Assembly: GCA_045601345.1 (NCBI GenBank)
Contig: JAZRZL010000075.1
Span: 11,040-75,039 of the forward strand
Origin: Faecousia sp.
GTDB taxonomy: Bacteria > Bacillota > Clostridia > Oscillospirales > Oscillospiraceae
Length of the DNA: 64,000 bases
Direction: 5' to 3'
Shown here: positions 1 through 64,000 of the stretch, piece after piece
Layout of the letters: the number at the start of each line of letters is the position of its first letter
Position numbering within the stretch: position 1 is the first letter of the stretch
Program-made: the position numbers and the translations under genes
Notes under the pieces: model-generated
What the model was told of the DNA's origin: nothing
The model's database searches: none
Seen by the model: the letters and a program-made list of their open reading frames with translations, nothing else

Positions 1-156
1 GCCGAAGCGCTTGAGCTGACGCTGGAAGGCATCGGTATGCTCCATGGCCGTGCCGGCATAGCTTTCACTGGGGTCAAGGCTTTCCAGAACCTGGGTAAAG
101 CTCTTGCCCGCTTCACGATACATACTTTTTTCAAGACGAAGATTGTCAAATGCCAT
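1..156 (-). CDS. putative phage major capsid protein, N-terminal fragment (continues beyond window start)
   Basis: Not in the ORF track because it is truncated by the window edge. ATG at 154-156 (minus strand), 8 nt after AAGGAGG. Reads MAFDNLRLEKSMYREAGKSFTQVLESLDPSE... with no stop to position 1. It occupies the capsid slot after the protease and DUF2190 genes. Confidence 0.45.
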   Translation of the reverse strand, partial: MAFDNLRLEKSMYREAGKSFTQVLESLDPSESYAGTAMEHTDAFQRQLKRFG

Positions 157-169
157 AATTTGATCCTCC

Positions 170-520
170 TTACAGCAGCAGTGTGACCGTAGTGGCCGTG
201 GTGTTAACATTGGTGACCAGATAGGATTTGCCGGACTGTGCCGTTTTCACGCCGCCGCTGCCATCGGCGACCAGAATCGCATAGCCAACCGAGGGTGCGG
301 TGCTGGTATAGGGCAGGGTCACGAAGCCCGCATACTGCACCGTAGTCAGTGTACCGCGCACACCGCTGATGACACCGCAGAAGGCATCTCCAGCTGCCGC
401 ATTGACCACCGTATCGTTGGCGCTGATCTTACACGGATACCCGGCGGTACCGCTTGCACCCTTTTTTGCGCTCATGCACTGGGCACCAATGCCCTGCATG
501 GAAATGGAATGGTTTGCCAT
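170..520 (-). CDS. DUF2190-like small phage head protein (116 aa, Gly/Ala/Thr-rich)
   Basis: GGAGG RBS. Size, composition and position between the prohead protease and capsid genes fit this family. Family recalled from memory, not searched. Confidence 0.55.
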   Translation of the reverse strand: MANHSISMQGIGAQCMSAKKGASGTAGYPCKISANDTVVNAAAGDAFCGVISGVRGTLTTVQYAGFVTLPYTSTAPSVGYAILVADGSGGVKTAQSGKSYLVTNVNTTATTVTLLL

Positions 521-539
521 AGTGTTTCCTCCTTGAAAA

Positions 540-1388
540 TTAAATCATAAATTCACTGCCAATGCCGGAAGCGTGTTTTTTCCCGGTTGGCAATTGGGTT
601 TTGCAGGAAAATTTCTGCTCACGCAATGTACGAAGGGCAGCATTGAGCGAAAGAAGCTCTTCTTCCTCCAAGGCTTTTGCCATGGTCTGCAAAATAGACC
701 GCTCGGTCTGCACCCCCAAAGATAGTGCCAGCCGCACCGCCTCAGCGCGAAGAGAGGAGAGATACCGTTCTCCCAGTCTTGCCGCCTTTTCCCGAAGCGG
801 GTCATCCTGAGAAAAGCCCTTGAGTACGCCCGCTTCCCTCTGGGCAGGGACAGCCACAAAGGAAAATTCATAGGCATCGTGCGGCGCACACAGAACGCAG
901 TAGCAGATTTCCTCCCCATAGCGCTCTCCCTTGCGGTGGTTACAGCTCCCGTAAGGCTCTCCGCAGATGGAGCACACGCTCTTTTCCATCGCACAGCTCA
1001 CGGAAACCTCCCGATGGATGCCCGCTTCGATGCGGGCAATGAGCGGTTCCGTTTCCTCCCGGCGGAGCATATACGCCCATGCCCGCAGGATAGTCGCTGC
1101 CCCTATGCGCTCGGCCTTTGCATCAAAGATTCTTGCCACCTGTCCCTGCGCTGACCAGACGTGGTCACAGATGCCGGTCTTCCCGATGAACATCTCGGCC
1201 AGAACCGGCAGCGCATCGGTATCAAAGCGCTCAAAATCCCGATCCGGCTGGTCATCACACAGACGCACAGAGAAGCAGTAGACCTGTTCTGCCGCAAGCG
1301 GTGCCTTGCTCTGGAGATTGATTTTTTCCAACTGCTCGGGAGTCGGTGTGCCGCCTGCCGTAACAGCGGCGGATTTCATGGTATTCAT
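540..1388 (-). CDS. phage prohead serine protease with C-terminal scaffold-like helical region
   Basis: ATGA overlap with the portal stop. EFSFVAVPAQREAGV resembles the end of the HK97-type prohead protease domain. Contains a Cys/His cluster insert (CSICG..C.H...C.C..C) and an Ala/Leu/Glu-rich tail. Confidence 0.7.
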   Translation of the reverse strand: MNTMKSAAVTAGGTPTPEQLEKINLQSKAPLAAEQVYCFSVRLCDDQPDRDFERFDTDALPVLAEMFIGKTGICDHVWSAQGQVARIFDAKAERIGAATILRAWAYMLRREETEPLIARIEAGIHREVSVSCAMEKSVCSICGEPYGSCNHRKGERYGEEICYCVLCAPHDAYEFSFVAVPAQREAGVLKGFSQDDPLREKAARLGERYLSSLRAEAVRLALSLGVQTERSILQTMAKALEEEELLSLNAALRTLREQKFSCKTQLPTGKKHASGIGSEFMI

Positions 1389-2518
1389 GTCATTTCACCT
1401 CCCTTCACCTTGGCACGGTAGTAGGCGGCCTGTGCCTCGTCCAGAATATCCTGTAGGCTGATATCCTCCCACAGAATTTCTGCCCTGCCGCCAAAGCCCT
1501 CCAGCGCCAGCCATAGCTCACAAATGCGCTCCAGCACCGGCGTGAGGGTGCGGCGAAGTGCCCACAGCTCGCTTGTGAGCATATCGGCCTGCTGACTGGA
1601 CATCCGTTCGGTCGAAGCCCAGCTCAGTCCCAGCAGGAAGGGGGGCAGCCCGGTGCGGGCAATGAGCTGCTCCAAAATCTGCCGCACGGGGATATCGGAG
1701 TCCAAGATGGGCGCATCTGCGCCAATGGCCTGAATATGGACATCGCCGACCGCTACGAAGTCACGCACCGTGCCATTTTTGGTGTCCTCCATGGCCTGCG
1801 ACCACTGCTGTGCCATCTGATTGGCGCGGTCTGCGGCGGAATAGGCATCCAGCGCATCATTTCCCGGCTTGCATACCACGCTATAGCGAATGTTCCCCGC
1901 CCGCTCCCAGTTGGAGCCGATCGTTGCAAAAATCTTCAGGAGCACATCCGCCAGAAAGGGCATGGAGCGCAGCATACTCACCCCATAGGGATTGGCCGGT
2001 TCCGGGTTCAGCGTGGTGAACAACAGCAGCTCCTGACAGGGCAGAGGCCGAATCTGTCCGTCCTCCCCCTGTACACACAGCGTAAAGTCCAGAGGGCTTT
2101 GTCCCTCCTTGATGTGTACAGCGGAGACATCGCCCCAGCACACCGCCCGCAGGTGTCCATCGTCCACCACCATTTCGCCCACCGCTCTGCCATAGGTCAG
2201 CAGGGAATCAAGATATGCATCCAAAAATGCATGAATGCTCCGCTGTCCCCGGCCACAGGGCACGGTACGCAGGAATTCCTGCAAAGCCGCCTCTGCCGTT
2301 TTGTCCGCGCAGGCTACGGTAAAGCCGCCGGTCAGCCGTACCAGCTTGACAATGGCGGCATCAAGCACAGGAATGGCCTCCCGCATAGCCTGATAGAGCC
2401 GAAGCTCCGGCGTTCCCAGCGGCACAAAGCGGAGAGCACTCTGATAGGGATGTGCCATCGCCGTCCGAATCTGCGTCCTTCCGCTGACCGCCTGTCGTTT
2501 TCGTCTTCCAAAATTCAT
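1385..2518 (-). CDS. phage portal protein
   Basis: Start trimmed to the ATG at 2518 (MNFGRRKR...), preceded by GGAGGTGGAAC. About 378 aa, located between the large terminase and the protease. The upstream part of the 417-aa ORF overlaps the terL 3' end. Confidence 0.7.
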   Translation of the reverse strand: MNFGRRKRQAVSGRTQIRTAMAHPYQSALRFVPLGTPELRLYQAMREAIPVLDAAIVKLVRLTGGFTVACADKTAEAALQEFLRTVPCGRGQRSIHAFLDAYLDSLLTYGRAVGEMVVDDGHLRAVCWGDVSAVHIKEGQSPLDFTLCVQGEDGQIRPLPCQELLLFTTLNPEPANPYGVSMLRSMPFLADVLLKIFATIGSNWERAGNIRYSVVCKPGNDALDAYSAADRANQMAQQWSQAMEDTKNGTVRDFVAVGDVHIQAIGADAPILDSDIPVRQILEQLIARTGLPPFLLGLSWASTERMSSQQADMLTSELWALRRTLTPVLERICELWLALEGFGGRAEILWEDISLQDILDEAQAAYYRAKVKGGEMT

Positions 2519-2540
2519 GTTCCACCTCCAATAATAAGTT

Positions 2541-3803
2541 TCAACATTCTCGTTGTGCGGTGCAGGCCGCAAAGGGGACGGGATCGGTGCCGAGGATCGT
2601 GGTGACAAAATAACGCATATCGTCCATGGCGTGGTCATGCTCCTTTTTCACCTTGTCCTGCCCCTGTGCACTCACATCCCACACATATTCCTCGGTCTCC
2701 CGCAGACAGTCCGGACAGCTATTGCACAGCACAATGCGCCCGGTTTTGAGCATATGAGAGGTGCGCCGAATGCCGGAAAGTACATCATTGTCCCCCTTGC
2801 GCACATTCCAGCCCCGCTGCCGAAGCAGGGTAATAAAGCTGGCCGCCGAGGGATCCACCACTACCGTATAAATTTCCAGCCCTCCGGCAAGTCTCCGAAG
2901 GGCCTTTTCATATTCATCATCGGTCATTTGCCGCTGCTCGCGCCGGGAATCAAAATAAAATTCCCGGATGCGATACCAAACCTCTCCCTTTTTTGCCCAA
3001 AGTCCAAAGGACGCAGGATTCACTGTGCCATAGTCGCATGAGATGCAGTACCGCTCATACGGCTGCTCCGGTGGAGGCGGCGCAAGACCGGGATCGAAGA
3101 AATCGTACACCCGCCCCTCCGCGGCTGCCCATTTGCCAAGCACAAAGCGGCGGTAAAATACACCGGAATAAAGCCTGTGATAGCGCTGCCGAATCTCACT
3201 GGACAGGGAAGGGTTGTCCTCCATGGTAAAATGCAGGTATAAAAGCCTTCGTTCCTCAGCCTTTTGAATCCATTCGGTATAAAACCAGTGGCGCGGTCCC
3301 TCGGGATTGCAGTTGAACCAGAGTCTGGAGCCGGTCACTGAACAGCGGGCGCAGGCCTGCTCCACAAAGCTTCGCGGCATCAGCGCGACCTCATCGAGCA
3401 AAATGCCCGCAAAGGTGATGCCCTGAATGAGGGCACAGGAGCCTTCATCCCGTCCGCCGAATAAGTAGAATTCGTTGCACCGCCCGTGGTAGCTAAGCTC
3501 CACCCGATTTTCCGAGCGCTTCTCCCTTGCCTGAAAGCCCATCGCCTCCAGCCGGGGCAGAAGCTCCGAGAGGACATTCCGCCTGACCGATGCAATGGTT
3601 TTCCCGCATACGCCGAACCGCCGCCCATCGAAAACCGCCATTGCCCAGAGAAAGAACCCCAGCCCCATAGACAGGGTTTTCCCGCTGCGCACCGCGCCAT
3701 CGCAGATGAGCCCCTCATAGCGCGAAAAGCGGCTTCCCGGCATCCACCAGGTCAGCACCAGCTTCTGTTTTTTGGAAAAGCCCTTTAGTTCGTTTCTTCC
3801 CAA
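2541..3803 (-). CDS. phage terminase large subunit (PBSX/XtmB-like)
   Basis: N-terminal KKQKLVL...DGAVRSGKT Walker-A-like segment and a C-terminal nuclease-like region ending HDHAMDDMRY. TTG start at 3803, 7 nt after GGGGAGG. Overlaps the terS end. Confidence 0.85.
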   Translation of the reverse strand: MGRNELKGFSKKQKLVLTWWMPGSRFSRYEGLICDGAVRSGKTLSMGLGFFLWAMAVFDGRRFGVCGKTIASVRRNVLSELLPRLEAMGFQAREKRSENRVELSYHGRCNEFYLFGGRDEGSCALIQGITFAGILLDEVALMPRSFVEQACARCSVTGSRLWFNCNPEGPRHWFYTEWIQKAEERRLLYLHFTMEDNPSLSSEIRQRYHRLYSGVFYRRFVLGKWAAAEGRVYDFFDPGLAPPPPEQPYERYCISCDYGTVNPASFGLWAKKGEVWYRIREFYFDSRREQRQMTDDEYEKALRRLAGGLEIYTVVVDPSAASFITLLRQRGWNVRKGDNDVLSGIRRTSHMLKTGRIVLCNSCPDCLRETEEYVWDVSAQGQDKVKKEHDHAMDDMRYFVTTILGTDPVPFAACTAQREC

Positions 3804-4249
3804 GTCCCGGCCTCCCCGCAGGCACCCTGCATGGCGCGGAAAAAAGCGGCGGCTTCATCCTCGCCACCGCGCTCCAATGCAAGAAGCCGTTCCAGCACCC
3901 GCAAACGATCCATGAGTTTGATTTCCACCGTCCCCTTTTCATTTCGTTTGATTTCCGAAAGCAGAGATAGATCCAGACTGTCCACATCTGGATGCTCCTG
4001 CAAGGCCAGCTTTACGCAGTCGTTGGCTTTTCCAAAGGCCAGCTGCACCATGCGGCGGACGGTGTCCTCCGGGGTGAACAGCTCGGAAAGTCTTTTGCGC
4101 ACCTCCTGAATCTGCTCACGAACCGCACTCTGCTCCAAAAACAGGAGGCCGTCCGTCCTGCCGACGGCCTGTGCCGCACACGCCGCATCCATGCTGTTCA
4201 GATAGCACTGCGCGAACTGCCGCGCCTGTGCCCTTGTCAGCTGCTGCAT
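3785..4249 (-). CDS. phage terminase small subunit (putative)
   Basis: Start trimmed to the ATG at 4249 (MQQLTRAQARQFAQCYL...), downstream of a GGAGG. About 154 aa with an HTH-like N-terminus, immediately upstream of and overlapping terL. Confidence 0.5.
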   Translation of the reverse strand: MQQLTRAQARQFAQCYLNSMDAACAAQAVGRTDGLLFLEQSAVREQIQEVRKRLSELFTPEDTVRRMVQLAFGKANDCVKLALQEHPDVDSLDLSLLSEIKRNEKGTVEIKLMDRLRVLERLLALERGGEDEAAAFFRAMQGACGEAGTWEETN

Positions 4250-4489
4250 TCGCCTCACCCCCTCCCCCGGGCAGTACCCTTTCATCCCTACGCCCAAACG
4301 GCCATTGTTTTCCCGTAAAACAGGCAACATTCTGGAAAACTTTTCTTTTTTTGAAATAGCCCAATAAAACCCGCTGTTATTCGAAGCCTCCTTGCATCTT
4401 TCCGCAGCCTCCCTGACGTGCGGTTTTGCCTGATGTGCGAAACATGAAAAATAAAGCCTTCCCAATGGAGACTTTTTATTTCGTCGTTT

Positions 4490-4506
4490 TGTCAAATTTT
4501 GTCGAA
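4490..4506 (+). promoter_or_regulatory. tandem Spo0A-box-like sites TGTCAAA-ttt-TGTCGAA upstream of spo0A
   Basis: 4500-4506 matches the 0A-box consensus TGTCGAA exactly. A one-mismatch copy lies 3 bp upstream (4490-4496). The pair sits about 120 bp before the spo0A ATG. Confidence 0.4.
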
Positions 4507-4546
4507 CATAATCAAAAACTTTCTGTTGAAAAACATCAATACTCTA

Positions 4547-4575
4547 TTGAAAAACTTCGATAAATATGATAAATT
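4547..4575 (+). promoter_or_regulatory. candidate sigma-A promoter of spo0A
   Basis: TTGAAA (4547-4552), 17-nt spacer ending in TGa, then TAAATT (4570-4575). Confidence 0.35.
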
Positions 4576-4626
4576 TTATTTGACCCTGACAGCGGGAACG
4601 AATTTGATTACGGGAGAGGGAACACA

Positions 4627-5412
4627 ATGGATTTTAATATCAATGTCCTGATTGCCGATGGTAATGAGACATTTTGCGAGCAACTTCGTCAGCGCCTGAC
4701 CATTGCGGAGGGCTATACTGTAGTGGGTATTGCCACCGATGGTCAGCAGGCGGTAGAACTTCTGCGCACGCAGCGAACAGATGTCATGGTGCTGGATCTG
4801 ATGCTGCCCAAGCTGGACGGTCTTTCTGTAATGAAGGCCGCCAGTGAGCTGGAGCATCATCCGGTGTCCGTGGTCATGTCCCCCTTTGTCACCGACTATG
4901 TGGCCGGGATGGCGGCCAGTCTGGGTGCGCAATATTTCATGCTCAAGCCCTGCGAATGCAGCGCAATATTTGAGCGTCTTCAAGAGCTGCGCGGTCAGAC
5001 AACTCCCAATCGGGGTGGCGGCAGCAGAAACCGTTCGGATGTGAATGTGGAGGCCATGGTCACCTCCATCATCCACGAAATTGGTGTGCCTGCCCACATT
5101 AAGGGCTACCAGTACCTACGGGAAGCCATTATGATTGCCGTAGAGGACATGGATGTCATCAACGCCATTACCAAGGTACTCTACCCACAGGTAGCCAAAG
5201 CCTTCCAAACCACCCCTTCCCGGGTAGAACGCGCCATTCGCCATGCCATTGAGGTGGCTTGGGATCGCGGTGATCTGGAAACGCTCCAGCGCTTTTTCGG
5301 CTATACCGTCTCCAATACCAAAGGCAAGCCCACCAATTCAGAGTTCATCGCACTGATCGCTGATAAGCTCCAGCTACAGATTAAAAATATGCAGTCGGTC
5401 AAAATCTCCTAG
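4627..5412 (+). CDS. spo0A: sporulation master regulator Spo0A
   Basis: Receiver domain plus the Spo0A-specific C-terminal signature [15 protein letters not shown]...[15 protein letters not shown]...[21 protein letters not shown]. Confidence 0.93.
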
Positions 5413-5482
5413 ATCGGGAGATAACTGGCAGTTTTCACTCAAAAAAAGAAAAATACTAGGAATCACGTGAAAATTATAAAAG

Positions 5483-5527
5483 GCAGCTCTAAAAGTTCAG
5501 CACAAAGTGAGCTGCAAGGGATTTTTT
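5483..5527 (+). terminator. rho-independent terminator after spo0A
   Basis: GCAGCTC...GAGCTGC stem followed by a T6 run. Confidence 0.45.
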
Positions 5528-5545
5528 CGTCAGACGCAACAAAAA

Positions 5546-5600
5546 GGAGCTGTCTCAAAATGCGAAAACGGCATTTTGATACTGCTCCTTGTCCTTTTTT
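5546..5600. terminator. bidirectional hairpin between the convergent genes
   Basis: GGAGCTGTCTCAAAATGC / GCATTTTGATACTGCTCC imperfect stem, flanked by an A run upstream and a T run downstream. Confidence 0.4.
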
Positions 5601-7024
5601 CAGTTGTCTTGCGCTAACCTTGTCACATTGGTCTGTCTGCGAACTCTGTTATCCTTATTATAAAGCTTGGCGGCGGATTTCTCATTACGTGTCTTTCCGC
5701 ACAGGACACATACACAATGGCCGCCGGAAACCAGCCATTTGTGATCTGCATCTGGAATCGCGCTGACGTGTACAATACCTCCGCAGTCCTTACAGACACA
5801 AATGCCCTGCCCCTCCAGCGTACAGACGGGCAGCCCATCCTCGGTCACATAGTCGTGACCCTTTGCCGGATTTGTGGCAACCTGACGGATTTCGTAGCAT
5901 TCACAGCACTGCTCTGTGCGATAGCCATCCTCGGCACAGGTTGGTTCATATTCATACATCGTCACAAAGAGATGTCCCTCTGCCGCGCTGCACGGGTTCC
6001 GCTGGGCTTCCAGAAGCTCCTGCGCTGTGACCTGAAGGTTGGCACTGGTGCCGTTGCCGGATTCATCGGATACGGTGGCCGTAATATAGTAGCAGTCGGA
6101 CTTTGTATCAAAATAGGTGATGGGTACGCGCAGAATCCACTTCTCATCCTCATGCAGGGCATAGCCTGCCCATTCCTTATCGGTCTCCACATCGGAGTTG
6201 ACTGCTACGCGCACATCGGCAATGCCCTTATCGTCGGTGGTCTCCAGCTCCACGGCGAACGCACCGTTATTGAGACAGCGCACAGAGGAGGCCTGAATTT
6301 CCGGGGGCTGCAAATCGAGATTGATTGGCAAAATGAAGGTCGATGTACTGCCGATGCGGTTCCAATCCAGACTGGTGCAGTATTCATATGTCCAATTGCG
6401 GCGGCTATGGTAATTGCCGGTTGCCTGCAAGAGCGCAGTATGAAATTCCTCCAGAGAGTCGATGGTGGACTTCCCCAGCATGGATTTGACCTGCCGTACC
6501 AGACTAGCCGCGCCGCCGGAGCCGTACTGATTTTCCAAATCGCAGTAATACACCAGCGCCTCCGGGGTCTGAATGCCCAAATTCCGGCCGCGGTTCATGT
6601 AGGAGAGAATATCCTGCCGACCCGTGGCATCCTGCACCGCCATGGCCATCTCCGTCCCCAAAAGGGCACTGATGCTTGCACCCTCTGCCGGATTTAACAC
6701 GCGGGAATTCCACGCATTGCGGGAAGCACCGACAATTTCATAATAAAGGCTCTCGCCCAGAAGATGATAGGCGGTCGCGGAATCCATGGACACAATATTT
6801 TTCAATAAATCCAGCGCACGTGCCGCGTGCCACTGGAGCTTGCCGATGGAAAGCGCACCGTTATCATTGCGGTTTACCGAATCGTATGTACCCTCCTTGC
6901 AGCGGAAGACCACCAGAATGGCCTCAACAATATTATCATCTGTAATCATATCCGCCCGCACGGGCATCTGGCATCCAATGCACAGCGCCACCGCCAAAAG
7001 CAGGGCAATCAGTCGTTTTTTCAT
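5600..7024 (-). CDS. secreted lysozyme-like (transglycosylase/chitosanase-fold) protein with Ig-like and Cys-rich C-terminal repeats
   Basis: Start trimmed to the ATG at 7024 (MKKRLIALLLAVALCIGCQ signal peptide). The EGTYDSVNRNDNGALSIGKLQWH segment resembles the lysozyme-like family. The C-terminus carries GH..C..EG..C..CG repeats. Confidence 0.45.
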   Translation of the reverse strand: MKKRLIALLLAVALCIGCQMPVRADMITDDNIVEAILVVFRCKEGTYDSVNRNDNGALSIGKLQWHAARALDLLKNIVSMDSATAYHLLGESLYYEIVGASRNAWNSRVLNPAEGASISALLGTEMAMAVQDATGRQDILSYMNRGRNLGIQTPEALVYYCDLENQYGSGGAASLVRQVKSMLGKSTIDSLEEFHTALLQATGNYHSRRNWTYEYCTSLDWNRIGSTSTFILPINLDLQPPEIQASSVRCLNNGAFAVELETTDDKGIADVRVAVNSDVETDKEWAGYALHEDEKWILRVPITYFDTKSDCYYITATVSDESGNGTSANLQVTAQELLEAQRNPCSAAEGHLFVTMYEYEPTCAEDGYRTEQCCECYEIRQVATNPAKGHDYVTEDGLPVCTLEGQGICVCKDCGGIVHVSAIPDADHKWLVSGGHCVCVLCGKTRNEKSAAKLYNKDNRVRRQTNVTRLAQDN

Positions 7025-7048
7025 GGCATTTAACCTCTGTCTTACCAC

Positions 7049-7486
7049 TCACTGTATTGCGTGAATGATCTCAAGCTTTAATTCTTCATCCATATCGTAG
7101 GTTCCATCCATAACCGCTATTATAATACGGTGGAGTAAATCCTTCTTAATTTTTCCTGCGGCTACCTGATAGCTGATATTTTCCATGACGGTAAAAAATG
7201 ATTTTGCAATTGCCATATAACCGTTAAACAGCAGAAATTGTGCGCTCAAGGTTATGGCCAGCCGTTTGTTTCCATCAGCAAAACAGTGAAATTCGCAGAC
7301 GCAGAAGAACAGGTGCGTCAATTTATCCTCAAAGGTCGGATAGTAATCATCGTTTTGGATGTTTTGCAGGACACTATCCAATCGACCCAAATCGAACTGT
7401 TCATAAGTACCACCACCGCTGTATTCGATGGTTTTTGCGTGAATTGCTTTAGCCTGATCAAGCGTGAGGTAAATGATACCATCCAT
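7049..7486 (-). CDS. doc: Doc (death-on-curing) family toxin, Fic fold
   Basis: HCFADGNKRLA matches the Doc-type motif HxFx(D/N)(A/G)NKR. 145 aa. Confidence 0.8.
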   Translation of the reverse strand: MDGIIYLTLDQAKAIHAKTIEYSGGGTYEQFDLGRLDSVLQNIQNDDYYPTFEDKLTHLFFCVCEFHCFADGNKRLAITLSAQFLLFNGYMAIAKSFFTVMENISYQVAAGKIKKDLLHRIIIAVMDGTYDMDEELKLEIIHAIQ

Positions 7487-7487
7487 A

Positions 7488-8507
7488 TTACTCGCGCTCC
7501 TTAAGCCGCTTCAAAACATCCCTGTTTTCTTCCATCAGCCTTTCAAGCTCATCGCCTGCAGCGCCAAGGAATTTCTGATATTCATCCTTTTCCAGCGGGC
7601 GAATATATTCGGACAATTGATAATGGAAAGCATCTCGCAGTGCCATATCCCGGCTTGCCATTTTTACTCTGCCCCGTTGTATCAGCGGCTTCCACAAGGC
7701 CATATTTTCAAATTTGTGAAAAAGCTCTTCCGCCTCTGCAATTGACAAAATATGTCCGATTTTTTCACATTCTGTTTTGATTGCATCTGCCAGTCCGCTT
7801 TCGTATGCGGCAATAATGTCAAGTATTTCGCTGTAAAATGTATCACGAACCTTATCCGTTGCCTTTAAATCGAGAATCTTTTTATATTCTTTTGCTTTTT
7901 CATGGAAGATACTGACATAAATCATGTCCGTAAAATGGGCATACTTGTAGTGGTTTTCGACCACACAATCCCGTAACGCATCCGTGAACTGCCTGCGATA
8001 ATTATTCTCCTGTATAGAGGCGAAAACAAAATCCTTGTCCCGCTGATTGATGTATTTTGTACTGCCGCCGGTTTTTCGGTTGATCAGGTCAATCACGATA
8101 TCCAGCATCATTTGACGCAGGGCACGTGCTTTTTCGCTTTCCGCAAGAAGCATGGCCATATTCAGGAACGATCTGAAATCAAAAACACTTATGGATCGGA
8201 TTTTGTGAGCGACATTTATGTCGGTCGCAAATGCTGCATCATATGCAGCAATAAAAGACTGCAAATTTTTTCCCTTGAGCAATTCATATCCATTAGCTTT
8301 CAATTCATCAGAATAAGCACTGATATATCGTTCAACAGTTCGAATATCTACGTCAAAATATGCTGCAAGCATTTCTTTCGTAAGGTAAAACTTCTCATTC
8401 CAGAAAACTGCCTTAACCTCAACTGTATTTTGAAGCTCTTCCACAGCAAGCTCGTTATTCAGAATGTTCTGCCTGTCAAGGCGGGATACCGTCAAGTCTT
8501 TTGCCAT
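7488..8507 (-). CDS. HTH-containing protein, putative atypically long cognate partner/antitoxin of Doc
   Basis: Its TAA stop is 1 nt from the doc ATG (TAA-T-ATG). HTH-like LTKEMLAAYFDVDIRTVERYI near the N-terminus. At 339 aa it is far longer than Phd-type antitoxins. Confidence 0.4.
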   Translation of the reverse strand: MAKDLTVSRLDRQNILNNELAVEELQNTVEVKAVFWNEKFYLTKEMLAAYFDVDIRTVERYISAYSDELKANGYELLKGKNLQSFIAAYDAAFATDINVAHKIRSISVFDFRSFLNMAMLLAESEKARALRQMMLDIVIDLINRKTGGSTKYINQRDKDFVFASIQENNYRRQFTDALRDCVVENHYKYAHFTDMIYVSIFHEKAKEYKKILDLKATDKVRDTFYSEILDIIAAYESGLADAIKTECEKIGHILSIAEAEELFHKFENMALWKPLIQRGRVKMASRDMALRDAFHYQLSEYIRPLEKDEYQKFLGAAGDELERLMEENRDVLKRLKERE

Positions 8508-8535
8508 AGTGTACTATCTCCCTGTTTTAATTTCC

Positions 8536-9981
8536 TTATTCTTTATACCCGGTTACACCGTTGGCCTGCATCCAAACGAGTTTGGACTGCATCAGTGCAT
8601 CCAATGCGGCGCTTCGCTCTCTGCCGAGTTCTTCGTATTTCTTCTGGATATTGTAAAGGTCGTTATAAGTAAGGTAGGGATAATCGTCCTTGCCGAAGGT
8701 GCCATCGGGCATTTGGCAGTAATGGAGATTGCCGTCTTCCCGAATCCAGCCGTCCTTGGTGTCCTCCAAGCCCAGAAGCATCCGATCTGCCAGCTCGGTC
8801 AGCTCGGGGCGCTGGAGGATGTTGGCATATTCGTAAAGATCAAGCATTTCCGCAAGCTGGTGATTGAGAGAGCAGTGGACAGGCTTTTGGGCGGGCGCAT
8901 AATCCCACACCAGCCAGCCGCCGTTTTCGGTCTCAAAATGGCAATCCTCCGCATGGCGCAGGAAGAAATCCATATAGCGGGAGGCCGGTTCGGTCATTGC
9001 GCCGGTACGGCGGATATGCTTGGAGAAAATGAGCAGCAAATCCGAATTAAAGCGGGTATCATAGTAGCCGGGGTCAATGCCGTAGTCGGCTTTCAACCAT
9101 TCGCTGCCGGACATGGAGGGGAAATAGCCCGCTTCATTCTGCTGGAGGCTCAGGGTATCGAGCATGGCGGCACTCAGAAGCGCGGCACAGCGGGTGCCCT
9201 TGGACTGTCCCTCCATGCTGTTTGCCCCATAGGCGGCAACACAGCGATAAAGAACATTCGTCCCGGTGGGAATATAGTTGTATGCGGCGGGGAAATAATA
9301 GCCGTCATAGCACCAGCGTCCATCTCCTGCGTTGCAGTAGGTGGACCAGAGATGCATCACATTTTCTCTTTCGGTGTCAAGTAAAGCGGGCTCTCCCTCG
9401 CCCTTGACCAGTGTATAGTCGCAGACCTCCCCGGCACCCAGATAGGAGCCGTACATCTGGACACGCCAGCCCTTGCGGGATTTCTGAATGGAGAGAAAGC
9501 CTGTGCTGCCAGTCAGTTGGAGGCTGTTATTCTCCAAAGGCTTATAGCCCATGGGAGGATAATAAAAGAAATCCGCACCTTCTCCGTCAATGTACACGCA
9601 AGGGGAATTCAGCTGCATGGTATCAAGCGCCGTGGTCTTCCAGTAGGACGATTCCCGATCATAGTACCAGATGGTTCCGGCTGTACAGGGAAGCACATCC
9701 TCCCGAATCAAATGGTAGCGGGATTCCCGTTTCTGCGCACACATTCTGCCGAAGATCACGGTGCCGGTATCCATTTCATAGCACCGCTCACTTTTCGAAA
9801 GATTGCCCAAATAGGATACACTCTCGATCCCTGTTACCTGTGCCTCTCCATTGAAGCGGGAGAAAACCTCCTTCTCTGGCCGGAAGCCCCGGCGAAGAGT
9901 GCAAATCAGAAAAAGTGCCGCAACGAGCAGCACAATTGCAGTAAGAAATAAAACCCAGCGCCGTTTGTTCGAATGTTTCAT
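8536..9981 (-). CDS. N-terminally membrane-anchored protein of unknown function
   Basis: Single TM segment (WVLFLTAIVLLVAALFLICTL) and an AAGGAG RBS. The C-terminal region (SLNHQLAEMLDLYEY...) faintly recalls C5-epimerase-like alpha/alpha folds. Function not supported. Confidence 0.5.
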   Translation of the reverse strand: MKHSNKRRWVLFLTAIVLLVAALFLICTLRRGFRPEKEVFSRFNGEAQVTGIESVSYLGNLSKSERCYEMDTGTVIFGRMCAQKRESRYHLIREDVLPCTAGTIWYYDRESSYWKTTALDTMQLNSPCVYIDGEGADFFYYPPMGYKPLENNSLQLTGSTGFLSIQKSRKGWRVQMYGSYLGAGEVCDYTLVKGEGEPALLDTERENVMHLWSTYCNAGDGRWCYDGYYFPAAYNYIPTGTNVLYRCVAAYGANSMEGQSKGTRCAALLSAAMLDTLSLQQNEAGYFPSMSGSEWLKADYGIDPGYYDTRFNSDLLLIFSKHIRRTGAMTEPASRYMDFFLRHAEDCHFETENGGWLVWDYAPAQKPVHCSLNHQLAEMLDLYEYANILQRPELTELADRMLLGLEDTKDGWIREDGNLHYCQMPDGTFGKDDYPYLTYNDLYNIQKKYEELGRERSAALDALMQSKLVWMQANGVTGYKE

Positions 9982-10140
9982 AATTTTTTCTCCTTAAACT
10001 GAAAGAACCCTAGCTCTGTCTTCCGCCTCCCAGTTGCATAGCATTTGCAGAAAAATGCAAATGATCTTCATTATCTTTCAGGATTTTCTTCCAGTTTTTT
10101 CTATTTTTTTGCCGTTTCATACAGTTTATTATTTTTGTTT

Positions 10141-10169
10141 ATCGTAGCATATGGAGTGCATCATGTCAA
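10141..10169 (-). promoter_or_regulatory. candidate promoter for the 8536-9981 gene
   Basis: Minus strand reads TTGACA, 17 nt, TACGAT. The -35 lies 18 bp outside the left end of repeat copy R1. Confidence 0.4.
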
Positions 10170-10187
10170 GAAGGGAGATCGCATAAG

Positions 10188-10454
10188 CTGTGGTAATTGA
10201 ATGTGTTAAGAAAATATGGACATCGGGTACGTTATGTCAACTGCGCACAACAGGGCAGTGGGCGGTTTTCCATGGCAGTAAATTAACAAGCCCTTGGTAG
10301 GCGGCGGATGAGGTTGGCTTCCTAAGATTGAGCGCTTCCTATGTTAGGAAGGTTTTCGGTTTTGGCAGTGCATCCAATGACCTCTTCCTTGGCTTCTACC
10401 GCCATTGGAGACGGTTCGTCTGTTCATAATTTGTTCACTCATTCAATTGCTGTG
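10188..10454 (+). mobile_element. MITE-like repeat copy R1 (outer TIR at both ends; the first core hairpin is deleted)
   Basis: Ends are GTAATTGAATGTGTTAAGAAAATATGGAC and the reverse complement GCAATTGAATGAGTGAACAAATTATGAAC. Flanked by TCGCATAAG (10179-10187) and TAGCATAAG (10455-10463). Confidence 0.75.
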
Positions 10455-10546
10455 TAGCATAAGTTTCATAAGTGCATTTTGCTGTTGAGACCATTCGGGA
10501 TTTAGGTGCAGCCGGCTGATTGCCGCGCCTCTTGTGTTTCTCTGCT

Positions 10547-10580
10547 AAAAAAGCCGCAGCCGGAATATACCGACTGCGGC
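10547..10580 (-). terminator. rho-independent terminator of the 2259-aa gene
   Basis: Minus strand: GCCGCAG..CTGCGGC stem followed by TTTTTT. Confidence 0.55.
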
Positions 10581-10614
10581 CTGATCGGGTTATATGATTT
10601 TACTATGAGAATGC

Positions 10615-13600
10615 TTACTTTGCAGCGCTCTGTGCCAAATCGGTATAGACGGTAACTGTCTCACCGGCGGCGTTCAGGCATTTAAGATAGCCAACAGCGT
10701 AGAGATCCTTCAAGGCCGTGCCGGCGCTCAGGTTCAGATTCAGGGTATAGCTGCCGGTGGTGCGGACTGCGGCTACGGTGTTGCTTCTGATATTGCTGCC
10801 ATCCACATTTTCCAGCGCCAAGCTTTCAGAACGGGTCGGGTCATAGGTTCTCACAAAACCGGCCTCCACGGGCTGATAGCCGCGTGAAAGCTCCCAGCGG
10901 ACAATCAGCTTGAGCTGCTGGCCGCCGCCGGCAAGGTCAATTCTGTCCGTAATCTCCAGAGACACCAGCGGCATAAGCTGCACAGGCACTGCCTCATAAT
11001 GTGCGACGATTACTGTATTGCTCTTGAGATAGAACTTATAGGCTACAGAATCGCTGACCTTTTTTCCGTTGAGATACCAGCCGGAGAAGAACTTCCCCTG
11101 CTCTGGCTCTGCGGCCTGCACGGTAATAAGATCATTATAGCGATACTGGCCATCCTTTTTAAGGCCGCCAATGATCGAACCGTTGGTTATATTCAATGAA
11201 TAAACAGCTTGATCTACCTTCGTGGTAGAGAATTCTGTTTCACCGATTGTGACGCAGGCCGTGTAGGTCACATAGCCTTCCGGCACAGGCGAAGCGCTCA
11301 CCGTAGCGGGAAGAATCTGTTCCCCTTCATCGCAATCGGCACACCTGCAAATGGCCTCGGCATAATAACCGCCGTTGGTGAGCGTCCAATTCCAATAGGC
11401 AACGCCGGTATAGCGGTGCTCATGCACAGGAGTAAGCGTATAGGTAAAGTACACCACATCGCTATCCTGCTTTCCGTCCTCCGCAGCATAGGCTGTCAAG
11501 GTAACGGTCATAGGATTTGCGTCATCGTCCCAATCAATTTCAATAGGCTCAGTATAGACAGCCGCTTCGCCGCCATGCAGGGTGTAGGTAATTTTCGCAT
11601 TTTCAGCTGCGGACAGCACCAGCTTAACCGAATGCTTGTCTTGTACACGAACCGTCACCGTGTCACCGCTGTCCGCATCCATTGCAATGCCGTTGACAAT
11701 CAGGTTGGCAGTCGGCTGCATTGCCTGCGGGGTAGGCTGTACCCAGATGGAAGCAGCAACCGTAGTGACTGTATCAAGCGTATAGATATCGGAGGACAAA
11801 GTTCCCGTGGCCATAATATTATAGCCATTCAAGCTGGCGGTATATGCTTCCAGCGTCCAATCAATGACATCTACCTCATCCACCGTATTATCCGCCAGCT
11901 TCGCAGTGACCTTTGCAGGGAGTGCCTGAATGATCTCCTCCTCGGTACTGCCGTAGGGCATCGGCGCAACAGTGGGCATCATGACCTCTGTTACCGGGGT
12001 GGCCGCTGTAGTCGGAAAGGTAATCATCAGCTTCGTGACCAAATCTCCCTCTTTTTCTGCGGTGCAGACAGCAGGAATGACTGTGCCATCTTCGGTGATA
12101 ACCTTATACACCACATCTGATGCGAGAATAAAGCTGCCGGAGAGCGCCACGGTCTGCGGAACCTGCTGATCGACAATCATGCCGCCCTGCATATTCTCCC
12201 GGTCTATGGTCAGGGTAGCCGTATAGTCGGTATTGTAATACGCCGTGGTTTTTGAAGATGTCCCCGTGGGAGACCACGTAGCACGGATGCCATCGGTCAC
12301 TGCCCAGTTATTTTCAATCGTAGCGACACAGCTCACATATTCGGGCAGCTTTTCGCCTCCGGCAGGAGCCGTGCTAAACACAATCGCCAGATTATGGATC
12401 ACCGGCTTGTAGCTTAGTGTCAGATCAATATCGCCGTCCGGCATGGTAAAGAACAGGATACCGTCTTCAATAGAAATATCCTCTATCGCAATTCCCGCAG
12501 CATCCATCACTTCCATAAATTGCTCTGCCGTAACAGCAGGAATGGGAAGCGCTGCTTCCTCGTATGCCGCACAGCAATAGGTGATGGTAGAGGAACCGAC
12601 CGAGAAATTGGTAGCGGCAGAAGTGTTGCTGTCGATGGCATGGATGTTAATCTTATGTATCTGCGCGGGCTGATAGCCATCAATGTAGCAGCCTACCTGC
12701 ACCACAGCGCTGCCGTCGGCATGGACGATGCCGTTCAGGTCGTAATAAATGGGATGTATTTGAATTCCTATGCCATTGCGATTACTCACACGAGCATCTA
12801 TTTGGACATTGAGCGCAGAATCGAAAGGCACAAGTGCATCATTCTGCGGCTGGCCGATGTAGACAAGCTCCTTTGCCTCATCCACCGGCAGAGAAACGGT
12901 AGCAATTGCGATCTCGTTATTCTCACCCATTGTCCATGTAACAGGTACAGTTACCTGCTTATCGGTGTATACCTCCGCGCCCAGTGCCTTTACAGCAGTC
13001 AGTGTTGCTGTTTTTGGCAGAGTTTGGCTGCCTTCGACCTCATCAAGCGTCAGCTTTACGGCATTGCTCTTTTCAAAGTAATTTGCGCGGAGAATATACC
13101 GTGCATTGTCAGAAATGCACAGGGTATTGGAACGGGCATTCAGATCCAGCCCCACCAGTTTTGTCATATCCCCCGTAACGACTTCCCAATTCTTAAAGGT
13201 CATGGTCTCTACAGCAGGTGCTTCCAGCGTGAAGGGTTCATCTGTCTCATAGCTGATCACCTGTGTCAGAGTTCCGCCATTGCCATCAGGATAGATACAC
13301 AGTACGCGCTGATCCTCCGCCACTGTGATGCCGATCTCATGGGTTGCGCTGCGAATTCCATCGTGGATAGCATAAGTATGTAAGGTAAACGCTGCGCCCG
13401 CTTCGCTGAACAGCGAGATCGGGCCGCAGTAGGGATGCCAATCGGTATCCGAGACGTGATCGCCCAGCTTCTGATAGAAAATACCGGCACCGTTATCCGT
13501 ATCGTTGGGGACACGCAGGGTAAGCCTTGGATCAGAGCCGGAAACGAAAATACTTGCCTCGTTCTCTTCCCCGGTGTTCGGTGCTTCGACGGAAGATACC

Positions 13601-16600
13601 GTGGCACACGTGTCCATAACCACAAATCCGGTCTCATTCTGATAGTAGTCATCATAGCTTCGAATCCACGCCAAATCAATGGAAGGATTGTGGTTGGCAA
13701 GAATGCGGGAAATATTATAAACCAGTGTACCAAGAACATCGTTGCCCGTTTTTTTGTAATCATCTCTTACATAGTCTAAAAGCAGACAGCCTGCGACCTT
13801 GGAGTATTTTTTCAGCACGGCAATCTGTTCATCGGAGAAAATATCCTGAAGGAACACATAGCCCTTAGAGCGATCTGTCTGATACCGATCGGCAACCTCT
13901 TCGTCCTCCAGCTCTTTTTCCGTCGGTACACTGATGGCCGACCAAACGGTATCTATCAGCTCTTCCTCCGTTTTGGCAAAGAAGCTCATGCAAATATCGG
14001 TAATGGTGGCAACGCCAAGGCCAACCACAGCTCCCAAAATATTACCGAATCCGGGCACAAAGGAACCGGCTGCCGCACCGGTCGCAATAGCAGCTGCACA
14101 GACCTCAAGGCTGTCCTGCGCTTGGAGGTAATCAAAATAGTAATCCGTGGCATCAAAGCGATCCTCCAATGTGCTGAGAAGCTCCATCAGCCCATCACTC
14201 TGTTCGGATGTCATATTCAGCAGTACACCCGCGATGTTGGCGATTGCGGTCTCCGGGGTATCATCTCCCAAAGCGACCTGTGAGAAGCTCATGCGGTACA
14301 GCTTGTCAATTATGACAATCACCGTTTCTTCTTCATTGTTTTCGTTAACAACCACATCCTCATATCCGACGAAGTTCATGGATTTGTCCTGGAGATCTCC
14401 CAAAAAGTAGGGAATAAAGTCGGCTGTATTGCGTTTATCTGACGGAATACTGGTCATGAAGCTGCTGTCTTCATCAAGCATTTGCCAGCCATAGCTGCCA
14501 AAGAGCGTGTTGCCGAAATAGGAAATGGTTGCCGTATGGAAGTAGTCATTGAAAATGGTATCATGGCCGTCAATACACTTGAGCTGCTGGAGCATCTTCT
14601 GCTTCTGCGTATTGTAGTTGCCAGCACCCACCTTGAATGCGCTGTTATCGCGCCATGTCTTAAAGGTATGCTCCACGGCGCTTTTTGCGTCTTCCCCGAT
14701 CACATAATATTTGCCGGTGCTGCTCTTCGGCGCTGTCGCATTTGGTTCACCCGGGATATAGTGATCCACACCGTAGCGATGGAAGCCCATGGCAGAGGGT
14801 GCCACCTGCGGAACCAAATCGCCGTTGTTGATGATATTGTGAATGCAGAAATACTTCTCGGTATTTTCGCGGACAGTGCTCATACCGCCCTGCGGTGCCT
14901 CAAAGGTATAGATAAAGGAACGCTGACCCTCCGTATCGAAATGATCCACAATCCGTGCGCCGGTCAGGTTGCTGGTTGCACCGGCACGGGAGAAACCGGC
15001 TACCCAGAAAATGGTATTTTCATCATTGCCGTCAATGCCCCTGTCCTTCATGTAGTGGGTCAGTTCGCTAAAGACCGTATCTGCCGCAGAAGCAAAGCCC
15101 TTGGCCTCGCCTTCAAAGCCAACGGTCATGTTGCTTACCCATTCCTGCTCATAGTTGGAACCGCGCACACCGATGATGACCAGCTTCTTCTGCTCGTCAC
15201 CTAAGGAAATATCCTTGCTGCCGATGGCCACACCGATGGTGAATTTCCCGGGCTTCTGAATGTTGGAATCATTCAGGTAAATGTCACTTTCCTTCACACC
15301 AATATCGCTGAGGAACTGGCGAATATTGTTGGATTTGACTGGATAGAAGGTTCCGTTTCCGTCGCTGTTATAAAGCACGGCATCCTTGCTGCCATCGTTG
15401 GAGTAGAAGGCCGAGATTGCCAGATGCATGGAGGCCGTTGACAGATGGGTGTCATAGTTTTTCGGGTCACGGTCAAAATAGCCATCAGAGTAGAAGAAGG
15501 TACTGGTGATGTCCTTCGTGGCATCATCCAGCGCGGGGAACTCCGCCACACCCTGATAGAGGGGATAGCTGCGTCCATTCTCGCTGATGTAGGGGTCTGC
15601 CAGCTTTCTCGTGCGGCTGTTGGTGTTCGTGATATCATTGTTCGGTACCAGGACGGTGGTAGGGATGGCCGGGTACTTCCGAGCGATATAATTCGCACTG
15701 TTTTCCCCTTTGACCAGCTTCAGAATTTGATCCGTGTATGCCACATGATAGCCGTTATCATCGGAATAGAACATCCGCTCATCGTATTCACCTGCGACCT
15801 TGGTAATGTCTGTTGCAGCACCGCTCATCCAGAGCCAAACCTCCGAGCCTTTGGTGAGGGAGGGGTAGAGGCGGGCATACATGGTGTTATAATAACCCAG
15901 ATAAAGATCATCCTTCGACTTTTCATCGGAGCTATTGTTCTTGATGATGCACTTGCCGCTCAGCGCCATATTTACAGTACCCAGCACATACACACCGCCG
16001 CCGGACCAGCCATCGGTATAGCTGTAGTTTCCTGTAACTGTCACATCGCGCAGCTCGCAGCCGTCGTTGTCTACAAACACGCCGCCACCCTCACTGCGGG
16101 ACCAGTTCTTCCAGATATTGCAGTTGGCTAGTGTGATATGCTCCATATTCAGGAGAATGCCCGCACCTCTGCCGCACCAGGTAGCATTCAGGCCAAAGCC
16201 CAGCGCAAGGTTCTTGATGAGGTTCAGACCGCTGACGCTTACCTTGTCATCATCTACATAGATACCGCCGCCACCGCCGTCAAAGTCACTGTTGGTGACA
16301 ATGTTATAGGCCAAGGTACTGGTTTTACCGGCTGTGCTGATGTGCTTGGAGCTGCTGTTTTCCGTGCGGCTCCAGAACGGATTGTGGTCTCCGTTCATAT
16401 TGGCATAAGGATTTGCGGTATAGGTCATGATTTCCCAGTTCGCGGGGTATTCGGGGTCATTTGGCTCCAGACACTGGGCATCACCGGCAATGACTGCGCC
16501 TTCACCGTCAATGGCAATACCGCCGCCATTATCATAGCCCAGATTGTAGTCCACATGGCTGCGCGTCATATAGACCTTGCAGTAATCGCCGCCGATGTAA

Positions 16601-17394
16601 ATGCCGCCGCCATCATCATCCTCTGCATTGTTGTAGGCAATCCGGCTGTCCACAAGCGTGAGCTTCTGATAGTTCTTGGACATGGCAATGCCGCCGCCGC
16701 TGTTATCGGCAATGTTGCCCGCAACGGTTACATCATACAGCGCAACATTGGCCTTTTCGCCGCTCATATGGATGCCGCCGCCCGCATCACTGCTCCAACC
16801 GCCGCAAAGAAGGCCACCGCTGACAGGATAGGCCGCATCATTGTTCTTATAGCAGACCTCTCTTTCATCATAATCAAAATAGCAAAGATGCCAGACCAAA
16901 TTTCTGGAGGCCGTACCGCTTCGCTGCGCCAGACCGGAATTGTCAAAATAGGTACCGGCAATCTTTTCCTCGCTGTCCTCGGGCATCGTGACGGTATCCC
17001 CGTCAAGCGTCCATGCCTGTCTGCCGCCGTAAACCGTCAGGGCTGCATTGGCACGCACATCGAAAATAGCACCGTCACTATGCTCTGTACTATTTTGCCG
17101 GTAAAGCTTATGTCCATTCAGCTCCACCGTGCGGCTGCCGCTCCCCACATTTAACCGTGAGGACATATGCTTGTCTGCCAAAAGACCGACCGTATCACCG
17201 TTACGTGACGCATTCCAAGCGGCTAAAAAGTCTGCGTAATAGGAGATTTTCCCGCTTTGCGCATCAATACGATAGGCCTTTTGCGGGTCGGAATCCGCTG
17301 CCTGCACTGGGAGGGAAAAAAGCGATATTGCCATACACATTGCCAGCAACAGACTGATCCCGCGCCTCCAATAATTTTTTCTGTTTTTTTTCAT
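10615..17394 (-). CDS. giant secreted protein: signal peptide, right-handed beta-helix (GGGI repeats), lipase class-3-like alpha/beta-hydrolase region, Ig-like domains, Listeria-Bacteroides repeat
   Basis: Signal peptide ends LFSLPVQA-AD. At least eight xGGG(I/V) beta-helix-type repeats. VIIGVRGS...WVAGFSRAGATSNL resembles a lipase nucleophile elbow. FFSGWYLNG matches the Flg_new-type repeat. No SLH or LPXTG motif. Confidence 0.7.
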   Translation of the reverse strand: MKKNRKNYWRRGISLLLAMCMAISLFSLPVQAADSDPQKAYRIDAQSGKISYYADFLAAWNASRNGDTVGLLADKHMSSRLNVGSGSRTVELNGHKLYRQNSTEHSDGAIFDVRANAALTVYGGRQAWTLDGDTVTMPEDSEEKIAGTYFDNSGLAQRSGTASRNLVWHLCYFDYDEREVCYKNNDAAYPVSGGLLCGGWSSDAGGGIHMSGEKANVALYDVTVAGNIADNSGGGIAMSKNYQKLTLVDSRIAYNNAEDDDGGGIYIGGDYCKVYMTRSHVDYNLGYDNGGGIAIDGEGAVIAGDAQCLEPNDPEYPANWEIMTYTANPYANMNGDHNPFWSRTENSSSKHISTAGKTSTLAYNIVTNSDFDGGGGGIYVDDDKVSVSGLNLIKNLALGFGLNATWCGRGAGILLNMEHITLANCNIWKNWSRSEGGGVFVDNDGCELRDVTVTGNYSYTDGWSGGGVYVLGTVNMALSGKCIIKNNSSDEKSKDDLYLGYYNTMYARLYPSLTKGSEVWLWMSGAATDITKVAGEYDERMFYSDDNGYHVAYTDQILKLVKGENSANYIARKYPAIPTTVLVPNNDITNTNSRTRKLADPYISENGRSYPLYQGVAEFPALDDATKDITSTFFYSDGYFDRDPKNYDTHLSTASMHLAISAFYSNDGSKDAVLYNSDGNGTFYPVKSNNIRQFLSDIGVKESDIYLNDSNIQKPGKFTIGVAIGSKDISLGDEQKKLVIIGVRGSNYEQEWVSNMTVGFEGEAKGFASAADTVFSELTHYMKDRGIDGNDENTIFWVAGFSRAGATSNLTGARIVDHFDTEGQRSFIYTFEAPQGGMSTVRENTEKYFCIHNIINNGDLVPQVAPSAMGFHRYGVDHYIPGEPNATAPKSSTGKYYVIGEDAKSAVEHTFKTWRDNSAFKVGAGNYNTQKQKMLQQLKCIDGHDTIFNDYFHTATISYFGNTLFGSYGWQMLDEDSSFMTSIPSDKRNTADFIPYFLGDLQDKSMNFVGYEDVVVNENNEEETVIVIIDKLYRMSFSQVALGDDTPETAIANIAGVLLNMTSEQSDGLMELLSTLEDRFDATDYYFDYLQAQDSLEVCAAAIATGAAAGSFVPGFGNILGAVVGLGVATITDICMSFFAKTEEELIDTVWSAISVPTEKELEDEEVADRYQTDRSKGYVFLQDIFSDEQIAVLKKYSKVAGCLLLDYVRDDYKKTGNDVLGTLVYNISRILANHNPSIDLAWIRSYDDYYQNETGFVVMDTCATVSSVEAPNTGEENEASIFVSGSDPRLTLRVPNDTDNGAGIFYQKLGDHVSDTDWHPYCGPISLFSEAGAAFTLHTYAIHDGIRSATHEIGITVAEDQRVLCIYPDGNGGTLTQVISYETDEPFTLEAPAVETMTFKNWEVVTGDMTKLVGLDLNARSNTLCISDNARYILRANYFEKSNAVKLTLDEVEGSQTLPKTATLTAVKALGAEVYTDKQVTVPVTWTMGENNEIAIATVSLPVDEAKELVYIGQPQNDALVPFDSALNVQIDARVSNRNGIGIQIHPIYYDLNGIVHADGSAVVQVGCYIDGYQPAQIHKINIHAIDSNTSAATNFSVGSSTITYCCAAYEEAALPIPAVTAEQFMEVMDAAGIAIEDISIEDGILFFTMPDGDIDLTLSYKPVIHNLAIVFSTAPAGGEKLPEYVSCVATIENNWAVTDGIRATWSPTGTSSKTTAYYNTDYTATLTIDRENMQGGMIVDQQVPQTVALSGSFILASDVVYKVITEDGTVIPAVCTAEKEGDLVTKLMITFPTTAATPVTEVMMPTVAPMPYGSTEEEIIQALPAKVTAKLADNTVDEVDVIDWTLEAYTASLNGYNIMATGTLSSDIYTLDTVTTVAASIWVQPTPQAMQPTANLIVNGIAMDADSGDTVTVRVQDKHSVKLVLSAAENAKITYTLHGGEAAVYTEPIEIDWDDDANPMTVTLTAYAAEDGKQDSDVVYFTYTLTPVHEHRYTGVAYWNWTLTNGGYYAEAICRCADCDEGEQILPATVSASPVPEGYVTYTACVTIGETEFSTTKVDQAVYSLNITNGSIIGGLKKDGQYRYNDLITVQAAEPEQGKFFSGWYLNGKKVSDSVAYKFYLKSNTVIVAHYEAVPVQLMPLVSLEITDRIDLAGGGQQLKLIVRWELSRGYQPVEAGFVRTYDPTRSESLALENVDGSNIRSNTVAAVRTTGSYTLNLNLSAGTALKDLYAVGYLKCLNAAGETVTVYTDLAQSAAK

Positions 17395-17566
17395 GAATGG
17401 TTCTACCTTCTTTCTTAAATTTCATCCTTGCCCCGGGGAAATCCATGGTCTCATAGTGTCATTATATCATTTTTTTAAGCGTTGGCAATAAAATCCTGCG
17501 GATTGCAGAACAAAATTTTGATGAAATTAATTAAATTTCTTTTCCTTTCAAGATTGTGCCGAACAG

Positions 17567-17704
17567 CACGGTAATTGAATGCCCTGCCAAAACAGAAAAT
17601 CTTCCTAACATAGAAAGCGCTCCGTCTTAGAAAGCCAACCTCATCCGCCGCCTGCGGGCGGCACCGGCAAGGGCGGTTAACTTAACGCCATTGAAAACCG
17701 TCCC
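17567..17704 (-). repeat. repeat copy R2 (15-nt outer-TIR stub, core H, inner TIR)
   Basis: CACGGTAATTGAATG, then ...CTTCCTAACATAGAAAGCG...ACCTCATCCGCCGCCTGCGGGCGGCAC...TTAACTTAACGCCATTGAAAACCGTCCCC. Confidence 0.75.
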
Positions 17705-17808
17705 CTCCATAAAAAGGGAATCTTGGGTAGACTTCCAATCCAATATAGATTATACTTGTCATTAGTGATTCCCATTATATTACCCGGAATTAAAGGAGGA
17801 ACATCCAT

Positions 17809-18387
17809 ATGGATGCCCATACGAACGATATTGCCGCAAAGCTTCGCCGGTGGGAAACCTATCTTACGAATTATCGGCTTCCTGATTGGGAGGAAATTCC
17901 AAACTTTGGCCTTTATATGGAGCAGGTTTTGCAGCTTCTTACAGATTATCTCGACTATCTGCCCCCGGAATTGAAGGCAGAGCAGTTTATCACTGCCGCG
18001 ACCGTCAACAATTATGTCCGCAACCGCTATATGCCCAGCCCGCAGAAGAAAAAATACTATCGTGTTCACATTGCCTATCTGGTCATGATCTGCTCTCTCA
18101 AGCAGCGGCTGAATATTTCCACAATCCACAGAATGATCCCCATGGGTATTCCAGAGGAACAGGTGAAGTCCATCTACACCTCCTATGTGACCCAGCATAG
18201 AACCACCGCGAAATACTTTATTGAGCAGGTCAAGGTCATCGCCGCCCCCATTCTGGGGCACCCGGAGCGACAAACAGAGGATTCCGTTGATAACGGAAAC
18301 GATCTCATCTCCATTTCCGCTATCACCAGCTGCCTGTCAGGTCTTTTGGCGGAGAAGCTTCTTTATCTCAGCGACATCTATAAATAA
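17809..18387 (+). CDS. DUF1836 domain protein
   Basis: LPDWEEIPNFGLYMEQV...ITAATVNNYVRNRYMPSPQKKKYYRVHIAYLVMICSLKQ matches my recollection of the DUF1836 pattern. AAGGAGG RBS. Confidence 0.65.
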   Translation: MDAHTNDIAAKLRRWETYLTNYRLPDWEEIPNFGLYMEQVLQLLTDYLDYLPPELKAEQFITAATVNNYVRNRYMPSPQKKKYYRVHIAYLVMICSLKQRLNISTIHRMIPMGIPEEQVKSIYTSYVTQHRTTAKYFIEQVKVIAAPILGHPERQTEDSVDNGNDLISISAITSCLSGLLAEKLLYLSDIYK

Positions 18388-18826
18388 AAGAGAATCAGGG
18401 ACAGAACGATTTTCTCGGCAAAACCGAAAAATAGCTCTGTCCCCGATTCTGTACGGGGAAAATATAAAAGGAGAAAATAATTGTGGGTATGTTCTTTGTT
18501 GTTTTTCCAATTCCAGAGGTCGTGTTGAAATCAGAAAAGGCAACAAAAACCAGAATCTCGGAATCTGCAGCTAAGCATTCTCTTAATAACCGCACCTCAA
18601 GAGATGGACAAAGTATAGCAAAAAATCGTCAAAAAGTCAATTGCTTTAATGGAAAAAAATGGGTAATTTATGGCAATAATTCTGTTGCGCTTGGAAACGA
18701 AGCTGTAATCCTGTTAAAAATGGATTGCAATATGCACGAACGCTTTATATATATCTGTATGCAACCTGTCTCAGTACAGGTACACGCATAGACATAGGAA
18801 AATTTTTTCAAAATCGAAACAAAAGG

Positions 18827-18855
18827 TTGTCAAAGGTAACAAAACAGTGTATACT
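18827..18855 (+). promoter_or_regulatory. candidate promoter of the SLH-protein gene
   Basis: TTGTCA, 17 nt, TATACT, ending about 35 nt before the ATG at 18890. Confidence 0.4.
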
Positions 18856-18889
18856 ATTAAAGATTATGACCTGAAAGGAAGATTTCTTT

Positions 18890-20608
18890 ATGTTAAAGCG
18901 TTTGAGCGCCATTGTGCTTGCGATGGTTCTGTGTTTTTCCTGCCTCAGCAGCGTATGCACCGCTGCGGCGCAGTACCGGCAGGAGGATGCGGAGCTGGAG
19001 CTGCGGGAGCTGATGGAGGAATACTGCGGCAGCTATTGGTACAGCAGCTTCCAAGGCTCCTCACAATGCAAAGGCTTTGCGGATCTGGTCTTTGATGCGC
19101 TCTTCGGCACGGGCGGCCCTGGACCCTACTCCGACAGCCGCTATACCCTGCCCGATGCCACCAGCCGCTCCTGCACCTGTATTGGTATCCTCTCTTCGAG
19201 CGAATCCAATTATGACAGTCTGAAGGCTCTTCTCTCCCAAGCGCTGCCCGGAGATTATGTCCAGTGCGTCCGCTACACCGGAACACAGCATTCCATGATC
19301 GTTCTGGAAACCTCCGATACCGGCATCACCTTCTTTGACTGCAATCTCAAGGGAAGCTACCTGTGCGCCAGCTATACATACACCTGGGACGAGGCCTCTG
19401 ACTATCTTACCCGGGGTATCTCCCTTTATCGCCACAATGGATATGTGCCCTCCGAATCCTACCGGCTTTATTTTGATCCCGAAAGCGGCAAATGCACGGT
19501 TACATCCGCTCCTGTGAAAAAGGGAGCGGCCTATGGCATTCTTCCCCTGCCGGAGCGCAAGGGCTACCTCTTTGACGGCTGGTATTATCTCTGCTATGGT
19601 TCCTCTAAGACCCCAACGAAGGTATTTGTCAATGAGAATACCGTCCATACCGTCAATGGCAATGTCTATCTCCATGCCGCATGGCAGGAGGATCCCGGTC
19701 CGTGTGCAACCAATGGCCACAGCTGGAAAACAAAGGTAACGCCTCCTACCTGTGTGACCGACGGCAATACCACCGAGACCTGTACGGTCTGCGGCATCTC
19801 CAAAATTTCCGACATTCAGCCCGCTACTGGCCATAGCTGGACAAATACGAGCACCCTTGCACCTACCTGCAAGGACGATGGCTACACGCTCCAGACCTGT
19901 ACCACCTGTAATGCCACCCAAAAGGTCAACATGGTTCCTGCCAGTCACACCTACCGAGAGGTCAGCTGTATCCCCGCCACCAACGGTGAGGATGGCTATA
20001 TCACCTATCTTTGCACTAGCTGCGGCTATACCGTCACGGAAACCCTTCCCAGCCAGCTCCATCGCTTCACAGATTTGCAGGAGAGTGCTTGGTACTATCC
20101 GTATGTAAAAGAAATGGTCGTTCTGGGCATTATGAATGGAACCAGTGATGCTGCCTTCTCCCCCAATAATACCCTGACCCGCGGTATGCTGGTCACGATC
20201 CTCTACCGTATGCAGGGAGAGCCGGAGGCTGCCATTGCGGACTATACTGATGTGCCTACAGGGAAGTGGTATGCTGCCGCTGTGGGGTGGGCTAGTGAAA
20301 ACGGCATTGTAACTGGCTACCCGGACAAGACCTTCCGTCCGAATGCCCCTGTCACGCGTGAACAGGCAGCAACCATTCTCTATCGCTGTGCGCCCCTCAT
20401 GGGCAGGAGCACGGCGCTGACCGCATCACTTGAGGAATTCACGGATATGGACACGATTTCCGCCTATGCCCAAACCCCCATGGCATGGGCAAAGGCCAAC
20501 GACATCCTCTCCGGCTATCCAGATGAGACCCTCCGACCCGGTGGAAGTGCCTCCAGAGCACAGATTGCGAAAATGATTGTCACCTTTACGAATTGTTTGG
20601 AAAGGTAA
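18890..20608 (+). CDS. SLH-anchored cell-surface protein (possible papain-like Cys domain, Listeria-Bacteroides repeat, Cys-rich repeats, 3 SLH)
   Basis: Signal peptide present. QCKGFADLVF is a possible catalytic-Cys motif. KGYLFDGWYY repeat. Three C-terminal SLH motifs (FTDLQESAWYYPYV..., YTDVPTGKWYAAAV..., FTDMDTISAYAQTP...). Confidence 0.75.
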   Translation: MLKRLSAIVLAMVLCFSCLSSVCTAAAQYRQEDAELELRELMEEYCGSYWYSSFQGSSQCKGFADLVFDALFGTGGPGPYSDSRYTLPDATSRSCTCIGILSSSESNYDSLKALLSQALPGDYVQCVRYTGTQHSMIVLETSDTGITFFDCNLKGSYLCASYTYTWDEASDYLTRGISLYRHNGYVPSESYRLYFDPESGKCTVTSAPVKKGAAYGILPLPERKGYLFDGWYYLCYGSSKTPTKVFVNENTVHTVNGNVYLHAAWQEDPGPCATNGHSWKTKVTPPTCVTDGNTTETCTVCGISKISDIQPATGHSWTNTSTLAPTCKDDGYTLQTCTTCNATQKVNMVPASHTYREVSCIPATNGEDGYITYLCTSCGYTVTETLPSQLHRFTDLQESAWYYPYVKEMVVLGIMNGTSDAAFSPNNTLTRGMLVTILYRMQGEPEAAIADYTDVPTGKWYAAAVGWASENGIVTGYPDKTFRPNAPVTREQAATILYRCAPLMGRSTALTASLEEFTDMDTISAYAQTPMAWAKANDILSGYPDETLRPGGSASRAQIAKMIVTFTNCLER

Positions 20609-20614
20609 TGCACT

Positions 20615-21202
20615 ATGAATATTCCGCAACTCCTTGAGCTTGTGATCCCGGAGCTGTCCCATACGCTCTCCATGTTGTCACTGTACGGTGCAATCGCGTT
20701 GGCACTGCTCACCTGCTTTTTCGGTTTTCGGCTTAGACAGGTATGGTATACGCTGCTGATTTTTGCAGTGGGCGGTTTGTTGGGCTTTGCAGTAGCAAGA
20801 TTGTTCCTGCCGGAAAAGCTCGGAATCTGTCTCCTCATTGGCCTCGGTGTCGGGCTTCTTGCAACGCTCTTTACCTTTCGGTTATATCAGGCCGCAATGT
20901 TCTGCATCGGCTTTTTTGCCGTGTTTCTTGCCATCGGTGAAGTGCTTGGGAATGCCTATCCCGTGATCGGCGTTATTGCATCCGTGCTGTTGGGTGTGCT
21001 GGGCGGTATTCTTGCGGCACGCTATCAGTATAAGGTTGTAATCCTTATTACCGCTTTCTCCGGCGGCTGGCGTGCGGCTTCCCTGCTTCGCCGGTGTATT
21101 CCTTCTATGACGGTACAGATCACGCTGATTTTGGCAGCTTGCCTGATTGCCGCCGGTCTGGTGTTCCAATTCTCTACCACGCAAAAATTTGCAAAAAAAT
21201 AG
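20615..21202 (+). CDS. polytopic membrane protein (DUF4203-like)
   Basis: About six hydrophobic helices. Starts 6 nt after the preceding stop. No functional motif recognised. Confidence 0.55.
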   Translation: MNIPQLLELVIPELSHTLSMLSLYGAIALALLTCFFGFRLRQVWYTLLIFAVGGLLGFAVARLFLPEKLGICLLIGLGVGLLATLFTFRLYQAAMFCIGFFAVFLAIGEVLGNAYPVIGVIASVLLGVLGGILAARYQYKVVILITAFSGGWRAASLLRRCIPSMTVQITLILAACLIAAGLVFQFSTTQKFAKK

Positions 21203-21215
21203 AGGTGGTGCGCAT

Positions 21216-22388
21216 ATGCGTACACGGCTCCTGAATCTGATCACCCGCCGCCACGGGGACTTGTCTGGCAATGCCGCACGCACAGCTTGCGGAAAGGCAG
21301 CCGGAATCATTGGCATTTGCTGCAATATTCTGCTTTTTGTTGCCAAGCTCATCATTGGTCTGCTCTCCGGCTCTGTAGCTATCACTGCAGATGCCGTGAA
21401 TAACCTCTCCGATGCCTCGGCCTCCCTGCTGACTCTTTTGGGCTTCCGTTTGGCAGAAAAGCCTGCCGATGAGGATCACCCCTTCGGCCACGCCAGAGTG
21501 GAATATCTGACCGGTCTCGGGGTCGCTGCTCTGATTCTGGTCATCGGTGTAGAACTAGGAAAATCCTCAATTGCGAAAATTCTCCATCCTGAAGAAATTC
21601 AGTTCTCTATTGTGCTGGTGCTTGTGCTGGTACTGTCCATTCTGGTCAAGCTGTGGATGGCAAGCATCTACCGCTTCTTTGGAAAAACCATTGATTCCGC
21701 CACCCTTATGGCTACCGCCACGGACAGTCGGAATGATGTTATCAGCACCGCCACTGTCCTGCTTGCCTGTGTGCTCGGTAAAATTACCGATCTGCGACTT
21801 GATGGCTATATGGGCATGGCGGTCGCGCTGTTCATCATCTGGTCAGGCATCGGTATTGCCCGCGATACCATCTCGCCCCTGCTGGGAGAAAATGCTGACC
21901 CGGCTCTGATCCGCGCTATTGTGCAAGATGTACGCACCTGCCCGGAGGTACTGGGTGTGCATGATGTGATGGTACACGACTACGGGCCGGGACAGAAATT
22001 CGCCACCCTCCATGTTGAGATGGATGGGCGGGAAGACCCCCTCCGCTGCCACGATCTGATCGACAACATAGAGCGCGAGATTTTAGCGCACCACGGCGTA
22101 CATCTGACCATCCATTATGATCCTCTGGAAATGGACAACGAAGAAACCAATACCATCCGCATCCAAGTTCTGGATCTGATCCATGGTATTGACCCCCGCC
22201 TATCCATGCACGATTTCCGCATGGTGCGCGGAGAGGATCACTGCAACCTGATTTTCGATCTTGTTGTCCCTCCTACACTTGATCACACCGAACTTCGCCA
22301 CACGATTACCCGCGAAATTGAGGCGCTCCCAGGCAAGTATTACGCTGTTATTACCTTTGATTCTGCCGCATTCAACCCCGGTACATAA
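21216..22388 (+). CDS. cation diffusion facilitator (CDF) family metal efflux transporter
   Basis: Start trimmed to the ATG at 21216 after AGAGGTGG. SGSVAITADAVNNLSD and HPFGHARVEY are CDF hallmarks. Has a C-terminal cytoplasmic domain. Confidence 0.8.
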   Translation: MRTRLLNLITRRHGDLSGNAARTACGKAAGIIGICCNILLFVAKLIIGLLSGSVAITADAVNNLSDASASLLTLLGFRLAEKPADEDHPFGHARVEYLTGLGVAALILVIGVELGKSSIAKILHPEEIQFSIVLVLVLVLSILVKLWMASIYRFFGKTIDSATLMATATDSRNDVISTATVLLACVLGKITDLRLDGYMGMAVALFIIWSGIGIARDTISPLLGENADPALIRAIVQDVRTCPEVLGVHDVMVHDYGPGQKFATLHVEMDGREDPLRCHDLIDNIEREILAHHGVHLTIHYDPLEMDNEETNTIRIQVLDLIHGIDPRLSMHDFRMVRGEDHCNLIFDLVVPPTLDHTELRHTITREIEALPGKYYAVITFDSAAFNPGT

Positions 22389-22542
22389 AATATAACCAAA
22401 GGTACTGGAAATAATAAATAAGGTCACCTCTAAAAAGAGGATGCTGTGGATTGGTTACTGTCCCCTACCACACGATGGTGCAACGACAGGCTCCAACCAC
22501 AGTCCTTTACAGTATTGTTCATCAGTTAGATACCGCCTGTCC

Positions 22543-23631
22543 TCAGATGGCAGATAGGATTGCCTCCAATGCTTCCGGCCGGAAGACTCTTCGAGAAAAG
22601 GCGTGAAAAAGAGAAGCCATATTATTCTCCGAATGTTCCACCTCTCTTGAGAGTGTCCAGGCAAGACGGAGAAATCGCTCTTTGCTTTTGTCTTCGCTGC
22701 TGCTCATCAATTGACGAAGGAGCAGCGGCAGCAGTACGCAGAATACCGCCGTTGGCCAGATATTGCGGTCAAACACGGCGCGGGGGAAATATTTATAAAT
22801 GCCATAGCTGAGAAGCTGCTCCCAAGCCCCCGGGAGCGGTGGGCAAAGGCTCGTCCAATCCACCGGCACAAGGCTTTGGTTCAGTGCGCTGTGAAGCTGC
22901 TCCTGCCATACTGGCGAAAGCACCTCCATTGAATCCATAAGCTCCAAAAGCGCCTTTTGAAAATGCGCAACACCTGCTTCTCCGGCGCTCTGAACCTCTG
23001 AATCGTGCTGTGCATCTTCTATTCCTTTTGTAAGTGCGGCGCTCAATTGCCGATCCCGTTTTGCTGCGGCCACAGGCGCGCACAGGCGCAACAGCTGCAC
23101 ACATTTTTGAGAAAACGGAATCGCCTCCTCTGCCACGATCTCCAATGCTTTTTCCCGAAGCATATGCATCGTAATGATTAGCGCCGGCGAAAGCTCATGG
23201 AGCGAAGACATTGGCTCGTCGGTGTTTTCTTTCCATAATGTAAGTTTCTTTGTATTGGTTAGAATCAGTCTTGCCGCCTCCGGGCAGGATAAGCTCAGGC
23301 CAATTTCCCTGCGCAGACCAATTTCTGTAGAGAATCTCGGATATTTTGCGCAGATTTTGCACAAATGCTCTTCCCCAAGCTCTGCCTGAATGGGGCAAAG
23401 GCCATCCGGGCGAAGCAGCTTGCAAAGCCCCTTCTCCAAGCCAAAGCAGCGCTCCCCTTCAATTTCGACCATCGCATCGCGGAGCTTCTGCCCAAGCGCA
23501 CCCGATACCTGCGAATAAAACGCTTCGCTCTCCGGGTCGATCACGACCTCCCAGTTTGCACAGCAGGTATCCGGGCAAGCTCCTGCAAGGCAGGAAAATG
23601 CATCATAATAATGCGGTTTTGTAATTTCCAT
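22543..23631 (-). CDS. FliB-like / YkgJ-type cysteine-cluster protein (annotated in databases as flagellin lysine-N-methylase family)
   Basis: N-terminal YYDAFSCLAGACPDTCCANWEVVID plus further Cys motifs. Starts 4 nt downstream of the traX stop. Confidence 0.55.
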   Translation of the reverse strand: MEITKPHYYDAFSCLAGACPDTCCANWEVVIDPESEAFYSQVSGALGQKLRDAMVEIEGERCFGLEKGLCKLLRPDGLCPIQAELGEEHLCKICAKYPRFSTEIGLRREIGLSLSCPEAARLILTNTKKLTLWKENTDEPMSSLHELSPALIITMHMLREKALEIVAEEAIPFSQKCVQLLRLCAPVAAAKRDRQLSAALTKGIEDAQHDSEVQSAGEAGVAHFQKALLELMDSMEVLSPVWQEQLHSALNQSLVPVDWTSLCPPLPGAWEQLLSYGIYKYFPRAVFDRNIWPTAVFCVLLPLLLRQLMSSSEDKSKERFLRLAWTLSREVEHSENNMASLFHAFSRRVFRPEALEAILSAI

Positions 23632-23635
23632 TTCA

Positions 23636-24337
23636 TCACATCCTGTTAAGCAGCATTCCCACTGCCCAGATCACAGCCAGATGCAGGGGATAATACATAT
23701 AAAACAGATACTTTAAGCGTCGTTTTCCTCTTGTTCCGTCATAAAGCGACAGCGGCAGAAGCGCCATAAGGCCAAACCACTGGATACCGCCCGCCTCCAG
23801 CGCCACAAGACAAAGGCCAACCCCACAAATCAGCAGACGGCGCGGACGGGTATCTGCCAGATAGATGAGCACTGGCAGCAGAACCCCGCTCAAGCCGTAG
23901 TCCACGCCATAATCTGTCCCTTTGCATAGCTTTGGCAAAATCACGCACAGAAAAGCGGAGATTATGCAGATCGCAAGGAAACCGAGCCATCGAAGACCTC
24001 CCGTTTCATTTGCCCATTGGAGAATAAAAATGATCGAAATGGACAGGGAAAAGGTGATGAGAATGCACTGATAAACGCTTCTCATTGCGAAAAAATAAAC
24101 CAACTGACAGAGCACGCCAATGCCCAGCACCATACCGAGATACCGCGCCTTATGGGCGGTATAGCGACACCCTTCGGCGATCATATAGGCGAAAATCGGA
24201 AAGGCCAGACGGCCAATGATCCGCAAAATCAGATCATTAGGCAGCAGCATCAGCCCTATATGGTCTGCGGTCATGGCAATGAGTGCAAGAATTTTCAATT
24301 GATTGGAGGACATTGCGAATCTATTTTGCTTTTCCAT
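23636..24337 (-). CDS. TraX family membrane protein
   Basis: Start trimmed to the ATG at 24337 (MEKQNRF...), 6 nt after GGAG. LKILALIAMTADHIG...GRLAFPIFAYMIAEG is typical of TraX. Confidence 0.7.
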   Translation of the reverse strand: MEKQNRFAMSSNQLKILALIAMTADHIGLMLLPNDLILRIIGRLAFPIFAYMIAEGCRYTAHKARYLGMVLGIGVLCQLVYFFAMRSVYQCILITFSLSISIIFILQWANETGGLRWLGFLAICIISAFLCVILPKLCKGTDYGVDYGLSGVLLPVLIYLADTRPRRLLICGVGLCLVALEAGGIQWFGLMALLPLSLYDGTRGKRRLKYLFYMYYPLHLAVIWAVGMLLNRM

Positions 24338-24422
24338 AAGAGGCTCCTTTTGCGGTGAGGCATCTTTCCTCTTATTATGCATGATAGCTGCCGATTCTTC
24401 AACGTTTTTTTTACTTCTTAGG

Positions 24423-24450
24423 TTGTTTTTGCCCAAGGGTTTGCTATAAT
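24423..24450 (+). promoter_or_regulatory. candidate promoter of the MocR-type regulator
   Basis: TTGTTT, 16 nt, TATAAT. Confidence 0.35.
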
Positions 24451-24473
24451 GAAAGGCAAAGGGAGGCGAGCGC

Positions 24474-25841
24474 ATGATTGATCTGAACAACCAGCGGCAA
24501 ATACCGTTATATGAATCTGTCTACCGCCAGATTCGGGAGGAAATCAGTACCGGTCAGAGAAAAGCCGGAGAAAAGCTGCCCTCTAAGCGCTCCCTTGCAC
24601 AGTCGCTGGACATCAGCATCCATACCGTGGAGGGTGCCTACTGGCAGCTCGAATCCGAGGGCTATATTGAAGCACGTCCCAGAAGCGGCTATTATGTTCT
24701 TCCCCTGTTCGACCTGACCCCGAAGGCCGCTCCCTTGCCCCAGCCTGCGCTTGACGATTGCAGACCCCAGGATAAGGTGGATTTTGCCGTGGGCGCTGTG
24801 GATGAGCAGCTTTTTCCCATGACCATCTGGCAACGGCTGATTCGGAGCAGCCTCAACACGCCCGGTATTCTCTCCCGTACAGCCCCCTTCGGTGATCTGA
24901 CGCTTAGGCAGGAGTTGGTGCGCTATCTGGCACGGGCAAGGGGCATTCACTGTGACCCGGCGCAGGTGCTTCTCGGTCCGGGTACCAATGATCTTTTGCG
25001 TACCCTGAGCACCATTCTCCCCGATGGCTGCACCTTTGCTGTGGAAAATCCCGCCTACCACCGGGCACATCTGCATTTTGCCCGCATGGGACACACTGTG
25101 CTCCCGGCAAAAATGGACGGCAAGGGCATTCTGGTGGAGCCTCTGGAAAAGCTTGACCACATTATTGTCTATACCGCGCCCTCCCACCAGTATCCTCTGG
25201 GCTTCGCCATGCCGATGGGACGGCGGACAGAGCTGCTTTCCTGGTGCGGTCGGGGACAATTTCGATACGTAATTGAGGATGACTACGATTCCGAATTTCG
25301 GTATGATGCAAAACCGCTTCCCTCTTTGCAAAGCATTGACCACTCTGACCGGGTCGTATATCTGGGCACCATGTCAGGCGTTATTTCGCCGTCTCTCCAA
25401 ATCAGCTATATGATCCTGCCAAGAACGCTTCTGGCCTCTCTGGGAGAATACTGCTGCAATGTGCCAACACTCACGCAGTTTGCCCTACGGGAATTCATGG
25501 CACAGGGCTATTTTGAAAAGCATTTAAACCGTATGCGGGTATGCTACCGCAATCGTAGGCGGGAACTGATCGCCCTTTTGCAGCCCTATGAGACCCGGCT
25601 TCATGTCATTGGCGCACAGGCCGGCAGCTTCCTTCTGGTGCAGGTTGCAGACGGCGGCGGAGAGGAAATCCTATGCCAAAGAGCACAGGCATTGGGAGTG
25701 CGGGTCTACCCCATCAGCCCCTACTTTATGGATGGGCTGCCAGAGGAATATGAAAACACCGTCCTTCTCGGCTATGGAAATTTACAGACCGCGCAAATGC
25801 AGCTTGGTATCAAGCTTTTGGCAAAAGCTTGGAAATTATAG
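24474..25841 (+). CDS. MocR/PdxR-type regulator (GntR HTH fused to PLP aminotransferase-like domain)
   Basis: N-terminal YRQIREEISTGQRKAGEKLPSKRSLAQSLDISIHTVEGAY wHTH, followed by a fold-type-I aminotransferase-like body of about 350 aa. Confidence 0.8.
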   Translation: MIDLNNQRQIPLYESVYRQIREEISTGQRKAGEKLPSKRSLAQSLDISIHTVEGAYWQLESEGYIEARPRSGYYVLPLFDLTPKAAPLPQPALDDCRPQDKVDFAVGAVDEQLFPMTIWQRLIRSSLNTPGILSRTAPFGDLTLRQELVRYLARARGIHCDPAQVLLGPGTNDLLRTLSTILPDGCTFAVENPAYHRAHLHFARMGHTVLPAKMDGKGILVEPLEKLDHIIVYTAPSHQYPLGFAMPMGRRTELLSWCGRGQFRYVIEDDYDSEFRYDAKPLPSLQSIDHSDRVVYLGTMSGVISPSLQISYMILPRTLLASLGEYCCNVPTLTQFALREFMAQGYFEKHLNRMRVCYRNRRRELIALLQPYETRLHVIGAQAGSFLLVQVADGGGEEILCQRAQALGVRVYPISPYFMDGLPEEYENTVLLGYGNLQTAQMQLGIKLLAKAWKL

Positions 25842-25913
25842 TAAATGCTTCCACTGGTATTGTGCCGCAATCCGGGCATACTACTCATGCAATACCAGAA
25901 AGGAGGCAACAAC

Positions 25914-26081
25914 ATGAACTGCGAAAATGTCAACAAGTGCATCGCCTGCACCGTTAGCCAGTGCCGTCACCACTGTGACGAGGCCGACTACTGCTCTCTG
26001 GACAAGATTCTGGTCGGCACCCATGAGGCCAACCCTACCATGGATCAGTGTACGGACTGCAAGTCCTTCCTTAGAAAGTAA
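25914..26081 (+). CDS. DUF1540 small Cys-rich protein
   Basis: Start trimmed to the ATG at 25914 after AAAGGAGG. 55 aa with two CxxxxxC..HC-type repeats (CIACTVSQCRHHC, CTDCKSF). Confidence 0.6.
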   Translation: MNCENVNKCIACTVSQCRHHCDEADYCSLDKILVGTHEANPTMDQCTDCKSFLRK

Positions 26082-26089
26082 CGCAAAAA

Positions 26090-26125
26090 GGAGGCTGTCT
26101 TCATGTGGCAGTCTCCTTTTTTAGG
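26090..26125 (+). terminator. rho-independent terminator after the DUF1540 gene
   Basis: AGGAGGCTG...CAGTCTCCT stem followed by TTTTTT. Confidence 0.5.
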
Positions 26126-26230
26126 AGGACACGGGGACGGTTCTCCTGTCTCCTTCATCATTTCCTTTTTTCACTGTTTCTTGCGGTTGCAAGGAGACAG
26201 GAGACCCGTCCCCGTGTCCCCCACATCCCT
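26126..26230. repeat. long inverted repeat (about 30-bp arms, about 45-nt loop)
   Basis: GGACACGGGGACGGTTCTCCTGTCTCCTT ... AAGGAGACAGGAGACCCGTCCCCGTGTCC. The GGGACGGTTCTCC core resembles the inner-TIR motif of the repeat family. Confidence 0.6.
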
Positions 26231-26389
26231 CTTCTCGGAGAGCGTAATGAAAAAGAAGCCTGAATGAACGAAATAAGAAAAGATGTTCCGACAATTTGCA
26301 CCATGTCGGAACATCTCATTTTTATAGTTCAAATCATGCGGGAAACCGCGTAGGAGGTCACGCAACAAATGGGTGACCTCCTACGCTTT

Positions 26390-27112
26390 TTAATAACTGG
26401 AAGTAGGTGTCAGTGTGCAGTCGGAAACAACGCCGCCCTTAAATACACCATCGGCAATGACCAGTGTGCCGATGGCGCCGAGCGATTCGGATGCAGACAC
26501 CGGCTGCTGCCAGGAACCGTCATAGTAGGGATCCTCAATGGCAGAATCGGAGGCAATACGGCCATAGCACTGCACGGTCTTACCCTCATACTGGTCGGCA
26601 AACTGCTGCATATTGATAAGCTGCACACGCTCCAGCGTATCGGACATGGTGGTCAGGAGCATATCAGCCTGTGCAGGCGCATAGGCCTTCTTCACAGAGA
26701 TTTCCGCATTCACCATCCAGTAACCGTCCAGCGCCTTTTCGTTCTTCTCCCATGTGCCCTTGACCTCAACCTGACAACCCTGTGCGGGAAGATTATCCGT
26801 GGACGTAGGAACAAATTCCCACTGCCAGTCGCAGCACTTGGTCTCATCATTATAGCCCCAGACGTAATAGCGGGTGCAATCGTTATAGCTGTCATGAAGG
26901 ATGGTAAACGTGCCTTCTTTCGTAAAGCTCTTGCCGATATAATCATCGCCAGTCTGGTTATAGAAAATATTCTGATAAAGAACATATTCCGCCGTGTTCA
27001 GCACAGTGGGCATCGTGCCATCATCGGCAGTCTCAATCTCATTCTTACTGCCACAAGCGCAGAGGCTCAGAAGCAGCAGGGCGGCTAAAATCAGGGCAAT
27101 CCATTTTTTCAT
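26390..27112 (-). CDS. lipoprotein of unknown function, last gene of the zur-znu operon
   Basis: Lipobox LSLCAC-G. ATGA overlap with the znuB stop (27109-27112). Contains several Cys and Trp-rich motifs. Confidence 0.6.
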   Translation of the reverse strand: MKKWIALILAALLLLSLCACGSKNEIETADDGTMPTVLNTAEYVLYQNIFYNQTGDDYIGKSFTKEGTFTILHDSYNDCTRYYVWGYNDETKCCDWQWEFVPTSTDNLPAQGCQVEVKGTWEKNEKALDGYWMVNAEISVKKAYAPAQADMLLTTMSDTLERVQLINMQQFADQYEGKTVQCYGRIASDSAIEDPYYDGSWQQPVSASESLGAIGTLVIADGVFKGGVVSDCTLTPTSSY

Positions 27113-27954
27113 GTTGTTTTCCTCCTAAAAACGAATCCAAACATTGTCATTAAAACAAATGCAATAATATCTACGCCAACGATCGTGGAGCCAACCGGCG
27201 TTCCGGCAAGTACAGAAATCAGAATGCCAAGGGTAGAGCAGCATACTGACAGCACCGCAGAACAAATCGTTACGGATTTAAAGCTGCGAAACACCCGCAT
27301 GGCAGACAGTGCCGGGAAAATCACCAGTGCAGAAATGAGCAGCGAACCGACCAGATTCATTGCCAGCACAATGATCACTGCAATAATCACGGCAATGAGC
27401 AGGTTATAAAGCTTCGCTTTGGTTCCCGTAGCCACGGCAAAAGCCTCATCGAAGGTCACACAGAAAATCTTGTTATAGAAGAAGATGAAAGCCAGCACCA
27501 CGACCACGGAAAGGCTGATGCAAAGCCACACATCGGTCTTGGACAGGGTCAAAATAGATGTGGAGCCAAACAAGGTCGTACAGACATCACCCGACAGGTT
27601 GGACGATGTGGAAAACAGGTTCAGCAATAAATAACCGATCGCCAAAGCGCCAACCGAGATCATAGCCACCGCAGCATCGCCCTTGATTTTTGCATTCTGC
27701 CCGGTGCGCAGAAGCAGGACAGCACTGATAATGGTGATGGGCAGGATCAGGAGCATATCATTGGTCAGACCCAGCACACCGGCCACAGCCATCGCGCCAA
27801 AGGCCACATGGGAAAGGCCGTCACCGATAAAGGAGAAGCGCTTGAGTACCAGCGTAACACCCAGAAGGGAGGAGCACAGAGAAATCAGCACACCCACAAT
27901 GAGCGCATAGCGAACAAAGGGATACTGGAAATAGGCAATTAGCTTATCCATCAT
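27109..27954 (-). CDS. znuB: metal (zinc) ABC transporter permease, ABC-3 family
   Basis: Start trimmed to MMDKLIAYFQYPFVRYA at 27954, overlapping the znuC stop. Polytopic membrane protein of the ABC-3 type. Confidence 0.8.
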   Translation of the reverse strand: MMDKLIAYFQYPFVRYALIVGVLISLCSSLLGVTLVLKRFSFIGDGLSHVAFGAMAVAGVLGLTNDMLLILPITIISAVLLLRTGQNAKIKGDAAVAMISVGALAIGYLLLNLFSTSSNLSGDVCTTLFGSTSILTLSKTDVWLCISLSVVVVLAFIFFYNKIFCVTFDEAFAVATGTKAKLYNLLIAVIIAVIIVLAMNLVGSLLISALVIFPALSAMRVFRSFKSVTICSAVLSVCCSTLGILISVLAGTPVGSTIVGVDIIAFVLMTMFGFVFRRKTT

Positions 27955-28657
27955 ACCGTTCCCCTCCCCTCGCGGTAAAGCCCATTGCCGCATCACTGGA
28001 AAGATACGTCTGCTTCGAGCCAAAAAATACAGATTTGCCAATATGCAGAATATGACTGGCATAGCGCCGTGCAGCTTCCAAATCATGGGAAATCATGATA
28101 ATTGTGATCCCCTCCTGATTGAGCTGGGAAATCAACTGGTACATTTCCGCTGTGACCTTGGGATCCAGCCCCGATACCGGCTCATCGAGCAGCAGAACCC
28201 GCTTCGTAGCGCACAAGGCTCTTGCCAGAAGTACCCGCTGCTGCTGGCCGCCGGAAAGCTCCCGATAGCAGCGCTGCCGGAGATGGGTAATCCCCATGCG
28301 CTCCATATTCTCCCGGGCAAGCTGCTTATCTTCTTTGGAATAGAAAGGACGCAGGCCGCATCTACCCTGACAGCCAGACAGAACAATCTCCCAAACCGTA
28401 GCCGGAAAATCCCGCTGCACCACAGTCTGCTGGGGCAGATAGCCGATTTCATTCCGGCGCAGGCCATCGTCGGTTTGAATGGTGCCGGAAATGGGCATCT
28501 GGAGGCCAAGAAGTGTTTTCATGAGTGTGGATTTGCCGGAGCCATTTTCACCCACAATGCAAAGGTAATCCCCCTGATGGACTTCAAACGTCAAATCATG
28601 GAGTATTTCCCTGCCGTCATAGCCCAAGCAAAGATTTTGACAGCTAAGCTGCGACAT
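27944..28657 (-). CDS. znuC: metal (zinc) ABC transporter ATP-binding protein
   Basis: Walker A GENGSGKST, signature LSGGQQQRV, Walker B LLLDEP. Confidence 0.85.
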   Translation of the reverse strand: MSQLSCQNLCLGYDGREILHDLTFEVHQGDYLCIVGENGSGKSTLMKTLLGLQMPISGTIQTDDGLRRNEIGYLPQQTVVQRDFPATVWEIVLSGCQGRCGLRPFYSKEDKQLARENMERMGITHLRQRCYRELSGGQQQRVLLARALCATKRVLLLDEPVSGLDPKVTAEMYQLISQLNQEGITIIMISHDLEAARRYASHILHIGKSVFFGSKQTYLSSDAAMGFTARGGERYDG

Positions 28658-28669
28658 ATCGCTTCCTCC

Positions 28670-29650
28670 TTATGCCAGCGCCGCCTTCAGCGCTTCAAGA
28701 TTCTTCTCCATAATGGAGAGGTAGGTCACACCATTCTTAACATCCTGAGCGGTCGTAGACTGCATGGAGTCCATCGTCTGTATCTGTGCGGACTGAGACT
28801 GGGTTGATGCAATGATTGTCTCGGCAATGCGCTTGTCAGAGCCTTCAAGCGTCATGACCGTGTGCAGACCCAGCTCATCCACCTTGCTGCTGAGGAAGCT
28901 GATGGTCTCAAAGCTGGCTTCACTTTCCGCAGAGCAGCCCACAAAGGCAGCGTAATAATCAAGACCGTAATCGTCTACAAGATAACGGAACGGAAAACGG
29001 TCACCAAAAAGAACCGTTTTGACCGCTGCAGCATCTACTACTGATTGATAGCGAGCATCAAGTGCGTTGATTTTCTCCATATACGCAGAAGCATTTGCAG
29101 TATAAATATCCGCGCTTTCTGCATCAACCTCTGCAAGGGCATCACGGATAGCCCCAACAAGAATGGCAGCATTTTTCAGAGAGAGCCAAATGTGTTCATC
29201 GTATTCGACTTCTTCGTGTTCATGCTCCTCTTCGTGTTCATGCTCTTCGGCTTCCATACCTTCCTTGATTTCTTCCTCCTTGACAGCATCACCGAGAACA
29301 TTGAGAAGATCAATCACAACCATATCCTTGTTGGTTGCCTCCTTCAGCGCATCCTCCACCCATTCATCGGATTCACCGCCGACATAGATAAAGAGGTCAC
29401 AGGTGGAAATACGGATGATATCGTCCGCTGTAGGCTGGTAGCTGTGCAGATCCACGCCGTTATCAAGCAGCATATCCACATCCGCATTGGCAGCCCGATC
29501 GCCCAAAAGCTGCATCACCCAATCATAGACCGGAAAAATGGTGGTAACAATGGAGAGCTTGCCGCTATCTGCGGAGTTGATCTTTCCGCAGCCGGAGAAT
29601 AGGCTCAAAACGAGAAGGAACGCCAGAAATAGGGAAATAAGTTTTTTCAT
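28670..29650 (-). CDS. znuA: zinc ABC transporter substrate-binding lipoprotein (ZnuA/AdcA-like)
   Basis: Lipobox LFSGC. His/Glu-rich loop EEHEHEEEHEHEEVEYDEH is characteristic of zinc-specific cluster-9 binding proteins. Confidence 0.85.
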   Translation of the reverse strand: MKKLISLFLAFLLVLSLFSGCGKINSADSGKLSIVTTIFPVYDWVMQLLGDRAANADVDMLLDNGVDLHSYQPTADDIIRISTCDLFIYVGGESDEWVEDALKEATNKDMVVIDLLNVLGDAVKEEEIKEGMEAEEHEHEEEHEHEEVEYDEHIWLSLKNAAILVGAIRDALAEVDAESADIYTANASAYMEKINALDARYQSVVDAAAVKTVLFGDRFPFRYLVDDYGLDYYAAFVGCSAESEASFETISFLSSKVDELGLHTVMTLEGSDKRIAETIIASTQSQSAQIQTMDSMQSTTAQDVKNGVTYLSIMEKNLEALKAALA

Positions 29651-29698
29651 ATGTATAAGACCTCCAAAAAATAAGCAAAATTCGAAATCCTCTGCTAT

Positions 29699-29956
29699 TT
29701 AATTGGAGAGCTTCACCTTCAATCTGACCGGTGTAGCACCGGGGGATTGGAGCAGCCGGTATTTTTTCAATCCCGTAAAGCCCCCAAAAACACCAATCAA
29801 AAGAATGACCGTACACGTGCTGCGCAGTGCATTTCGGCAAAGCCTTATAATCGCACATACCGGGCAGCCATCACCGATACAATCATGAAGTGGTTCTGCA
29901 ACCATGGATAAAAAAATCACTGCCACAAGCAACACAATCAGGATTCGCTTCCTCAT
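29699..29956 (-). CDS. small membrane protein with HDCIGDGCPVC motif (unknown function)
   Basis: ATG at 29956, 7 nt after GGAGG, overlapping the zur stop. Two predicted TM helices flank a Cys/His motif. Located between zur and znuA. Confidence 0.5.
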   Translation of the reverse strand: MRKRILIVLLVAVIFLSMVAEPLHDCIGDGCPVCAIIRLCRNALRSTCTVILLIGVFGGFTGLKKYRLLQSPGATPVRLKVKLSN

Positions 29957-30339
29957 ACAGCATCCTCCTGACATTCGCCGCAGATTCCATAGAGCACGGT
30001 GTTGGCAGGATCCACGGCAAAACGCTGGGCAGATACAATGCTCTGCAACAGCTCAACTGCGCTTTCGCCCTCGACAGGATAGATTCTGCCGCACCTCTCG
30101 CAGGACAGGTGCAGCCGATGATCTCCCTGCGCAAGCTGGAAGAAAACCTCTCTGCTTCCCGCTTTCGCGGAGCGCCTGACAAGTCCCTGTTCCTCAAGCA
30201 GCGCTAAATTGCGGTAGACAGCACTGGCGCTGATATCTTCCAGTTCGCCGGTAATCTGCTTTGCAGAAAACGCTTCATTCGGTTGCGCAGAGAAAAAATC
30301 CAGCAAGCGTCTGCGCTGCTTTGTCTGATAATTCGGCAC
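29953..30339 (-). CDS. zur: Fur-family repressor, probable Zur
   Basis: wHTH plus HLSCERCG and CGEC metal-site motifs. Start set to the GTG at 30339 (RBS GGAGGTG), because the ORF-track start (TTG at 30405) is the -35 hexamer of its own promoter. Zur assignment follows from the operon context. Confidence 0.7.
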   Translation of the reverse strand: MPNYQTKQRRRLLDFFSAQPNEAFSAKQITGELEDISASAVYRNLALLEEQGLVRRSAKAGSREVFFQLAQGDHRLHLSCERCGRIYPVEGESAVELLQSIVSAQRFAVDPANTVLYGICGECQEDAV

Positions 30340-30352
30340 CTGCCTCACCTCC

Positions 30353-30375
30353 AATTTGCGAACTTTTCGCAAATT
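30353..30375. promoter_or_regulatory. Zur/Fur-type operator: perfect 10-3-10 palindrome AATTTGCGAA-ctt-TTCGCAAATT
   Basis: Seen directly in the sequence. It lies immediately downstream of the -10 hexamer of the zur operon promoter. Confidence 0.7.
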
Positions 30376-30376
30376 T

Positions 30377-30405
30377 AGTATAGCAGGATTATTTAAAAAA
30401 GTCAA
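30377..30405 (-). promoter_or_regulatory. promoter of the zur-znu operon
   Basis: Minus strand: TTGACT (30400-30405), 17 nt, TATACT (30377-30382). Confidence 0.6.
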
Positions 30406-30424
30406 CTACAGTTCTTTTTTGATG

Positions 30425-30664
30425 CACAGTAATTGAACGAGTTAAGAAAATGTGAACATTGGGCTAGACGGAAGAGGTCATTGGATGCACTGCTAAAACA
30501 GAAAATCTTCCTAACATAGAAAGCGCCCCGTCTTAGGAGGCCAACCTCATCCGCCGTCTGCGGGCGGCACCTTCCACAGCGGGGAAGGCATGGGCTGCTA
30601 ACTTAACGCCATGGAGAACCGTCTCCTTGTTACTCATATTTTCTTAACTTGTTCAATTACCGTG
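30425..30664 (-). mobile_element. MITE-like repeat copy R3 (outer TIR at both ends, core in reverse orientation)
   Basis: Left end CACAGTAATTGAACGAGTTAAGAAAATGTGAACATTGGG. Right end is the reverse complement of CACGGTAATTGAACAAGTTAAGAAAATATGAG. The core contains ACCTCATCCGCCGTCTGCGGGCGGCACCTTCC. Confidence 0.8.
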
Positions 30665-30677
30665 GGCGGAATCGCGG

Positions 30678-30706
30678 TTGACTTCGGATATTTGCTGATA
30701 TATAAT
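30678..30706 (+). promoter_or_regulatory. near-consensus promoter of the polysaccharide cassette
   Basis: TTGACT, 17 nt, TATAAT, beginning 13 bp after the R3 right end. Confidence 0.55.
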
Positions 30707-30751
30707 ACAAGATGTCGAAATATCGTCCTCCCTGGAAGGAATCCGATTTTC

Positions 30752-32203
30752 ATGAAATCTTTGGCCAAAAATTCGATTTTTAATACTTTATGCCAGTTGA
30801 CCAACACGCTGCTACCGTTTATTACCTCCATGTATGTCTCCCGGGTGCTGCTGAGCGATGGTATAGGGCTGGTGGCTTACGGTAAAAATATTGCCTCCTA
30901 TTTTGTCATGCTGGCACCGCTGGGGCTTCCTCTGTACGGCGTGCGCGAAATTGCTCGGATTCGGGAAAATCAGATGATGACCAACCAGCTCTTTACGGAG
31001 CTTTTTATCATCAATCTGCTTTCCACGGTGCTTTCCTCTACCATTTTTCTGTGCCTTTTGTATGCCGTGCCCAGCTTTCGGGCGGATATTTTCCTGTTCC
31101 TCAGTTGGGGAATGCAGGTATTTATGAATGTGTTCAACATTGATTGGGTGTATCAGGGGCAGGAGGATTATGTCAGTTTGGCTTGGCGCAATATCGTGAT
31201 CCGCATTGCGTGTTTTATTGCAGTTTTGTGCTTTGTCAAGGAGCGTTCGGACTATATTACTTATGCGTTTATCTCCTGTGCCGGAATTTGCCTGAATTAT
31301 CTTGTCAACTTTACCGGCGTATGGACGTATGCCCGCTTTGATTTCCGGGGGCTGAACCTGCGGCGGCATATAAAGCCCTTGCTCATGCTGGCGTGTATTC
31401 TCTTTTTCTATACCGCCTACAACCGCACGGACATCACCATGCTGGGTATGTTCTCCACCGAAGCACAGACCGGCATTTATTACAATGCCCACCGGATCAT
31501 TGAGATCATTGTCAATGTCTGCCTTGCTGTCACCACAGCGTTTCTTCCCAGTATGGCGTACTGCTACCAGACGGATCGGGAGCATTTTTTTGAGCTTCTG
31601 GAGCTGGGCACGAAAATCATCTGCTTTATCTCCATTCCCATGGCGGCGGGGGTCTTTGTGCTGGCACCCTATGCACTGGATGTGATCTATGGTGCGGAGT
31701 TTCTGCCCGGTGGCGCGGTCATTCGTGTATTCACGGGGCTGATTTTGCTCAAAGCTTTTGGAACTCTCATGTGCTATCAGCCCATTATGGCTACTGGCAA
31801 TGAAAAAAAGCTCCTGCCCGCCTATGTGCTGGCGGCGCTTGTCAATATCACGTTCAATGCCCTTCTGATTCCCGTCCTCCATGCGGTGGGTGCGGCAGTT
31901 GCCTCGGTCATCAGTGAACTGGCGGTATTTTGTGTGCAGTATTTCTCCATGCGCAAGGTGCTGCGCTATCCGAGGATGGCGAAGCCGCTGGCCACGGCGG
32001 TATTCTCGGCGGCGTTGATGGCGCTTGCCATGTGGCTGGTGATCCGGCGGCTCAGCGATGCGCTGCTGATCTGCATCGTTGGCTTTGTGGCAGGTGTGGC
32101 GGTTTACCTTGGCGTGAATTTACTGCTCAAAACAGACCTCCTCTATGAATGGCTGGGGGCGCTTCGGAAGCTCCTTACAGCAAGAAAGGAAAGGAATTCC
32201 TAA
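30752..32203 (+). CDS. polysaccharide flippase (Wzx / MOP superfamily)
   Basis: Start trimmed to the ATG at 30752 (MKSLAKNSIFNTLCQL...). The upstream 47 codons of the ORF are repeat and promoter DNA. About 12 or more TM helices, typical of oligosaccharide flippases. Confidence 0.75.
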   Translation: MKSLAKNSIFNTLCQLTNTLLPFITSMYVSRVLLSDGIGLVAYGKNIASYFVMLAPLGLPLYGVREIARIRENQMMTNQLFTELFIINLLSTVLSSTIFLCLLYAVPSFRADIFLFLSWGMQVFMNVFNIDWVYQGQEDYVSLAWRNIVIRIACFIAVLCFVKERSDYITYAFISCAGICLNYLVNFTGVWTYARFDFRGLNLRRHIKPLLMLACILFFYTAYNRTDITMLGMFSTEAQTGIYYNAHRIIEIIVNVCLAVTTAFLPSMAYCYQTDREHFFELLELGTKIICFISIPMAAGVFVLAPYALDVIYGAEFLPGGAVIRVFTGLILLKAFGTLMCYQPIMATGNEKKLLPAYVLAALVNITFNALLIPVLHAVGAAVASVISELAVFCVQYFSMRKVLRYPRMAKPLATAVFSAALMALAMWLVIRRLSDALLICIVGFVAGVAVYLGVNLLLKTDLLYEWLGALRKLLTARKERNS

Positions 32204-32659
32204 ATGAAGCTTTGTCTTGCAGCCTCTACCGGCGGACATTATGAGCAGCTGATGATGCTCCGTCCGCTTTCGGAGAAGCATTCGTGTTTTGTCCTTACTG
32301 AGCGCACGAGCTATGCTTTGACGGATCAAAAATTAAAAACCTATTATGTCACCCAGATGAACCGCAAGGAATGGACGGTCGCCTTCAAGCTGGTGGGTGC
32401 TGCATTTAAATCCCTGTATATTATCCTCCGGGAGCGCCCCGATGCCATCATCTGCACGGGTGTGCTGGCAATGGTGCCGATGTGTCTTCTTATGAAGCTT
32501 TTCGGAAAAAAGCTCATCTATATTGAATCCTTTGCCAAAACCGATTCCCCCACGCTGACGGGCAAGCTTCTCTGCAAGTATGCCGACCAGTTCTATGTCC
32601 AGTGGGAGAGTATGCTTGCGGTCTATCCCAACGCTATCTATGTTGGCGGCATTTACTAG
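32204..32659 (+). CDS. PssD/Cps14F-like (Alg14-like) glycosyltransferase membrane subunit
   Basis: N-terminal CLAASTGGHYEQL motif. About 150 aa. ATG directly follows the preceding TAA. Confidence 0.7.
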   Translation: MKLCLAASTGGHYEQLMMLRPLSEKHSCFVLTERTSYALTDQKLKTYYVTQMNRKEWTVAFKLVGAAFKSLYIILRERPDAIICTGVLAMVPMCLLMKLFGKKLIYIESFAKTDSPTLTGKLLCKYADQFYVQWESMLAVYPNAIYVGGIY

Positions 32660-32668
32660 GAGGCAGCC

Positions 32669-33160
32669 ATGATTTTTGTGACCCTTGGCTCTCAGAAATT
32701 CCAGTTTAACCGCCTTCTGAAGGAGCTGGATCGTCTGATTGAGCAGAATATCATTTGTGAGCCGGTGTTTGCGCAGGTAGGCAGCAGCGACTATACTCCT
32801 CGGCACTATGAATACAAGCGATTCCTTGACCAAGACGAATTTGCTTTGCAGCAGTCCCGCGCCGATATTATCATCACCCACGGCGGCACCGGTGCCATCA
32901 TCGGTGGCGTGAAAAAGGGGAAAAAGGTCATTGCTGTGCCCAGAAGCGCAAAATATGGCGAGCACGTAGATGACCACCAGCTCCAGATCATTTCACAGTT
33001 CGGCACGATGGACATTATGGAGCCGTGCTTTGATGTTGCCGAATTGGGTAAGGCTTATCTGGCGGCGAAGGAGAAAACCTATACGCCCTACCAATCCAAT
33101 ACACAGAACATTCTGGATCGTATTGAAGCCTATCTGCAAGATGCAGAAAAACACAGATAG
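32669..33160 (+). CDS. PssE/Cps14G-like (Alg13-like) glycosyltransferase catalytic subunit
   Basis: MIFVTLGSQKFQFNRL... and IITHGGTGAIIGG motifs. Paired with the Alg14-like gene. Confidence 0.7.
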   Translation: MIFVTLGSQKFQFNRLLKELDRLIEQNIICEPVFAQVGSSDYTPRHYEYKRFLDQDEFALQQSRADIIITHGGTGAIIGGVKKGKKVIAVPRSAKYGEHVDDHQLQIISQFGTMDIMEPCFDVAELGKAYLAAKEKTYTPYQSNTQNILDRIEAYLQDAEKHR

Positions 33161-33166
33161 GGGTGC

Positions 33167-34237
33167 ATGACGGTGAAGCTGCTGGTCGTTTCCAATTTAT
33201 ATCCCAATGAAGCACATCCGGCCTACGGCACCTTTGTAGCACGGTTCTGTGAGCAGCTTGACACGCTGGAGATAGACTACGACAAGGTTGTCATGTACCA
33301 GTCGAATGGCAAACTGAAGAAAGCTTGGGGCTATGTCCGCTTTTACATTGCCTCCTTTTTTGCTTGCCTGTCCCGGAAGTATGATACGGTCTATGTCCAC
33401 TTTGCTTCCCACAGCGCCCCCGGGGTGCTGCTGGCGGGAAAGTTCCGCAAATTCCGGCTAATTACCAATACCCACGGCAGCGATGTAGACCCCCAAACCC
33501 CCACGCAGGAGAAATTCCAAATTTTTACCAGAAAGCTGATTGCCCGAAGTGATTCCGTGGTGGTTCCCTCGCCCTATTTTCAAAGCCATGTTGCGGAAAA
33601 ATATGCCTATCCGGCGGAGCACATTTTTGTGTATCCCTCTGGCGGGGTTGCCAGCTTTTTTTCCCGTGAGCCAGGAGAAAAGAAAGGCAATTGCCTGAAG
33701 GGAACTGCCTTCCGGGTGGGTTTTGTGGGAAGGCTGGAAAAGAATAAGGGCTGGGATACCTTTGTAGAGGCTGCGGCTCTTTTGAAAGACGAATTTCCAA
33801 ATTTCCAGTTTATTATGGTCGGTACTGGCACAGGAGAAAAAGCACTGGAGGCGATGTGCGCAGAACGGAAGCTTGACCTGATTCGTTATCCACTGCTGAA
33901 TCAAAAAAGCCTTGCAGAGCTGTTTTCCTGTCTGGATGTCTTTGCCTTCCCTACAAGGGGAGAGAGTCTGGGGCTGGTTGGGCTGGAGGCTATGGCCAGT
34001 GGCGTGGCTGTGATTGCCAGTGACTGCGCTGCACCGAAGTATTATATTTCTCATGGCTATAATGGCCTGAAATTTCCTCCCGGCGATGCAAAAGCGCTTG
34101 CGGAGGCCATTAAAACCTATTACCTTTTGCCGGAGGAAAAGAAAAAAGAAATGCTGGCACAGGGTTACCAGACTGCGCTGGCATATGCGCCGGATAAAAT
34201 ACGGAGCACACTGGAAACGATTCTGAAGGAGAGCTGA
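33167..34237 (+). CDS. GT4 family glycosyltransferase
   Basis: C-terminal GESLGLVGLEAMASGVAVIASD (the E-x7-E region typical of GT4). Confidence 0.75.
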   Translation: MTVKLLVVSNLYPNEAHPAYGTFVARFCEQLDTLEIDYDKVVMYQSNGKLKKAWGYVRFYIASFFACLSRKYDTVYVHFASHSAPGVLLAGKFRKFRLITNTHGSDVDPQTPTQEKFQIFTRKLIARSDSVVVPSPYFQSHVAEKYAYPAEHIFVYPSGGVASFFSREPGEKKGNCLKGTAFRVGFVGRLEKNKGWDTFVEAAALLKDEFPNFQFIMVGTGTGEKALEAMCAERKLDLIRYPLLNQKSLAELFSCLDVFAFPTRGESLGLVGLEAMASGVAVIASDCAAPKYYISHGYNGLKFPPGDAKALAEAIKTYYLLPEEKKKEMLAQGYQTALAYAPDKIRSTLETILKES

Positions 34238-34243
34238 GAGACG

Positions 34244-35230
34244 ATGGTACAACCCCTGATTTCGGTAATTATCCCCGTATACAATGTCGAACCGTATCTT
34301 GAAAAATGCCTGAAATCCATTTTGGCGCAGACCTACCCCAATTTTGAGGTTTTGGCAGTCAATGACGGTTCTACCGATGGCTGTGCCGCCATTCTGGAGG
34401 CCTTTGCCACGAAGGATCGCCGTCTGCACGTCTTCACGCAGGAAAACAGCGGCGTCTCTGCTGCCAGAAATTTGGGGCTGGATCGTGCCGCGGGAGAGTA
34501 TATCGCGTTCCTGGATTCCGATGACTGGGTTGAACCGAAATTCCTGCAAACCCTCTATACCTGTCTGACAAAGTATGAGGCAGATATCTCGATTTGCAAC
34601 ATCCACTATATCTATGCCGATGGCTCTTTTGGAAAGCGCACGCCGAAAATTCTTGAGGAGGCAGTCGTCGATACCCGGGAGGCTTATTCTGATCTTCTGC
34701 TGGAGGAAAAATTCCGCTCCCATGTCTATAATAAGCTCTATAAAGCAGAACTGTTTTCCGATCTGCGGTTCCCGGCCATGCCCGTCCACGAGGACTCCTA
34801 TATTATGTTCCCCCTGTTTTCCCGGGCGAAGCGGGTGGCGTATACGCCCTTCTACGGTTATTACTATTTGCAGCGCCGACCGAACAGTCTGCTCACTACC
34901 TGCTTCAATGAAAACCGCTTCTTGTTGTTTACGTCCATTGACCACGCCCTTCCTATAGCAAAGGCGTTGGGTCTGGAGACCGAGCATCGTGCCTTTACAT
35001 TTCACAACGTAGTCAGCCTGTGCAACCATCTGGTGAACTGCTATGCAAACCTCAGCCGCTCCCAGAAAAAGGACTATTGCAGCCGCGTCCGCAGTGCCCT
35101 GCGCACCTATGGATCACCTAAGGGCAATCCCTATATCTCCAAAGTGACCCGCTTCCGCCTTTTCCTGATTTCCCATTGCTTCCCGCTGTATGTTGTTGTC
35201 TATAAGCTCATAAAAAAGCTCGGAATATAA
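34244..35230 (+). CDS. GT2 family glycosyltransferase
   Basis: ISVIIPVYNVEPYLEKCL...NDGSTDG...DSDD motifs. Confidence 0.8.
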   Translation: MVQPLISVIIPVYNVEPYLEKCLKSILAQTYPNFEVLAVNDGSTDGCAAILEAFATKDRRLHVFTQENSGVSAARNLGLDRAAGEYIAFLDSDDWVEPKFLQTLYTCLTKYEADISICNIHYIYADGSFGKRTPKILEEAVVDTREAYSDLLLEEKFRSHVYNKLYKAELFSDLRFPAMPVHEDSYIMFPLFSRAKRVAYTPFYGYYYLQRRPNSLLTTCFNENRFLLFTSIDHALPIAKALGLETEHRAFTFHNVVSLCNHLVNCYANLSRSQKKDYCSRVRSALRTYGSPKGNPYISKVTRFRLFLISHCFPLYVVVYKLIKKLGI

Positions 35231-35254
35231 GGCCATATCGCATCTCTCAAAGAA

Positions 35255-35320
35255 ATGCTCCCTTCATGATGAACAGTGACTTTTATTTCACTGTCTTCAT
35301 AAAGGGAGCATATCATTTTC
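35255..35320 (+). terminator. long hairpin after the GT2 gene (probable terminator)
   Basis: ATGCTCCCTTCATGATGAACAGTGA / TCACTGTCTTCATAAAGGGAGCAT imperfect stem followed by ATCATTTTC. Confidence 0.4.
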
Positions 35321-35544
35321 TGGGTTGAGAGTTTTCTGCTGGTTGTCAGCCTTGGCTTTAGATGCCATTAAGGTGCGGCAGTTATCCTGCCCCGCATACA
35401 GCACGACTTTTACGGTGCTCTCTCACCGAAGTCATTACTACCTCGCTTTTCTTATATGTAATTCAGAGACAACGGTCGATCGAATTTTGCGAAAAAAATA
35501 GTGTGTGAATCGTGGCAGTGTATCAGATAACAATGGATATTCCC

Positions 35545-35836
35545 CCACATGATAATTGAATGTGTTAAGAAAAATATGAACATTGGGCAACGTTATGTCA
35601 ACTGCGTACAACCGGACAGTGGGCGGTTCTTAATGGCAGTAAATTAACAAGCCCTTGCCTTCCCCGCTGGGGAAGGTGCCGCCCGTAGGCGGCGGATGAG
35701 GTTGGCCTCCTAAGACGGAACACTTTCTATGTTAGGAAGATTTTCTGTTTTAGCAGTACATCCAATGACCTTGGCTCCTCCCGCCATTGGGGACAATTCG
35801 TTTGTTCATAATTTGTTTACGCATTCAATTACCGTG
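35545..35836 (+). mobile_element. MITE-like repeat copy R4 (full-length, outer TIR at both ends)
   Basis: CA(CAT)GATAATTGAATGTGTTAAGAAAAATATGAACATTGGG ... GTTCATAATTTGTTTACGCATTCAATTACCGTG. Flanked by GATATTCCC at 35536-35544 and 35837-35845. Confidence 0.8.
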
Positions 35837-35856
35837 GATATTCCCAAAATAGGGCT

Positions 35857-35884
35857 TGATTTTTTTACGGACAGCTGATATAAT
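35857..35884 (+). promoter_or_regulatory. promoter of tRNA-Val
   Basis: TTGATT, 16 nt ending in TGa, then TATAAT. The -10 ends 11 nt before the tRNA 5' end. Confidence 0.55.
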
Positions 35885-35895
35885 GACTTTGCTTT

Positions 35896-35972
35896 GGAGG
35901 ATTAGCTCAGCTGGTTAGAGCGCCTGCTTCACACGCAGGAGGTCACTGGTTCGAGTCCAGCATTCTCCACCA
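35896..35972 (+). tRNA. tRNA-Val (anticodon CAC), CCA encoded
   Basis: Manual cloverleaf: acceptor GGAGGAT/ATTCTCC, D arm GCTC-AGCTGGTTA-GAGC, anticodon stem CCTGC/GCAGG with loop TTCACAC, T arm with GGTTCGAGTCC, 3' ACCA. Confidence 0.9.
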
Positions 35973-35976
35973 TATG

Positions 35977-36006
35977 GCTGCCCCCAACCGGGGGCGGCTT
36001 TTTTTA
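35977..36006 (+). terminator. rho-independent terminator after tRNA-Val
   Basis: GCTGCCCCC-aacc-GGGGGCGGC followed by T8. Confidence 0.65.
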
Positions 36007-36166
36007 TTGGGGCGGTCTTTGCCATGCTGTTTTCAGCATCCTGCGGGTTCAATAGCCCTGAATTTATTTCACTATGCACCAAAGCAGGGGTTTTTCATGG
36101 CGAAAAAACGAGAAAAATTTGGCAATAATTCACAAAAAGTGGGGAATAAATAGAAATGTCCTCTGC

Positions 36167-36195
36167 TTGCTTTTCCGCCTGTTTGATGGTATGAT
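36167..36195 (+). promoter_or_regulatory. candidate glgP promoter
   Basis: TTGCTT, 17 nt ending in TGg, then TATGAT. Confidence 0.3.
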
Positions 36196-36273
36196 ATATT
36201 GCATATAATGGTAGGGATATGATCTGTCCCGCAAAAAGGGCAGCTTTCAGTCAAACCGAAGGGAGATTAGCTT

Positions 36274-38616
36274 ATGAAATATGATTGCGATAGAATCCTT
36301 CAGTGGACACAGGCACTACTAAAGTATAACCACGATACCAAGCTCGACAGCGCTACCCCTCAGCAGCTGCATGATGCACTGGGTCAGGCAGTGATGATGG
36401 AGATCAATGATGGCTGGATGCAGCGCCGCGCACTTCGCGCCAAAAGCCGCAAGGCCTATTATTTTTCTGCGGAGTATCTTATGGGGCGGCTGGTTTTCTC
36501 CAATCTCTGCAATCTCGGTATTCTGGAGGAGCTGACAGAGGCCTTCGCCAAAAAGGGCGTTGACCTTGCGTGCCTTGAAGAGATTGAGGATGCCGCGCTG
36601 GGCAATGGCGGTCTTGGCCGTCTGGCAGCCTGTTTTTTGGATTCTGCGGTTTCCAATGATCTCCCCTTGAGTGGCTATGGTCTGCGCTATAAGTTTGGCC
36701 TGTTTAAGCAGCGCTTTGATGAGCGGGGCAGCCAGCGGGAGCTTGCCGATGACTGGACGCATTATGGTGATCCATGGAGCTACCGCCGCGATAACCATAC
36801 CGTGACCATCGAATTTGCCGACCAGACGGTTCTGGCTGTGCCTTATGATATGCCCATCATTGGCTACGGCACCGATAACATCGGTACCCTTCGCCTATGG
36901 CAGTGCGAGGCTGTGGAGGAGCTGGATTTTGATGCCTTCAACGCACAGGACTATGCCCGCGCCCTTAACGCCAAGAACAGAGCCGAAGATATTACCCGTG
37001 TGCTTTATCCCAATGACTCCAATTATGAGGGCAAGCGTCTGCGTGTCAAGCAGCAGTACGTGATTTCCTCTGCTTCCTTGCAGGATATCCTTCGCATTTA
37101 CCAGCGCGACCATGGGGATCTGCGCCGTTTTGCTGAGTTTGTCACGATTCAGCTCAACGATACCCACCCCGCTATGTCCATTCCCGAGCTGATCCGTCTC
37201 TTCCTCCGTGAGGGTCTTTCCTTCGATGAGGCCTTTGAGATTGCACGTAACACCTTTAACTACACCAACCACACCGTCATGGGTGAGGCACTGGAAAAAT
37301 GGGATCTGGGTCTCATGGCTTCCGTCGTCCCTGAGATCGTGGAGATCATCCGCCGCATTGACGAGAGATTAAAGCGGGAGCACCCCGGCCTGTATATTAT
37401 TCAGGATAACATGGCACATATGGCCAATCTTTCTGTCTATGTCTCCCGTTATGTGAACGGCGTTGCCGAAATCCACACAGAAATCCTGAAAAATGACGTT
37501 TTCCGCGATTGGTACGGCATCTATCCCGAACGCTTCCAAAATAAGACCAATGGCATCACGCCCCGTCGCTGGCTCGGGCTGTGCAATCCGGAGCTGACGG
37601 AAATGCTGCAAGGTTTGGTGGGCGGCGATTTCCTGAAGGATCTGGACAGTCTGCGGCAGATTGAGGGCAAGATTGACCGCCGCCTTATCGACCGCTTCAA
37701 CGGCATCAAATATCAGAAGAAGCTCCAGCTCGCAGAGATCATCGAAGCCAGAGAGGGCATCGACCTTGACCCCAACTTCATTTTCGATGTGCAGGTCAAG
37801 CGTCTGCATGAATATAAGCGGCAGCTGCTCAATGCTTTCTCCATTATGGACATTTATTTCGGCCTGAAGGACGGCAGCCTGACGAAATTTACCCCCACCG
37901 CATTCATTTTCGGTGCAAAGTCTGCCCCCGGCTATCGCAGAGCCAAGGCCATTATCCGCTATATCAACCGCATTGCCCGCCTGATTAACCGCGACCCCGA
38001 TGTGGCGGATAAGCTGCGCGTGGTGTTTACGCAAAACTATAACTGCTCCTATGCCGAGCACATTATCCCCGCCGCCGATATTTCTGAGCAGATTTCTCCC
38101 GCAGGTACCGAGGCCTCCGGCACCGGCAATATGAAGCTGATGCTTAACGGCGCAGTCACGCTGGGTACTCGGGACGGTGCCAACATTGAGATTTTCCAGC
38201 AAGCCGGTGAGGAGAACAATTATCCCTTCGGCATGACTGTGGATGAACTTAATGCCGCCCGCGGAAGCTATTATAGCCGCGGCATTTACGATTCCAACCC
38301 CCGCCTACGCAGAGTGGTCAACACGCTGGTGGACGGCACCGTGGAGACCGATGACGAGCAAAGAGAGCTGTTCACCGCCCTTCTCGATGGCGCAAGCTGG
38401 CACGCACCGGATCATTACTTCCACCTTCTGGATTTCGATTCCTATCAGGAAGCAAAGCTCCGCGCCAATCAGGATTACCGCGACCGCCGCGCCTTTGGAC
38501 AGAAGTGCCTGCTGAACATCGCCCGCGCCGGAAAATTCTCCTCCGACCGCACCATCCGCGAATACGCCGCCGATATCTGGCACATCAAGCCCGCTACCCT
38601 CGAAACTGAGGAATGA
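36274..38616 (+). CDS. glgP: glycogen/maltodextrin phosphorylase
   Basis: 780 aa. PLP-lysine region EASGTGNMKLMLNGA and other GT35 family blocks (LGNGGLGRLAACFLDS). Confidence 0.92.
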   Translation: MKYDCDRILQWTQALLKYNHDTKLDSATPQQLHDALGQAVMMEINDGWMQRRALRAKSRKAYYFSAEYLMGRLVFSNLCNLGILEELTEAFAKKGVDLACLEEIEDAALGNGGLGRLAACFLDSAVSNDLPLSGYGLRYKFGLFKQRFDERGSQRELADDWTHYGDPWSYRRDNHTVTIEFADQTVLAVPYDMPIIGYGTDNIGTLRLWQCEAVEELDFDAFNAQDYARALNAKNRAEDITRVLYPNDSNYEGKRLRVKQQYVISSASLQDILRIYQRDHGDLRRFAEFVTIQLNDTHPAMSIPELIRLFLREGLSFDEAFEIARNTFNYTNHTVMGEALEKWDLGLMASVVPEIVEIIRRIDERLKREHPGLYIIQDNMAHMANLSVYVSRYVNGVAEIHTEILKNDVFRDWYGIYPERFQNKTNGITPRRWLGLCNPELTEMLQGLVGGDFLKDLDSLRQIEGKIDRRLIDRFNGIKYQKKLQLAEIIEAREGIDLDPNFIFDVQVKRLHEYKRQLLNAFSIMDIYFGLKDGSLTKFTPTAFIFGAKSAPGYRRAKAIIRYINRIARLINRDPDVADKLRVVFTQNYNCSYAEHIIPAADISEQISPAGTEASGTGNMKLMLNGAVTLGTRDGANIEIFQQAGEENNYPFGMTVDELNAARGSYYSRGIYDSNPRLRRVVNTLVDGTVETDDEQRELFTALLDGASWHAPDHYFHLLDFDSYQEAKLRANQDYRDRRAFGQKCLLNIARAGKFSSDRTIREYAADIWHIKPATLETEE

Positions 38617-38622
38617 TAATAA

Positions 38623-38658
38623 GACGAACCGGCCACAAAAAATGGCCGGTTCGTTTGC
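38623..38658 (+). terminator. rho-independent terminator after glgP
   Basis: GACGAACCGGCCA...TGGCCGGTTCGT stem followed by TTTG. Confidence 0.5.
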
Positions 38659-38671
38659 TAACTGCAACACA

Positions 38672-38949
38672 GGGAACAGGAAAACCATCCCCAATGGCAG
38701 TAAGTTAACAGCCCTTGCCTTCCCCGCTGGGGAAGGTGCCGCCCGCAGGCGGCGGATGAGGTCTGCCTTCTAAGATTGAGCGCTTTCTATGTTAGGAAGG
38801 TTTTTTGTTTTGGCAGTGCGCCCAATGACCTCATCAGTCTCGCTTCGCTCGCCAGCTTCCCCAGAGGGGAAGCCTTGGCCTCTGTGGAACAATGTTATCA
38901 AAACGAAAATTTTCACAGTTGCTAACTTAACGCCATTGAAAACCGTCCC
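38672..38949 (+). repeat. repeat copy R5 (inner TIR at both ends, core H plus module D)
   Basis: GGGAACAGGAAAACCATCCCCAATGGCAGTAAGTTAACAGCCC ... GCTAACTTAACGCCATTGAAAACCGTCCC. Confidence 0.8.
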
Positions 38950-39005
38950 TTTGTCACATTGTACGACATAATTATTTTGCAAGTTTCTTCTTTATTCACC
39001 AAAAT

Positions 39006-39050
39006 ATAAATCGCTTATCGGCACTGATAAAGTAAACGATAAGCGATTAT
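39006..39050 (-). terminator. hairpin downstream of rnhA
   Basis: ATAAATCGCTTATCG / CGATAAGCGATTAT stem with short T runs on both strands. Confidence 0.35.
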
Positions 39051-39078
39051 ATTTTAATATTCAACCGCAGAGAATTGC

Positions 39079-39531
39079 TTAATCCTTAAATTTTCTGCTT
39101 TCCTCCACAGCTAAGGTGTCGCAGCGGTTATTATAGGGGTTATCGGCGTGACCCTTGACCCAATGGATTTGGAGGGTGTGGGTTTCCATGTGGGCAAGGA
39201 GCTGTTCCCATAGATCGACATTCAGGGCGGGTTTTTTGTCGGCTTTGCGCCAGCCGTTTTTTTGCCATGAGAAGACCCAGCCTTTTAAAATCGCGTCGGC
39301 GATATATTTGGAGTCGGTGTACAGTTCAACAGTACACGGCTCCTTTAATGCTTCCAGCGCACGCAGGACGGCGGTTAGCTCCATGCGGTTGTTGGTGGTC
39401 TGCGCCTCGCCGCCGGACAGCTCTTTTTCGTGCTCTCCGTAGCGGAGGATCGCTGCCCAGCCGCCGGGGCCGGGGTTGCCGGAGCAGGCGCCGTCCGTGT
39501 AGATGGTGACGGTTTTACGCATCCTCGCCAT
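39079..39531 (-). CDS. rnhA: ribonuclease HI
   Basis: [19 protein letters not shown]...NNRMEL...YTDSKY...[15 protein letters not shown] catalytic DEDD pattern. Start at M22 or M25 of the ORF, overlapping the gyrA 3' end. Confidence 0.85.
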
Positions 39532-42022
39532 CCTCGGCTTCTTCCCCGGTAGCAATTGCCTGTACGCTGCACACGCGGCTGCCTTCCTCGACACGCATCA
39601 GAATCACGCCCTGTGCGTCTCTGCGATAGAGGTTGACATCCTGAACCGCCATGCGGATAATCACGCCGCCTTCCTCAATCATCATGATATCATCGCTCTC
39701 GCGGACAATGCACACGCCCGCGATTTTGCCGGTGCGTTCATTGACGGCCAGATTCTTCATGCCCTTGCCGCCTCTGGATTGCGGTCTTCTGATTTCACCG
39801 TCCAGACGCAGGTATTCTTCTACCGCCGTTCTCTTGCCGTAGCCGCGCTCGGTGACGGTGAGCAATTGGGTACCCGGCTCTGCAACGCCAGCGCCAACAA
39901 TATAATCTCCCTCTGCAAGGCTCATGCCCTTCACGCCCACGGCCTCTCTGCCCATGCAGCGCACATCGCGCTCGTCAAAGCAGATGGCAAGACCGTCATG
40001 GGAGGCCAGAATGATGTTATCCTCACCGCTGCTGGCAAGAACTGCTACCAGCTCATCGCCTTCCTCTAAGCTCAATGCGCGGATGCCGCCCTTTCTGGCG
40101 GTATTCAGGGCTTGCAGCTCCAGACGCTTCACGGTGCCCTTGCGGGTGACAAAGATGAGGTAGCTCTCCTCCTCCATGGACTTGGTCAGGAGCATAGCGG
40201 TGATCTTTTCCTCCTGCTCCAGCGGGAGAATGTTGATCACAGCGGTACCTCTGGCGGTCCGGGAGGCCTCGGGAATCTGGTAGCCCTTCTTGCGGTGCAC
40301 CTTGCCGATGCTGGTGAAGAACAGGAGGTAATCATGGGTGGAGGCCACGAACAGGCTCTTGACATAGTCCTCCTCCTTCAGGCTCTGCCCGGTGACACCA
40401 CGGCCACCGCGCCGCTGGATGCGGTAGGTATCCACGTCCATGCGCTTGATATAGCCGGTGTTCGACAGGGTATAGCAGCAGTCGCGCTGTTCGATCAAAT
40501 CTTCGATATCCAGATCGTCCTCGACATCCTCAATCTGGGTGCGGCGTTCATCACCGTACTTGTCGCGGATGGCGGTCAGCTCCTCCTTGAGGATCTGGCG
40601 AACCAGACCCTTATCTGCCAGAACGGCACGGAGCCAAGCAATCTTCTTTTCCAGCTCGTCATATTCTGCCTGTAGCTTCTCGCGCTCCATGCCCTGCAAG
40701 GCCTTGAGGCGCATATCGAGAATGGTCTGCGCCTGCACTTCGCTCAGGCCAAAGCGCTCCATCAGGCGTTCCTTTGCATCATCATAGCTCTCGCGGATGA
40801 TGCGGATGACTTCATCAATGTTGTCCTGCGCAATCAGCAGACCTTCCAGAATGTGGGCGCGTTCCTCTGCCTTTTTGAGGTCATACTGGGTGCGGCGGGT
40901 GATGATCTCCTCCTGGAAACTGAGATATTCATCCAGCATATGGCGAAGAGACAGGATTCTCGGCTGGGTCTGGTCATTGACCAGTGCCAGCATATTCACC
41001 GAGAAGGTGGTTTGCAGCGCCGTCTGGGCATAGAGCCGGTTCAGAACGACCTGCGGGTTGGCATCGCGCTTGAGCTCAATGACCACGCGCATACCGTTGC
41101 GGTCGGATTCATCACGCAGGTCGGAAATGCCCTCCAGACGCTTTTCCTTCATCTGCTCTGCGATATTCTCAACCAAGGCGCGTTTATTCACCTGATAGGG
41201 CAATTCATTAATGATAATGCGGATACGGTCATTGGAGAATTCCTCCATTTCCGCACGGCCTCGGACGGTAATGCGGCCACGGCCTGTTGCATAGGCAGCG
41301 CGGATACCGCTTCGTCCTAAGATAATGCCCTTGGTGGGGAAATCCGGCCCCTGTAGATATTGCATAAGGTCACTCAGCGTGGCCTCAGGATCATCCAGAA
41401 TGCAGATGCAGGCGTTAATGACCTCGCGCAGGTTATGGGGCGGGATATTGGTTGCCATACCGACCGCGATACCGGATGAGCCATTGACTAAGAGATTCGG
41501 GAATCTGGACGGCAGGACGCGGGGTTCCAGACAGGATTCATCATAGTTCGGGTCGAAGTTGACGGTCTGCTTGTCGATATCGCGCAGCATTTCGTTGGCG
41601 ATTTTGGACATTCTGGCCTCGGTATAACGGTAAGCCGCAGGGGGGTCACCGTCCACAGAGCCGAAGTTGCCGTGTCCATCCACCAGCATATAGCGCATGG
41701 AGAAATCCTGCGCCAGACGCACCATGGCATCATAGACCGAGGTATCGCCGTGGGGATGATACTTGCCCAGCACTTCACCGACACAGGTGGCAGACTTCTT
41801 AAAGGGCTTATCCGAGGTCAGGTTATTTTCATACATGGCGTAGAGAATGCGGCGGTGGACGGGCTTGAGGCCGTCGCGCACATCCGGCAGTGCTCTTGCC
41901 ACGATAACGGACATTGCATATTCAATAAAGGAGGATTCCATTTCCTTCACGAGGTCATTGCTCACAATGGTCTGCTCGGGGAAGGTAATATCCTCCGGCT
42001 TATAATCCTTTGCTTTTGCCAA
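39515..42022 (-). CDS. gyrA: DNA gyrase subunit A
   Basis: [29 protein letters not shown] and the active-site region [10 protein letters not shown]. 835 aa. Confidence 0.97.
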
Positions 42023-42037
42023 ATGGGTTCCCTCCTA

Positions 42038-43990
<1,953 letters not shown>

Positions 43991-44012
43991 CTAATTAAGA
44001 GATTTTCATAAA

Positions 44013-44264
44013 TTATTCCTGTTTCAGTCTTTTTTCAAGCGTTGCAGGGGAAAATTGACTGAAATATATACGATTCATACCAAATTCCGAGGTCAGGAGG
44101 AAGGATTTCGGCAGCTCCTGCGTAGTTTCAGCAGTCTCCCCGCGCTCCTCCGCCCCTCTGAGAAATTTTCTTGTACGGGCAGACCAAGTGGTGTTGTCCA
44201 AATCGAAAATACCGATAATGCTTGAATCCCGCACCGCCATATCGCCGCCGATAGGTAAATACAT
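44013..44264 (-). CDS. DUF370 protein (RemB-like)
   Basis: 83 aa with an IIGIFDLD motif. Occupies the conserved Firmicutes slot between recF and gyrB. Confidence 0.7.
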   Translation of the reverse strand: MYLPIGGDMAVRDSSIIGIFDLDNTTWSARTRKFLRGAEERGETAETTQELPKSFLLTSEFGMNRIYFSQFSPATLEKRLKQE

Positions 44265-44282
44265 CGTGTCTTCTCCTTACAA

Positions 44283-44595
44283 GACAGAGGACTGTTCTCA
44301 ATGGCAGTAAGTTAACAGCCCCTGCCTTCCCCTCTGGGGAAGGTGCCGCCCGTAGGCGGCGGATGAGGTTTCATTCCTGAAACTGCGTGCTTTCTATGTT
44401 AGGAAGGTTTTCCGTTTTATCTGCGCGTCCATACCTCATCAGTCTCGCTTCGCTCGCCAGCTTCCCCAGAGGGGAAGCCTTTGACCTCATCAGTCTCGCT
44501 TCGCTCGACAGCTTCCCCAAAGGGGAAGCCTTAGCGCGGGCTATGTTAGGAAGTTTTCCACAGCCACCAACTTAACGCCATTAAAAACTGTCTTC
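44283..44595 (+). repeat. repeat copy R6 (inner TIR at both ends; module D duplicated in tandem, 2 x 51 bp at 44433-44534)
   Basis: GACAGAGGACTGTTCTCAATGGCAGTAAGTTAACAGCCCC ... CAACTTAACGCCATTAAAAACTGTCTTC. The right end overlaps the recF stop and its last codons. Confidence 0.8.
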
Positions 44596-45699
44596 TGTCC
44601 TGTTAATTTTTCCGTTTTCGACTACGTAGGCGCGGCCTATGGAGGACAGGCGATCCTTTTCGCAGCAGGTGATGAAGACCTGTCCCTGTCCGAGGCGGTT
44701 CAGGACAAAATCCTGCCGTCCGGCATCCAGCTCGGATAGTACATCATCTAGAAGCAGGATCGGTTCCTCCTCCAAAAGACGGCGAAGCAGCTCCCGCTCG
44801 CTTAATTTGATGGAGATCGCTGCCGTGCGGGTCTGACCCTGTGAGCCGAAGCTTTTGATGCTCATGCCGTCCAACATGGCATTTAGATCGTCCTTGTGCG
44901 GCCCCGACAGGCATTGTCCGGTTTCCTGCTCGGCTCTGGCATGGGAGGCCTGATGCGCCTTCAGCCAGCCGTAGAGCGTCTCCGGGGGCGCGAAGGGGTC
45001 TTCTATGGTAGATACCGTCTGATATTCCAGATTCAAAAGCTCCCTGCCGCCGGAAAATTCCTTGTGGCAGCTCTGGGCAGCTTCCTCCAGTGCCTTAATG
45101 TAACGCGCCCGGTAATAGATGATGGTCGCGCCGTAACGCGCCATTTGTTCGTTATATTCCGGCAAAATCTCCAAAAGACCGGGCTGCCATTGCCAATCCT
45201 TCAAAATTCTACTTTTTTGTTCCAGACATCTGCCATATTCCTGCAAGGCGGAGGCGTAGACCGGGCGAAGTTGACATAATGTTCTGTCAATCATCCGCCG
45301 TCTGGCCTGTGACCCGGCGCGGAGCACACCCAAATCCTCCGGGCAAAAGAGAACTACGGGTAAAATACCCGAAATCTCCGCAGCAGACTTCTTTTTGACC
45401 TCGTTCACATAGAGCTGCCTTGACCTTCTCCCGGAAAACAGCACTGCCCTAAGGCGCTGCTCCCGCTGGGCGCTGTCAATTTTAGCGCTGATTTCAGCAA
45501 ATTCTGCACCGATGCGCACCAACTCCGCGCCTGTGCGGGTGCGGAAGGACTGCCCCTGTGAGAGATAGACTATAGCCTCCAGAAGATTGGTTTTTCCCTG
45601 TGCATTATCCCCGACCAGAAGATTAACGCCGGGGTGAAATTCGCACGTTGTATGCCGGTAGTTGCGCCAATCGCAGAGGTGCAGCTCCTTGAGCCTCAT
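44581..45699 (-). CDS. recF: DNA replication/repair protein RecF
   Basis: Walker A GDNAQGKTNLLEA and the C-terminal LLLDDVLSELD signature. Located in the dnaN-yaaA-recF synteny. Confidence 0.93.
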   Translation of the reverse strand: MRLKELHLCDWRNYRHTTCEFHPGVNLLVGDNAQGKTNLLEAIVYLSQGQSFRTRTGAELVRIGAEFAEISAKIDSAQREQRLRAVLFSGRRSRQLYVNEVKKKSAAEISGILPVVLFCPEDLGVLRAGSQARRRMIDRTLCQLRPVYASALQEYGRCLEQKSRILKDWQWQPGLLEILPEYNEQMARYGATIIYYRARYIKALEEAAQSCHKEFSGGRELLNLEYQTVSTIEDPFAPPETLYGWLKAHQASHARAEQETGQCLSGPHKDDLNAMLDGMSIKSFGSQGQTRTAAISIKLSERELLRRLLEEEPILLLDDVLSELDAGRQDFVLNRLGQGQVFITCCEKDRLSSIGRAYVVENGKINRTEDSF

Positions 45700-45941
45700 G
45701 CCTCTGTGACCCGGAAGGTCTGGCCGAGGCAGGTCACGCGGTTATCCGGGCGAAGCTTTTTGCCGCGCTGGAGGCATACCGCACCATCTACCAAAACCTC
45801 CCCATCCTGAATCCACTGCTTGGCCATGCCCCCGGTGGGTGCAGCGCCGCAGAGCTTGAGAAAGCTTTCGAGCTTGATATATTCTGTAGAAATCGGAATT
45901 TCGATATCCGATAAATGCCGAACCTTCACATGAACCTTCAT
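45696..45941 (-). CDS. yaaA: S4-domain RNA-binding protein YaaA
   Basis: 81 aa with IKLESFLKLCG...GGMAKQWIQDGEVLVDG. AAGGAGG RBS. Lies between dnaN and recF. Confidence 0.8.
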   Translation of the reverse strand: MKVHVKVRHLSDIEIPISTEYIKLESFLKLCGAAPTGGMAKQWIQDGEVLVDGAVCLQRGKKLRPDNRVTCLGQTFRVTEA

Positions 45942-45956
45942 GCATTTGCCTCCTTA

Positions 45957-47072
45957 TCAGATCCCGGATTTGATGCGCACCGGGAGCACCATATATCTGA
46001 AATCCTCACCGCTTCCCTCGCAAGGCGTGAGAATAATGGGACTGAGGAAGTTGGACATCTCCAGCATGACCTCGCCCGTGGGAACAACCTTGAGCGCATC
46101 CAAAAGATAGCGGCAATTGAAGCCAATCTCCAAATCCTTGCCATCGCCAGAGAGGCTGCAAACATCATGTGCCGAGCCGACGGTGGTTACCGTGCGGAAA
46201 TCCACAATATTTTCCCCGAAGACACAGCGCACCGGGCTTTTCATCTTTTCCGAAACGATCAGACTGACGCGCTCAATGCTTGCAGTAAGGGAGGCAACAT
46301 TGGCGCAGAGCTTTATGGGGTTAAATTCCGGCATAACCCGCCGCCAATCCATGAATTCACCCTCCAGAATACGGCTGACCAGCGTGACCTTGCCAACCTC
46401 AAAGAGAATATGCCGTGAGCCAAGGGTGAACACGACTTCCTCCTCTGTGTCCTCCAGAATTTTTTCCAGCTCGCGCAGGGCATCGGCAGGTACTACGAAT
46501 TTTAAAAGTCTCCCGGTTGGCTCTGTCGTATGGAAGCTGCGCTTTGCCAGACGGAAGCCATCTACGGCAACCATCGTAATAGCGTTTTCCTCTACCTCAA
46601 TTAGGCAGCCGGTGAGAATGGGTCTGGCCGGATTCTGGGAGGAGGCAAAAAGAGTACCAGAGATCAGCTCGCGCAGAGCTTTTTGCGGAATGGAAATGCC
46701 GTTGGTGAACTCCACATCAGGCAGCTCCGGATAGTCAGCAGCATCCTCTGCCATAATGGTGAAGGAGGCAATACCGCTGCGCAAGGTGGCCTTTAAGCTA
46801 TCATTCACGCTGATGGTAACGGTATCATCGGGCATTTTGCGGATAATATCAAAAAACAGTCTGGCTGGCATGACGCATTCGCCGCAATCCTGAATTTCGG
46901 CATCGACCCGGATGGTAACGCCGGTCTCCATATTGAAGCCGGTCAGCTGCAAATCATTGCCAGCGCGTACATAAACGCCCTCCAGTGCGCTAATTGCACA
47001 CTTTGGTGAGACAGATCGGATTGCAATTGCAATCGCAGAAACCAGTGTGTTTTTTTCACAGGTAAATTTCAT
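45957..47072 (-). CDS. dnaN: DNA polymerase III beta sliding clamp
   Basis: Start at the ATG at 47072 (MKFTCEKNTL...). Three-domain clamp length. Located downstream of dnaA. Confidence 0.93.
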   Translation of the reverse strand: MKFTCEKNTLVSAIAIAIRSVSPKCAISALEGVYVRAGNDLQLTGFNMETGVTIRVDAEIQDCGECVMPARLFFDIIRKMPDDTVTISVNDSLKATLRSGIASFTIMAEDAADYPELPDVEFTNGISIPQKALRELISGTLFASSQNPARPILTGCLIEVEENAITMVAVDGFRLAKRSFHTTEPTGRLLKFVVPADALRELEKILEDTEEEVVFTLGSRHILFEVGKVTLVSRILEGEFMDWRRVMPEFNPIKLCANVASLTASIERVSLIVSEKMKSPVRCVFGENIVDFRTVTTVGSAHDVCSLSGDGKDLEIGFNCRYLLDALKVVPTGEVMLEMSNFLSPIILTPCEGSGEDFRYMVLPVRIKSGI

Positions 47073-47110
47073 ACCCAAACCTCTCTTTCCTCCTCCCTAA
47101 AGGGAGGGAG

Positions 47111-47301
47111 GATAAATAAAAAGTAACAGTAGTAGTAATAACTTATGTGGACAAATCGGAAAAACCGTTGCAGTATAAGAAAAATTGCAAAATCGGGATG
47201 TGGAAAAGCACATGGAGTTTCCACAGGGCAAAATGCAGCAGCTTTATCCATAAAAAGTTTTAACAAATATCTTTCAACTTTCCACAGCCCCATGTGGAAT
47301 A
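47111..47301. other. oriC candidate: AT-rich unwinding region, TAG/TAA trio run and six DnaA-box-like 9-mers
   Basis: AT-rich stretch at 47111-47145 containing TAGTAGTAATAA (47130-47141). Boxes: TGTGGACAA 47146, TGTGGAAAA 47199, GTTTCCACA 47217, TTATCCATA 47244, CTTTCCACA 47278, TGTGGAATA 47293 (1-2 mismatches to TTATCCACA). Confidence 0.6.
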
Positions 47302-47310
47302 CCAAGACAA

Positions 47311-47472
47311 GGGGCGGTTTTCTATTTTATCTGCGCGTCCATACCTCATCCGTCTCGCTTCGCTCGACAGCTTCCCCGGAGGGGAAGCCTTAGCCCCTGC
47401 CTTCCCCTCTGGGGAAGGTGCCGCCCGTAGGCGGCGGATGAGGTTGGCCTCCTAAGACAGAGTGCTTCCTAA
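47311..47472 (+). repeat. repeat copy R7 (permuted: module D precedes core H; no TIRs)
   Basis: ...ATACCTCATCCGTCTCGCTTCGCTCGACAGCTTCCCCGGAGGGGAAGCCTTAGCCCCTGCCTTCCCCTCTGGGGAAGGTGCCGCCCGTAGGCGGCGGATGAGGTTGGCCTCCTAAGA. Confidence 0.75.
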
Positions 47473-47488
47473 TGGGCTTTTTCAAAGC

Positions 47489-48802
47489 TCAGAGGCGGTT
47501 ATTGATATTGGAGGTGATATCTTGCAAGGTATTCTTCATGCCAGACTTTGGATCAGAGAGTAGAGCTTCGACCTTACGAATGCTGTGAATAACGGTAGCG
47601 TGGTCTCGACCGAATTCCTTTCCGATGTCCGGCAGGCTGCATTGGGTCAGATTACGGATCAGATACATGGCAATCTGCCGTGCCTCCGCAGTTCCTTTAT
47701 TTCGCAGAGAACCGCGAAGAATATGTTCCTCAATGTTGAAATAGCGGCTGACTTCGGAAATAATGAGCGCCGCCGTGGGCAAAGAGGAGGCACCTTCTTT
47801 GTACATATCCTTAATGGCGCGTGATACGCTGGCCACATCCAGTTCCATATTGTCGAGTGTGTGGTAGGCCATGACCTTTTTGACCGTGCCTTCGATCTGG
47901 CGGATGTTGGTGGTAATATTTTCAGCGATGTAGGAACAGACCTCGTCGGAAATTCCGATGCCAAGGCTCATGGCCTTATTTTTAATAATGGCCATACGGG
48001 TTTCATAATCTGGCGGCTGAATATCGGCAATCAGACCCCATTCAAAGCGGGTTTTCAGACGATCCTCCAGCTTCAGCATGGCAGAGGGCGGCTGGTCAGA
48101 GGTGAGGACGATCTGCTTGTGATTTTCATACAGGGCGTTAAAGGTATTAAAGAATTCCTCCTGCGTGGAATCCTTGCCGGCAATAAAATGAATATCGTCC
48201 ATGAGGAAGAGATCAGCCTGACGGAATTTATTACGGAATTCCATATTTTTTCCCTCGCGGAGCGCTTCAATCATTTCATTGGTAAATTGATCGCCGCGGA
48301 TATAGACAATGTTGAAATCGGGGTGTTTCTCGTGAATTGCAGCGGCAATGGCATAGAGCAAATGGGTTTTTCCAAGGCCGGATTGGCCATAGATGAAAAG
48401 CGGATTATATGCGTCGGCGGGCATTTTGGCAACAGCTAGGGCAGCGCCGTGGGCAAAGCGGTTGGAAGAGCCGACAACAAAGCTTTTGAAGGTGAATTGG
48501 GGATTTTTTATGAGAAAATCAGGATGGTTACTCGTCTGCTTACGCAGGTTCACCTCTTCCTCACCGAGAAGCTCAATTTCCACCTGCATATCAAAAAGAA
48601 GCTGCATTGCATCCTGAAGGAGGGGCACCCAGCGGCGGCTGATGGTTTCGCGCCGGAACGCGGAGGGGGATAGAATGGTTAGACACTGTTCGGTAAGCGA
48701 AATTACCTCGGTATCATCGAACCAGGTTGCAACAACGGTGGAGGAGAGCTGCTGTTCAAGATAGCTGAGAACCTTCGCCCAGACATAGGCGGTTGAATAC
48801 AT
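47489..48802 (-). CDS. dnaA: chromosomal replication initiator DnaA
   Basis: Start trimmed to the ATG at 48802 (MYSTAYVWAKV...) after AAGGAG. AAA+ GQSGLGKTHLL and the C-terminal DNA-binding region DHATVIHSIRKV. Confidence 0.95.
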   Translation of the reverse strand: MYSTAYVWAKVLSYLEQQLSSTVVATWFDDTEVISLTEQCLTILSPSAFRRETISRRWVPLLQDAMQLLFDMQVEIELLGEEEVNLRKQTSNHPDFLIKNPQFTFKSFVVGSSNRFAHGAALAVAKMPADAYNPLFIYGQSGLGKTHLLYAIAAAIHEKHPDFNIVYIRGDQFTNEMIEALREGKNMEFRNKFRQADLFLMDDIHFIAGKDSTQEEFFNTFNALYENHKQIVLTSDQPPSAMLKLEDRLKTRFEWGLIADIQPPDYETRMAIIKNKAMSLGIGISDEVCSYIAENITTNIRQIEGTVKKVMAYHTLDNMELDVASVSRAIKDMYKEGASSLPTAALIISEVSRYFNIEEHILRGSLRNKGTAEARQIAMYLIRNLTQCSLPDIGKEFGRDHATVIHSIRKVEALLSDPKSGMKNTLQDITSNINNRL

Positions 48803-48861
48803 AAAATTCTCCTTTCCGCACATCGTAAGGGGCAATTTTGCTATAAAATAACTCACTATAT

Positions 48862-48890
48862 ATTCTAACATAAACAGAGAAAAAGAACAA
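48862..48890 (-). promoter_or_regulatory. candidate dnaA promoter
   Basis: Minus strand: TTGTTC, 17 nt, TAGAAT. Confidence 0.35.
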
Positions 48891-48997
48891 GGAAAAAAGG
48901 TCGTTTTTTTGATTACTACAATATAAAAAAGAAAAGTCAGTCTAAGAGAAATTTAGTTGAATTTTAAAGATCGGAAAGGGTGTCACCCGCAGGCGGC

Positions 48998-49034
48998 AAA
49001 AAAAAGACAAGGAGACGAAAAACCGTCTCCTTGT
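48998..49034 (-). terminator. rho-independent terminator of the MBL/SLH gene
   Basis: Minus strand: GACAAGGAGACGG-ttttt-CGTCTCCTTGTC followed by T8. Confidence 0.7.
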
Positions 49035-49115
49035 TCTATTTAGAACTCCTCTAATGATTCTTCGTGGGCGAAGCTGTTAATAAAAATCTCGAAGTTCGCC
49101 TCTTAGAAAAAGCAA

Positions 49116-52100
49116 TTAGCGGGCGTTAAAGATACGATGCAGAATCGCGGCAACCTGAGCACGCTCAGCGGAGCACTGCGGATCCAGTGTGATACGCTCA
49201 CCTTCCAGCACACCGTTCATGTAGCCATGATAGACCATCCAGGTCATCGCATCCTTAGCAAAATTGCTGACGGAGCTGGCATCTTCGAAGTCCAGCACAA
49301 AGTCCGCATCAAAGCTGCCATCCATGCCCTTGGTCTGGGCGTAACGATAGAGAATGGTAGCCAGCTGTTCGCGGGTGATGTCCTGATCGGGCTTGAAGAC
49401 ATTGCCGGGATAGCCTTCAATAATCTCATTTTCGGCAGCCCAGATGACAGCATCGGTGAAGTATTCGTCCACAGGAACATCCTGGAAGGGATTTGCCTTG
49501 CCGGCAACGCTCGGTGTACCCTCCATGCGGTAGAGCACGGTGACGAGCATAGCACGGGTCAGTGCGGTGTTGGGGCTGAAGGTGGTATCGGAGAAGCCGA
49601 CCATCAGGCCATTGTTCCATGCATATGCCACATCATCGTAGAACCAATCGCCTTCCTTGACATCGGCAAAGGTCATGGCCGGACGGCGGGTTACATTGAC
49701 CGTGTAATCCGTCGTGGTGTTGCCGTCCTCGGAGGTAACACTAACAGTGAACTGGTTCTCGCCAATTTCCAGAGCCTTGGTGCCTGCACCGGCAATCTTG
49801 GAGCCGTCATAGGCAGTCGTAGCCTGCAGGTTGATGCTGCTTACATCATTGGGAACAACTGCGGTATAGTTGAGCGTATCGGCGCTGAAAGCGGGAGAGA
49901 GAACGCCGCCTCTGAAGGAGAGGTTGGAAAGCTCAGCCTCCGAGTTCTGGAGGATATGCCAGCCATTGTACCAGAGGCTTGCTTCGCGGAAGAAGAGCTG
50001 ACGGAGAGCCTCAACGCCGCCCCAGGTGGCGCGGGTATACAGACGGCCCTGTGCTTCGCCGCTGACAACTCTCTCAGCAGCAATGCGCATATCTCTTACA
50101 GCCTCAATGCCAGCCAGACCCTGCATGGGGTTGGGGGCATCCCACATCGGGCTGTACATCTCGCGCTTGTCGGTGGTTTCCTGCCAGGAGTGGCCGGTCA
50201 TGAAGTACACGCCGGATACATCGCTGGCGCTGATCTTCACATCAGGATCATAGAAGCCTTCTGCGAACTTGAGAAGCTTGCCTTCCATCTTCTTGATGTC
50301 GCGCAGGAAGCTGGCAACAGCCTGCTTGCCGGAGCCAAAGTTAAAGACATATTTGCCCTGACCGACAGCATCGCCGGAAACCAGATAGCTGTTGTTCAGT
50401 GCTTTCTGATCCAGATTGTCATACAGGTAGCACATGGAGCCATCGGTGTGACCGACGACCTCGATGCACTCGAAGGTGATGGCCTTGCCGCCAAACTTGG
50501 GGCCAACGAGCGTATCGCCATCGGCAAGCCGCGTGATGTTATAGTTTGCAAAGGTAGCGGTCACGGCATCGTTCACCGGCCAGTAAAGCTTGCAGTCGGG
50601 GAACTGGGAAACCTTGCCGTAATGGTCGCCGTGTGCGTGGGTAACGACAACTTCAATCGGGAGATCGGCAGGACGACCCATGGCGTTCAGGATATCCTTC
50701 ACGCACTGGCGCAGATCGCCATCGCCCATGCCAGAGTCAAACAGCATGGCCTTGTCTTCACCGGCAAAGAGATACATATCGTCATCACCGGGGGTACCCT
50801 TGCAGTCACGAATGCGATAAACGCCTTCTTCAATTTCCTGCACATCATACTGCGCCCACAGCGGGGTAGCATGGATGGTCAGGGTGTAGGTGGTTGCCTT
50901 CTCGCCAGTGCCAAGGTTGATGGTGAAAACATTGTCGCCTTCCTTTAGCTCTGCGGGGAAGGGGATGGGGTATCTGCACGCAACACCGTTGATGGTGAAG
51001 GTGGCAAGGTTGGGATCTGTAGGCTCGGGCATAATGTAGACGACCTTGCTGGTGCGGCTGCTCCAGTCGATGGTTGCGGAAAGCTCACGGTTGGAGAGCA
51101 TAGCAGGATCGAACTTTGCATCACAGGGTACGATGGGCGTATCCAGATCAATCTTATAAGGCTCCAGACGGCCGCCCTTGAAGGAGGAGATAAAGACCTC
51201 ATTCAGCGTTGCAGCATTCGTGGGAACGGACGGCTTGGTGCTGAAGGAATAGGTCTCTGCCTTGATGTCGGGCAGGGGATAGAGGGTGTTATCGTTGATG
51301 GTTCTGATGTAGATCGTGTAGACCTTGGAGGTCTCGGAGGCTGCATCGCTGATGCTCAGCTTCAGCACATTGACACCGGGAATGCCGCTGTCGAGTGCGG
51401 GATCGTCAGAGGCCAGAATGTTGACCTTGTAGCCCAGTGCACCGTGGCCGCTGACGGAGCCGAGGGTATCGGTAATGTCCTTGCCGTTCAGGGTGACGGC
51501 AATATCGGCATCCTCACCGAAGGCTTCTGCCATGAGAACCAGCGGGTCTGCATCGCTGACTGTGCAGGTCTGGGCGGTGGAGAGGGCGGTGTAGCTCTTG
51601 ATCAGGTTGGCCTTGGGTGCGGGGTCAGTCTCGAACAGGTAGGCATCGAGCAGGGTGGCGGGAGTCACCATGTCGGCGATTTTGGTGTTGGTATTGAAGT
51701 CGTAAGCACCGGCAGGATTGTACCACAGACCGGCAACACCGTAGGACAGCTCTCTGTAGTATGCGCTGGCACTGTTGGTGGTGAATTCGCCAATGAAGGG
51801 GTTGTCCATGACCAGCGTGGAGGCAACATACATATCCTCAACATAGATCTTGCCAACCTCATGGGTTGCTCTGTCGCGCTCCTGCCAGCTATGGCCGGTG
51901 AGCAGGGTAAGGCTATTGAGACCTTTTACGCGGTTCCAAACCTTTTCCATATCGCGGCTGAACAGGGGCATGATGCAGTTGCTGTTGGTGTGGTTAAAGA
52001 CATAGCTGCCCTGACCAATGGCATCGCCGCCAACAAGGTAGCTTTCCTGGCACTGGCCACCGATCTCGTTGTCATAGAGATAAACCATGTGGCCAACCGT

Positions 52101-53108
52101 ATGGGTACGAACCGTCATAACCTCAAAGCTCAAAGGACCATTGCCAAAGTCGGGGCCTACGATCGTATCGCCTGGGAAGACCATCTGGAGGTCGGTGTTG
52201 GGGTCGTTATACAGCGTGTTGGAAAGGTTGCTGGAATCGCCGATGCCCCAGTAGATGGTGCCCTTGCCGGGGCCTCTGCCGGTGAGACGGTATTCCTCGG
52301 GGGTGGAGGTGTTAAGCATACCGTAGTGGTCACCGTGGTTATGGGTGAGGGCAACGTCAATCGGGAATTCATCGGGATTTTCGATGCCGAATTTGTTGGT
52401 CAGGATGTCATAGATGGTCTTCTTCAGATCACCGCCGCGACGGCTGTTATCACCGCCACCGTTGAGGGCATCAAAGAGAATGGCGCGATCCTTGCCGATG
52501 AAGATGGCAGCGTCCTCAGCAGAGGTAAAACCGTTGATGCTGGTGAACTGATAGACACCGCTAATCAGCTTGCCGTCAGAACCCACGTTTTCTTCGAGGA
52601 TCGTGGTTCTGATCTGGTCATACATATCCTGATTGATGAAGGTCAGGGTGTAGGTCTTCGTGGTCTTGCCATCACCGGAGGTGACTTCAATCACGCAGGG
52701 CTGCGCAACAGCTTCCTGACCCTTCCTGACAGTGCCAAACTCCATTCTGTAGGGGCAGTTGAATTCAGTGGGTTCGCCATTGATCACAAAGGTGGCATTT
52801 TCGTCATAGGCCACGGGCTTGATATAGATGGCTCTGTCACCGGAGGACATATTCTTCATGTCCACATTCATCTCGTAGTCATACTTGCCGGATTCGATGG
52901 GCTGCTCCAGAGGGATATCAACGAACTCAATGCGGGAGCCTTTGAAGCCGAACAGCTCAATGTCAATCAGCTCTGCGCTGACACCGGCTGCAATTGTGGC
53001 GGGTTTTGCATCCTCAATAGGCGCTGCAAAGATGGGCTGTACGAGGCTGCAAAGCAGGACAATACTGATTAAAATGGAAATAACTTTTCTAAATTGCTTG
53101 TTTTTCAC
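49116..53108 (-). CDS. SLH-anchored surface protein with two cadherin-like/MBL-fold hydrolase modules
   Basis: GTG start at 53108 after AGAGGAG. Signal peptide present. Two HxHxDH motifs (THNHGDHYG, THAHGDHYG), each preceded by beta-sandwich segments ending ...TYTLT. Three C-terminal SLH motifs. Confidence 0.75.
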   Translation of the reverse strand: MKNKQFRKVISILISIVLLCSLVQPIFAAPIEDAKPATIAAGVSAELIDIELFGFKGSRIEFVDIPLEQPIESGKYDYEMNVDMKNMSSGDRAIYIKPVAYDENATFVINGEPTEFNCPYRMEFGTVRKGQEAVAQPCVIEVTSGDGKTTKTYTLTFINQDMYDQIRTTILEENVGSDGKLISGVYQFTSINGFTSAEDAAIFIGKDRAILFDALNGGGDNSRRGGDLKKTIYDILTNKFGIENPDEFPIDVALTHNHGDHYGMLNTSTPEEYRLTGRGPGKGTIYWGIGDSSNLSNTLYNDPNTDLQMVFPGDTIVGPDFGNGPLSFEVMTVRTHTVGHMVYLYDNEIGGQCQESYLVGGDAIGQGSYVFNHTNSNCIMPLFSRDMEKVWNRVKGLNSLTLLTGHSWQERDRATHEVGKIYVEDMYVASTLVMDNPFIGEFTTNSASAYYRELSYGVAGLWYNPAGAYDFNTNTKIADMVTPATLLDAYLFETDPAPKANLIKSYTALSTAQTCTVSDADPLVLMAEAFGEDADIAVTLNGKDITDTLGSVSGHGALGYKVNILASDDPALDSGIPGVNVLKLSISDAASETSKVYTIYIRTINDNTLYPLPDIKAETYSFSTKPSVPTNAATLNEVFISSFKGGRLEPYKIDLDTPIVPCDAKFDPAMLSNRELSATIDWSSRTSKVVYIMPEPTDPNLATFTINGVACRYPIPFPAELKEGDNVFTINLGTGEKATTYTLTIHATPLWAQYDVQEIEEGVYRIRDCKGTPGDDDMYLFAGEDKAMLFDSGMGDGDLRQCVKDILNAMGRPADLPIEVVVTHAHGDHYGKVSQFPDCKLYWPVNDAVTATFANYNITRLADGDTLVGPKFGGKAITFECIEVVGHTDGSMCYLYDNLDQKALNNSYLVSGDAVGQGKYVFNFGSGKQAVASFLRDIKKMEGKLLKFAEGFYDPDVKISASDVSGVYFMTGHSWQETTDKREMYSPMWDAPNPMQGLAGIEAVRDMRIAAERVVSGEAQGRLYTRATWGGVEALRQLFFREASLWYNGWHILQNSEAELSNLSFRGGVLSPAFSADTLNYTAVVPNDVSSINLQATTAYDGSKIAGAGTKALEIGENQFTVSVTSEDGNTTTDYTVNVTRRPAMTFADVKEGDWFYDDVAYAWNNGLMVGFSDTTFSPNTALTRAMLVTVLYRMEGTPSVAGKANPFQDVPVDEYFTDAVIWAAENEIIEGYPGNVFKPDQDITREQLATILYRYAQTKGMDGSFDADFVLDFEDASSVSNFAKDAMTWMVYHGYMNGVLEGERITLDPQCSAERAQVAAILHRIFNAR

Positions 53109-53269
53109 GTTTTTTCTCCTCTTTTCATATAATGGATGCTTTTTGTTTAAAAATACCCGCAAATTCTTCCGCCGCTCTGCTATGTACATCACCTCCTACA
53201 AGACACAAATTGAAATTTTTTCCAAAAAATTCCTTTTTTTGGTGGAAAAATTTGCTTTCTTTAACAAAC

Positions 53270-53298
53270 ATGATAGCATGAGCCTGAACCCATGTCAA
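53270..53298 (-). promoter_or_regulatory. candidate promoter of the MBL/SLH gene
   Basis: Minus strand: TTGACA, 17 nt, TATCAT. The -35 lies 19 bp outside the outer-TIR end of R8. Confidence 0.45.
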
Positions 53299-53317
53299 GA
53301 ATTAATGCATCTCGGGT

Positions 53318-53643
53318 CATGCGAGTTGAGCGAGTTAAGAAAATGTGAGCATTGGGATAGAGAACGTTGTGTCAATTTTTGTACAACAGGACAGTGCGCG
53401 GTTCTCAATGGCAGTAAGTTAACAGCCCTGCCTTCCCCTCTGGGGAAGGTGCCGCCCGCAGGCGGCGGATGAGGTTTGCTTCCTGAAACTGAGTGCTTTC
53501 TATGTTAGAAAGATTTTCGGTTTTGGCAGTACGTCCAATGACCTCATCCGTCTCGCTTCGCTCGCCAGTTTCCCCAAAGGGGAAGCCTTGGCGCGGGCTA
53601 TGTTGGGAAGGTTTCCGCAGCTAACGCCATTGAAAACCGTTCC
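53318..53643 (+). repeat. repeat copy R8 (degenerate outer TIR, core H, module D, inner TIR)
   Basis: CATGCGAGTTGAGCGAGTTAAGAAAATGTGAGCATTGGG ... GCTAACGCCATTGAAAACCGTTCC. Confidence 0.8.
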
Positions 53644-53675
53644 TTGTCTTGCAGCGAAATTTGGAAAGAGAATGG

Positions 53676-53704
53676 TTGCGAAATTACCTAAAATGCAGTA
53701 TACT
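53676..53704 (+). promoter_or_regulatory. candidate promoter of the aminotransferase gene (upstream of R9)
   Basis: TTGCGA, 17 nt, TATACT. Confidence 0.45.
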
Positions 53705-53722
53705 AATAAAAAATAAGGAATA

Positions 53723-53966
53723 GGACAGAGAAAACCATTCCCAATTGCAGTAAGTTAACAGCCCTTGCCTTCCCCTCTGGGGAAGATGCCGCCCGCAGGC
53801 GGCGGATGAGGTTGGCCTTCTAAGATGGAGTGCTTTCTATGTTAGGGAGATTTTCTGTTTTAGCAGTGCATCCAATGACCTCTTCCGTCTTGCTTCGCTC
53901 GACAGCTTCCCCAGAGGGGAAGGCAAGGGCTGTTGACCTACTACCATTGAGAACGGTTCTCTGTCC
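53723..53966 (+). repeat. repeat copy R9 (inner TIR at both ends; arms form a long palindrome)
   Basis: GGACAGAGAAAACCATTCCCAATTGCAGTAAGTTAACAGCCCTTGCCTTCCCC ... GGGGAAGGCAAGGGCTGTTGACCTACTACCATTGAGAACGGTTCTCTGTCC. Confidence 0.8.
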
Positions 53967-53983
53967 CTCTGGGAGGAACAAAA

Positions 53984-55168
53984 ATGCTGAATGAAAAAAT
54001 GTATGCGTTGGGTGCGGTACGCTCCGGGATTCGGGAGCTGTTTGAGTATGGCCTAAAGCAGGCGGCGATTGTGGGCAAGGAGAATGTATTTGATTATTCT
54101 CTGGGCAACCCCTCCATTCCCGCGCCGGAGCTGGTCAATGAATCTATTAAGGATATTGTAGATACGGAGGATACCCTCCTTGTCCATGGCTATACCTCCG
54201 CGCCCGGTTATGACGGGGTGCGTCAGGCGGTGGCGGACAATCTCAATGCGCGGTTTGACGCTGGTGTACGGCCACAGAATTTGTTTTTCACCTGCGGCGC
54301 TGCCCCGGGTCTGGTATCCGTGCTCAAGGCGCTGATTGTGGACAGCCATTCCGAGATCATTGCCATTGCGCCCTTTTTCCCCGAATACCGCCCCTTCACC
54401 GAGGCCAACGGCGGGAAATTTACCGTAGTGCCGCCCGATATGGCGCATTTCCAGATCCATTTTGACGCATTGGCGGATGCCATTGGCGCAAATACGCAGG
54501 GCATCATTGTCAATTCGCCCAACAACCCCTCCGGTGTTGTGTATACTCGGGAAACCTTGGAGAAGCTTGCCGTCCTCCTGCGCGAAAAACAGGCACAATT
54601 CGGTCATCCCATTTATCTGATTGCCGATGAGCCTTACCGCGAGCTGGTTTACGGCGGTATGGAAGCGCCCTTCATCCCCTGTATTTATGAAAACACCATC
54701 GTGTGCTATTCCTGGTCAAAGTCCCTGAGCCTACCCGGGGAACGCATTGGCTATGTCTACGTCCCGGATGCCGCTGCCGACAGCGAAGCGGTATTCGCGG
54801 CAGTTGCCGGTGCGGCCAGAGCCTGCGGCCATGTGTGCCCGCCCTCTCTGCTCCAGAGAGTGGTTGCCCGCTGTGTGGATCGGATGCCCGATTTGGAGGC
54901 CTATGATGCCAATCGTACCCTGCTCTATACCGAGCTGAGCGCTATGGGCTATACCATGGCCAAGCCGGACGGCGCATTTTATCTCTTCATCAAGGCACCC
55001 GGCGGCGATTCCGATGCTTTCTCCGAAAGGGCAAAGAAGAAAAATCTCCTTCTCGTCCCTGGTACCAGCTTCGGCTGCAAGTCGTATTTCCGTATTTGCT
55101 ACTGCGTCTCCAATGACATGATCCGCCGCAGTCTTCCCGTCTTCCGCGAGCTGATGGAGGAAGCATAA
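53984..55168 (+). CDS. PLP-dependent aminotransferase (class I/II, aspartate/aromatic-type)
   Basis: 394 aa. YSWSKSLSLPGERIGY contains the PLP-lysine motif. NPSNPSG-like block NSPNNPSGVV. Confidence 0.85.
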   Translation: MLNEKMYALGAVRSGIRELFEYGLKQAAIVGKENVFDYSLGNPSIPAPELVNESIKDIVDTEDTLLVHGYTSAPGYDGVRQAVADNLNARFDAGVRPQNLFFTCGAAPGLVSVLKALIVDSHSEIIAIAPFFPEYRPFTEANGGKFTVVPPDMAHFQIHFDALADAIGANTQGIIVNSPNNPSGVVYTRETLEKLAVLLREKQAQFGHPIYLIADEPYRELVYGGMEAPFIPCIYENTIVCYSWSKSLSLPGERIGYVYVPDAAADSEAVFAAVAGAARACGHVCPPSLLQRVVARCVDRMPDLEAYDANRTLLYTELSAMGYTMAKPDGAFYLFIKAPGGDSDAFSERAKKKNLLLVPGTSFGCKSYFRICYCVSNDMIRRSLPVFRELMEEA

Positions 55169-55483
55169 CAACCAAATCATCCAGAGCCGTCTCAAGAATT
55201 TTGAGGCGGCTCTTTATATACATTTTACAAATTATCCTACAGTTATTTTGTAATTATCATCAATAATATAAGATTTTCCTTGACATTGGGTGTTATTTAT
55301 TATACTCTTATCATTATAATTGCCCTACTTCGGCCAGCAATAGGAAAGGGTCAAAGCCTTTTCGGAACGGTCTTGCAGTAGGAGACAAAAAAACCAATCC
55401 ACAGCATCCCTTACAGTGCAGCACATGACCTTGGAGAGGGTCACTAAAAACTACTACTCTATAATATAAGGATATAAATATAT

Positions 55484-58400
55484 ATGAAGAAGCCTGTTGT
55501 ACGCGCATTGTCTATCCTTTTGATTTTTACTGTACTCCTATCTACACTGGCGGCATCGGCATTTGCGTTTTCTGTGAATCTTAAAGAGCTGGCACAGAAG
55601 GAGGATGAAAATCTCGGTGGAAATTACGAAGTGCAGGATGTCATTTCTCTGATTGAGCCGAGATATCACACCATTCGGATTCCTGTAGCTGATATGACGT
55701 TGGAGGAGCTTCGTCAGTATGACGTTGATGATATCACCCTGCGTCTGGATCGGGATTCGGAGCGCCCCTATCTTGACACGACCCTCTATCCCAGCCAGAA
55801 TGCGGGCGGCGATATGAGGGATGCCTCCATCTGGCTAACGCAGCTTGATGATGATGTACCCTTTTTCACGGACTTTTCTGTTACTGCGGACGAAGAAAAT
55901 GGCACAGCGATTTTGCTGGTGACCTTTTTCTCAAACTTTTATTTTTATGATCCAAGCGACCTCTCTGTACCCAATTCTATTGGCGGCTCGTATCTGAATC
56001 TCTGCGGCTGGTTCCGGCTCACGGCTCAATTGGGAGACAGCATCCTCGGCAGCGCCGACCTCAAGATAACCCCCTATGAGAGCTTCCATACGATGAGCGA
56101 AATCTACACCGATATTGATAATATTGTCGAGCTTGCCACGCAAAATGGCCTCTATGCTGTGCGCGAATCCATGGGTACTTCCTCGGCCGGACGCGATATG
56201 CCCTACATAATTATTTCCGACAGTGCGCGCAGCGTTTCCGACTGGCTGGCCTTTACCGAGGAAGCGGAAAACCGTCCTACCCAGACGCTTGCCGATCTGG
56301 AGGCCGGAGTTTATGACAATCTTCGCGTCCCCGTGCTCTATTCCAATATCCATGCCTCAGAGGTAGCCGCTGCGGACGGCATTATGAAGTTTGCCGAGCT
56401 GCTGGCACAAACCGGCATGGATGGTACCCTCTCCTATAATATGCTTACCGACTTCACCGAGGCCGGACGCACAGAGCTTCAAAAGGAATGGAACGATCCG
56501 ACGGTTTGCGCAAATATTACAGGCTACGCAGGTGTCACAGGCTATGGCATTGCAGTACCCGATTTGGTGAAAGACACCGCCACCTATCTTGGCTTCCTCC
56601 GCAACGGCAACGAACAATCCGGCAGGGTGCCCCTGGACACCTTCTATGAGCAAGAGACGAAGACCGTTTCCATGCGCGAGCTTTTGGGCGGTGTGTTCTT
56701 TATTCTGGTTCCCGAGGAGAGCGTGGACGGACGTGTCTATATGGCTCGTACCTCAGCCAATGGCTATGACCTCAACCGCGACAACACCTTCCAGACCACG
56801 CCCGAAACGGCCAATATGAACCGTATGATCGGCACCTATAACCCGGTCTGCTTTACGGAATACCATGGCCGCAAGACCAATTTCCAATGTGAGCCATGCT
56901 CCCCGCCCCACGAGCCGAATTTTGAGTATGACCTGCTTGCAGAGCACTTGGTTGCCGCCGGTGAAGCTTTGGGCATTGGCGCGGTAGCCAATAATCCTTC
57001 GTATCACAGCTATGCCATGCCCCAGCGCGACTTCCTCTTCTATACGGATAAGGCAAAAACCAAAACCAAATGGGTTTACCCTTGGGACGATATGTCCACC
57101 AGCTATACCCCGCAGTTTTCCATGCTCCATGGCTGCGTGGCCTACACCGTCGAGCTGCCTGCCTATAACGATGATGTTGTCACCGCTGTCTGCTATGGCA
57201 GTCTCAGTCAGGCCGATTATGTCAAAGAGGAGAAGCTGGGTTTTCTCATGGATCAGGTCAAAATCTATGAGCGCGGCGTGAAGAATGCGAACTCTGATGC
57301 CTATGAACTGGTCGGCCAGTGGTTCTGCAATCAGAGCGATGTAGAGGGCGCGGAAATGCACATCATGCGCCCGGAATATACCGGCGAGGGAGAAAACGGC
57401 AATTTCTATCCCGAATGCTACCTGATTCCTTTGGACAGGGAGAACCAGTGCAATTTACAGGCTGCCCGGGATACGATGATCTGGATGAGCCGCAACGATG
57501 TCAAGGTCAATCTCACCACCGCGCCAATTGCATATGACGGCATTACCTACCCTGCCGGAACGCTGGTTATTCCCATGTATCAGGCCAAGCGCTCTGTTGC
57601 CAACAGCGCCTTGTATGGTGGTACGCTGCTCCAGTCCTGGCCAATCGTCTATTCTGAAAATGTTACCGCCTTCCATAAAATCTATGGCTTCGATATGGCA
57701 ACGGTCACGAAGCCGGCGGCATATGAACAGATTATGCAGCTTGCAGGCGAGTGTATGGATTATGACGAGGTTTTATCCTATGCGGACTCCATCACCTCTT
57801 CGTTCCGCGGCGAAGCGGGCAGGGATGTTATTATCCGCAATGATTCTTCGGATGCCGCTGCCGCAGTCAATGCGCTGCTGCAAGAGGGCAGAAAGGTCGG
57901 CATGATTGTCGATGGCGAGCGAAAGGGCGATTTTATCTGCTCCTATGCGGATTATCTCACCGTTGCTGACCGCTATCTCCTGCTTGCCACGGGGGTCGCT
58001 GCCAGAAGTGAAGGCATTCATGCCCAGTGCATCAAAACCAATCCCACGGTCTATATCACCGGCGTTCCCGATGATAACCCTTATAGCTGTATCACCTTAT
58101 TCCAGCTATACAATACCAACTGGAATTATGATCGGGTTGCCATGGAGAATATGAATTTCAATATGACAGAAATTCTTTCCGAGGCGGATGTCATTGCAGG
58201 CTCCAGCGAACTCACCAAGGCAGAAAGTGCCGCAATCCTAAATGGCACCCCCTATATTGGCTATGGCTCTACCATCTATTATAACAATGGCTTTAAGGCG
58301 ATTAACAGCGCCATAGGCGGCGCAACCCGTACAGCGCTGCCCGGTGCGATGGACTGCCTGTGCTATGTGACCTATCCATCCAATACGCTGGTCAATGCCA

Positions 58401-59422
58401 GCTATATCGCGGGCGGGGATGATATGCTCTATGGCTATGCCTACGAAGACGGCTACTACGGCTACTTCAGCAAGATCCCAGCCGGTGCGGTGCCGCTGGT
58501 CGCTGTCGATGGCTCCCGTACCCCCATACAGGGCTTTATTCCCACAAGCAGCGCCTACCGAACCTTCCTGAATGGCGGGATTCTCGGCTACAGCTTTGAT
58601 AATGCGAAGCTCCATCTTGCCATCTTTGCCAACACCCTGACCTATAAGGCACACCAGAAGGACGAATATACCTACATCAGCAATTTCATTTTCTCCTCTC
58701 TTCTGACCGATGAGGCATATGTCGGCACCTGCGCCCACCAATTGGAGACGGAACGCATCCCCGCTACCTGTCTGGAGGGCGGCTACAGCGTCTATACCTG
58801 CACCATCTGCGGCTATGAATATACCGCAGATGAGACCCCGGCACTGGGACACAGCTATGTCGATGGTGTGTGCATCCGCTGCGCAGAGCCGGAGCCTGTA
58901 AGGCTGCTTCTTGGCGCAGCAACCGGCAAAGCGGGGGATACGGTCACAGTTTCCCTCTCTGTCAAAAATAATCCGGGTCTTGCGTCCTTCCAGCCGATCC
59001 CGCTGTATGATGCCGATCAGCTTGAACTGATTGAGATGGTATATCTATCGGAAACCGCTGTCCAAAACGGTGTCATTGCCAACCTGCGCTTCCGAATAAA
59101 GGAAGACTGCATATTGGGTGCAATAGCCGTTTCGCTGGAGGAAATGCCGGACGTTGCCATTTCCGATGGCCAAATCCATGTGGTGGATTATATTCCCGGT
59201 GATTTGGATAGCGACAACGAGATTACTGTCCGCGATCTGGCGCTTCTGCGCCGCTATCTTGCCAATGGCACCGCATTCCCCGCAAATCAGGATGCCGCCG
59301 ATCTGGACGGAATCCCAGGCATCAATGAGGAGGATGTGGCATATCTGCGCCGCTTCCTTGCCTATTGGGAGGGCTATGTACCAAGCTATAAGTTAGCGGC
59401 TGCGGAAACCTTCCCAACATAG
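55484..59422 (+). CDS. secreted M14-family zinc carboxypeptidase-like protein with Cys-rich repeat, cohesin-like and dockerin modules
   Basis: Signal peptide present. YSNIHASEVAAADG is an HxxE zinc motif. C-terminal cohesin-like GKAGDTVTVSLSVKNNPGLASF and a dockerin duplicate DLDSDNEITVRDLALL / DLDGIPGINEEDVAYL. The last ~10 codons lie in repeat R10. Confidence 0.7.
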   Translation: MKKPVVRALSILLIFTVLLSTLAASAFAFSVNLKELAQKEDENLGGNYEVQDVISLIEPRYHTIRIPVADMTLEELRQYDVDDITLRLDRDSERPYLDTTLYPSQNAGGDMRDASIWLTQLDDDVPFFTDFSVTADEENGTAILLVTFFSNFYFYDPSDLSVPNSIGGSYLNLCGWFRLTAQLGDSILGSADLKITPYESFHTMSEIYTDIDNIVELATQNGLYAVRESMGTSSAGRDMPYIIISDSARSVSDWLAFTEEAENRPTQTLADLEAGVYDNLRVPVLYSNIHASEVAAADGIMKFAELLAQTGMDGTLSYNMLTDFTEAGRTELQKEWNDPTVCANITGYAGVTGYGIAVPDLVKDTATYLGFLRNGNEQSGRVPLDTFYEQETKTVSMRELLGGVFFILVPEESVDGRVYMARTSANGYDLNRDNTFQTTPETANMNRMIGTYNPVCFTEYHGRKTNFQCEPCSPPHEPNFEYDLLAEHLVAAGEALGIGAVANNPSYHSYAMPQRDFLFYTDKAKTKTKWVYPWDDMSTSYTPQFSMLHGCVAYTVELPAYNDDVVTAVCYGSLSQADYVKEEKLGFLMDQVKIYERGVKNANSDAYELVGQWFCNQSDVEGAEMHIMRPEYTGEGENGNFYPECYLIPLDRENQCNLQAARDTMIWMSRNDVKVNLTTAPIAYDGITYPAGTLVIPMYQAKRSVANSALYGGTLLQSWPIVYSENVTAFHKIYGFDMATVTKPAAYEQIMQLAGECMDYDEVLSYADSITSSFRGEAGRDVIIRNDSSDAAAAVNALLQEGRKVGMIVDGERKGDFICSYADYLTVADRYLLLATGVAARSEGIHAQCIKTNPTVYITGVPDDNPYSCITLFQLYNTNWNYDRVAMENMNFNMTEILSEADVIAGSSELTKAESAAILNGTPYIGYGSTIYYNNGFKAINSAIGGATRTALPGAMDCLCYVTYPSNTLVNASYIAGGDDMLYGYAYEDGYYGYFSKIPAGAVPLVAVDGSRTPIQGFIPTSSAYRTFLNGGILGYSFDNAKLHLAIFANTLTYKAHQKDEYTYISNFIFSSLLTDEAYVGTCAHQLETERIPATCLEGGYSVYTCTICGYEYTADETPALGHSYVDGVCIRCAEPEPVRLLLGAATGKAGDTVTVSLSVKNNPGLASFQPIPLYDADQLELIEMVYLSETAVQNGVIANLRFRIKEDCILGAIAVSLEEMPDVAISDGQIHVVDYIPGDLDSDNEITVRDLALLRRYLANGTAFPANQDAADLDGIPGINEEDVAYLRRFLAYWEGYVPSYKLAAAETFPT

Positions 59423-60019
59423 CCCGCGCCAAGGCTTCCCCTCTGGGGAAGCTGTCGAGCGAAGCGAGACTGAAGAGGTCATTGGAAGCACTACTAAAAC
59501 CGAAAATTTTCCCAATATAGGAAGCACTCTGTATGAGGAGTGAAACCTCATCCGCCGCCTGCGGGCGGCACCTTCCCCAGAGGGGAAGGCAAGGGCTAAG
59601 GCTTCCCCTCTGGGGAAGCTGTCGAGCGAAGCGAGACTGAAGAGGTCATTGGAAGCACTACTAAAACCGAAAATTTTCCCAATATAGGAAGCACTCTGTC
59701 TTAGGAGGCCAACCTCATCCGCCGCCTGCGGGCGGCACCTTCCCCAGAGGGGAAGGCAAGGGGCTAAGGCTTCCCCTTTGGGGAAGCTGTCGAGCGAAGC
59801 GAGACGGAAGAGGTCATTGGAAGCACTACTAAAACCGAAAACCTTCCTAACATAGAAAGCACGCAGTTTCAGGAGTGAAACCTCATCCGCCGCCTGCGGG
59901 CGGCACCTTCCCCAGAGGGGAAGGCAGGGGCTGTTAATTTACTGCCATGGAAAATCGCCCACTGTCCTGTTGTTGTCTATCCCAATGTTCACATTTTCTT
60001 AACTCGTTCAATTACCGTG
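59389..60019 (-). repeat. repeat copy R10 (inner-TIR remnant, three tandem D+H units of 167/168/167 bp at 59431-59932, outer TIR)
   Basis: Unit boundaries at 59431, 59598 and 59766, each starting AAGGCTTCCCCT(C/T)TGGGGAAGCTGTCGAGCGAAGCGAGAC. Ends CCCAATGTTCACATTTTCTTAACTCGTTCAATTACCGTG. Confidence 0.85.
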
Positions 60020-60029
60020 GTTTTGGCGG

Positions 60030-60058
60030 TTGATTTATTCGGTTTTATTATTTATAAT
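60030..60058 (+). promoter_or_regulatory. near-consensus metG promoter
   Basis: TTGATT, 17 nt, TATAAT, beginning 10 bp after the R10 outer TIR. Confidence 0.55.
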
Positions 60059-60123
60059 AATAGTATTCAAAAATCCGGCCTTCGCCCATTCGTGAGGGTA
60101 CGAACCAAAAGGAGGCATTTTGT

Positions 60124-62094
60124 ATGTGCCAGAATTGCGAAAAGGAAAAATTTTATATTACAACGCCCATCTATTATCCCTCCGCCAAGCTCCATATCGG
60201 CCACACCTACTGCACCGTGGCGACCGATGCCATGGCCAGATACAAGCGTCTGCGCGGCTATGATGTGATGTTCCTCACCGGCACCGATGAGCACGGCATG
60301 AAGATTGAGGAGAAGGCGAAGGAAGCCGGTATTACGCCGCAGGAATTCGTGGACGGCATCGTGCTGGGCGAAGGCGGCGTGAAAGACCTGTGGAAGCTGA
60401 TGAACATCTCCTATGACCGCTTCATCCGCACCACCGATGACTACCATGTGGAAGCCATCCAGAAAATTTTCCGCAAGATGTACGACAATGGCGATATCTA
60501 CAAGGGCGCTTATAAGGGTCTGTACTGCACCCCCTGTGAATCCTTCTGGACGGAAAGCCAGCTCGTGGACGGCAAGTGCCCCGACTGTGGCCGTGAGGTG
60601 CATGAGGCTGAGGAGGAGGCTTACTTCTTCCGCCTTTCCAAGTATGCCGACCGCGTACAGGATCTTCTGGAAAATACCGATTTCCTCCAGCCCCGTTCCC
60701 GCGTGAACGAGATGGTCAATAATTTCATTAAGCCGGGTCTGGAAGACCTCTGCGTTTCCCGCACCACCTTCACCTGGGGCATTCCTGTGGACTTTGATCC
60801 GGGTCATGTGGTCTATGTCTGGGTGGACGCTCTGTCCAACTATATTACCGCGCTGGGCTTTGGCAATGACAAGTACAGCGACTACAATAAATACTGGCCT
60901 GCCGATTATCATTTCGTGGGTAAGGAAATTGTCCGCTTCCACACCATCATTTGGCCCGCCATGCTCATGAGCATGGGAGAACCCCTGCCCAAGCACGTAT
61001 TCGGTCACGGTTGGCTGCTGCTTGACGGCGGCAAGATGTCCAAGTCCAAGGGCAATGTGGTAGACCCCTACCTGCTGGCACAGCGCTACGGCGTGGATGC
61101 GCTGCGCTTCTTCCTGCTGCGCTCGTTCCCCTTCGGCTCTGACGGCAACTTCTCCAATGAACTGCTCATCAGCACCATCAACACCGACCTTGCCAATGAT
61201 CTGGGCAATCTGGTCTCCCGCACCTGCGCCATGATCCAGAAGTTCTTCGGCGGCCAGCTCCCTGCCGAGCAGCAGGCCGATGAGGAAAAGGATGCCGAGC
61301 TGCTTGCCATGGCCGGAAGCCTCAGTGAAAAGTATGCCGAGCAGATGGATGCACTGGCCTTCCAGAATGCCCTTGCGGAAATTTTCAAGGTCATTTCCCG
61401 CGCCAATAAGTATATTGACGAAAACGAGCCGTGGAAGCTGGCTAAAGACCCCGCAGCAAGCGCCCGTCTGGCAAAGGTTATGTATAACCTGCTGGAAACC
61501 ATCCGCATCTGTGCAGGTCTCCTTGTTCCCTTCATGCCCGATTCTGTGAAGGTCATTCTGGAGCGGATCGGCGCAAATGATGCGCCGTGGGATACCCTGT
61601 CCACCTTCGGCGTTCTGAACGCTGATGCAAGGATTATTGTAGGAGACCCCATTTTCCCGCGTATCGACATGGAAAAGGAACTGGCGGCTCTGGAGGAAAT
61701 CCATCAGGCTGCCCTGCGCGAAGCGCTGCCAGAGAAGGAATTCGAGCCGTTTGCACCTGAGGTTTCCTTTGACGATTTCTGCAAGAGCGACCTGCGCGCC
61801 GTGAAGGTCAAGGCTTGCGAGGGCGTGAAGAAGAGCGACAAGCTCCTCAAGTTCACCCTCGATGACGGCACCGGCACCGACCGCACCATCCTCTCCGGCA
61901 TTGCTAAGTACTATGCCCCCGAGGATTTGGTCGGCAAGACCCTGCTTGCCATCATCAACCTGCCCCCCAGAAAAATGATGGGACGCGAATCCTGCGGTAT
62001 GCTCCTGTCCTCCATCCATAAGGAGAAGGGCGAGGAGAAAATTAACCTCATCATGCTCGACGATTCCATCCCCGCAGGCGCAAAGCTCTGCTGA
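60124..62094 (+). CDS. metG: methionine--tRNA ligase with C-terminal tRNA-binding (EMAP-like) domain
   Basis: HIGH motif (AKLHIGHTY), KMSKS motif, zinc knuckle CTPCE...CPDCG, and a C-terminal FCKSDLRAVKV OB-fold region. Confidence 0.96.
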   Translation: MCQNCEKEKFYITTPIYYPSAKLHIGHTYCTVATDAMARYKRLRGYDVMFLTGTDEHGMKIEEKAKEAGITPQEFVDGIVLGEGGVKDLWKLMNISYDRFIRTTDDYHVEAIQKIFRKMYDNGDIYKGAYKGLYCTPCESFWTESQLVDGKCPDCGREVHEAEEEAYFFRLSKYADRVQDLLENTDFLQPRSRVNEMVNNFIKPGLEDLCVSRTTFTWGIPVDFDPGHVVYVWVDALSNYITALGFGNDKYSDYNKYWPADYHFVGKEIVRFHTIIWPAMLMSMGEPLPKHVFGHGWLLLDGGKMSKSKGNVVDPYLLAQRYGVDALRFFLLRSFPFGSDGNFSNELLISTINTDLANDLGNLVSRTCAMIQKFFGGQLPAEQQADEEKDAELLAMAGSLSEKYAEQMDALAFQNALAEIFKVISRANKYIDENEPWKLAKDPAASARLAKVMYNLLETIRICAGLLVPFMPDSVKVILERIGANDAPWDTLSTFGVLNADARIIVGDPIFPRIDMEKELAALEEIHQAALREALPEKEFEPFAPEVSFDDFCKSDLRAVKVKACEGVKKSDKLLKFTLDDGTGTDRTILSGIAKYYAPEDLVGKTLLAIINLPPRKMMGRESCGMLLSSIHKEKGEEKINLIMLDDSIPAGAKLC

Positions 62095-62158
62095 TAAGGG
62101 ATAAGAGGGCGGTTCTCCTGACCCCGCGTCTATTAAAAAATACAAAAAAATGCCACGA

Positions 62159-62187
62159 ACAAGGGGACGGGAGAATCGTCCCCTTGT
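62159..62187 (-). terminator. hairpin between metG and the XRE gene (T run on the minus strand)
   Basis: ACAAGGGGACG-ggagaat-CGTCCCCTTGT. On the minus strand it is followed, after a few nt, by T7. Confidence 0.4.
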
Positions 62188-62190
62188 CCG

Positions 62191-62412
62191 CTATAATAAA
62201 GAATCATCCAATAGAGCTTCCATAGGCACATCTAAGATACGCGAAATTGTAAGAAGCTCAATATCCGATACGATTCGAATTTGCCCCTCCAGCTTTGAAA
62301 GGCTTGAAGGGTTGATATCTACCCCGAGAAGCTGCATTTGAGCAACCAGTTCGCGTTGCTTCATATGACGTTCTTTACGGAGCGCCTCAATTTTTGCACC
62401 GCAGATATTCAT
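62191..62412 (-). CDS. XRE-family HTH transcriptional regulator
   Basis: IEALRKERHMKQRELVAQM...SLSKLEGQ helix-turn-helix pattern. Start at the ATG at 62412 (an alternative upstream ATG is at 62442). Confidence 0.7.
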   Translation of the reverse strand: MNICGAKIEALRKERHMKQRELVAQMQLLGVDINPSSLSKLEGQIRIVSDIELLTISRILDVPMEALLDDSLL

Positions 62413-62490
62413 GCGTCCATAGGGATAACGCCGTGGTTTCATAGTATCACCGCAAATAATTCTTTTACAGAATTATATTTCAAAAAGTAA

Positions 62491-62519
62491 TTGACTTAAT
62501 TCCAAAATAGAATTATAAT
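62491..62519 (+). promoter_or_regulatory. near-consensus promoter directed at the 62873 SLH gene
   Basis: TTGACT, 17 nt, TATAAT. It would give a leader of about 350 nt containing R11. Confidence 0.5.
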
Positions 62520-62705
62520 CTAAAAAAGATTGCAGGAAGGGGACAAGGAGACGGCGCAAAACCGCCAATATTGTGTCTCCGCTGCAAAAACTCCTGATTT
62601 TTGGAACAAATGGAGTTTATTATCGTCAAACAGGTAGCCAATAAATTTGAGGGAAGGACTGGTTACAATGAACACGAAAGCCTTTTGAAAGCGATTTGCA
62701 AGAGT

Positions 62706-62837
62706 GGGACGGTTTTCAATGGCGTTAAGTTAGCAACTGTGAAAACTTTCGTTTTGATAACATTGTTCCACAGGGGTCAAGGCTTCCCCAGAAGGGAAGG
62801 CAAGGGCTGTTAACTTACTGCCATTGAGATTCCTTGT
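62706..62837 (-). repeat. repeat copy R11 (minimal form: two inner TIRs around a short spacer)
   Basis: GGGACGGTTTTCAATGGCGTTAAGTTAGCAACTGTG...GGCAAGGGCTGTTAACTTACTGCCATTGAGATTCC. Confidence 0.8.
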
Positions 62838-62872
62838 CTCCCATATTTTAAAATAAGGAGAATCATAATGAA

Positions 62873-64000
62873 AACGATGAAAAAAACAATTTGTGCATTT
62901 TTGGTTATTGCTCTGCTTCTGGGGCTGTGTGCTGTACCGGCCAGCGCAACCCGTGTCAGCGAAGCAAACGCCTTCCTGCGTGAGCACATTATGAAAGATG
63001 GTAAAAGTGGGATGTTTGGTATGTACGCTATCTCCGGTGAGCTGGTAACGTATGACGGCAGTGCCGGAAGCTGTACGGGCACCGGTGCATCCATGATATA
63101 TAATTCAGAAACCGGATCTATTGGCCTGTATGGCGGCGCATATTGGCAGGATATCTCCATTGGTATTCCTGAATCTGATACGGAAGATGTTTTCTCCTGC
63201 TATCTGTCCTCATCCCCCACACAGGAGGGGGTTATGCTGAACCGCAATAAGATTTATAAGGATACCAAGATCACGTTCAGCAACTACCGCGGCGGGGAAG
63301 ATACGAAGGAAGAATCGGAATATTTTATGACCATCGCCTTCCACAACGCTATGGCCTTCCTTGACAGCCAGCTTCGTCTGGGTGGCTTTACCCTTGCCGA
63401 TCTCGGCTTTGTCAATTACGGCAAGAACAGCCCCGCACCCTGCCCGGATTATGGCATTCATTGCCCCGGCAGATTCTTCAATGATATGCCCGATGGCGAC
63501 CACTGGGCGCATCAGGCCATCGACTGGGCGGTTCAGAACGACATCACCAGTGGTACCGCCGATTACGCTTTCAGCCCGAATAAAGCCTGTACCCGCGCAC
63601 AGGTTGTCACCTTCCTGTGGAGAGCCGCAGGTTGTCCGAAACCGCAAAATACAGAGAGTTCCTTTGAGGATGTCAATCCCACTTCCTTCTATTATGAGCC
63701 GGTTCTGTGGGCAGTAGAAAGCGGTCTTACCAAGGGTATTTCCGAAACCATCTTCAAGCCGGACGGCGAATGCACCCGTGCGCAGGTGGTCACCTTCCTG
63801 TGGCGGCTGAACGGCAGCGGGAAGGACAGCGCCAAGAGCGAATTTAGCGATGTGCCGCAGGATGCTTATTATGCCGATGCCGTCAACTGGGCAGTCGCCA
63901 ATGGCATCACCGAGGGCACCGGCAGCGGCAAATTCTCCCCCAAACGCTCCTGCACCAGAGCACACGTTGTCACCTTCCTTTACAGGGGACAAAGGGACAG
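62873..64000 (+). CDS. secreted SLH-repeat protein, 5' portion (runs off window end)
   Basis: Absent from the ORF track because there is no stop in the window. I translated it by hand: ATG at 62873 after AAGGAG; MKTMKKTICAFLVIALLLGLCAVPASA signal peptide; 376 codons without a stop; three SLH-like repeats (FSPNKACTRAQVVTFLWR, FKPDGECTRAQVVTFLWR, FSPKRSCTRAHVVTFLYR). Confidence 0.8.

Follow-up and report, generated by a model that had tools for sequence, protein, structure and literature searches.

To our knowledge, the interspersed repeat families of gut Clostridia have barely been described, and nearly all of REP and REPIN biology comes from Proteobacteria; metagenome-assembled genomes (MAGs) of gut Clostridia fragment largely at such repeats. 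BOX elements of Streptococcus pneumoniae, an intergenic repeat of Firmicutes, follow a boxA-boxB(n)-boxC plan with a boxB of about 45 nt, and their ends are complementary, so that the whole element folds as a long hairpin; we know of no cognate transposase. The Correia (Neisseria) and RUP MITEs duplicate TA, while PATEs, derived from IS200/IS605, carry subterminal hairpins without terminal inverted repeats (TIRs) or target-site duplications, lie 3' of a fixed short target and have TnpA/TnpB relatives in the genome. REPs, their BIME and REPIN assemblies and the RAYT (TnpA-REP) transposases have been described in E. coli and Pseudomonas (PMC3116915, PMC6006769), a REP being defined as a hairpin (basal stem of 7-20 bp, loop of 2-5 nt) that has GT[AG]G on its 5' side at a distance of 0-2 nt (PMC6006769). 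Group 1 RAYTs are found in Clostridia (PMC5581495), and TnpA-Y1 classes 2.6 and 3 go with atypical REPs that lack GT[AG]G (PMC6006769).

In the window (the whole 64,000-nt stretch of Faecousia sp. DNA analysed here) a dense family of hairpin repeats beside oriC can be seen in one contiguous piece, with roughly one copy per 5 kb. The original prediction of 11 copies amounting to about 3.0 kb (4.7% of the window) and occupying most long intergenic regions agrees well with our figures, as R1-R11 sum to 3081 nt (4.8%) and copies lie in 10 of the roughly 15 intergenic gaps of at least 200 nt between 10 and 63 kb, counted from the gap list and the gene map. The sequence blocks it quoted are present far above chance, with 16 matches to CCTTCCCCTCTGGGGAAGG at ≤2 mismatches, four to the inner repeat and three to the outer repeat in the window against 0 expected in each case, and a repeat search of the window recovered families with 4 to 8 copies at the places it had given. 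This search, together with unit and arm alignments, confirmed dispersed, modular inverted repeats that are nested and occur in both orientations. Relative to their neighbouring genes the copies also point either way, and they occupy 5', 3', convergent and divergent gaps. Only short ORFs were present inside the copies.

The copies are better explained as one long foldback element or its derivatives than as a mosaic of independent modules. The element is laid out as an outer TIR, a linker, an inner inverted repeat, (H-D)n and the mirror-image arms, with TIRs of 30-45 nt and element sizes of 140-630 bp across the family. The outer TIR (about 40 nt) starts CCACGGTAATTGAA; the inner inverted repeat (about 45 nt) starts (ACA)GGACAG and includes a small hairpin and CAATGG, and inner-only arms share the end point (A/G)GACAG in 9/9 cases of the arm alignment. 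A double hairpin of 45 nt, the functional core of the element, consists of hp1 (CCTTCCCC-loop-GGGGAAGG), a T, hp2 (a variable stem with a loop that is usually CGCA or GAA) and (G/T)GATGAGGT; hp1 has a G on its 5' side and, before that, variable bases (YNWG). This module has 21 matches in the window, all intergenic. D had been described as a module in its own right, but its reverse complement is the same unit type as the hp1-hp2-GGATGAGGT block at the start of H; D is therefore the inverted partner of that block, and H-D is an inverted doublet of 167 nt. H-type and D-type modules are opposed in every H-D unit, and since the two inverted double hairpins flank a core of about 85 nt, the unit is a REPIN-like doublet. 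The proposed modular mosaic thus stands as far as modular nested inverted repeats are concerned, but not in the independence of its modules. Copies carry 0, 1 or 3 H-D units, with the breakpoints of unit-number change in the near-identical palindromes hp1 and hpD, and their variants are better explained by deletion or duplication at palindromic hairpins plus truncation; replication slippage or recombination at these palindromes may underlie the gain and loss of units and the deletion of hp1 from R1 and R2. The copies are as follows:

R1, 10188-10456, + strand: two outer TIRs enclosing the linker, an inner arm, an H core that has lost hairpin 1 and the 5' half of hairpin 2, and a short inner arm.
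R2, 17566-17706, - strand: 15-nt outer end, truncated H core, hairpin 2 (hairpin 1 deleted), inner arm; in a divergent promoter region; covariance-model (CM) match at 17637-17671.
R3, 30425-30670, - strand: two outer TIRs enclosing a reverse-oriented H unit and an inner arm; between a Fur-family gene and a flippase gene.
R4, 35545-35836, + strand: of the long forms the most complete, with two outer TIRs enclosing the linker, an inner arm, hp1-hp2-GGATGAGGT, the core and a short inner arm; upstream of tRNA-Val.
R5, 38665-38975, + strand: two inner arms enclosing an H-D unit and a tail, with decayed linker remnants on both sides; between convergent glgP and rnhA.
R6, 44287-44606, + strand: inner arm, H, D, second D (51-nt duplication), tail, inner arm; between recF and a remA-like gene, with the recF stop codon inside it.
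R7, 47302-47475, + strand: inner-arm end, 3' core part, D, hp1-hp2-GGATGAGGT, 5' core part, so that two tandem units meet here and the copy is truncated at either end; immediately 3' of the dnaA stop codon and adjoining a DnaA-box cluster; CM matches at 47342-47392 (-) and 47396-47445 (+).
R8, 53318-53650, + strand: a degenerate outer TIR and the linker, followed by two inner arms that enclose H-D and a tail made of part of a second core.
R9, 53729-53966, + strand: symmetric inner-arm element, GGACAGAG...H-D...CTCTGTCC, ending 18 nt upstream of an aminotransferase start codon.
R10, 59392-60020, - strand: truncated inner arm, tail, three tandem D-H units of 167 nt (59428-59594, 59595-59761, 59763-59929; 91-96% identical), inner arm, short linker, outer TIR; includes the last 11 codons and the stop of a 1312-aa dockerin-domain gene.
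R11, 62703-62842, - strand: two inner arms enclosing a tail and a single hybrid hairpin (GGCTTCCCCAGAAGGGAAGGC) (n=0); R5-like minus exactly the H-D unit between two near-identical palindromes (hp1, hpD); weak CM match at 62759-62804.

Some assignments differ from the earlier ones. R2 had been read as outer-H-D-inner, but D is absent and hairpin 1 is lost; R10, given the same plan, has these modules as a triple D-H tandem (59428-59929) and not as a single unit, and the outer repeats and H of R1, R3 and R4 are accompanied by inner-repeat arms that had been overlooked. The predicted foldback of R9 as RNA reaches -129.5 and -132.1 kcal/mol on the two strands (z=-11.1 and -12.2), and that of R4 as single-stranded DNA has z=-4.7. 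An attempt to thread the hammerhead stems by hand onto the D-type module failed.

Two sites, those of R6 and R7, could be compared with relatives, which are other species (DnaN 84-90% identical). R6 is absent from the orthologous recF/remA-like junction of L013, where the genes are 20 nt apart, and R7 is absent after dnaA in L013, L014 and L015; in a further relative, L081, the dnaA-dnaN gap measures only 233 nt. R6 and R7 are insertions relative to the related genomes, loss in the relatives being formally possible for R6. Across 27 kb of L013-L015, the closest relatives, no copy turned up, and no common insertion target, conserved tetranucleotide or pentanucleotide could be defined from the two empty sites. 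Of the three copies that have an outer repeat at each end, two are flanked by target-site duplications, of 7 and 9 bp: R4 lies between direct copies of GATATTCCC (9 bp; 35536-35544 and 35837-35845; null P(≥9)=4e-4) and R1 between direct copies of GCATAAG (7 bp; 10181-10187 and 10457-10463; null P(≥7)=0.0045), the null probabilities being taken from 20,000 random flank pairs. R3 and the inner-only copies (R5, R6, R9 and R11) showed no detectable target duplication, so that one DDE mechanism does not account for all copies.

The double hairpin was also found on 12 contigs of at least seven other genomes from two Clostridia orders, belonging to Faecousia (Oscillospiraceae), Ca. Spyradocola (Christensenellales) and uncultured Clostridia MAGs. 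Between Oscillospiraceae-like and Christensenellales genomes it is 90-100% identical, with the junction T and the 3' tail GATGAGGT invariant in both orders. Outside the window there are single modules, tandem modules and inverted pairs with a spacing of about 130 nt, and the inner arms beside them resemble those of the window (GGTTGAATGG.. vs GGTTCTCAATGG..). In 53 covariance-model matches (48 distinct), aligned by fitting to the model with the loop of one seed sequence shortened by hand, 97.1% of the cells of the two hairpins are paired and both-sided changes occur in 11/14 pairs; 0/500 shuffles reach these values and slid controls are 45-75% paired. From this comparison of sequences we conclude that compensatory substitutions maintain the predicted double hairpin across genera. 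The core of about 85 nt is not conserved outside this genome and has 0 double-sided covariation, and its single-sided changes keep G-U pairs on the H-forward strand.

Searches for a known family agree with the earlier view that the repeat belongs to no named one. Rfam at the gathering threshold matched tRNA-Val alone in the window and gave nothing meaningful, hammerhead included, at E≤5 on three copies (53300-53990 and 44250-44620); a full-text literature search for the repeat sequence returned no paper, and the plasmid, phage and viral collections held no real match, so that within these resources no catalogued family was found. As had been stated, the window appears free of transposases: Pfam and NCBIfam scans of about 50 window ORFs revealed none, Y1 transposases included, and neither an IS200-like TnpA nor a RAYT was found in the window or the compared relative loci. 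An autonomous element with the same TIRs, which had been suggested as something to look for, did not appear, as the outer-repeat 21-mer met 64 loci in metagenome contigs, none beyond 22-29 nt (chance level), and the outer repeat had no match among plasmids. Canonical REP-like GT[AG]G sites number 0 on either strand of the window, while 21 kb of the relative L080 gave 31 raw matches (overlapping, so that the actual sites are fewer). These canonical GTAG-REPs occupy the very same intergenic sites, which indicates that REP systems exist in this lineage. The family is uncatalogued, although its general kind is known (MITE, REP-BIME or BOX-like; MITE/REPIN-like).

We read the family as mobile foldback repeats, non-coding and non-autonomous, which an enzyme with its gene elsewhere in the genome mobilises in trans (probability about 0.7). 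A local segmental duplication or gene-conversion artefact would fit the fact that all 11 copies come from one 52-kb stretch, the DNA examined, but it is largely refuted: the 10 occupied gaps have unrelated flanks, the H-D units are 81-96% identical (as expected for a family that spread over time) while the intervening genes are unique, two copies appear as clean insertions relative to relatives, and the similarity is not confined to this region, since a core module in at least seven genomes of two orders cannot be a local duplication. Very improbable, too, are functional structured RNAs (cis-regulatory, sRNA or self-cleaving ribozyme) that merely resemble a repeat family. The very stable predicted folds, the covarying hairpins and the G-U pairs kept by single-sided core changes on the H-forward strand would suit them, as would CTGATGAGGTC in D-type modules, superficially like the hammerhead CUGAUGA core; yet GGATGAG replaces CTGATGAG in H-type modules, Rfam gave no family at E≤5 on three copies, the core lacks conservation and double-sided covariation, copies take both orientations and every type of gap, and insertions fall at the recF and dnaA stop codons. 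Improbable as well are host-maintained chromosomal sites that are not currently mobile and are bound by a nucleoid, gyrase or termination factor, a role that has been proposed for the BIMEs of E. coli. The deep conservation of the module, with its T and tail invariant in two orders, the enrichment of copies around oriC and the filling of the same recF/remA/gyrB gaps by different families in the window and two relatives speak for such sites, whereas presence and absence vary among close relatives (no copy in 27 kb of L013-L015), target duplications are seen, and truncated and rearranged copies are common.

An alternative explanation that we consider doubtful, though possible, is a pure REP/REPIN system, in which the double hairpin is the REP and H-D the REPIN, spread via single-stranded DNA by a single-copy RAYT (Y1 HUH transposase) from elsewhere in the genome, and the outer and inner repeats are no more than additional REP-like hairpins in BIME-like clusters. 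The likeness is extensive: both are extragenic imperfect-palindrome modules of a few tens of nt, single, tandem or in inverted doublets, the doublet being the basic unit; both form mosaic clusters and tandem arrays with several hairpin subtypes per genome, lack coding capacity, persist vertically over long times across related taxa and depend on an enzyme encoded once elsewhere (for this family, presumably). Compensatory change that preserves hairpins beside an invariant tail, inner-only copies without target duplication, GTAG-REPs at the very same sites in L080, group 1 RAYTs in Clostridia (PMC5581495) and atypical REPs without GT[AG]G in TnpA-Y1 classes 2.6 and 3 (PMC6006769) all favour it. 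However, the defining 5' GT[AG]G guide tetranucleotide is missing at the hairpin foot (0 sites against 31 raw in L080), the module has two hairpins and ends 3' in a conserved tail, (G/T)GATGAGGT, the doublet is 167 nt long with a core of about 85 nt, extra TIR shells are present, no RAYT was found in the window or compared loci, and the 7-9-bp direct duplications at the long forms R1 and R4 are unexpected under peel-and-paste single-stranded DNA transposition.

Within the preferred reading of trans-mobilised foldback repeats, a DDE-type transposase making staggered cuts would have inserted the outer-repeat form, a step to which we give even odds. Rather unlikely is that the ancient double hairpin is recognised by a protein that works on single-stranded DNA with extruded hairpins, e.g. 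a RAYT/IS200-like HUH enzyme. Quite speculative is the broader proposal that the 45-nt hp1-T-hp2-(G/T)GATGAGGT represents an unrecognised, order-spanning REP-like class in Clostridia, served by an as yet unknown single-strand-specific enzyme (a non-canonical RAYT/HUH clade or another hairpin-recognising protein), with the 167-nt H-D doublet as the true replicating unit captured in TIR/TSD shells, i.e. a REPIN-MITE hybrid that two unrelated machineries could move.

Compared by description, the family shares with BOX an architecture of end module, variable tandem internal units and end module, but differs in host lineage, in a unit of 167 nt against the roughly 45 nt of boxB, in an internal unit that is an inverted doublet of a REP-like double hairpin, and in two nested inverted-repeat levels and 7-9-bp target duplications. 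With Correia and RUP elements it has in common a size of 140-630 bp, TIRs of 30-45 nt, target-site duplication and insertion near gene ends or starts, where stop codons or RNA hairpins may be created; its duplications are of 7-9 bp (GATATTCCC, GCATAAG) and not TA, neither metagenome contigs nor plasmids yielded a parent IS that shares its ends, and most copies lack both outer repeat and duplication. Terminal inverted repeats bounding a short non-coding element are likewise those of a DDE-type MITE, where a duplication of fixed length is the rule and here it is 9 bp at R4, 7 bp at R1 and none at R3, R5, R6, R9 and R11. Like PATEs, the copies have subterminal hairpins beside short conserved sequences and an inner form without duplication, and recognition of single-stranded DNA is plausible, but unlike PATEs they have true inverted-repeat ends, no conserved target definable from the two empty sites, and no TnpA or TnpB nearby.

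The effects on the host are side effects and not functions: the family gives stop codons to recF and the dockerin-domain gene, places hairpins of about -130 kcal/mol (R9 RNA fold) within the recF/remA-like/gyrB gene row and long RNA hairpins within operons, and has inserted beside oriC. The covarying, deeply conserved double hairpin is a concrete handle for finding the cognate enzyme, which would test the vertical persistence of REPIN-like replicators in Firmicutes, and the module model can be used for strain typing and for masking or annotating spurious 'hypothetical proteins'. In the window, L080 and L081 the same recF/remA/gyrB gaps hold different hairpin-repeat families.

The repeat blocks quoted in the original prediction cannot be a product of chance, as CCTTCCCCTCTGGGGAAGG matched the window 16 times with at most two mismatches, the inner repeat four times and the outer repeat three times, compared to zero matches for each in dinucleotide shuffles. 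An unbiased repeat search of the window returned the same sites, as families of 4-8 copies. The eleven copies (R1-R11) sum to 3081 nt (4.8% of the window) and were located as follows.

Copies of the repeat family in the window
10188-10456, R1
17566-17706, R2
30425-30670, R3
35545-35836, R4
38665-38975, R5
44287-44606, R6
47302-47475, R7
53318-53650, R8
53729-53966, R9
59392-60020, R10
62703-62842, R11

Overall, copies occupy 10 of roughly 15 intergenic gaps of at least 200 nt between 10 and 63 kb (counted from the gap list and the gene map), and the first 10 kb of the window contain none. They face every orientation relative to the adjacent genes, and their central H-D units, each made of two facing modules, are 81-96% identical to one another, as expected of a family that spread over time.

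The window is the part of a Clostridia chromosome surrounding the replication origin, with the cumulative GC skew minimum at 44-48 kb and the following genes.

Origin-region genes
47489-48871, minus strand, dnaA
45957-47078, minus strand, dnaN
44581-45699, minus strand, recF

An S4-like gene, a remA-like gene, gyrB and gyrA also lie on the minus strand, and the window further encodes Spo0A, SLH, cohesin and dockerin proteins, a Zn-uptake operon, glycosyltransferases, glgP and metG, together with phage terminase genes at 2.5-4.5 kb. The closest DnaN proteins share 90% and 84% identity with that of the window, and its GlgP shares 73% with Faecousia proteins, which makes the organism a relative of Oscillospiraceae. 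The dnaA-dnaN gap (47079-47488) contains a conserved cluster of DnaA-box-like TTTTCCACA/TGTGGAAA motifs that can be aligned with three related loci (L013, L014 and L015) and is therefore probably part of oriC; R7 sits between this cluster and the dnaA stop codon.

Alignment of the units and of the arms confirmed that the copies are modular with nested inverted repeats, but revealed a single design instead of the free mosaic initially proposed. The outer inverted repeat of approximately 40 nt, (C)CACGGTAATTGAAyGnGTTAAGAAAATrTGAACATTGGG, has the termini CCACGGTAATTGAA...TTCAATTACCGTGG and is separated by a linker of 13-32 nt from an inner inverted repeat of approximately 45 nt, which starts with (ACA)GGACAG (arms GGACAG...CTGTCC) and continues with a small hairpin (e.g. 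GAGAAC-C-GTTCTC or AGACG-AAC-CGTCT) followed by CAATGG. The H-D unit forms the centre of the element. H starts with CCTTCCCC-TCT-GGGGAAGG T GCCGCC-CGCA-GGCGGC GGATGAGGT, while the reverse complement of D reads GCTTCCCC-TCT-GGGGAAGC T GTCGAGC-GAA-GCGAGAC TGATGAGGT; these are the same kind of object, so that H-D comprises two inverted copies of a 45-nt double-hairpin module (in short hp1-hp2-GATGAGGT, hp1 and hp2 being its two hairpins), with a core of about 85 nt between the modules and 167 nt overall. The central stem is closed at its base by pairing of GGATGAGGT with ACCTCATCC. Each strand of a whole copy is predicted to fold into a very long hairpin (R9: -129.5 and -132.1 kcal/mol, z=-11.1 and -12.2 for the two strands; R4 folded as DNA: z=-4.7).

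The hairpin of D is a palindrome nearly identical to hp1, so that the two act as direct repeats at a spacing of 167 nt. R11 corresponds to an R5-like element minus exactly the segment from hp1 to the D hairpin, with one hybrid hairpin left, R1 and R2 lack hp1, the palindrome being cleanly excised, and R6 carries a duplication of D (51 nt). R10, correctly recognised as a copy but not as an array, consists of three tandem units with 91-96% identity, and R7, previously read as D-H in permuted order, spans the point where two tandem units meet and is truncated at either end. The changes in unit number would result from slippage or recombination at the palindromes. The assignment of module D to R2 was wrong; apart from this and the missed array in R10, the earlier description of the copies is correct.

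Evidence for insertion was obtained from L013, a syntenic contig of the related MAG GCA_965347285.1 (DnaN 84%), which has the gene order dnaA-dnaN-S4-recF-remA-gyrB-gyrA-rnhA and no copy of the family. Its recF/remA junction measures 20 nt, compared to the 320-nt R6 in the window, and the boundaries of R6 in this comparison coincide with the symmetric inner termini. The window recF extends by seven codons into R6 (44581-44606) and stops at the TAA of the inner arm, whereas L013 recF has its own TGA at the equivalent place. R7 is likewise absent directly after the dnaA stop codon in L013, L014 and L015 (DnaN 90%), and the DnaA-box region on the far side of its site aligns well with all three. 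Two of the three copies with outer repeats at both ends are flanked by direct repeats, namely R4 (GATATTCCC, 9 bp) and R1 (GCATAAG, 7 bp); in a null set of 20,000 random 14-mer pairs from the window, matches of 9 or more and of 7 or more had frequencies of 4e-4 and 4.5e-3, respectively. No flanking direct repeat was detected for R3 or the inner-only copies (R5, R6, R9 and R11), and the flanks of GlgP relatives at the R4/R5 sites were not syntenic with the window. R10 supplies the stop codon and final 11 codons (59392-59422) of a 1312-aa dockerin/cohesin-domain gene (55484-59422).

The 25-mer GCCGCCCGYAGGCGGCGGATGAGGT was found on 12 contigs of seven species-representative genomes, comprising three Faecousia/Oscillospiraceae MAGs, one Ca. 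Spyradocola (Christensenellales) MAG and uncultured Clostridia. Only the module of 45-50 nt is common to these genomes; the core, linker and outer repeat were specific to the window in the comparisons made. In Faecousia, the module occurs as inverted pairs approximately 130 nt apart, flanked by arms (GGTTGAATGGTAGGCAC...) resembling the inner arms of the window, and the Spyradocola copies are arranged as direct tandem arrays. A covariance model recovered 53 instances (48 distinct) in the 212 kb searched. In the alignment, which was fitted to this model and included one seed sequence with a loop shortened by hand, 97.1% of cells were paired and 11 of 14 pairs had changes in both partners (51 cells); the observed pairing and covariation values were not reached in any of 500 shuffles, and slid-partner controls gave 45-75% pairing. 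The hp2 stems include GCCGCC/GGCGGC, GGCC/GGCC, GGCGC/GCGCC, GCCGCG/CGCGGC, GTCGCC/GGCGAC and GTCGGC/GCCGAC, some forms with tandem G-A mismatches, while the T that joins the two hairpins never varies and the tail GGATGAGGT hardly does. This covariation in a model-fitted alignment indicates that the hairpins are selected as hairpins, and the bases flanking them look like a sequence-specific recognition site. A single diverged module at the recF/remA junction of L081, a related locus (12488-12545: a TTCCCTCC..GGAGGGAG hairpin, T, the 10-bp perfect palindrome GTCACCGGTG..CACCGGTGAC, then TGAGGGCGTC), suggests a wider superfamily of double hairpins.

Overall, the best-supported reading is that the repeat is a mobile foldback element which is non-autonomous and moved in trans. 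A strand-specific role as RNA is unlikely because no pair of the core had changed on both sides among the window copies and because these face every orientation. A hammerhead ribozyme, considered from CTGATGAGGTC, was rejected, with no Rfam match, GGATGAG in the H-type modules and failed hand-threading of the stems; when D-type modules with the hammerhead-like CTGATGAG were threaded by hand, the other features that a hammerhead needs were missing. Scanning two gaps that contain the repeat for promoters and terminators gave no consistent site within it. An outward-facing sigma-70-like match (TTGACA, 17 nt, CATATT) in the linker and outer repeat of R4 (35573-35601, minus strand) has no counterpart at the equivalent position of R8 and is thus probably not a family-wide feature. 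Similar to REP, BIME and REPIN sequences, the repeat forms hairpin doublets, mosaics and arrays, but it lacks the 5' GT[AG]G that defines canonical REPs (PMC6006769), and the window has 0 sites of that kind. With tandem units between two ends, it is organised like pneumococcal BOX, and it resembles classical MITEs in its terminal repeats and duplications; however, it has no TA duplication, and no parent IS was found in the searches made. By the tests available, it belongs to none of these groups and, just as the original prediction recognised no named family in it, none was matched in the searches made, with no Rfam match and no paper retrieved by a literature search on the double-hairpin sequence strings.

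As to mechanism, the duplications of 7-9 bp suggest that the outer-repeat form inserts at staggered cuts (DDE-type), while the deeply conserved, covarying double hairpin with its invariant tail points to recognition as extruded or single-stranded DNA, as in systems of the RAYT (REP-associated Y1 HUH transposase) or IS200 type. The latter route would suit the inner-only and H-D forms, which lack duplications. The double hairpin could also, though less probably, define a Clostridia-wide REP-like class with a putative cognate enzyme of its own, captured here in a TIR/TSD shell. In line with the earlier claim that no transposase is present, the approximately 50 window ORFs yielded no transposase, integrase or HUH protein, and searches of the window, of 27 kb from the closest relatives, of the twelve module-bearing loci and of metagenomes, plasmids and phages revealed no mobilising enzyme. 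The outer-repeat 21-mer, used to seek an autonomous IS in metagenomes, gave 64 loci, all chance matches; viral contigs scanned with the module and the inner arm gave no hits, and plasmid and phage BLAST of R9 and the R4 left arm returned only one 40-nt match, on an unannotated faecal phage contig. A protein-database search with a 54-aa spurious repeat ORF yielded no candidate, and tblastn with an approximate IS200 TnpA query had no match in the window and compared loci. A gene between two elements in L010 was dismissed as a transposase candidate, as its translation reads, by eye, as an ordinary DAHP-synthase-like gene.

Hairpin repeats of another kind were found in L080 (DnaN 77% identical), with 31 raw GT[AG]G-plus-hairpin hits in 21 kb, which are overlapping calls of fewer sites, mostly of the type GTAGGGGCGGCC-ATT-GGCCGCCC. 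This different, canonical REP family (GTAG plus GGGGCGGCC / GGGGACGG hairpins; 12492-13640, also 9567-10000, 18555 and 7185-7229) occupies the same dnaA-dnaN, recF-remA and remA-gyrB gaps as the window repeats, and a 314-nt block with 99% identity lies on both sides of the remA-like gene. With L081 carrying its diverged module at the recF-remA junction, these gaps evidently accept insertions from several families of hairpin repeats. Upstream of the GlgP homologue in a further locus (L086, 180-400), two occurrences of TCCCAGCTGAGCTAATGGCCCATATG, which seems to belong to a tRNA gene, are separated by approximately 130 nt containing a D-like GCCTCGCTTCGCTCGG motif; the arrangement may be an insertion scar. 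Near the end of the window, three direct repeats, one about every 180 nt (63586-63979), lie within a 260-aa ORF (63210-63992, minus strand) that has no family match and probably encodes a tandem-domain protein. At the other end, a phage-like block (170-4495) with small and large terminase subunits, a weak capsid/protease match and a G+C content of 57%, above the rest of the window, precedes Spo0A (4627-5412, plus strand).

Follow-up and report, generated by a model that had tools for sequence, protein, structure and literature searches.

Outer ends of a MITE-like repeat recur 18 nt upstream of predicted host promoters in a 64-kb window of Oscillospiraceae-like DNA

Analysis of a 64-kb stretch of DNA (the window, by which we mean the whole sequence analyzed) revealed a modular intergenic repeat whose outer ends tend to abut outward-facing host promoters, with the tip of the outer TIR separated from the -35 hexamer by 18 nt at four of six promoter-adjacent ends. 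The explanation that best accommodates this arrangement, and in which we place about even confidence, is position-specific insertion followed by selection, with the target lying approximately 10 bp before the -35 hexamer (about -46 to -53 relative to the transcription start if the hexamer spans -35 to -30). The spacing itself is observed directly, and we infer from it that insertions reflect a choice of target and likewise what the landmark for that choice might be. The entire case is built on nine outer ends, four of them concordant, in one 64-kb window, and on promoters predicted by their match to consensus.

The window has a G+C content of 51.7% and includes a dnaA-dnaN-recF-gyrB-gyrA cluster. 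Because it encodes SLH, cohesin/dockerin, and Spo0A proteins (Pfam), and its nearest protein relatives are proteins from MAGs labelled Ruminococcaceae, Oscillospiraceae, or Candidatus Faecousia, the window is assigned to a gut-type, Oscillospiraceae-like Clostridium. Two of its proteins have 100%-identical database entries (P0001 and P0241). When the window was scanned with Rfam, only the tRNA-Val reached the gathering threshold.

Approximately 11 copies of the repeat occur in the 64-kb window. Nine outer ends are spread over six loci, and further copies carry inner TIRs only. The outer TIR is about 45 nt long and has the consensus CCACGGTAATTGAACGAGTTAAGAAAATGTGAACATTGGG when read from the tip inward, with a second outer-TIR variant present at one end of R1 and of R4. 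The left ends of R1, R3, and R8 (R1L, R3L, and R8L) are type a and the right end of R4 (R4R) is type b, the sequences diverging past the first 16 nt; both ends of R3 carry the same variant. Alignment of the copies reveals an interior that consists of a second, inner inverted repeat (containing GGTTYTCAATGGCAGTAAGTTAAC) and GC-rich hairpin modules. R1, R3, and R4 each carry the 27-nt core of the outer TIR at both ends, on opposite strands, whereas 0 matches are expected by chance. The loci with outer ends are as follows.

R1, 10188-10455, 268 bp: complete copy with TIR matches, flanked by CGCATAAG at 10180-10187 and AGCATAAG at 10456-10463 (7/8 identical)
R2, 17566-17706: truncated, with 16 nt of one outer TIR joined to the core
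R3, 30424-30665, 242 bp: complete MITE-like copy comprising outer TIRs, remnants of the inner TIRs, and a hairpin core rich in GC; no ORF, duplication 0/8
R4, 35545-35837, 293 bp: complete copy with TIR matches and a perfect 8-bp duplication, ATATTCCC, at 35537-35544 and 35838-35845 (8/8)
R8, 53317-53648: copy having an outer TIR at the left end alone; tip diverged and positioned by ungapped alignment only
R10, 59399-60020: 167-nt core unit present in three tandem copies; outer TIR at the right end only

Target-site duplications are thus present in two of the three complete copies, R1 (where the duplicated sequence reads (C/A)GCATAAG) and R4, and absent from R3. The TIR cores of R3 match at 30429-30455 on the plus strand (0 mismatches) and at 30634-30660 on the minus strand (2 mismatches), with 0 matches expected by chance. 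R1, R3, and R4 are too short to contain a transposase gene, R8, R9, and R10 contain only short spurious ORFs, and no transposase domain or autonomous partner was found among the window ORFs scanned with Pfam. On sequence grounds, this anatomy of paired TIRs, target-site duplications, absence of a transposase ORF, and multiple dispersed copies marks the lineage-specific repeat as a non-autonomous, MITE-like transposon of approximately 240-290 bp that makes an 8-bp target duplication.

A first-pass annotation of this DNA had noted near-consensus promoters directed outward from six of the nine outer ends. We scanned both strands of the window for sigma-70-type sites with at least 10 of 12 consensus matches and recovered 33 strong promoter-like sites, 10 of which reside in non-coding, non-element DNA. 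All six of the annotated promoters were found where they had been placed, each matching the consensus at 10-11 of 12 positions and pointing away from the element, and 6/10 of the strong intergenic promoters have an outer end no more than 18 nt upstream. Gap lengths were measured in a common register in which the tip is located 15 nt before the conserved GNGTTAAG/GCGTAAAC, a placement that agrees with the boundaries defined by the duplications at R1 and R4. In this register, the gaps annotated earlier as 18, 19, 13, 20, 19, and 10 nt stand unchanged only at R1L and become 18 nt at R3L, 12 nt at the right end of R3 (R3R), 18 nt at R4R, 18 nt at R8L, and 9 nt at the right end of R10 (R10R). The promoters and the intervals that separate R3 from its neighbors are listed below.

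10169-10141, minus strand: R1L promoter, TTGACA-17-TGnTACGAT, gap of 18 nt, reading toward the gene at 8536-9981
17488-17461, minus strand: strong promoter near the left end of R2 (R2L), TTGCCA-16-TGnTATAAT, 77 nt from the truncated end and a counter-example to the spacing
30405-30377, minus strand: R3L promoter, that of zur, TTGACT-17-TGnTATACT, gap of 18 nt, firing away from R3
30406-30423: 18 nt of host DNA between the left tip of R3 and the zur -35 hexamer, equal to the 8-bp target position plus 10 nt
30666-30677: 12-nt gap from the right tip of R3 to the -35 hexamer of the polysaccharide operon
30678-30706, plus strand: R3R promoter, TTGACT-17-TATAAT (11/12), gap of 12 nt, serving an operon for a Polysacc_synt/MurJ-like flippase and a glycosyltransferase (Pfam)
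35856-35884, plus strand: R4R promoter, that of tRNA-Val, TTGATT-17-TGnTATAAT, gap of 18 nt; tRNA at 35896-35972
53298-53270, minus strand: R8L promoter, TTGACA-17-TGnTATCAT (11/12), gap of 18 nt, directed toward the SLH/cadherin-like gene at 49116-53192 (Pfam)
60030-60058, plus strand: R10R promoter, that of metG, TTGATT-17-TATAAT, gap of 9 nt; metG at 60124-62094 (Pfam tRNA-synt_1g)

The spacer of the tRNA-Val promoter, previously given as 16 nt, measures 17 nt. The weak TTGAAA that R2 was said to face is indeed located 14 nt away, but it is not the only candidate at this end, given the strong promoter 77 nt distant.

The composition of the 18-nt gap is most clearly revealed by R1 and R4, in which it comprises the 8-bp duplication followed by exactly 10 nt to the -35 hexamer. 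The four 18-mers have no sequence in common, indicating that they represent target DNA rather than part of the element; the target 8-mers are likewise unrelated, and no sequence motif is visible in either the duplications or the 10-nt linkers. As the same gap occurs at type-a ends and at the type-b end, the spacing is independent of the orientation of the element. All four promoters at this distance share a 17-nt spacer and a TGn-extended -10 element, and at R4 the repeat lies 58 nt upstream of the tRNA gene. No such association extends to the copies that carry inner TIRs only, which occupy 5' UTRs, the space between convergent genes, or gene 3' ends: at the same threshold, none of their 13 ends has a comparable promoter within 150 nt outward.

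The history of one of these junctions can be reconstructed at R3, whose left end adjoins the following two features.

29953-30339, minus strand: zur, GTG start, encoding a 128-aa regulator of the Fur family (Pfam FUR match; P0241, 128 aa, 100% identical)
30353-30375: palindrome AATTTGCGAA-CTT-TTCGCAAATT, a perfect 10-3-10 arrangement just downstream of the zur -10 element, its columns conserved or nearly so in all relatives

The operon has the order zur-znuA-znuC-znuB, the downstream genes matching Pfam ZnuA, ABC_tran, and ABC-3. The zur label given by the first-pass annotation is reasonable in view of the Fur-family product and the znu genes downstream, and the palindrome, from its position, is likely to be the Zur operator. 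We compared this locus with those of five relatives (L111-L115), which at 81-88% Zur identity represent different species rather than strains. All five possess the same zur operon and lack an element upstream of zur, and an alignment reveals conservation in every one of them of the zur -35 hexamer, the 17-nt spacing, TATACT, the 10-3-10 palindrome, and the RBS. Homology between the window and the relatives stops approximately 15-18 nt upstream of the zur -35 hexamer, which is about where the TIR tip is located. Because the promoter is conserved in five element-free relatives, this comparison dates the zur promoter to before the insertion of the element, whose end now abuts it at about -54.

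The earlier description of R3 as wedged between two divergent promoters holds in this sequence, with the zur promoter to its left and the polysaccharide-operon promoter to its right. However, R3 lacks a duplication, its two ends are of the same TIR variant, and the gene upstream of zur in the relatives is a HEAT-repeat gene or a tRNA rather than the flippase operon; for these reasons, the divergent arrangement may have arisen by recombination between two copies or by a misjoin of the assembly at the repeat. Either event leaves the distances from the ends to the promoters unaffected.

Comparisons of this kind could not be extended to R1, R4, R8, and R10, for which empty sites were not recoverable because synteny with relatives is poor. 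Relatives sharing the aminotransferase gene, used for R8 and R10, have differing neighbor genes and contain other GC-rich repeats and inner-TIR-like fragments without an outer TIR, and relatives sharing the glycogen phosphorylase gene, used for R4 through R7, do not maintain synteny, the upstream position being occupied by a V-ATPase operon or a tRNA-Ala. The outer TIR was found in none of the relatives' loci examined. A search with the TIR pattern TAATTGAAYRNGTTAAGAAAA returned 34 matches in genome contigs, 64 in metagenome contigs, and 1 in viral contigs, all of them single chance matches that lack other element motifs. The pattern for the element core gave 0 matches in viral contigs, and the TIR region produced no BLAST match in plasmid and phage collections. 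Thus, no further copies of the family were identified in the genome, metagenome, viral, plasmid, and phage collections scanned.

To evaluate how readily chance would place the outer ends beside promoters, we used as a null model random intergenic placement that spares promoters and 5' UTRs. Under this model, 4.7% of the allowed non-coding positions fall in the 20 nt that precede a strong promoter, and the probability that at least six of nine ends (or five of six loci) are promoter-proximal is approximately 8e-7 to 1e-4. The comparison with random intergenic placement that the first-pass annotation had proposed, made here within the 64-kb window, accordingly rejects that null with respect to promoter proximity (P of about 1e-6 to 1e-4). 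Simulations further indicate that at least four identical gaps among six would arise with P = 1.5e-3 for gaps limited to 0-20 nt, P = 4.5e-4 for a limit of 0-30 nt, and P of about 1e-4 when the free space specific to each site is taken into account, giving an overall range of about 1e-5 to 1.5e-3 for a statistic that was picked post hoc and concerns four concordant sites.

The first-pass annotation had offered three accounts of the arrangement: targeted insertion just upstream of promoters, a contribution of the TIR to promoter function, and mere survivorship of insertions in non-disruptive places. The strongest competitor to targeting is the last of these, according to which insertion is nearly random, copies in genes, core promoters, and 5' UTRs are purged, and the recurrent 18 nt is either a coincidence or a lower bound on what is tolerated. 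Proximity is certainly easy to explain at some loci. Removal of the element would leave a distance of only about 22-30 nt between the two -35 hexamers flanking R3, R10 fills all of the space from the upstream stop codon to the metG -35 hexamer, and the free space before insertion at these two loci amounts to only approximately 10-25 nt, so that three of the six ends were bound to lie close to a promoter. The 12-nt gap at R3R and the 9-nt gap at R10R demonstrate that the distance is not always 18 nt and also count against targeting, as does the location of R2L 77 nt from its promoter. Moreover, prokaryotic MITEs are generally intergenic, as described in a 2024 review (PMC10969869). What survivorship does not readily accommodate is the identical spacing at R1 and R4. 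Before insertion, these sites offered approximately 95 and 270 nt, respectively, of free and featureless space (a Rfam scan found nothing credible in the free DNA left of R4), yet both duplications are located exactly 10 nt from the -35 hexamer. Four identical gaps remain improbable at P <= 1.5e-3 even when insertions are confined to 0-20 nt, and the inner-TIR-only copies, which are similar in size and composition, do not adjoin promoters. Survivorship thus explains proximity at R3 and R10 but not the common distance, and we consider it unlikely to be the whole explanation. We also considered whether the preferred target might be the space that follows terminators, and rejected this in view of the distances of R1 and R4 (about 85 and 230 nt, respectively) from their nearest upstream hairpins.

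A second possibility is that the outer TIR serves as a cis-regulatory module that is active only at a set distance or helical phase, perhaps by binding an activator, a nucleoid protein, or a transposase-derived regulator, and that selection retained those copies positioned at 18 nt. Class I activators act from about the range of -64 to -76, and the conserved TAATTGAAC and GTTAAGAAAAT blocks of the TIR are centered at about -64 and -76, which, together with the fixed spacing and the shared architecture of the four promoters at 18 nt, is consistent with such a role. However, the zur promoter exists with the same hexamers and operator in relatives that have no TIR, and so the TIR is not needed for a promoter at zur. 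In addition, the genes served (zur, tRNA-Val, an SLH surface protein, and an uncharacterized protein) have no obvious regulation in common, and TIRs of types a and b are both found at 18 nt despite their divergence past the first 16 nt. The more specific version put forward in the first-pass annotation, in which the A/T-rich TIR acts as an UP-like element, does not fit the geometry: with the tip at about -54, the canonical UP region (-38 to -59) is mostly host DNA, the A/T-rich block of the TIR falls at -71 to -81, and positions -36 to -53 at the 18-nt ends are host DNA of varied sequence. We therefore regard selection for a regulatory TIR as quite improbable.

That the promoters instead belong to the element, its true ends being located beyond the TIRs or its promoters facing outward as in Correia elements, is very improbable, for although R1 and R4 contain an internal outward-facing candidate (TTGACA-16/17-CATATT) near the type-a end and the R1L and R8L promoters have 11 nt in common (TTCTTGACATG), this idea is largely refuted by the duplications of R1 and R4, which lie between TIR and promoter, and by the orthology of the zur promoter with those of element-free relatives, while the 18-nt gaps and the promoter spacers are wholly different among copies.

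Of the three accounts offered initially, targeted insertion is consequently the best supported, with the four 18-nt gaps, the placement of the R1 and R4 duplications, the prior existence of the zur promoter, and the lack of promoter association at the 13 inner-TIR-only ends all pointing in this direction. A mechanism can be envisioned in which the copies inserted next to ordinary sigma-A promoters already present in the host, and in which the transposase that moves the family picks its target by a ruler-like geometry. The 8-bp staggered cut would fall 10 bp upstream of the -35 hexamer (-46 to -53), and the TIR tip would end up 18 nt from that hexamer, at about -54. One candidate for the landmark is a TTGAC-like hexamer that is read directly. 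A TTGAAC sequence of matching polarity is located in the TIR itself, 9 nt from the tip, and a promoter flank would therefore resemble a weak pseudo-end of the element. Another candidate is DNA that is bound or bent by RNA polymerase, in which case the cut might mark the upstream edge of the polymerase footprint. Since such insertions would spare both the core promoter and the DNA immediately upstream of it, selection would tolerate them, and the site just upstream of a promoter might thus represent a safe haven in a gene-dense genome. The fuller proposal, that this is a TIR transposon/MITE system that employs the promoter (either its -35 hexamer or bound RNA polymerase) as an integration landmark and cuts exactly 10 bp upstream, is one we advance tentatively and with somewhat less than even confidence.

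Parallels to this type of target choice are found among eukaryotic retroelements. Ty3 inserts at Pol III start sites and Ty1 upstream of genes that Pol III transcribes, and the Dictyostelium element TRE5-A inserts approximately 48 bp upstream of tRNA genes. By analogy, the repeat described here would share with these elements a set distance upstream of a transcription landmark that provides a safe haven in a compact genome. Whereas those are retroelements tethered through the Pol III machinery, the present repeat is a DNA element with TIRs in a bacterium, its putative landmark is a sigma-A -35 hexamer, and any tethering is purely inferred. Landmark-directed elements are also found in bacteria, including Tn7 at attTn7, REP-targeting IS elements, and group IIC introns, which insert after terminators. 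Elements of the IS1202 group reportedly insert 5 bp from XerC sites (PMC10132070). In each of these systems, as apparently here, the site is set by distance to a landmark rather than by the bases that are duplicated, and the constant 18-nt gap at four of the six promoter-adjacent ends, with unrelated 8-mers, conforms to this pattern in a small sample. Their landmarks, unlike the promoter considered here, are a recombination site, a gene end, a REP, or a terminator, and the elements themselves are autonomous and have known recombinases.

Transposon ends directly upstream of a gene's promoter region are also familiar from IS1, IS2, IS257, and ISAba1, in which an outward-directed -35 sequence in the IR creates or activates a promoter. 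The repeat resembles these in position but forms no hybrid promoter, both hexamers being host DNA and the zur promoter being conserved in element-free relatives. A similar distinction separates it from Correia-type elements, whose hexamers reside within the element or form a hybrid at its end; here, the promoters are complete, lie outside the element at a fixed distance of 18 nt, and pre-date it. All six promoters are outside the tips, and those at R1 and R4 are beyond the duplications. Correia elements duplicate TA on insertion, whereas an 8-bp duplication is observed here, and the architecture of this family is composite, with outer TIRs surrounding an inner-TIR element. In other respects, the repeat has the anatomy of a prokaryotic MITE: it is short (<500 bp), non-coding and without a transposase ORF, multi-copy, dispersed, and intergenic, with TIRs, a hairpin-rich interior, nested or tandem copies, target-site duplications in younger copies, and an empty orthologous site. 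Such elements, among them Correia/CREE of Neisseria, ERIC, RUP, MITEAba12, and BrickBuilt, have been reviewed (PMC10969869), and the section of that review on insertion sites makes no mention of targeting by promoter distance. Our literature searches on bacterial MITE and IS elements likewise found no description of integration at a fixed distance from a promoter.

If the 18-nt rule fails to hold beyond these sites, the finding reduces to the already familiar picture of surviving MITEs that occupy intergenic DNA. If the promoter is indeed the landmark, the repeat would represent a bacterial counterpart of the safe-haven strategy of Ty3 and TRE5-A, and one that has colonized the upstream edge of 6/10 strong promoters in the window. 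A rule that extends genome-wide would mean that target choice is measured from the promoter, which, judging from our searches and our knowledge of the field, has not been described for bacterial elements. It would suggest the existence of a transposase able to recognize the -35 hexamer or RNA polymerase, and hence a possible tool for promoter-proximal insertion, and it would allow real promoters in uncultured gut Clostridia to be marked from sequence alone. Such a rule would also explain how a repeat can attain high density in a gene-dense genome without causing harm.

The outward promoters that flank the left outer-TIR ends of repeat copies R1 and R8 (10141-10172 and 53270-53301) share an 11-nt block, TTCTTGACATG, around the -35 hexamer and are alike in their extended -10 elements (TGCTAYNAT), although the 18-nt gaps separating these promoters from the TIR tips are unrelated. 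The two promoters may be co-regulated or paralogous. The right ends of copies R3 and R10 are the two that depart from the 18-nt spacing between TIR tip and -35 hexamer; their flanks (30666-30690 and 60021-60045) have GCGGTTGA in common around the hexamer, and TCGG lies at an equal offset in both, 19-22 nt from the TIR tip. Further promoter-like sites, and copies that carry the inner TIR only, are located as follows.

Promoter-like sites and inner-TIR-only copies
10213-10240, minus strand: internal promoter-like TTGACA-16/17-CATATT of R1
35573-35601, minus strand: internal promoter-like TTGACA-16/17-CATATT of R4
18612-18640, minus strand: promoter-like TTGACT-17-TGnTATACT
53726-53966: R9, inner-TIR-only copy, 3′ of promoter TTGCGA-17-TATACT (53676-53704)
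62706-62842: inner-TIR-only copy, 3′ of promoter TTGACT-17-TATAAT (62491-62519)

The internal sites, one in each copy, point outward through the type-a variant of the outer TIR; transcription from that of R1 would run parallel to transcription from the adjacent host promoter. Both hexamers of the site at 18612-18640 match the zur promoter exactly. This site is directed at the 3′ end of a DUF1836 gene, and no obvious gene lies downstream of it on the minus strand. Each of the two inner-TIR-only copies lies downstream of a promoter and hence within a 5′ UTR: R9 in that of the aminotransferase gene, the second copy (62706-62842) in that of the gene starting at 62868. This arrangement is opposite to that of the outer-TIR ends.

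At R3 (30424-30665), the target duplication is 0/8 and both ends are of the same TIR variant. In relatives, zur is preceded by a HEAT-repeat gene or a tRNA; in the window, a flippase operon occupies this position. The R3 junction probably arose either when two copies recombined or when the assembly was misjoined across the repeat. In R10 (59399-60020), the 167-nt core unit is present three times in tandem (59428-59929), the units being 92-96% identical. On its left side R10 runs into the stop-codon region of a gene for a 1312-aa dockerin/cohesin protein (gene end 59422).

Other features of the window include the neighborhood of the replication origin (39515-48871), where DnaA-box-like words (TGTGGAAA/TTTCCACA, about 47190-47300) adjoin R7, and a terminase gene pair that is probably a prophage remnant.

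Other features of the window
2541-3803, minus strand: phage terminase large subunit gene
3785-4495, minus strand: phage terminase small subunit gene
4627-5412: spo0A, adjoining the terminase genes
35249-35317: long hairpin (..TTTTATTTCACTGTCT..CATAAAGGGAGCATATC..), 3′ of the glycosyltransferase operon
39515-48871, all minus strand: dnaA, dnaN, small S4-like ORF, recF, gyrB, gyrA
44283-44600: R6, in the recF-gyrB interval
47318-47472: R7, in the dnaA-dnaN spacer

The long hairpin closely resembles one upstream of zur in relatives (L111, about 1380-1450; L113, about 5500-5570), and looks like a member of another small terminator-like repeat family common to the genus.

In the closest relatives, the DNA 5′ of the aminotransferase gene contains other GC-rich modular repeats together with inner-TIR-like fragments such as AACTTAATGCCATTGAGAACCGTCCCC (L116, 1-268, on a contig that stops 268 nt upstream of the gene, just past these fragments; L035, 2560-2900). 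These comparisons indicate a greater age and a wider distribution for the inner and core modules than for the outer TIR.

Follow-up and report, generated by a model that had tools for sequence, protein, structure and literature searches.

Small ISAs1-type elements with 10-bp target duplications often lie at a fixed distance from promoters in a gut Clostridia genome

The window analysed here, the whole 64,000-nucleotide stretch G000:C75:11040-75039, belongs to a 2.03 Mb gut Clostridia genome (G000) assembled in 91 contigs with 50% G+C. The names given to related proteins assign this genome to the Oscillospiraceae. The window carries several copies of a short repeat element, among them R1, R3 and R4, and the motif CACGGTAATTGAA, allowing up to two mismatches, occurs seven times in it against 1.05 occurrences expected. 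R4 lies between a glycosyltransferase gene and the promoter of a tRNA-Val gene. The features referred to below are as follows, in window coordinates.

10141 to 10169, minus strand: outward-facing promoter at the left end of R1, with TTGACA (10164-10169), a 17-nt spacer and TACGAT (10141-10146)
10179 to 10188, no strand: left duplication copy of R1, TCGCATAAGC, 8/10 identical to the right copy
10189 to 10454, plus strand: R1, a 266-bp MITE copy of greater age whose ends have decayed, to 3 and 2 mismatches in their terminal 15 nt
10455 to 10464, no strand: right duplication copy of R1, TAGCATAAGT
17567 to 17676, plus strand: one-ended copy, a perfect terminal repeat joined straight to a core module
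30425 to 30664, no strand: R3, a 240-bp copy with two left-type ends
35536 to 35547, no strand: left target-site duplication copy of R4, GATATTCC[CC]CA, a 10-mer with its C-run expanded by 2 bp
35548 to 35836, plus strand: R4, a 289-bp MITE copy running from a left-type to a right-type end
35837 to 35846, no strand: right target-site duplication copy of R4, GATATTCCCA
35856 to 35884, plus strand: host promoter of tRNA-Val, with TTGATT, a 17-nt spacer and TATAAT, its -35 hexamer beginning 19 nt past the end of R4
35896 to 35972: tRNA-Val, adjoining the promoter beside R4
59428 to 60019, minus strand: copy whose left-type end is at 60019, with the 167-bp core unit repeated in tandem three times (59428-59929)

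R4 is flanked on both sides by GATATTCCC, at 35536-35544 and 35837-35845, as the first-pass annotation had reported. The right copy directly touches the terminal ...ACCGTG of the element, which stops at 35836, while the left copy and the left end of the element have CCA between them. When two C are deleted from the C5 run of the left copy, the flanks are an identical 10-mer, GATATTCCCA. A suggested extension of the match by TG did not survive, as these two bases belong to the conserved terminal GTG and their agreement is best taken as coincidence. The right terminal repeat of R4 is perfect (CACGGTAATTGAATG on the minus strand); the left one is decayed (CATGATAATTGAATG at 35548-35562, with two mismatches against the consensus CACGGTAATTGAATG). 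The only open reading frame of at least 50 amino acids that touches R4 is a 57-aa frame over its left end. The predicted fold of R4 is a long hairpin (z = -4.9), and an Rfam search with the element matched no family.

The flanks ascribed to R1, TCGCATAAG (10179-10187) and TAGCATAAG (10455-10463), are present as claimed and agree at eight of ten positions when read as 10-mers. R3 was said to have no duplication, and its flanks indeed agree at one position in ten. R3 and R4 together bracket a glycan gene cassette (30425-35846). As the ends of a composite transposon they gave no sign that the cassette has moved: their outer flanks do not match, and R4 has a duplication of its own. The 300 bp between the glycosyltransferase gene and R4 (35234-35535) have no counterpart in the same-genus genome G002, where 31 bp join the end of the gene to the tRNA-Val promoter region. 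Right after the gene lies a hairpin-forming stretch of about 65 nt (35248-35316) with 81-92% identity to several places in three genomes of the same genus (G002, G005 and G006) and in one of another genus in the same family (G012); it may be another small repeat family.

Across the genome, the element matches 66 places and has 48 recognisable ends. The end consensus is CACGGTAATTGAAyG, and the subterminal sequence that comes next is of one of two types, left or right. Two-ended copies range from 45 to 700 bp and most often measure 290-330 bp; one further copy reaches 1776 bp solely through an inserted 1442-bp IS4-like element. The core units are also found alone and as 167-bp tandem arrays.

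The genome-wide tabulation of flanks that the first-pass annotation had called for compared the 10 nt outside each end in 16 two-ended copies, and it yielded a consistent duplication length. Four copies have flanks that agree at all ten positions (AATAATACAA, CGAAAATGAT, CCTAATACCC and GAACATCCCC), three, R1 among them, agree at eight of ten and one at seven of ten, and six have no duplication. The copy on contig C68 has a flush 9-bp duplication, TTGCAGAAG, matching 9/9. For random genome positions separated by 300 bp, the probability of 8/10 or better is 4e-4, and 10/10 came up in none of 200,000 trials. When the flanks of all 48 ends were compared with one another (1128 pairs), agreement of 8/10 or better was confined to neighbouring ends, in seven pairs, and to one further pair, which is the mark of an inversion. 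The duplicated 10-mers vary from copy to copy. These flanks give a modal duplication of 10 bp, so that the earlier proposal of target-site duplications of about 9 bp was right about their nature and, apart from the 9 bp of one copy, short by one nucleotide. Elements with the same ends in an Oscillibacter MAG have flanks that agree at 10/10 and 9/10.

One copy, at C14:7894-8225, interrupts a 120-bp repeat of another family, for which the relevant places are these.

C14:7805-7893 and 8226-8275: 120-bp repeat, interrupted
C6:8869-8988, C51:16473-16593 and others: 120-bp repeat, intact

Joined with a single CGAAAATGAT, the C14 flanks align without gaps to many intact copies of this repeat. The genome contains 16 uninterrupted paralogues in which the target occurs once, as ...GGGGCAAT-CGAAAATGAT-GC(A/G)CAATTATACCAT..., and G002 has at least five intact paralogues with CGAAAATGAT once between the same flanks. 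The 120-bp repeat is a third repeat family, of which this genome has about 20 copies and G002 at least five. The expectation of empty sites with a single target is thus borne out for the C14 copy by paralogous sites, while no orthologous site was found for R4 or R1. The empty R4 site would read ...CAATG-GATATTCCCA-AAATAGGG..., and the empty R1 site would hold one T(C/A)GCATAAG(C/T).

At the R4 site of G002 the element is absent, but 300 bp of the left flank are absent too. For four other copies, orthologous empty sites were sought in same-genus genomes, where synteny was broken or the intergenic DNA too diverged. A search for same-species DNA around R4 and R1 returned no exact record of the neighbouring protein, and metagenome contigs did not contain the empty-site pattern; for the phosphorylase encoded next to it, the nearest relatives in metagenomes reach 63-68% identity.

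Copies of the element are 84-94% identical to one another, which indicates that its activity is not recent. Of 200 genomes sampled from the same family, none contained the exact end pattern, and eight same-genus genomes held no strong match to the element. These comparisons point to an expansion inside this lineage that is not recent.

The pair of ends that marks an inversion lies on contig C87. Its left end (22532) and right end (31496) have the same orientation, are 8.96 kb apart and share the perfect 10-mer GCTGAAAGGA. We read this pattern as the trace of an inversion that arose when two inverted MITE copies recombined, which would explain why the 700-bp copy C87:22532-23231 has no duplication of its own. 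One of the two expected reciprocal pairs could be checked, the far end of the second element being truncated, and in relatives the flanks lie on different contigs, leaving no synteny comparison. The use of reciprocal target duplications to infer inversions between insertion sequence copies has a precedent in Aeromonas salmonicida 34mel (PMC5756416), which the C87 pair resembles in its shared 10-mer, with the difference that only one reciprocal pair is checkable here. Copies without a duplication would more generally reflect decay and recombination between copies.

Several contigs break within other repeats. The ends at the borders of C7, C51 and C23 were considered as starts of an insertion sequence and rejected, since the sequence next to them is a different, palindromic repeat. 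This second repeat, of about 140 bp (...AAGGGCACCTCT...GAATCTGCGGGTCTTATT...), is very abundant, with many copies 95-100% identical; it lies at C7:2992-3127, C51:1-159, C23:17500-17729 and more than 60 other places, and contigs C78, C76, C86, C61, C60, C69, C67, C87, C25 and C79 end inside it. Another multi-copy element, with the end GTTACTATTCACAGCCCGTGAAAACTTTG, breaks at least six contigs and is found at these places.

C63, C55, C73 and C30, contig ends (first ~140 nt): GTTACTATTCACAGCCCGTGAAAACTTTG-ended element
C67:11520-11660: GTTACTATTCACAGCCCGTGAAAACTTTG-ended element
C54:7506-7640: GTTACTATTCACAGCCCGTGAAAACTTTG-ended element

The parent of the element was sought by scanning one genome per species for CACGGTAATTGAAYGNGTWAA. 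The scan returned 34 loci, nearly all in MAGs of Oscillospiraceae, Lachnospiraceae and other uncultured Clostridia, with one labelled Candidatus Zymogenus. Full-length elements of 1247-1254 bp with MITE-type ends occur at loci L066, L117, L118 and L115. L066 is a 1252-bp contig consisting of a complete 1250-bp element between MITE-type ends, and L089 holds a second, frameshifted copy of that element. A single 373-aa open reading frame (L066:105-1223) matches NF033564, the ISAs1 family transposase model, at 5e-116 (387 bits against a cut-off of 70), and contains the domains PF13808 (2.9e-26) and PF01609 (1.5e-20); this NF033564-matching frame comes from other genomes and not from the one studied here. 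Close relatives of this frame number in the thousands, and most of them lie on contigs of 1.2-1.5 kb.

Alignment of the MITE with this parent reveals common 15-nt termini together with about 65 nt on the left and about 36 nt on the right, and an interior unrelated to the transposase gene. In the parent, the left part continues into the promoter region of the transposase gene, and the right part includes the last codons and stop codon of that gene. A related MITE family, with ends CACGGTTTTTGAAyG and a right subterminal sequence similar to that of the MITE here, is present in a genome of another family in the same order (G023, loci L044, L046 and L049-L051).

The ISAs1 family, exemplified by ISAs1, IS1358 and the E. 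coli H-repeat elements, duplicates 8-10 bp of its target according to ISfinder. The annotated family member ISAzs12, of Azospirillum sp. B510, has 10-bp duplications in three of three copies (CAAGGCGGAC, AGGCTTACCC and GGGCCGGGCG). Termini typical of the family begin CAGGG...; ISAzs12 begins CAGGGGAATCG and the elements here CACGGTAATTG, with only the positions CA.GG in common. A literature search found no source for the duplication length of ISAs1, and the short metagenome contigs gave no duplications of full-length copies. Contigs that have one side in common differ in the other flank, and chimeric contig flanks are probably the reason why these duplications are missing. The suggestion that a DDE transposase mobilised the repeats is supported by ends that are those of an ISAs1-family insertion sequence encoding such an enzyme; what changes is the family, which makes duplications of 10 bp and not 8-9 bp.

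A transposase gene bounded by CACGGTAATTGAA ends, for which a search of this genome had been proposed, is absent from the assembly except for a 96-nt relic. The relic (C32:27749-27844) has 80% identity to the cognate transposase over its last 30 aa and 85% over 96 nt by tblastn and blastn, and is followed by a truncated right end, indicating that a matching element once resided in this lineage. Apart from it, tblastn and blastn of the assembly found only pieces of a different ISAs1-like element at the ends of contigs C21, C2 and C28. The smallest contig kept measures 2469 bp and a lone multi-copy 1.25-kb element would be dropped, so absence from the assembly does not mean absence from the organism. 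Among 300 genomes of the order, the transposase had only two distant matches.

Two elements of this genome were considered as the parent and rejected. The 1776-bp stretch of C38 between two MITE ends proved to be an unrelated IS4-like element inside a MITE copy. This element (L053:1167-2608, or G000 C38:39981-41422) is 1442 bp long, encodes a 431-aa DDE_Tnp_1 transposase, has perfect 19-bp inverted repeats (CAATGCCGTCAACCTAACG) and sits in the core hairpin of the MITE copy with an 11-bp duplication, CCCCGCTGGGG. The element of C91 has ends that differ from those of the MITE; it is a 1490-bp IS4-like element (C91:3061-4550) whose inverted repeats read TCACTGCCGTCCCATA and whose DDE_Tnp_1 open frame is 427 aa long.

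About a third of the ends of the element lie at a fixed distance from promoters. Promoters were called as outward-facing pairs with at least 9 of 12 matches to TTGACA/TATAAT and a spacer of 16-18 nt. By this definition, the distance between the element and an outward -35 hexamer is exactly 19 nt at 16 of the 48 ends, while every other offset between 0 and 49 nt claims 0-4 ends. R4, R1 and R3 are all among the 16: the left end of R1 lies 19 nt from the -35 hexamer of its outward promoter, and that of R3 lies 19 nt from a minus-strand -35 hexamer at 30400-30405 (TTGACT, a 17-nt spacer and TATACT). The 16 promoter-bearing flanks are mutually unrelated in sequence. In other genomes, about ten in number, the 19-nt offset recurs at 18 of 53 ends, including three full-length copies. 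Measured without any promoter filter, the per-position information of 99 ends has its only peaks at positions 20-22 (TTG) and 40-48 (TG..TATAAT), and the duplicated 10 nt carry none. The element end is thus at about -55 relative to the transcription start, with the duplicated nucleotides at about -54 to -45. The tRNA-Val promoter beside R4 is also found in G002, there without the element, and so belongs to the host.

Taken together, R4 and R1 are very probably non-autonomous MITE copies with ISAs1-family ends and 10-bp insertion footprints, placed at a fixed spot before promoters. From a 1.25-kb ISAs1-family insertion sequence the MITE retains about 65 nt at the left and about 36 nt at the right. 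Each part includes the terminal inverted repeat, which is imperfect, about 34 bp long and begins CACGGTAATTGAAyG, and in place of the transposase gene there is a modular core unrelated to it. An ISAs1-family DDE transposase, supplied in trans, would bind both ends and insert the element at a staggered 10-bp (sometimes 9-bp) cut, whose repair would leave the flanking direct repeat. The target would be a fixed place in front of sigma-70-type promoters, with no sequence motif, and the core promoter would stay intact and directed away from the element.

It is about an even call whether ISAs1-type transposases read promoters rather than sequence, integrating near -55, exactly 19 nt upstream of the -35 hexamer; if they do, recognition would probably involve an RNA polymerase holoenzyme complex or the -35/-10 geometry. 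The same spacing might instead have arisen by selection after random insertion, with the harmless insertions surviving, which we consider unlikely. A bias of survival towards intergenic DNA is usual for bacterial mobile elements, and copies this old (84-94% identity) gave selection time to act. Such a process predicts a range of positions, however, whereas the offsets spike at 19 nt both here and in at least ten other genomes, and the cut site itself is devoid of a sequence signal. A spike of a single nucleotide is hard to explain by selection alone. A literature search found no paper on a fixed position upstream of promoters for the ISAs1 family.

Mobilisation by a resident transposase other than the cognate one, either the ISAs1-like enzyme of C21/C2 and C28 or the IS4-like enzymes of C38 and C91, is improbable. 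These are the only DDE_Tnp_1 transposase genes or gene pieces in the assembly, and the C21 element likewise starts CACGGT; its end diverges after six bases, however, and over the 110 residues aligned its protein shares 39% identity with the cognate one. The IS4-like ends are unrelated (CAATGCCGTCAACC and TCACTGCCGTCC), one of these elements duplicates 11 bp, and the relic in C32 is of the cognate gene. That the outward promoter is part of an element longer than thought is very hard to credit, even if outward promoters are common on insertion sequences, given that the promoter is situated beyond the duplication, that the 16 flanks show no relationship in sequence and that the R4 promoter exists in G002 without the element. 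The reading of the flanking repeats as chance matches or as part of a longer repeat unit has practically nothing left to it: R4's left copy does lie 3 bp from the recognisable end and the R1 pair is imperfect, but the 10-mers differ by copy, the null for 8/10 or better is 4e-4, 16 paralogous empty sites hold the target once, and in the all-against-all comparison only true partner ends match.

Among known systems, the elements resemble the ISAs1 family in their 1.25-kb partner, with its one open reading frame, in their terminal inverted repeats and in the 10-bp duplication. Unlike ISAs1 insertion sequences, the copies here are without a transposase gene, in an assembly that holds only the cognate relic, and their termini read CACGG where those of ISAzs12 read CAGGG. 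Bacterial MITEs in general include Correia/CREE, RUP and MIC231, and the elements share with these their small size, non-coding nature, intergenic location, multiple copies and inverted-repeat ends. Ty3 integrates at a fixed distance from the transcription starts of RNA polymerase III genes. The position would likewise be set here by a landmark of the transcription machinery and not by the sequence of the cut site; this is a resemblance only, as the enzymes and hosts are unrelated and a tethering factor is known for none of the elements here. BrickBuilt of Porphyromonas gingivalis has variable numbers of tandem 23-nt units between a 'leader' and a 'tail' (PMC4596501). The interior here is also made of variable-number tandem units, of 167 bp in contrast to 23 nt. 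The ISAs1-family parent, the 10-bp duplication and a promoter position fixed to the nucleotide set the elements apart from both BrickBuilt and MITEs in general. The elements make up a new ISAs1-type MITE family whose interior is modular and in part tandem.

The duplications mean that transposition brought the modular repeats into the long intergenic regions of this gut Clostridia genome, which explains the ends of the repeats, the variation in their copy number and at least one inversion. If targeting is responsible for the promoter spacing, the place before a promoter would be a safe site to land, with the core promoter unharmed, and the elements would provide a ready-made promoter map for uncultured bacteria as well as a bacterial connection between a DDE transposase and the transcription machinery that can be tested. 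Insertion sequences and MITEs of this kind would then be natural promoter markers, and bacterial integration would be tethered to the transcription machinery.
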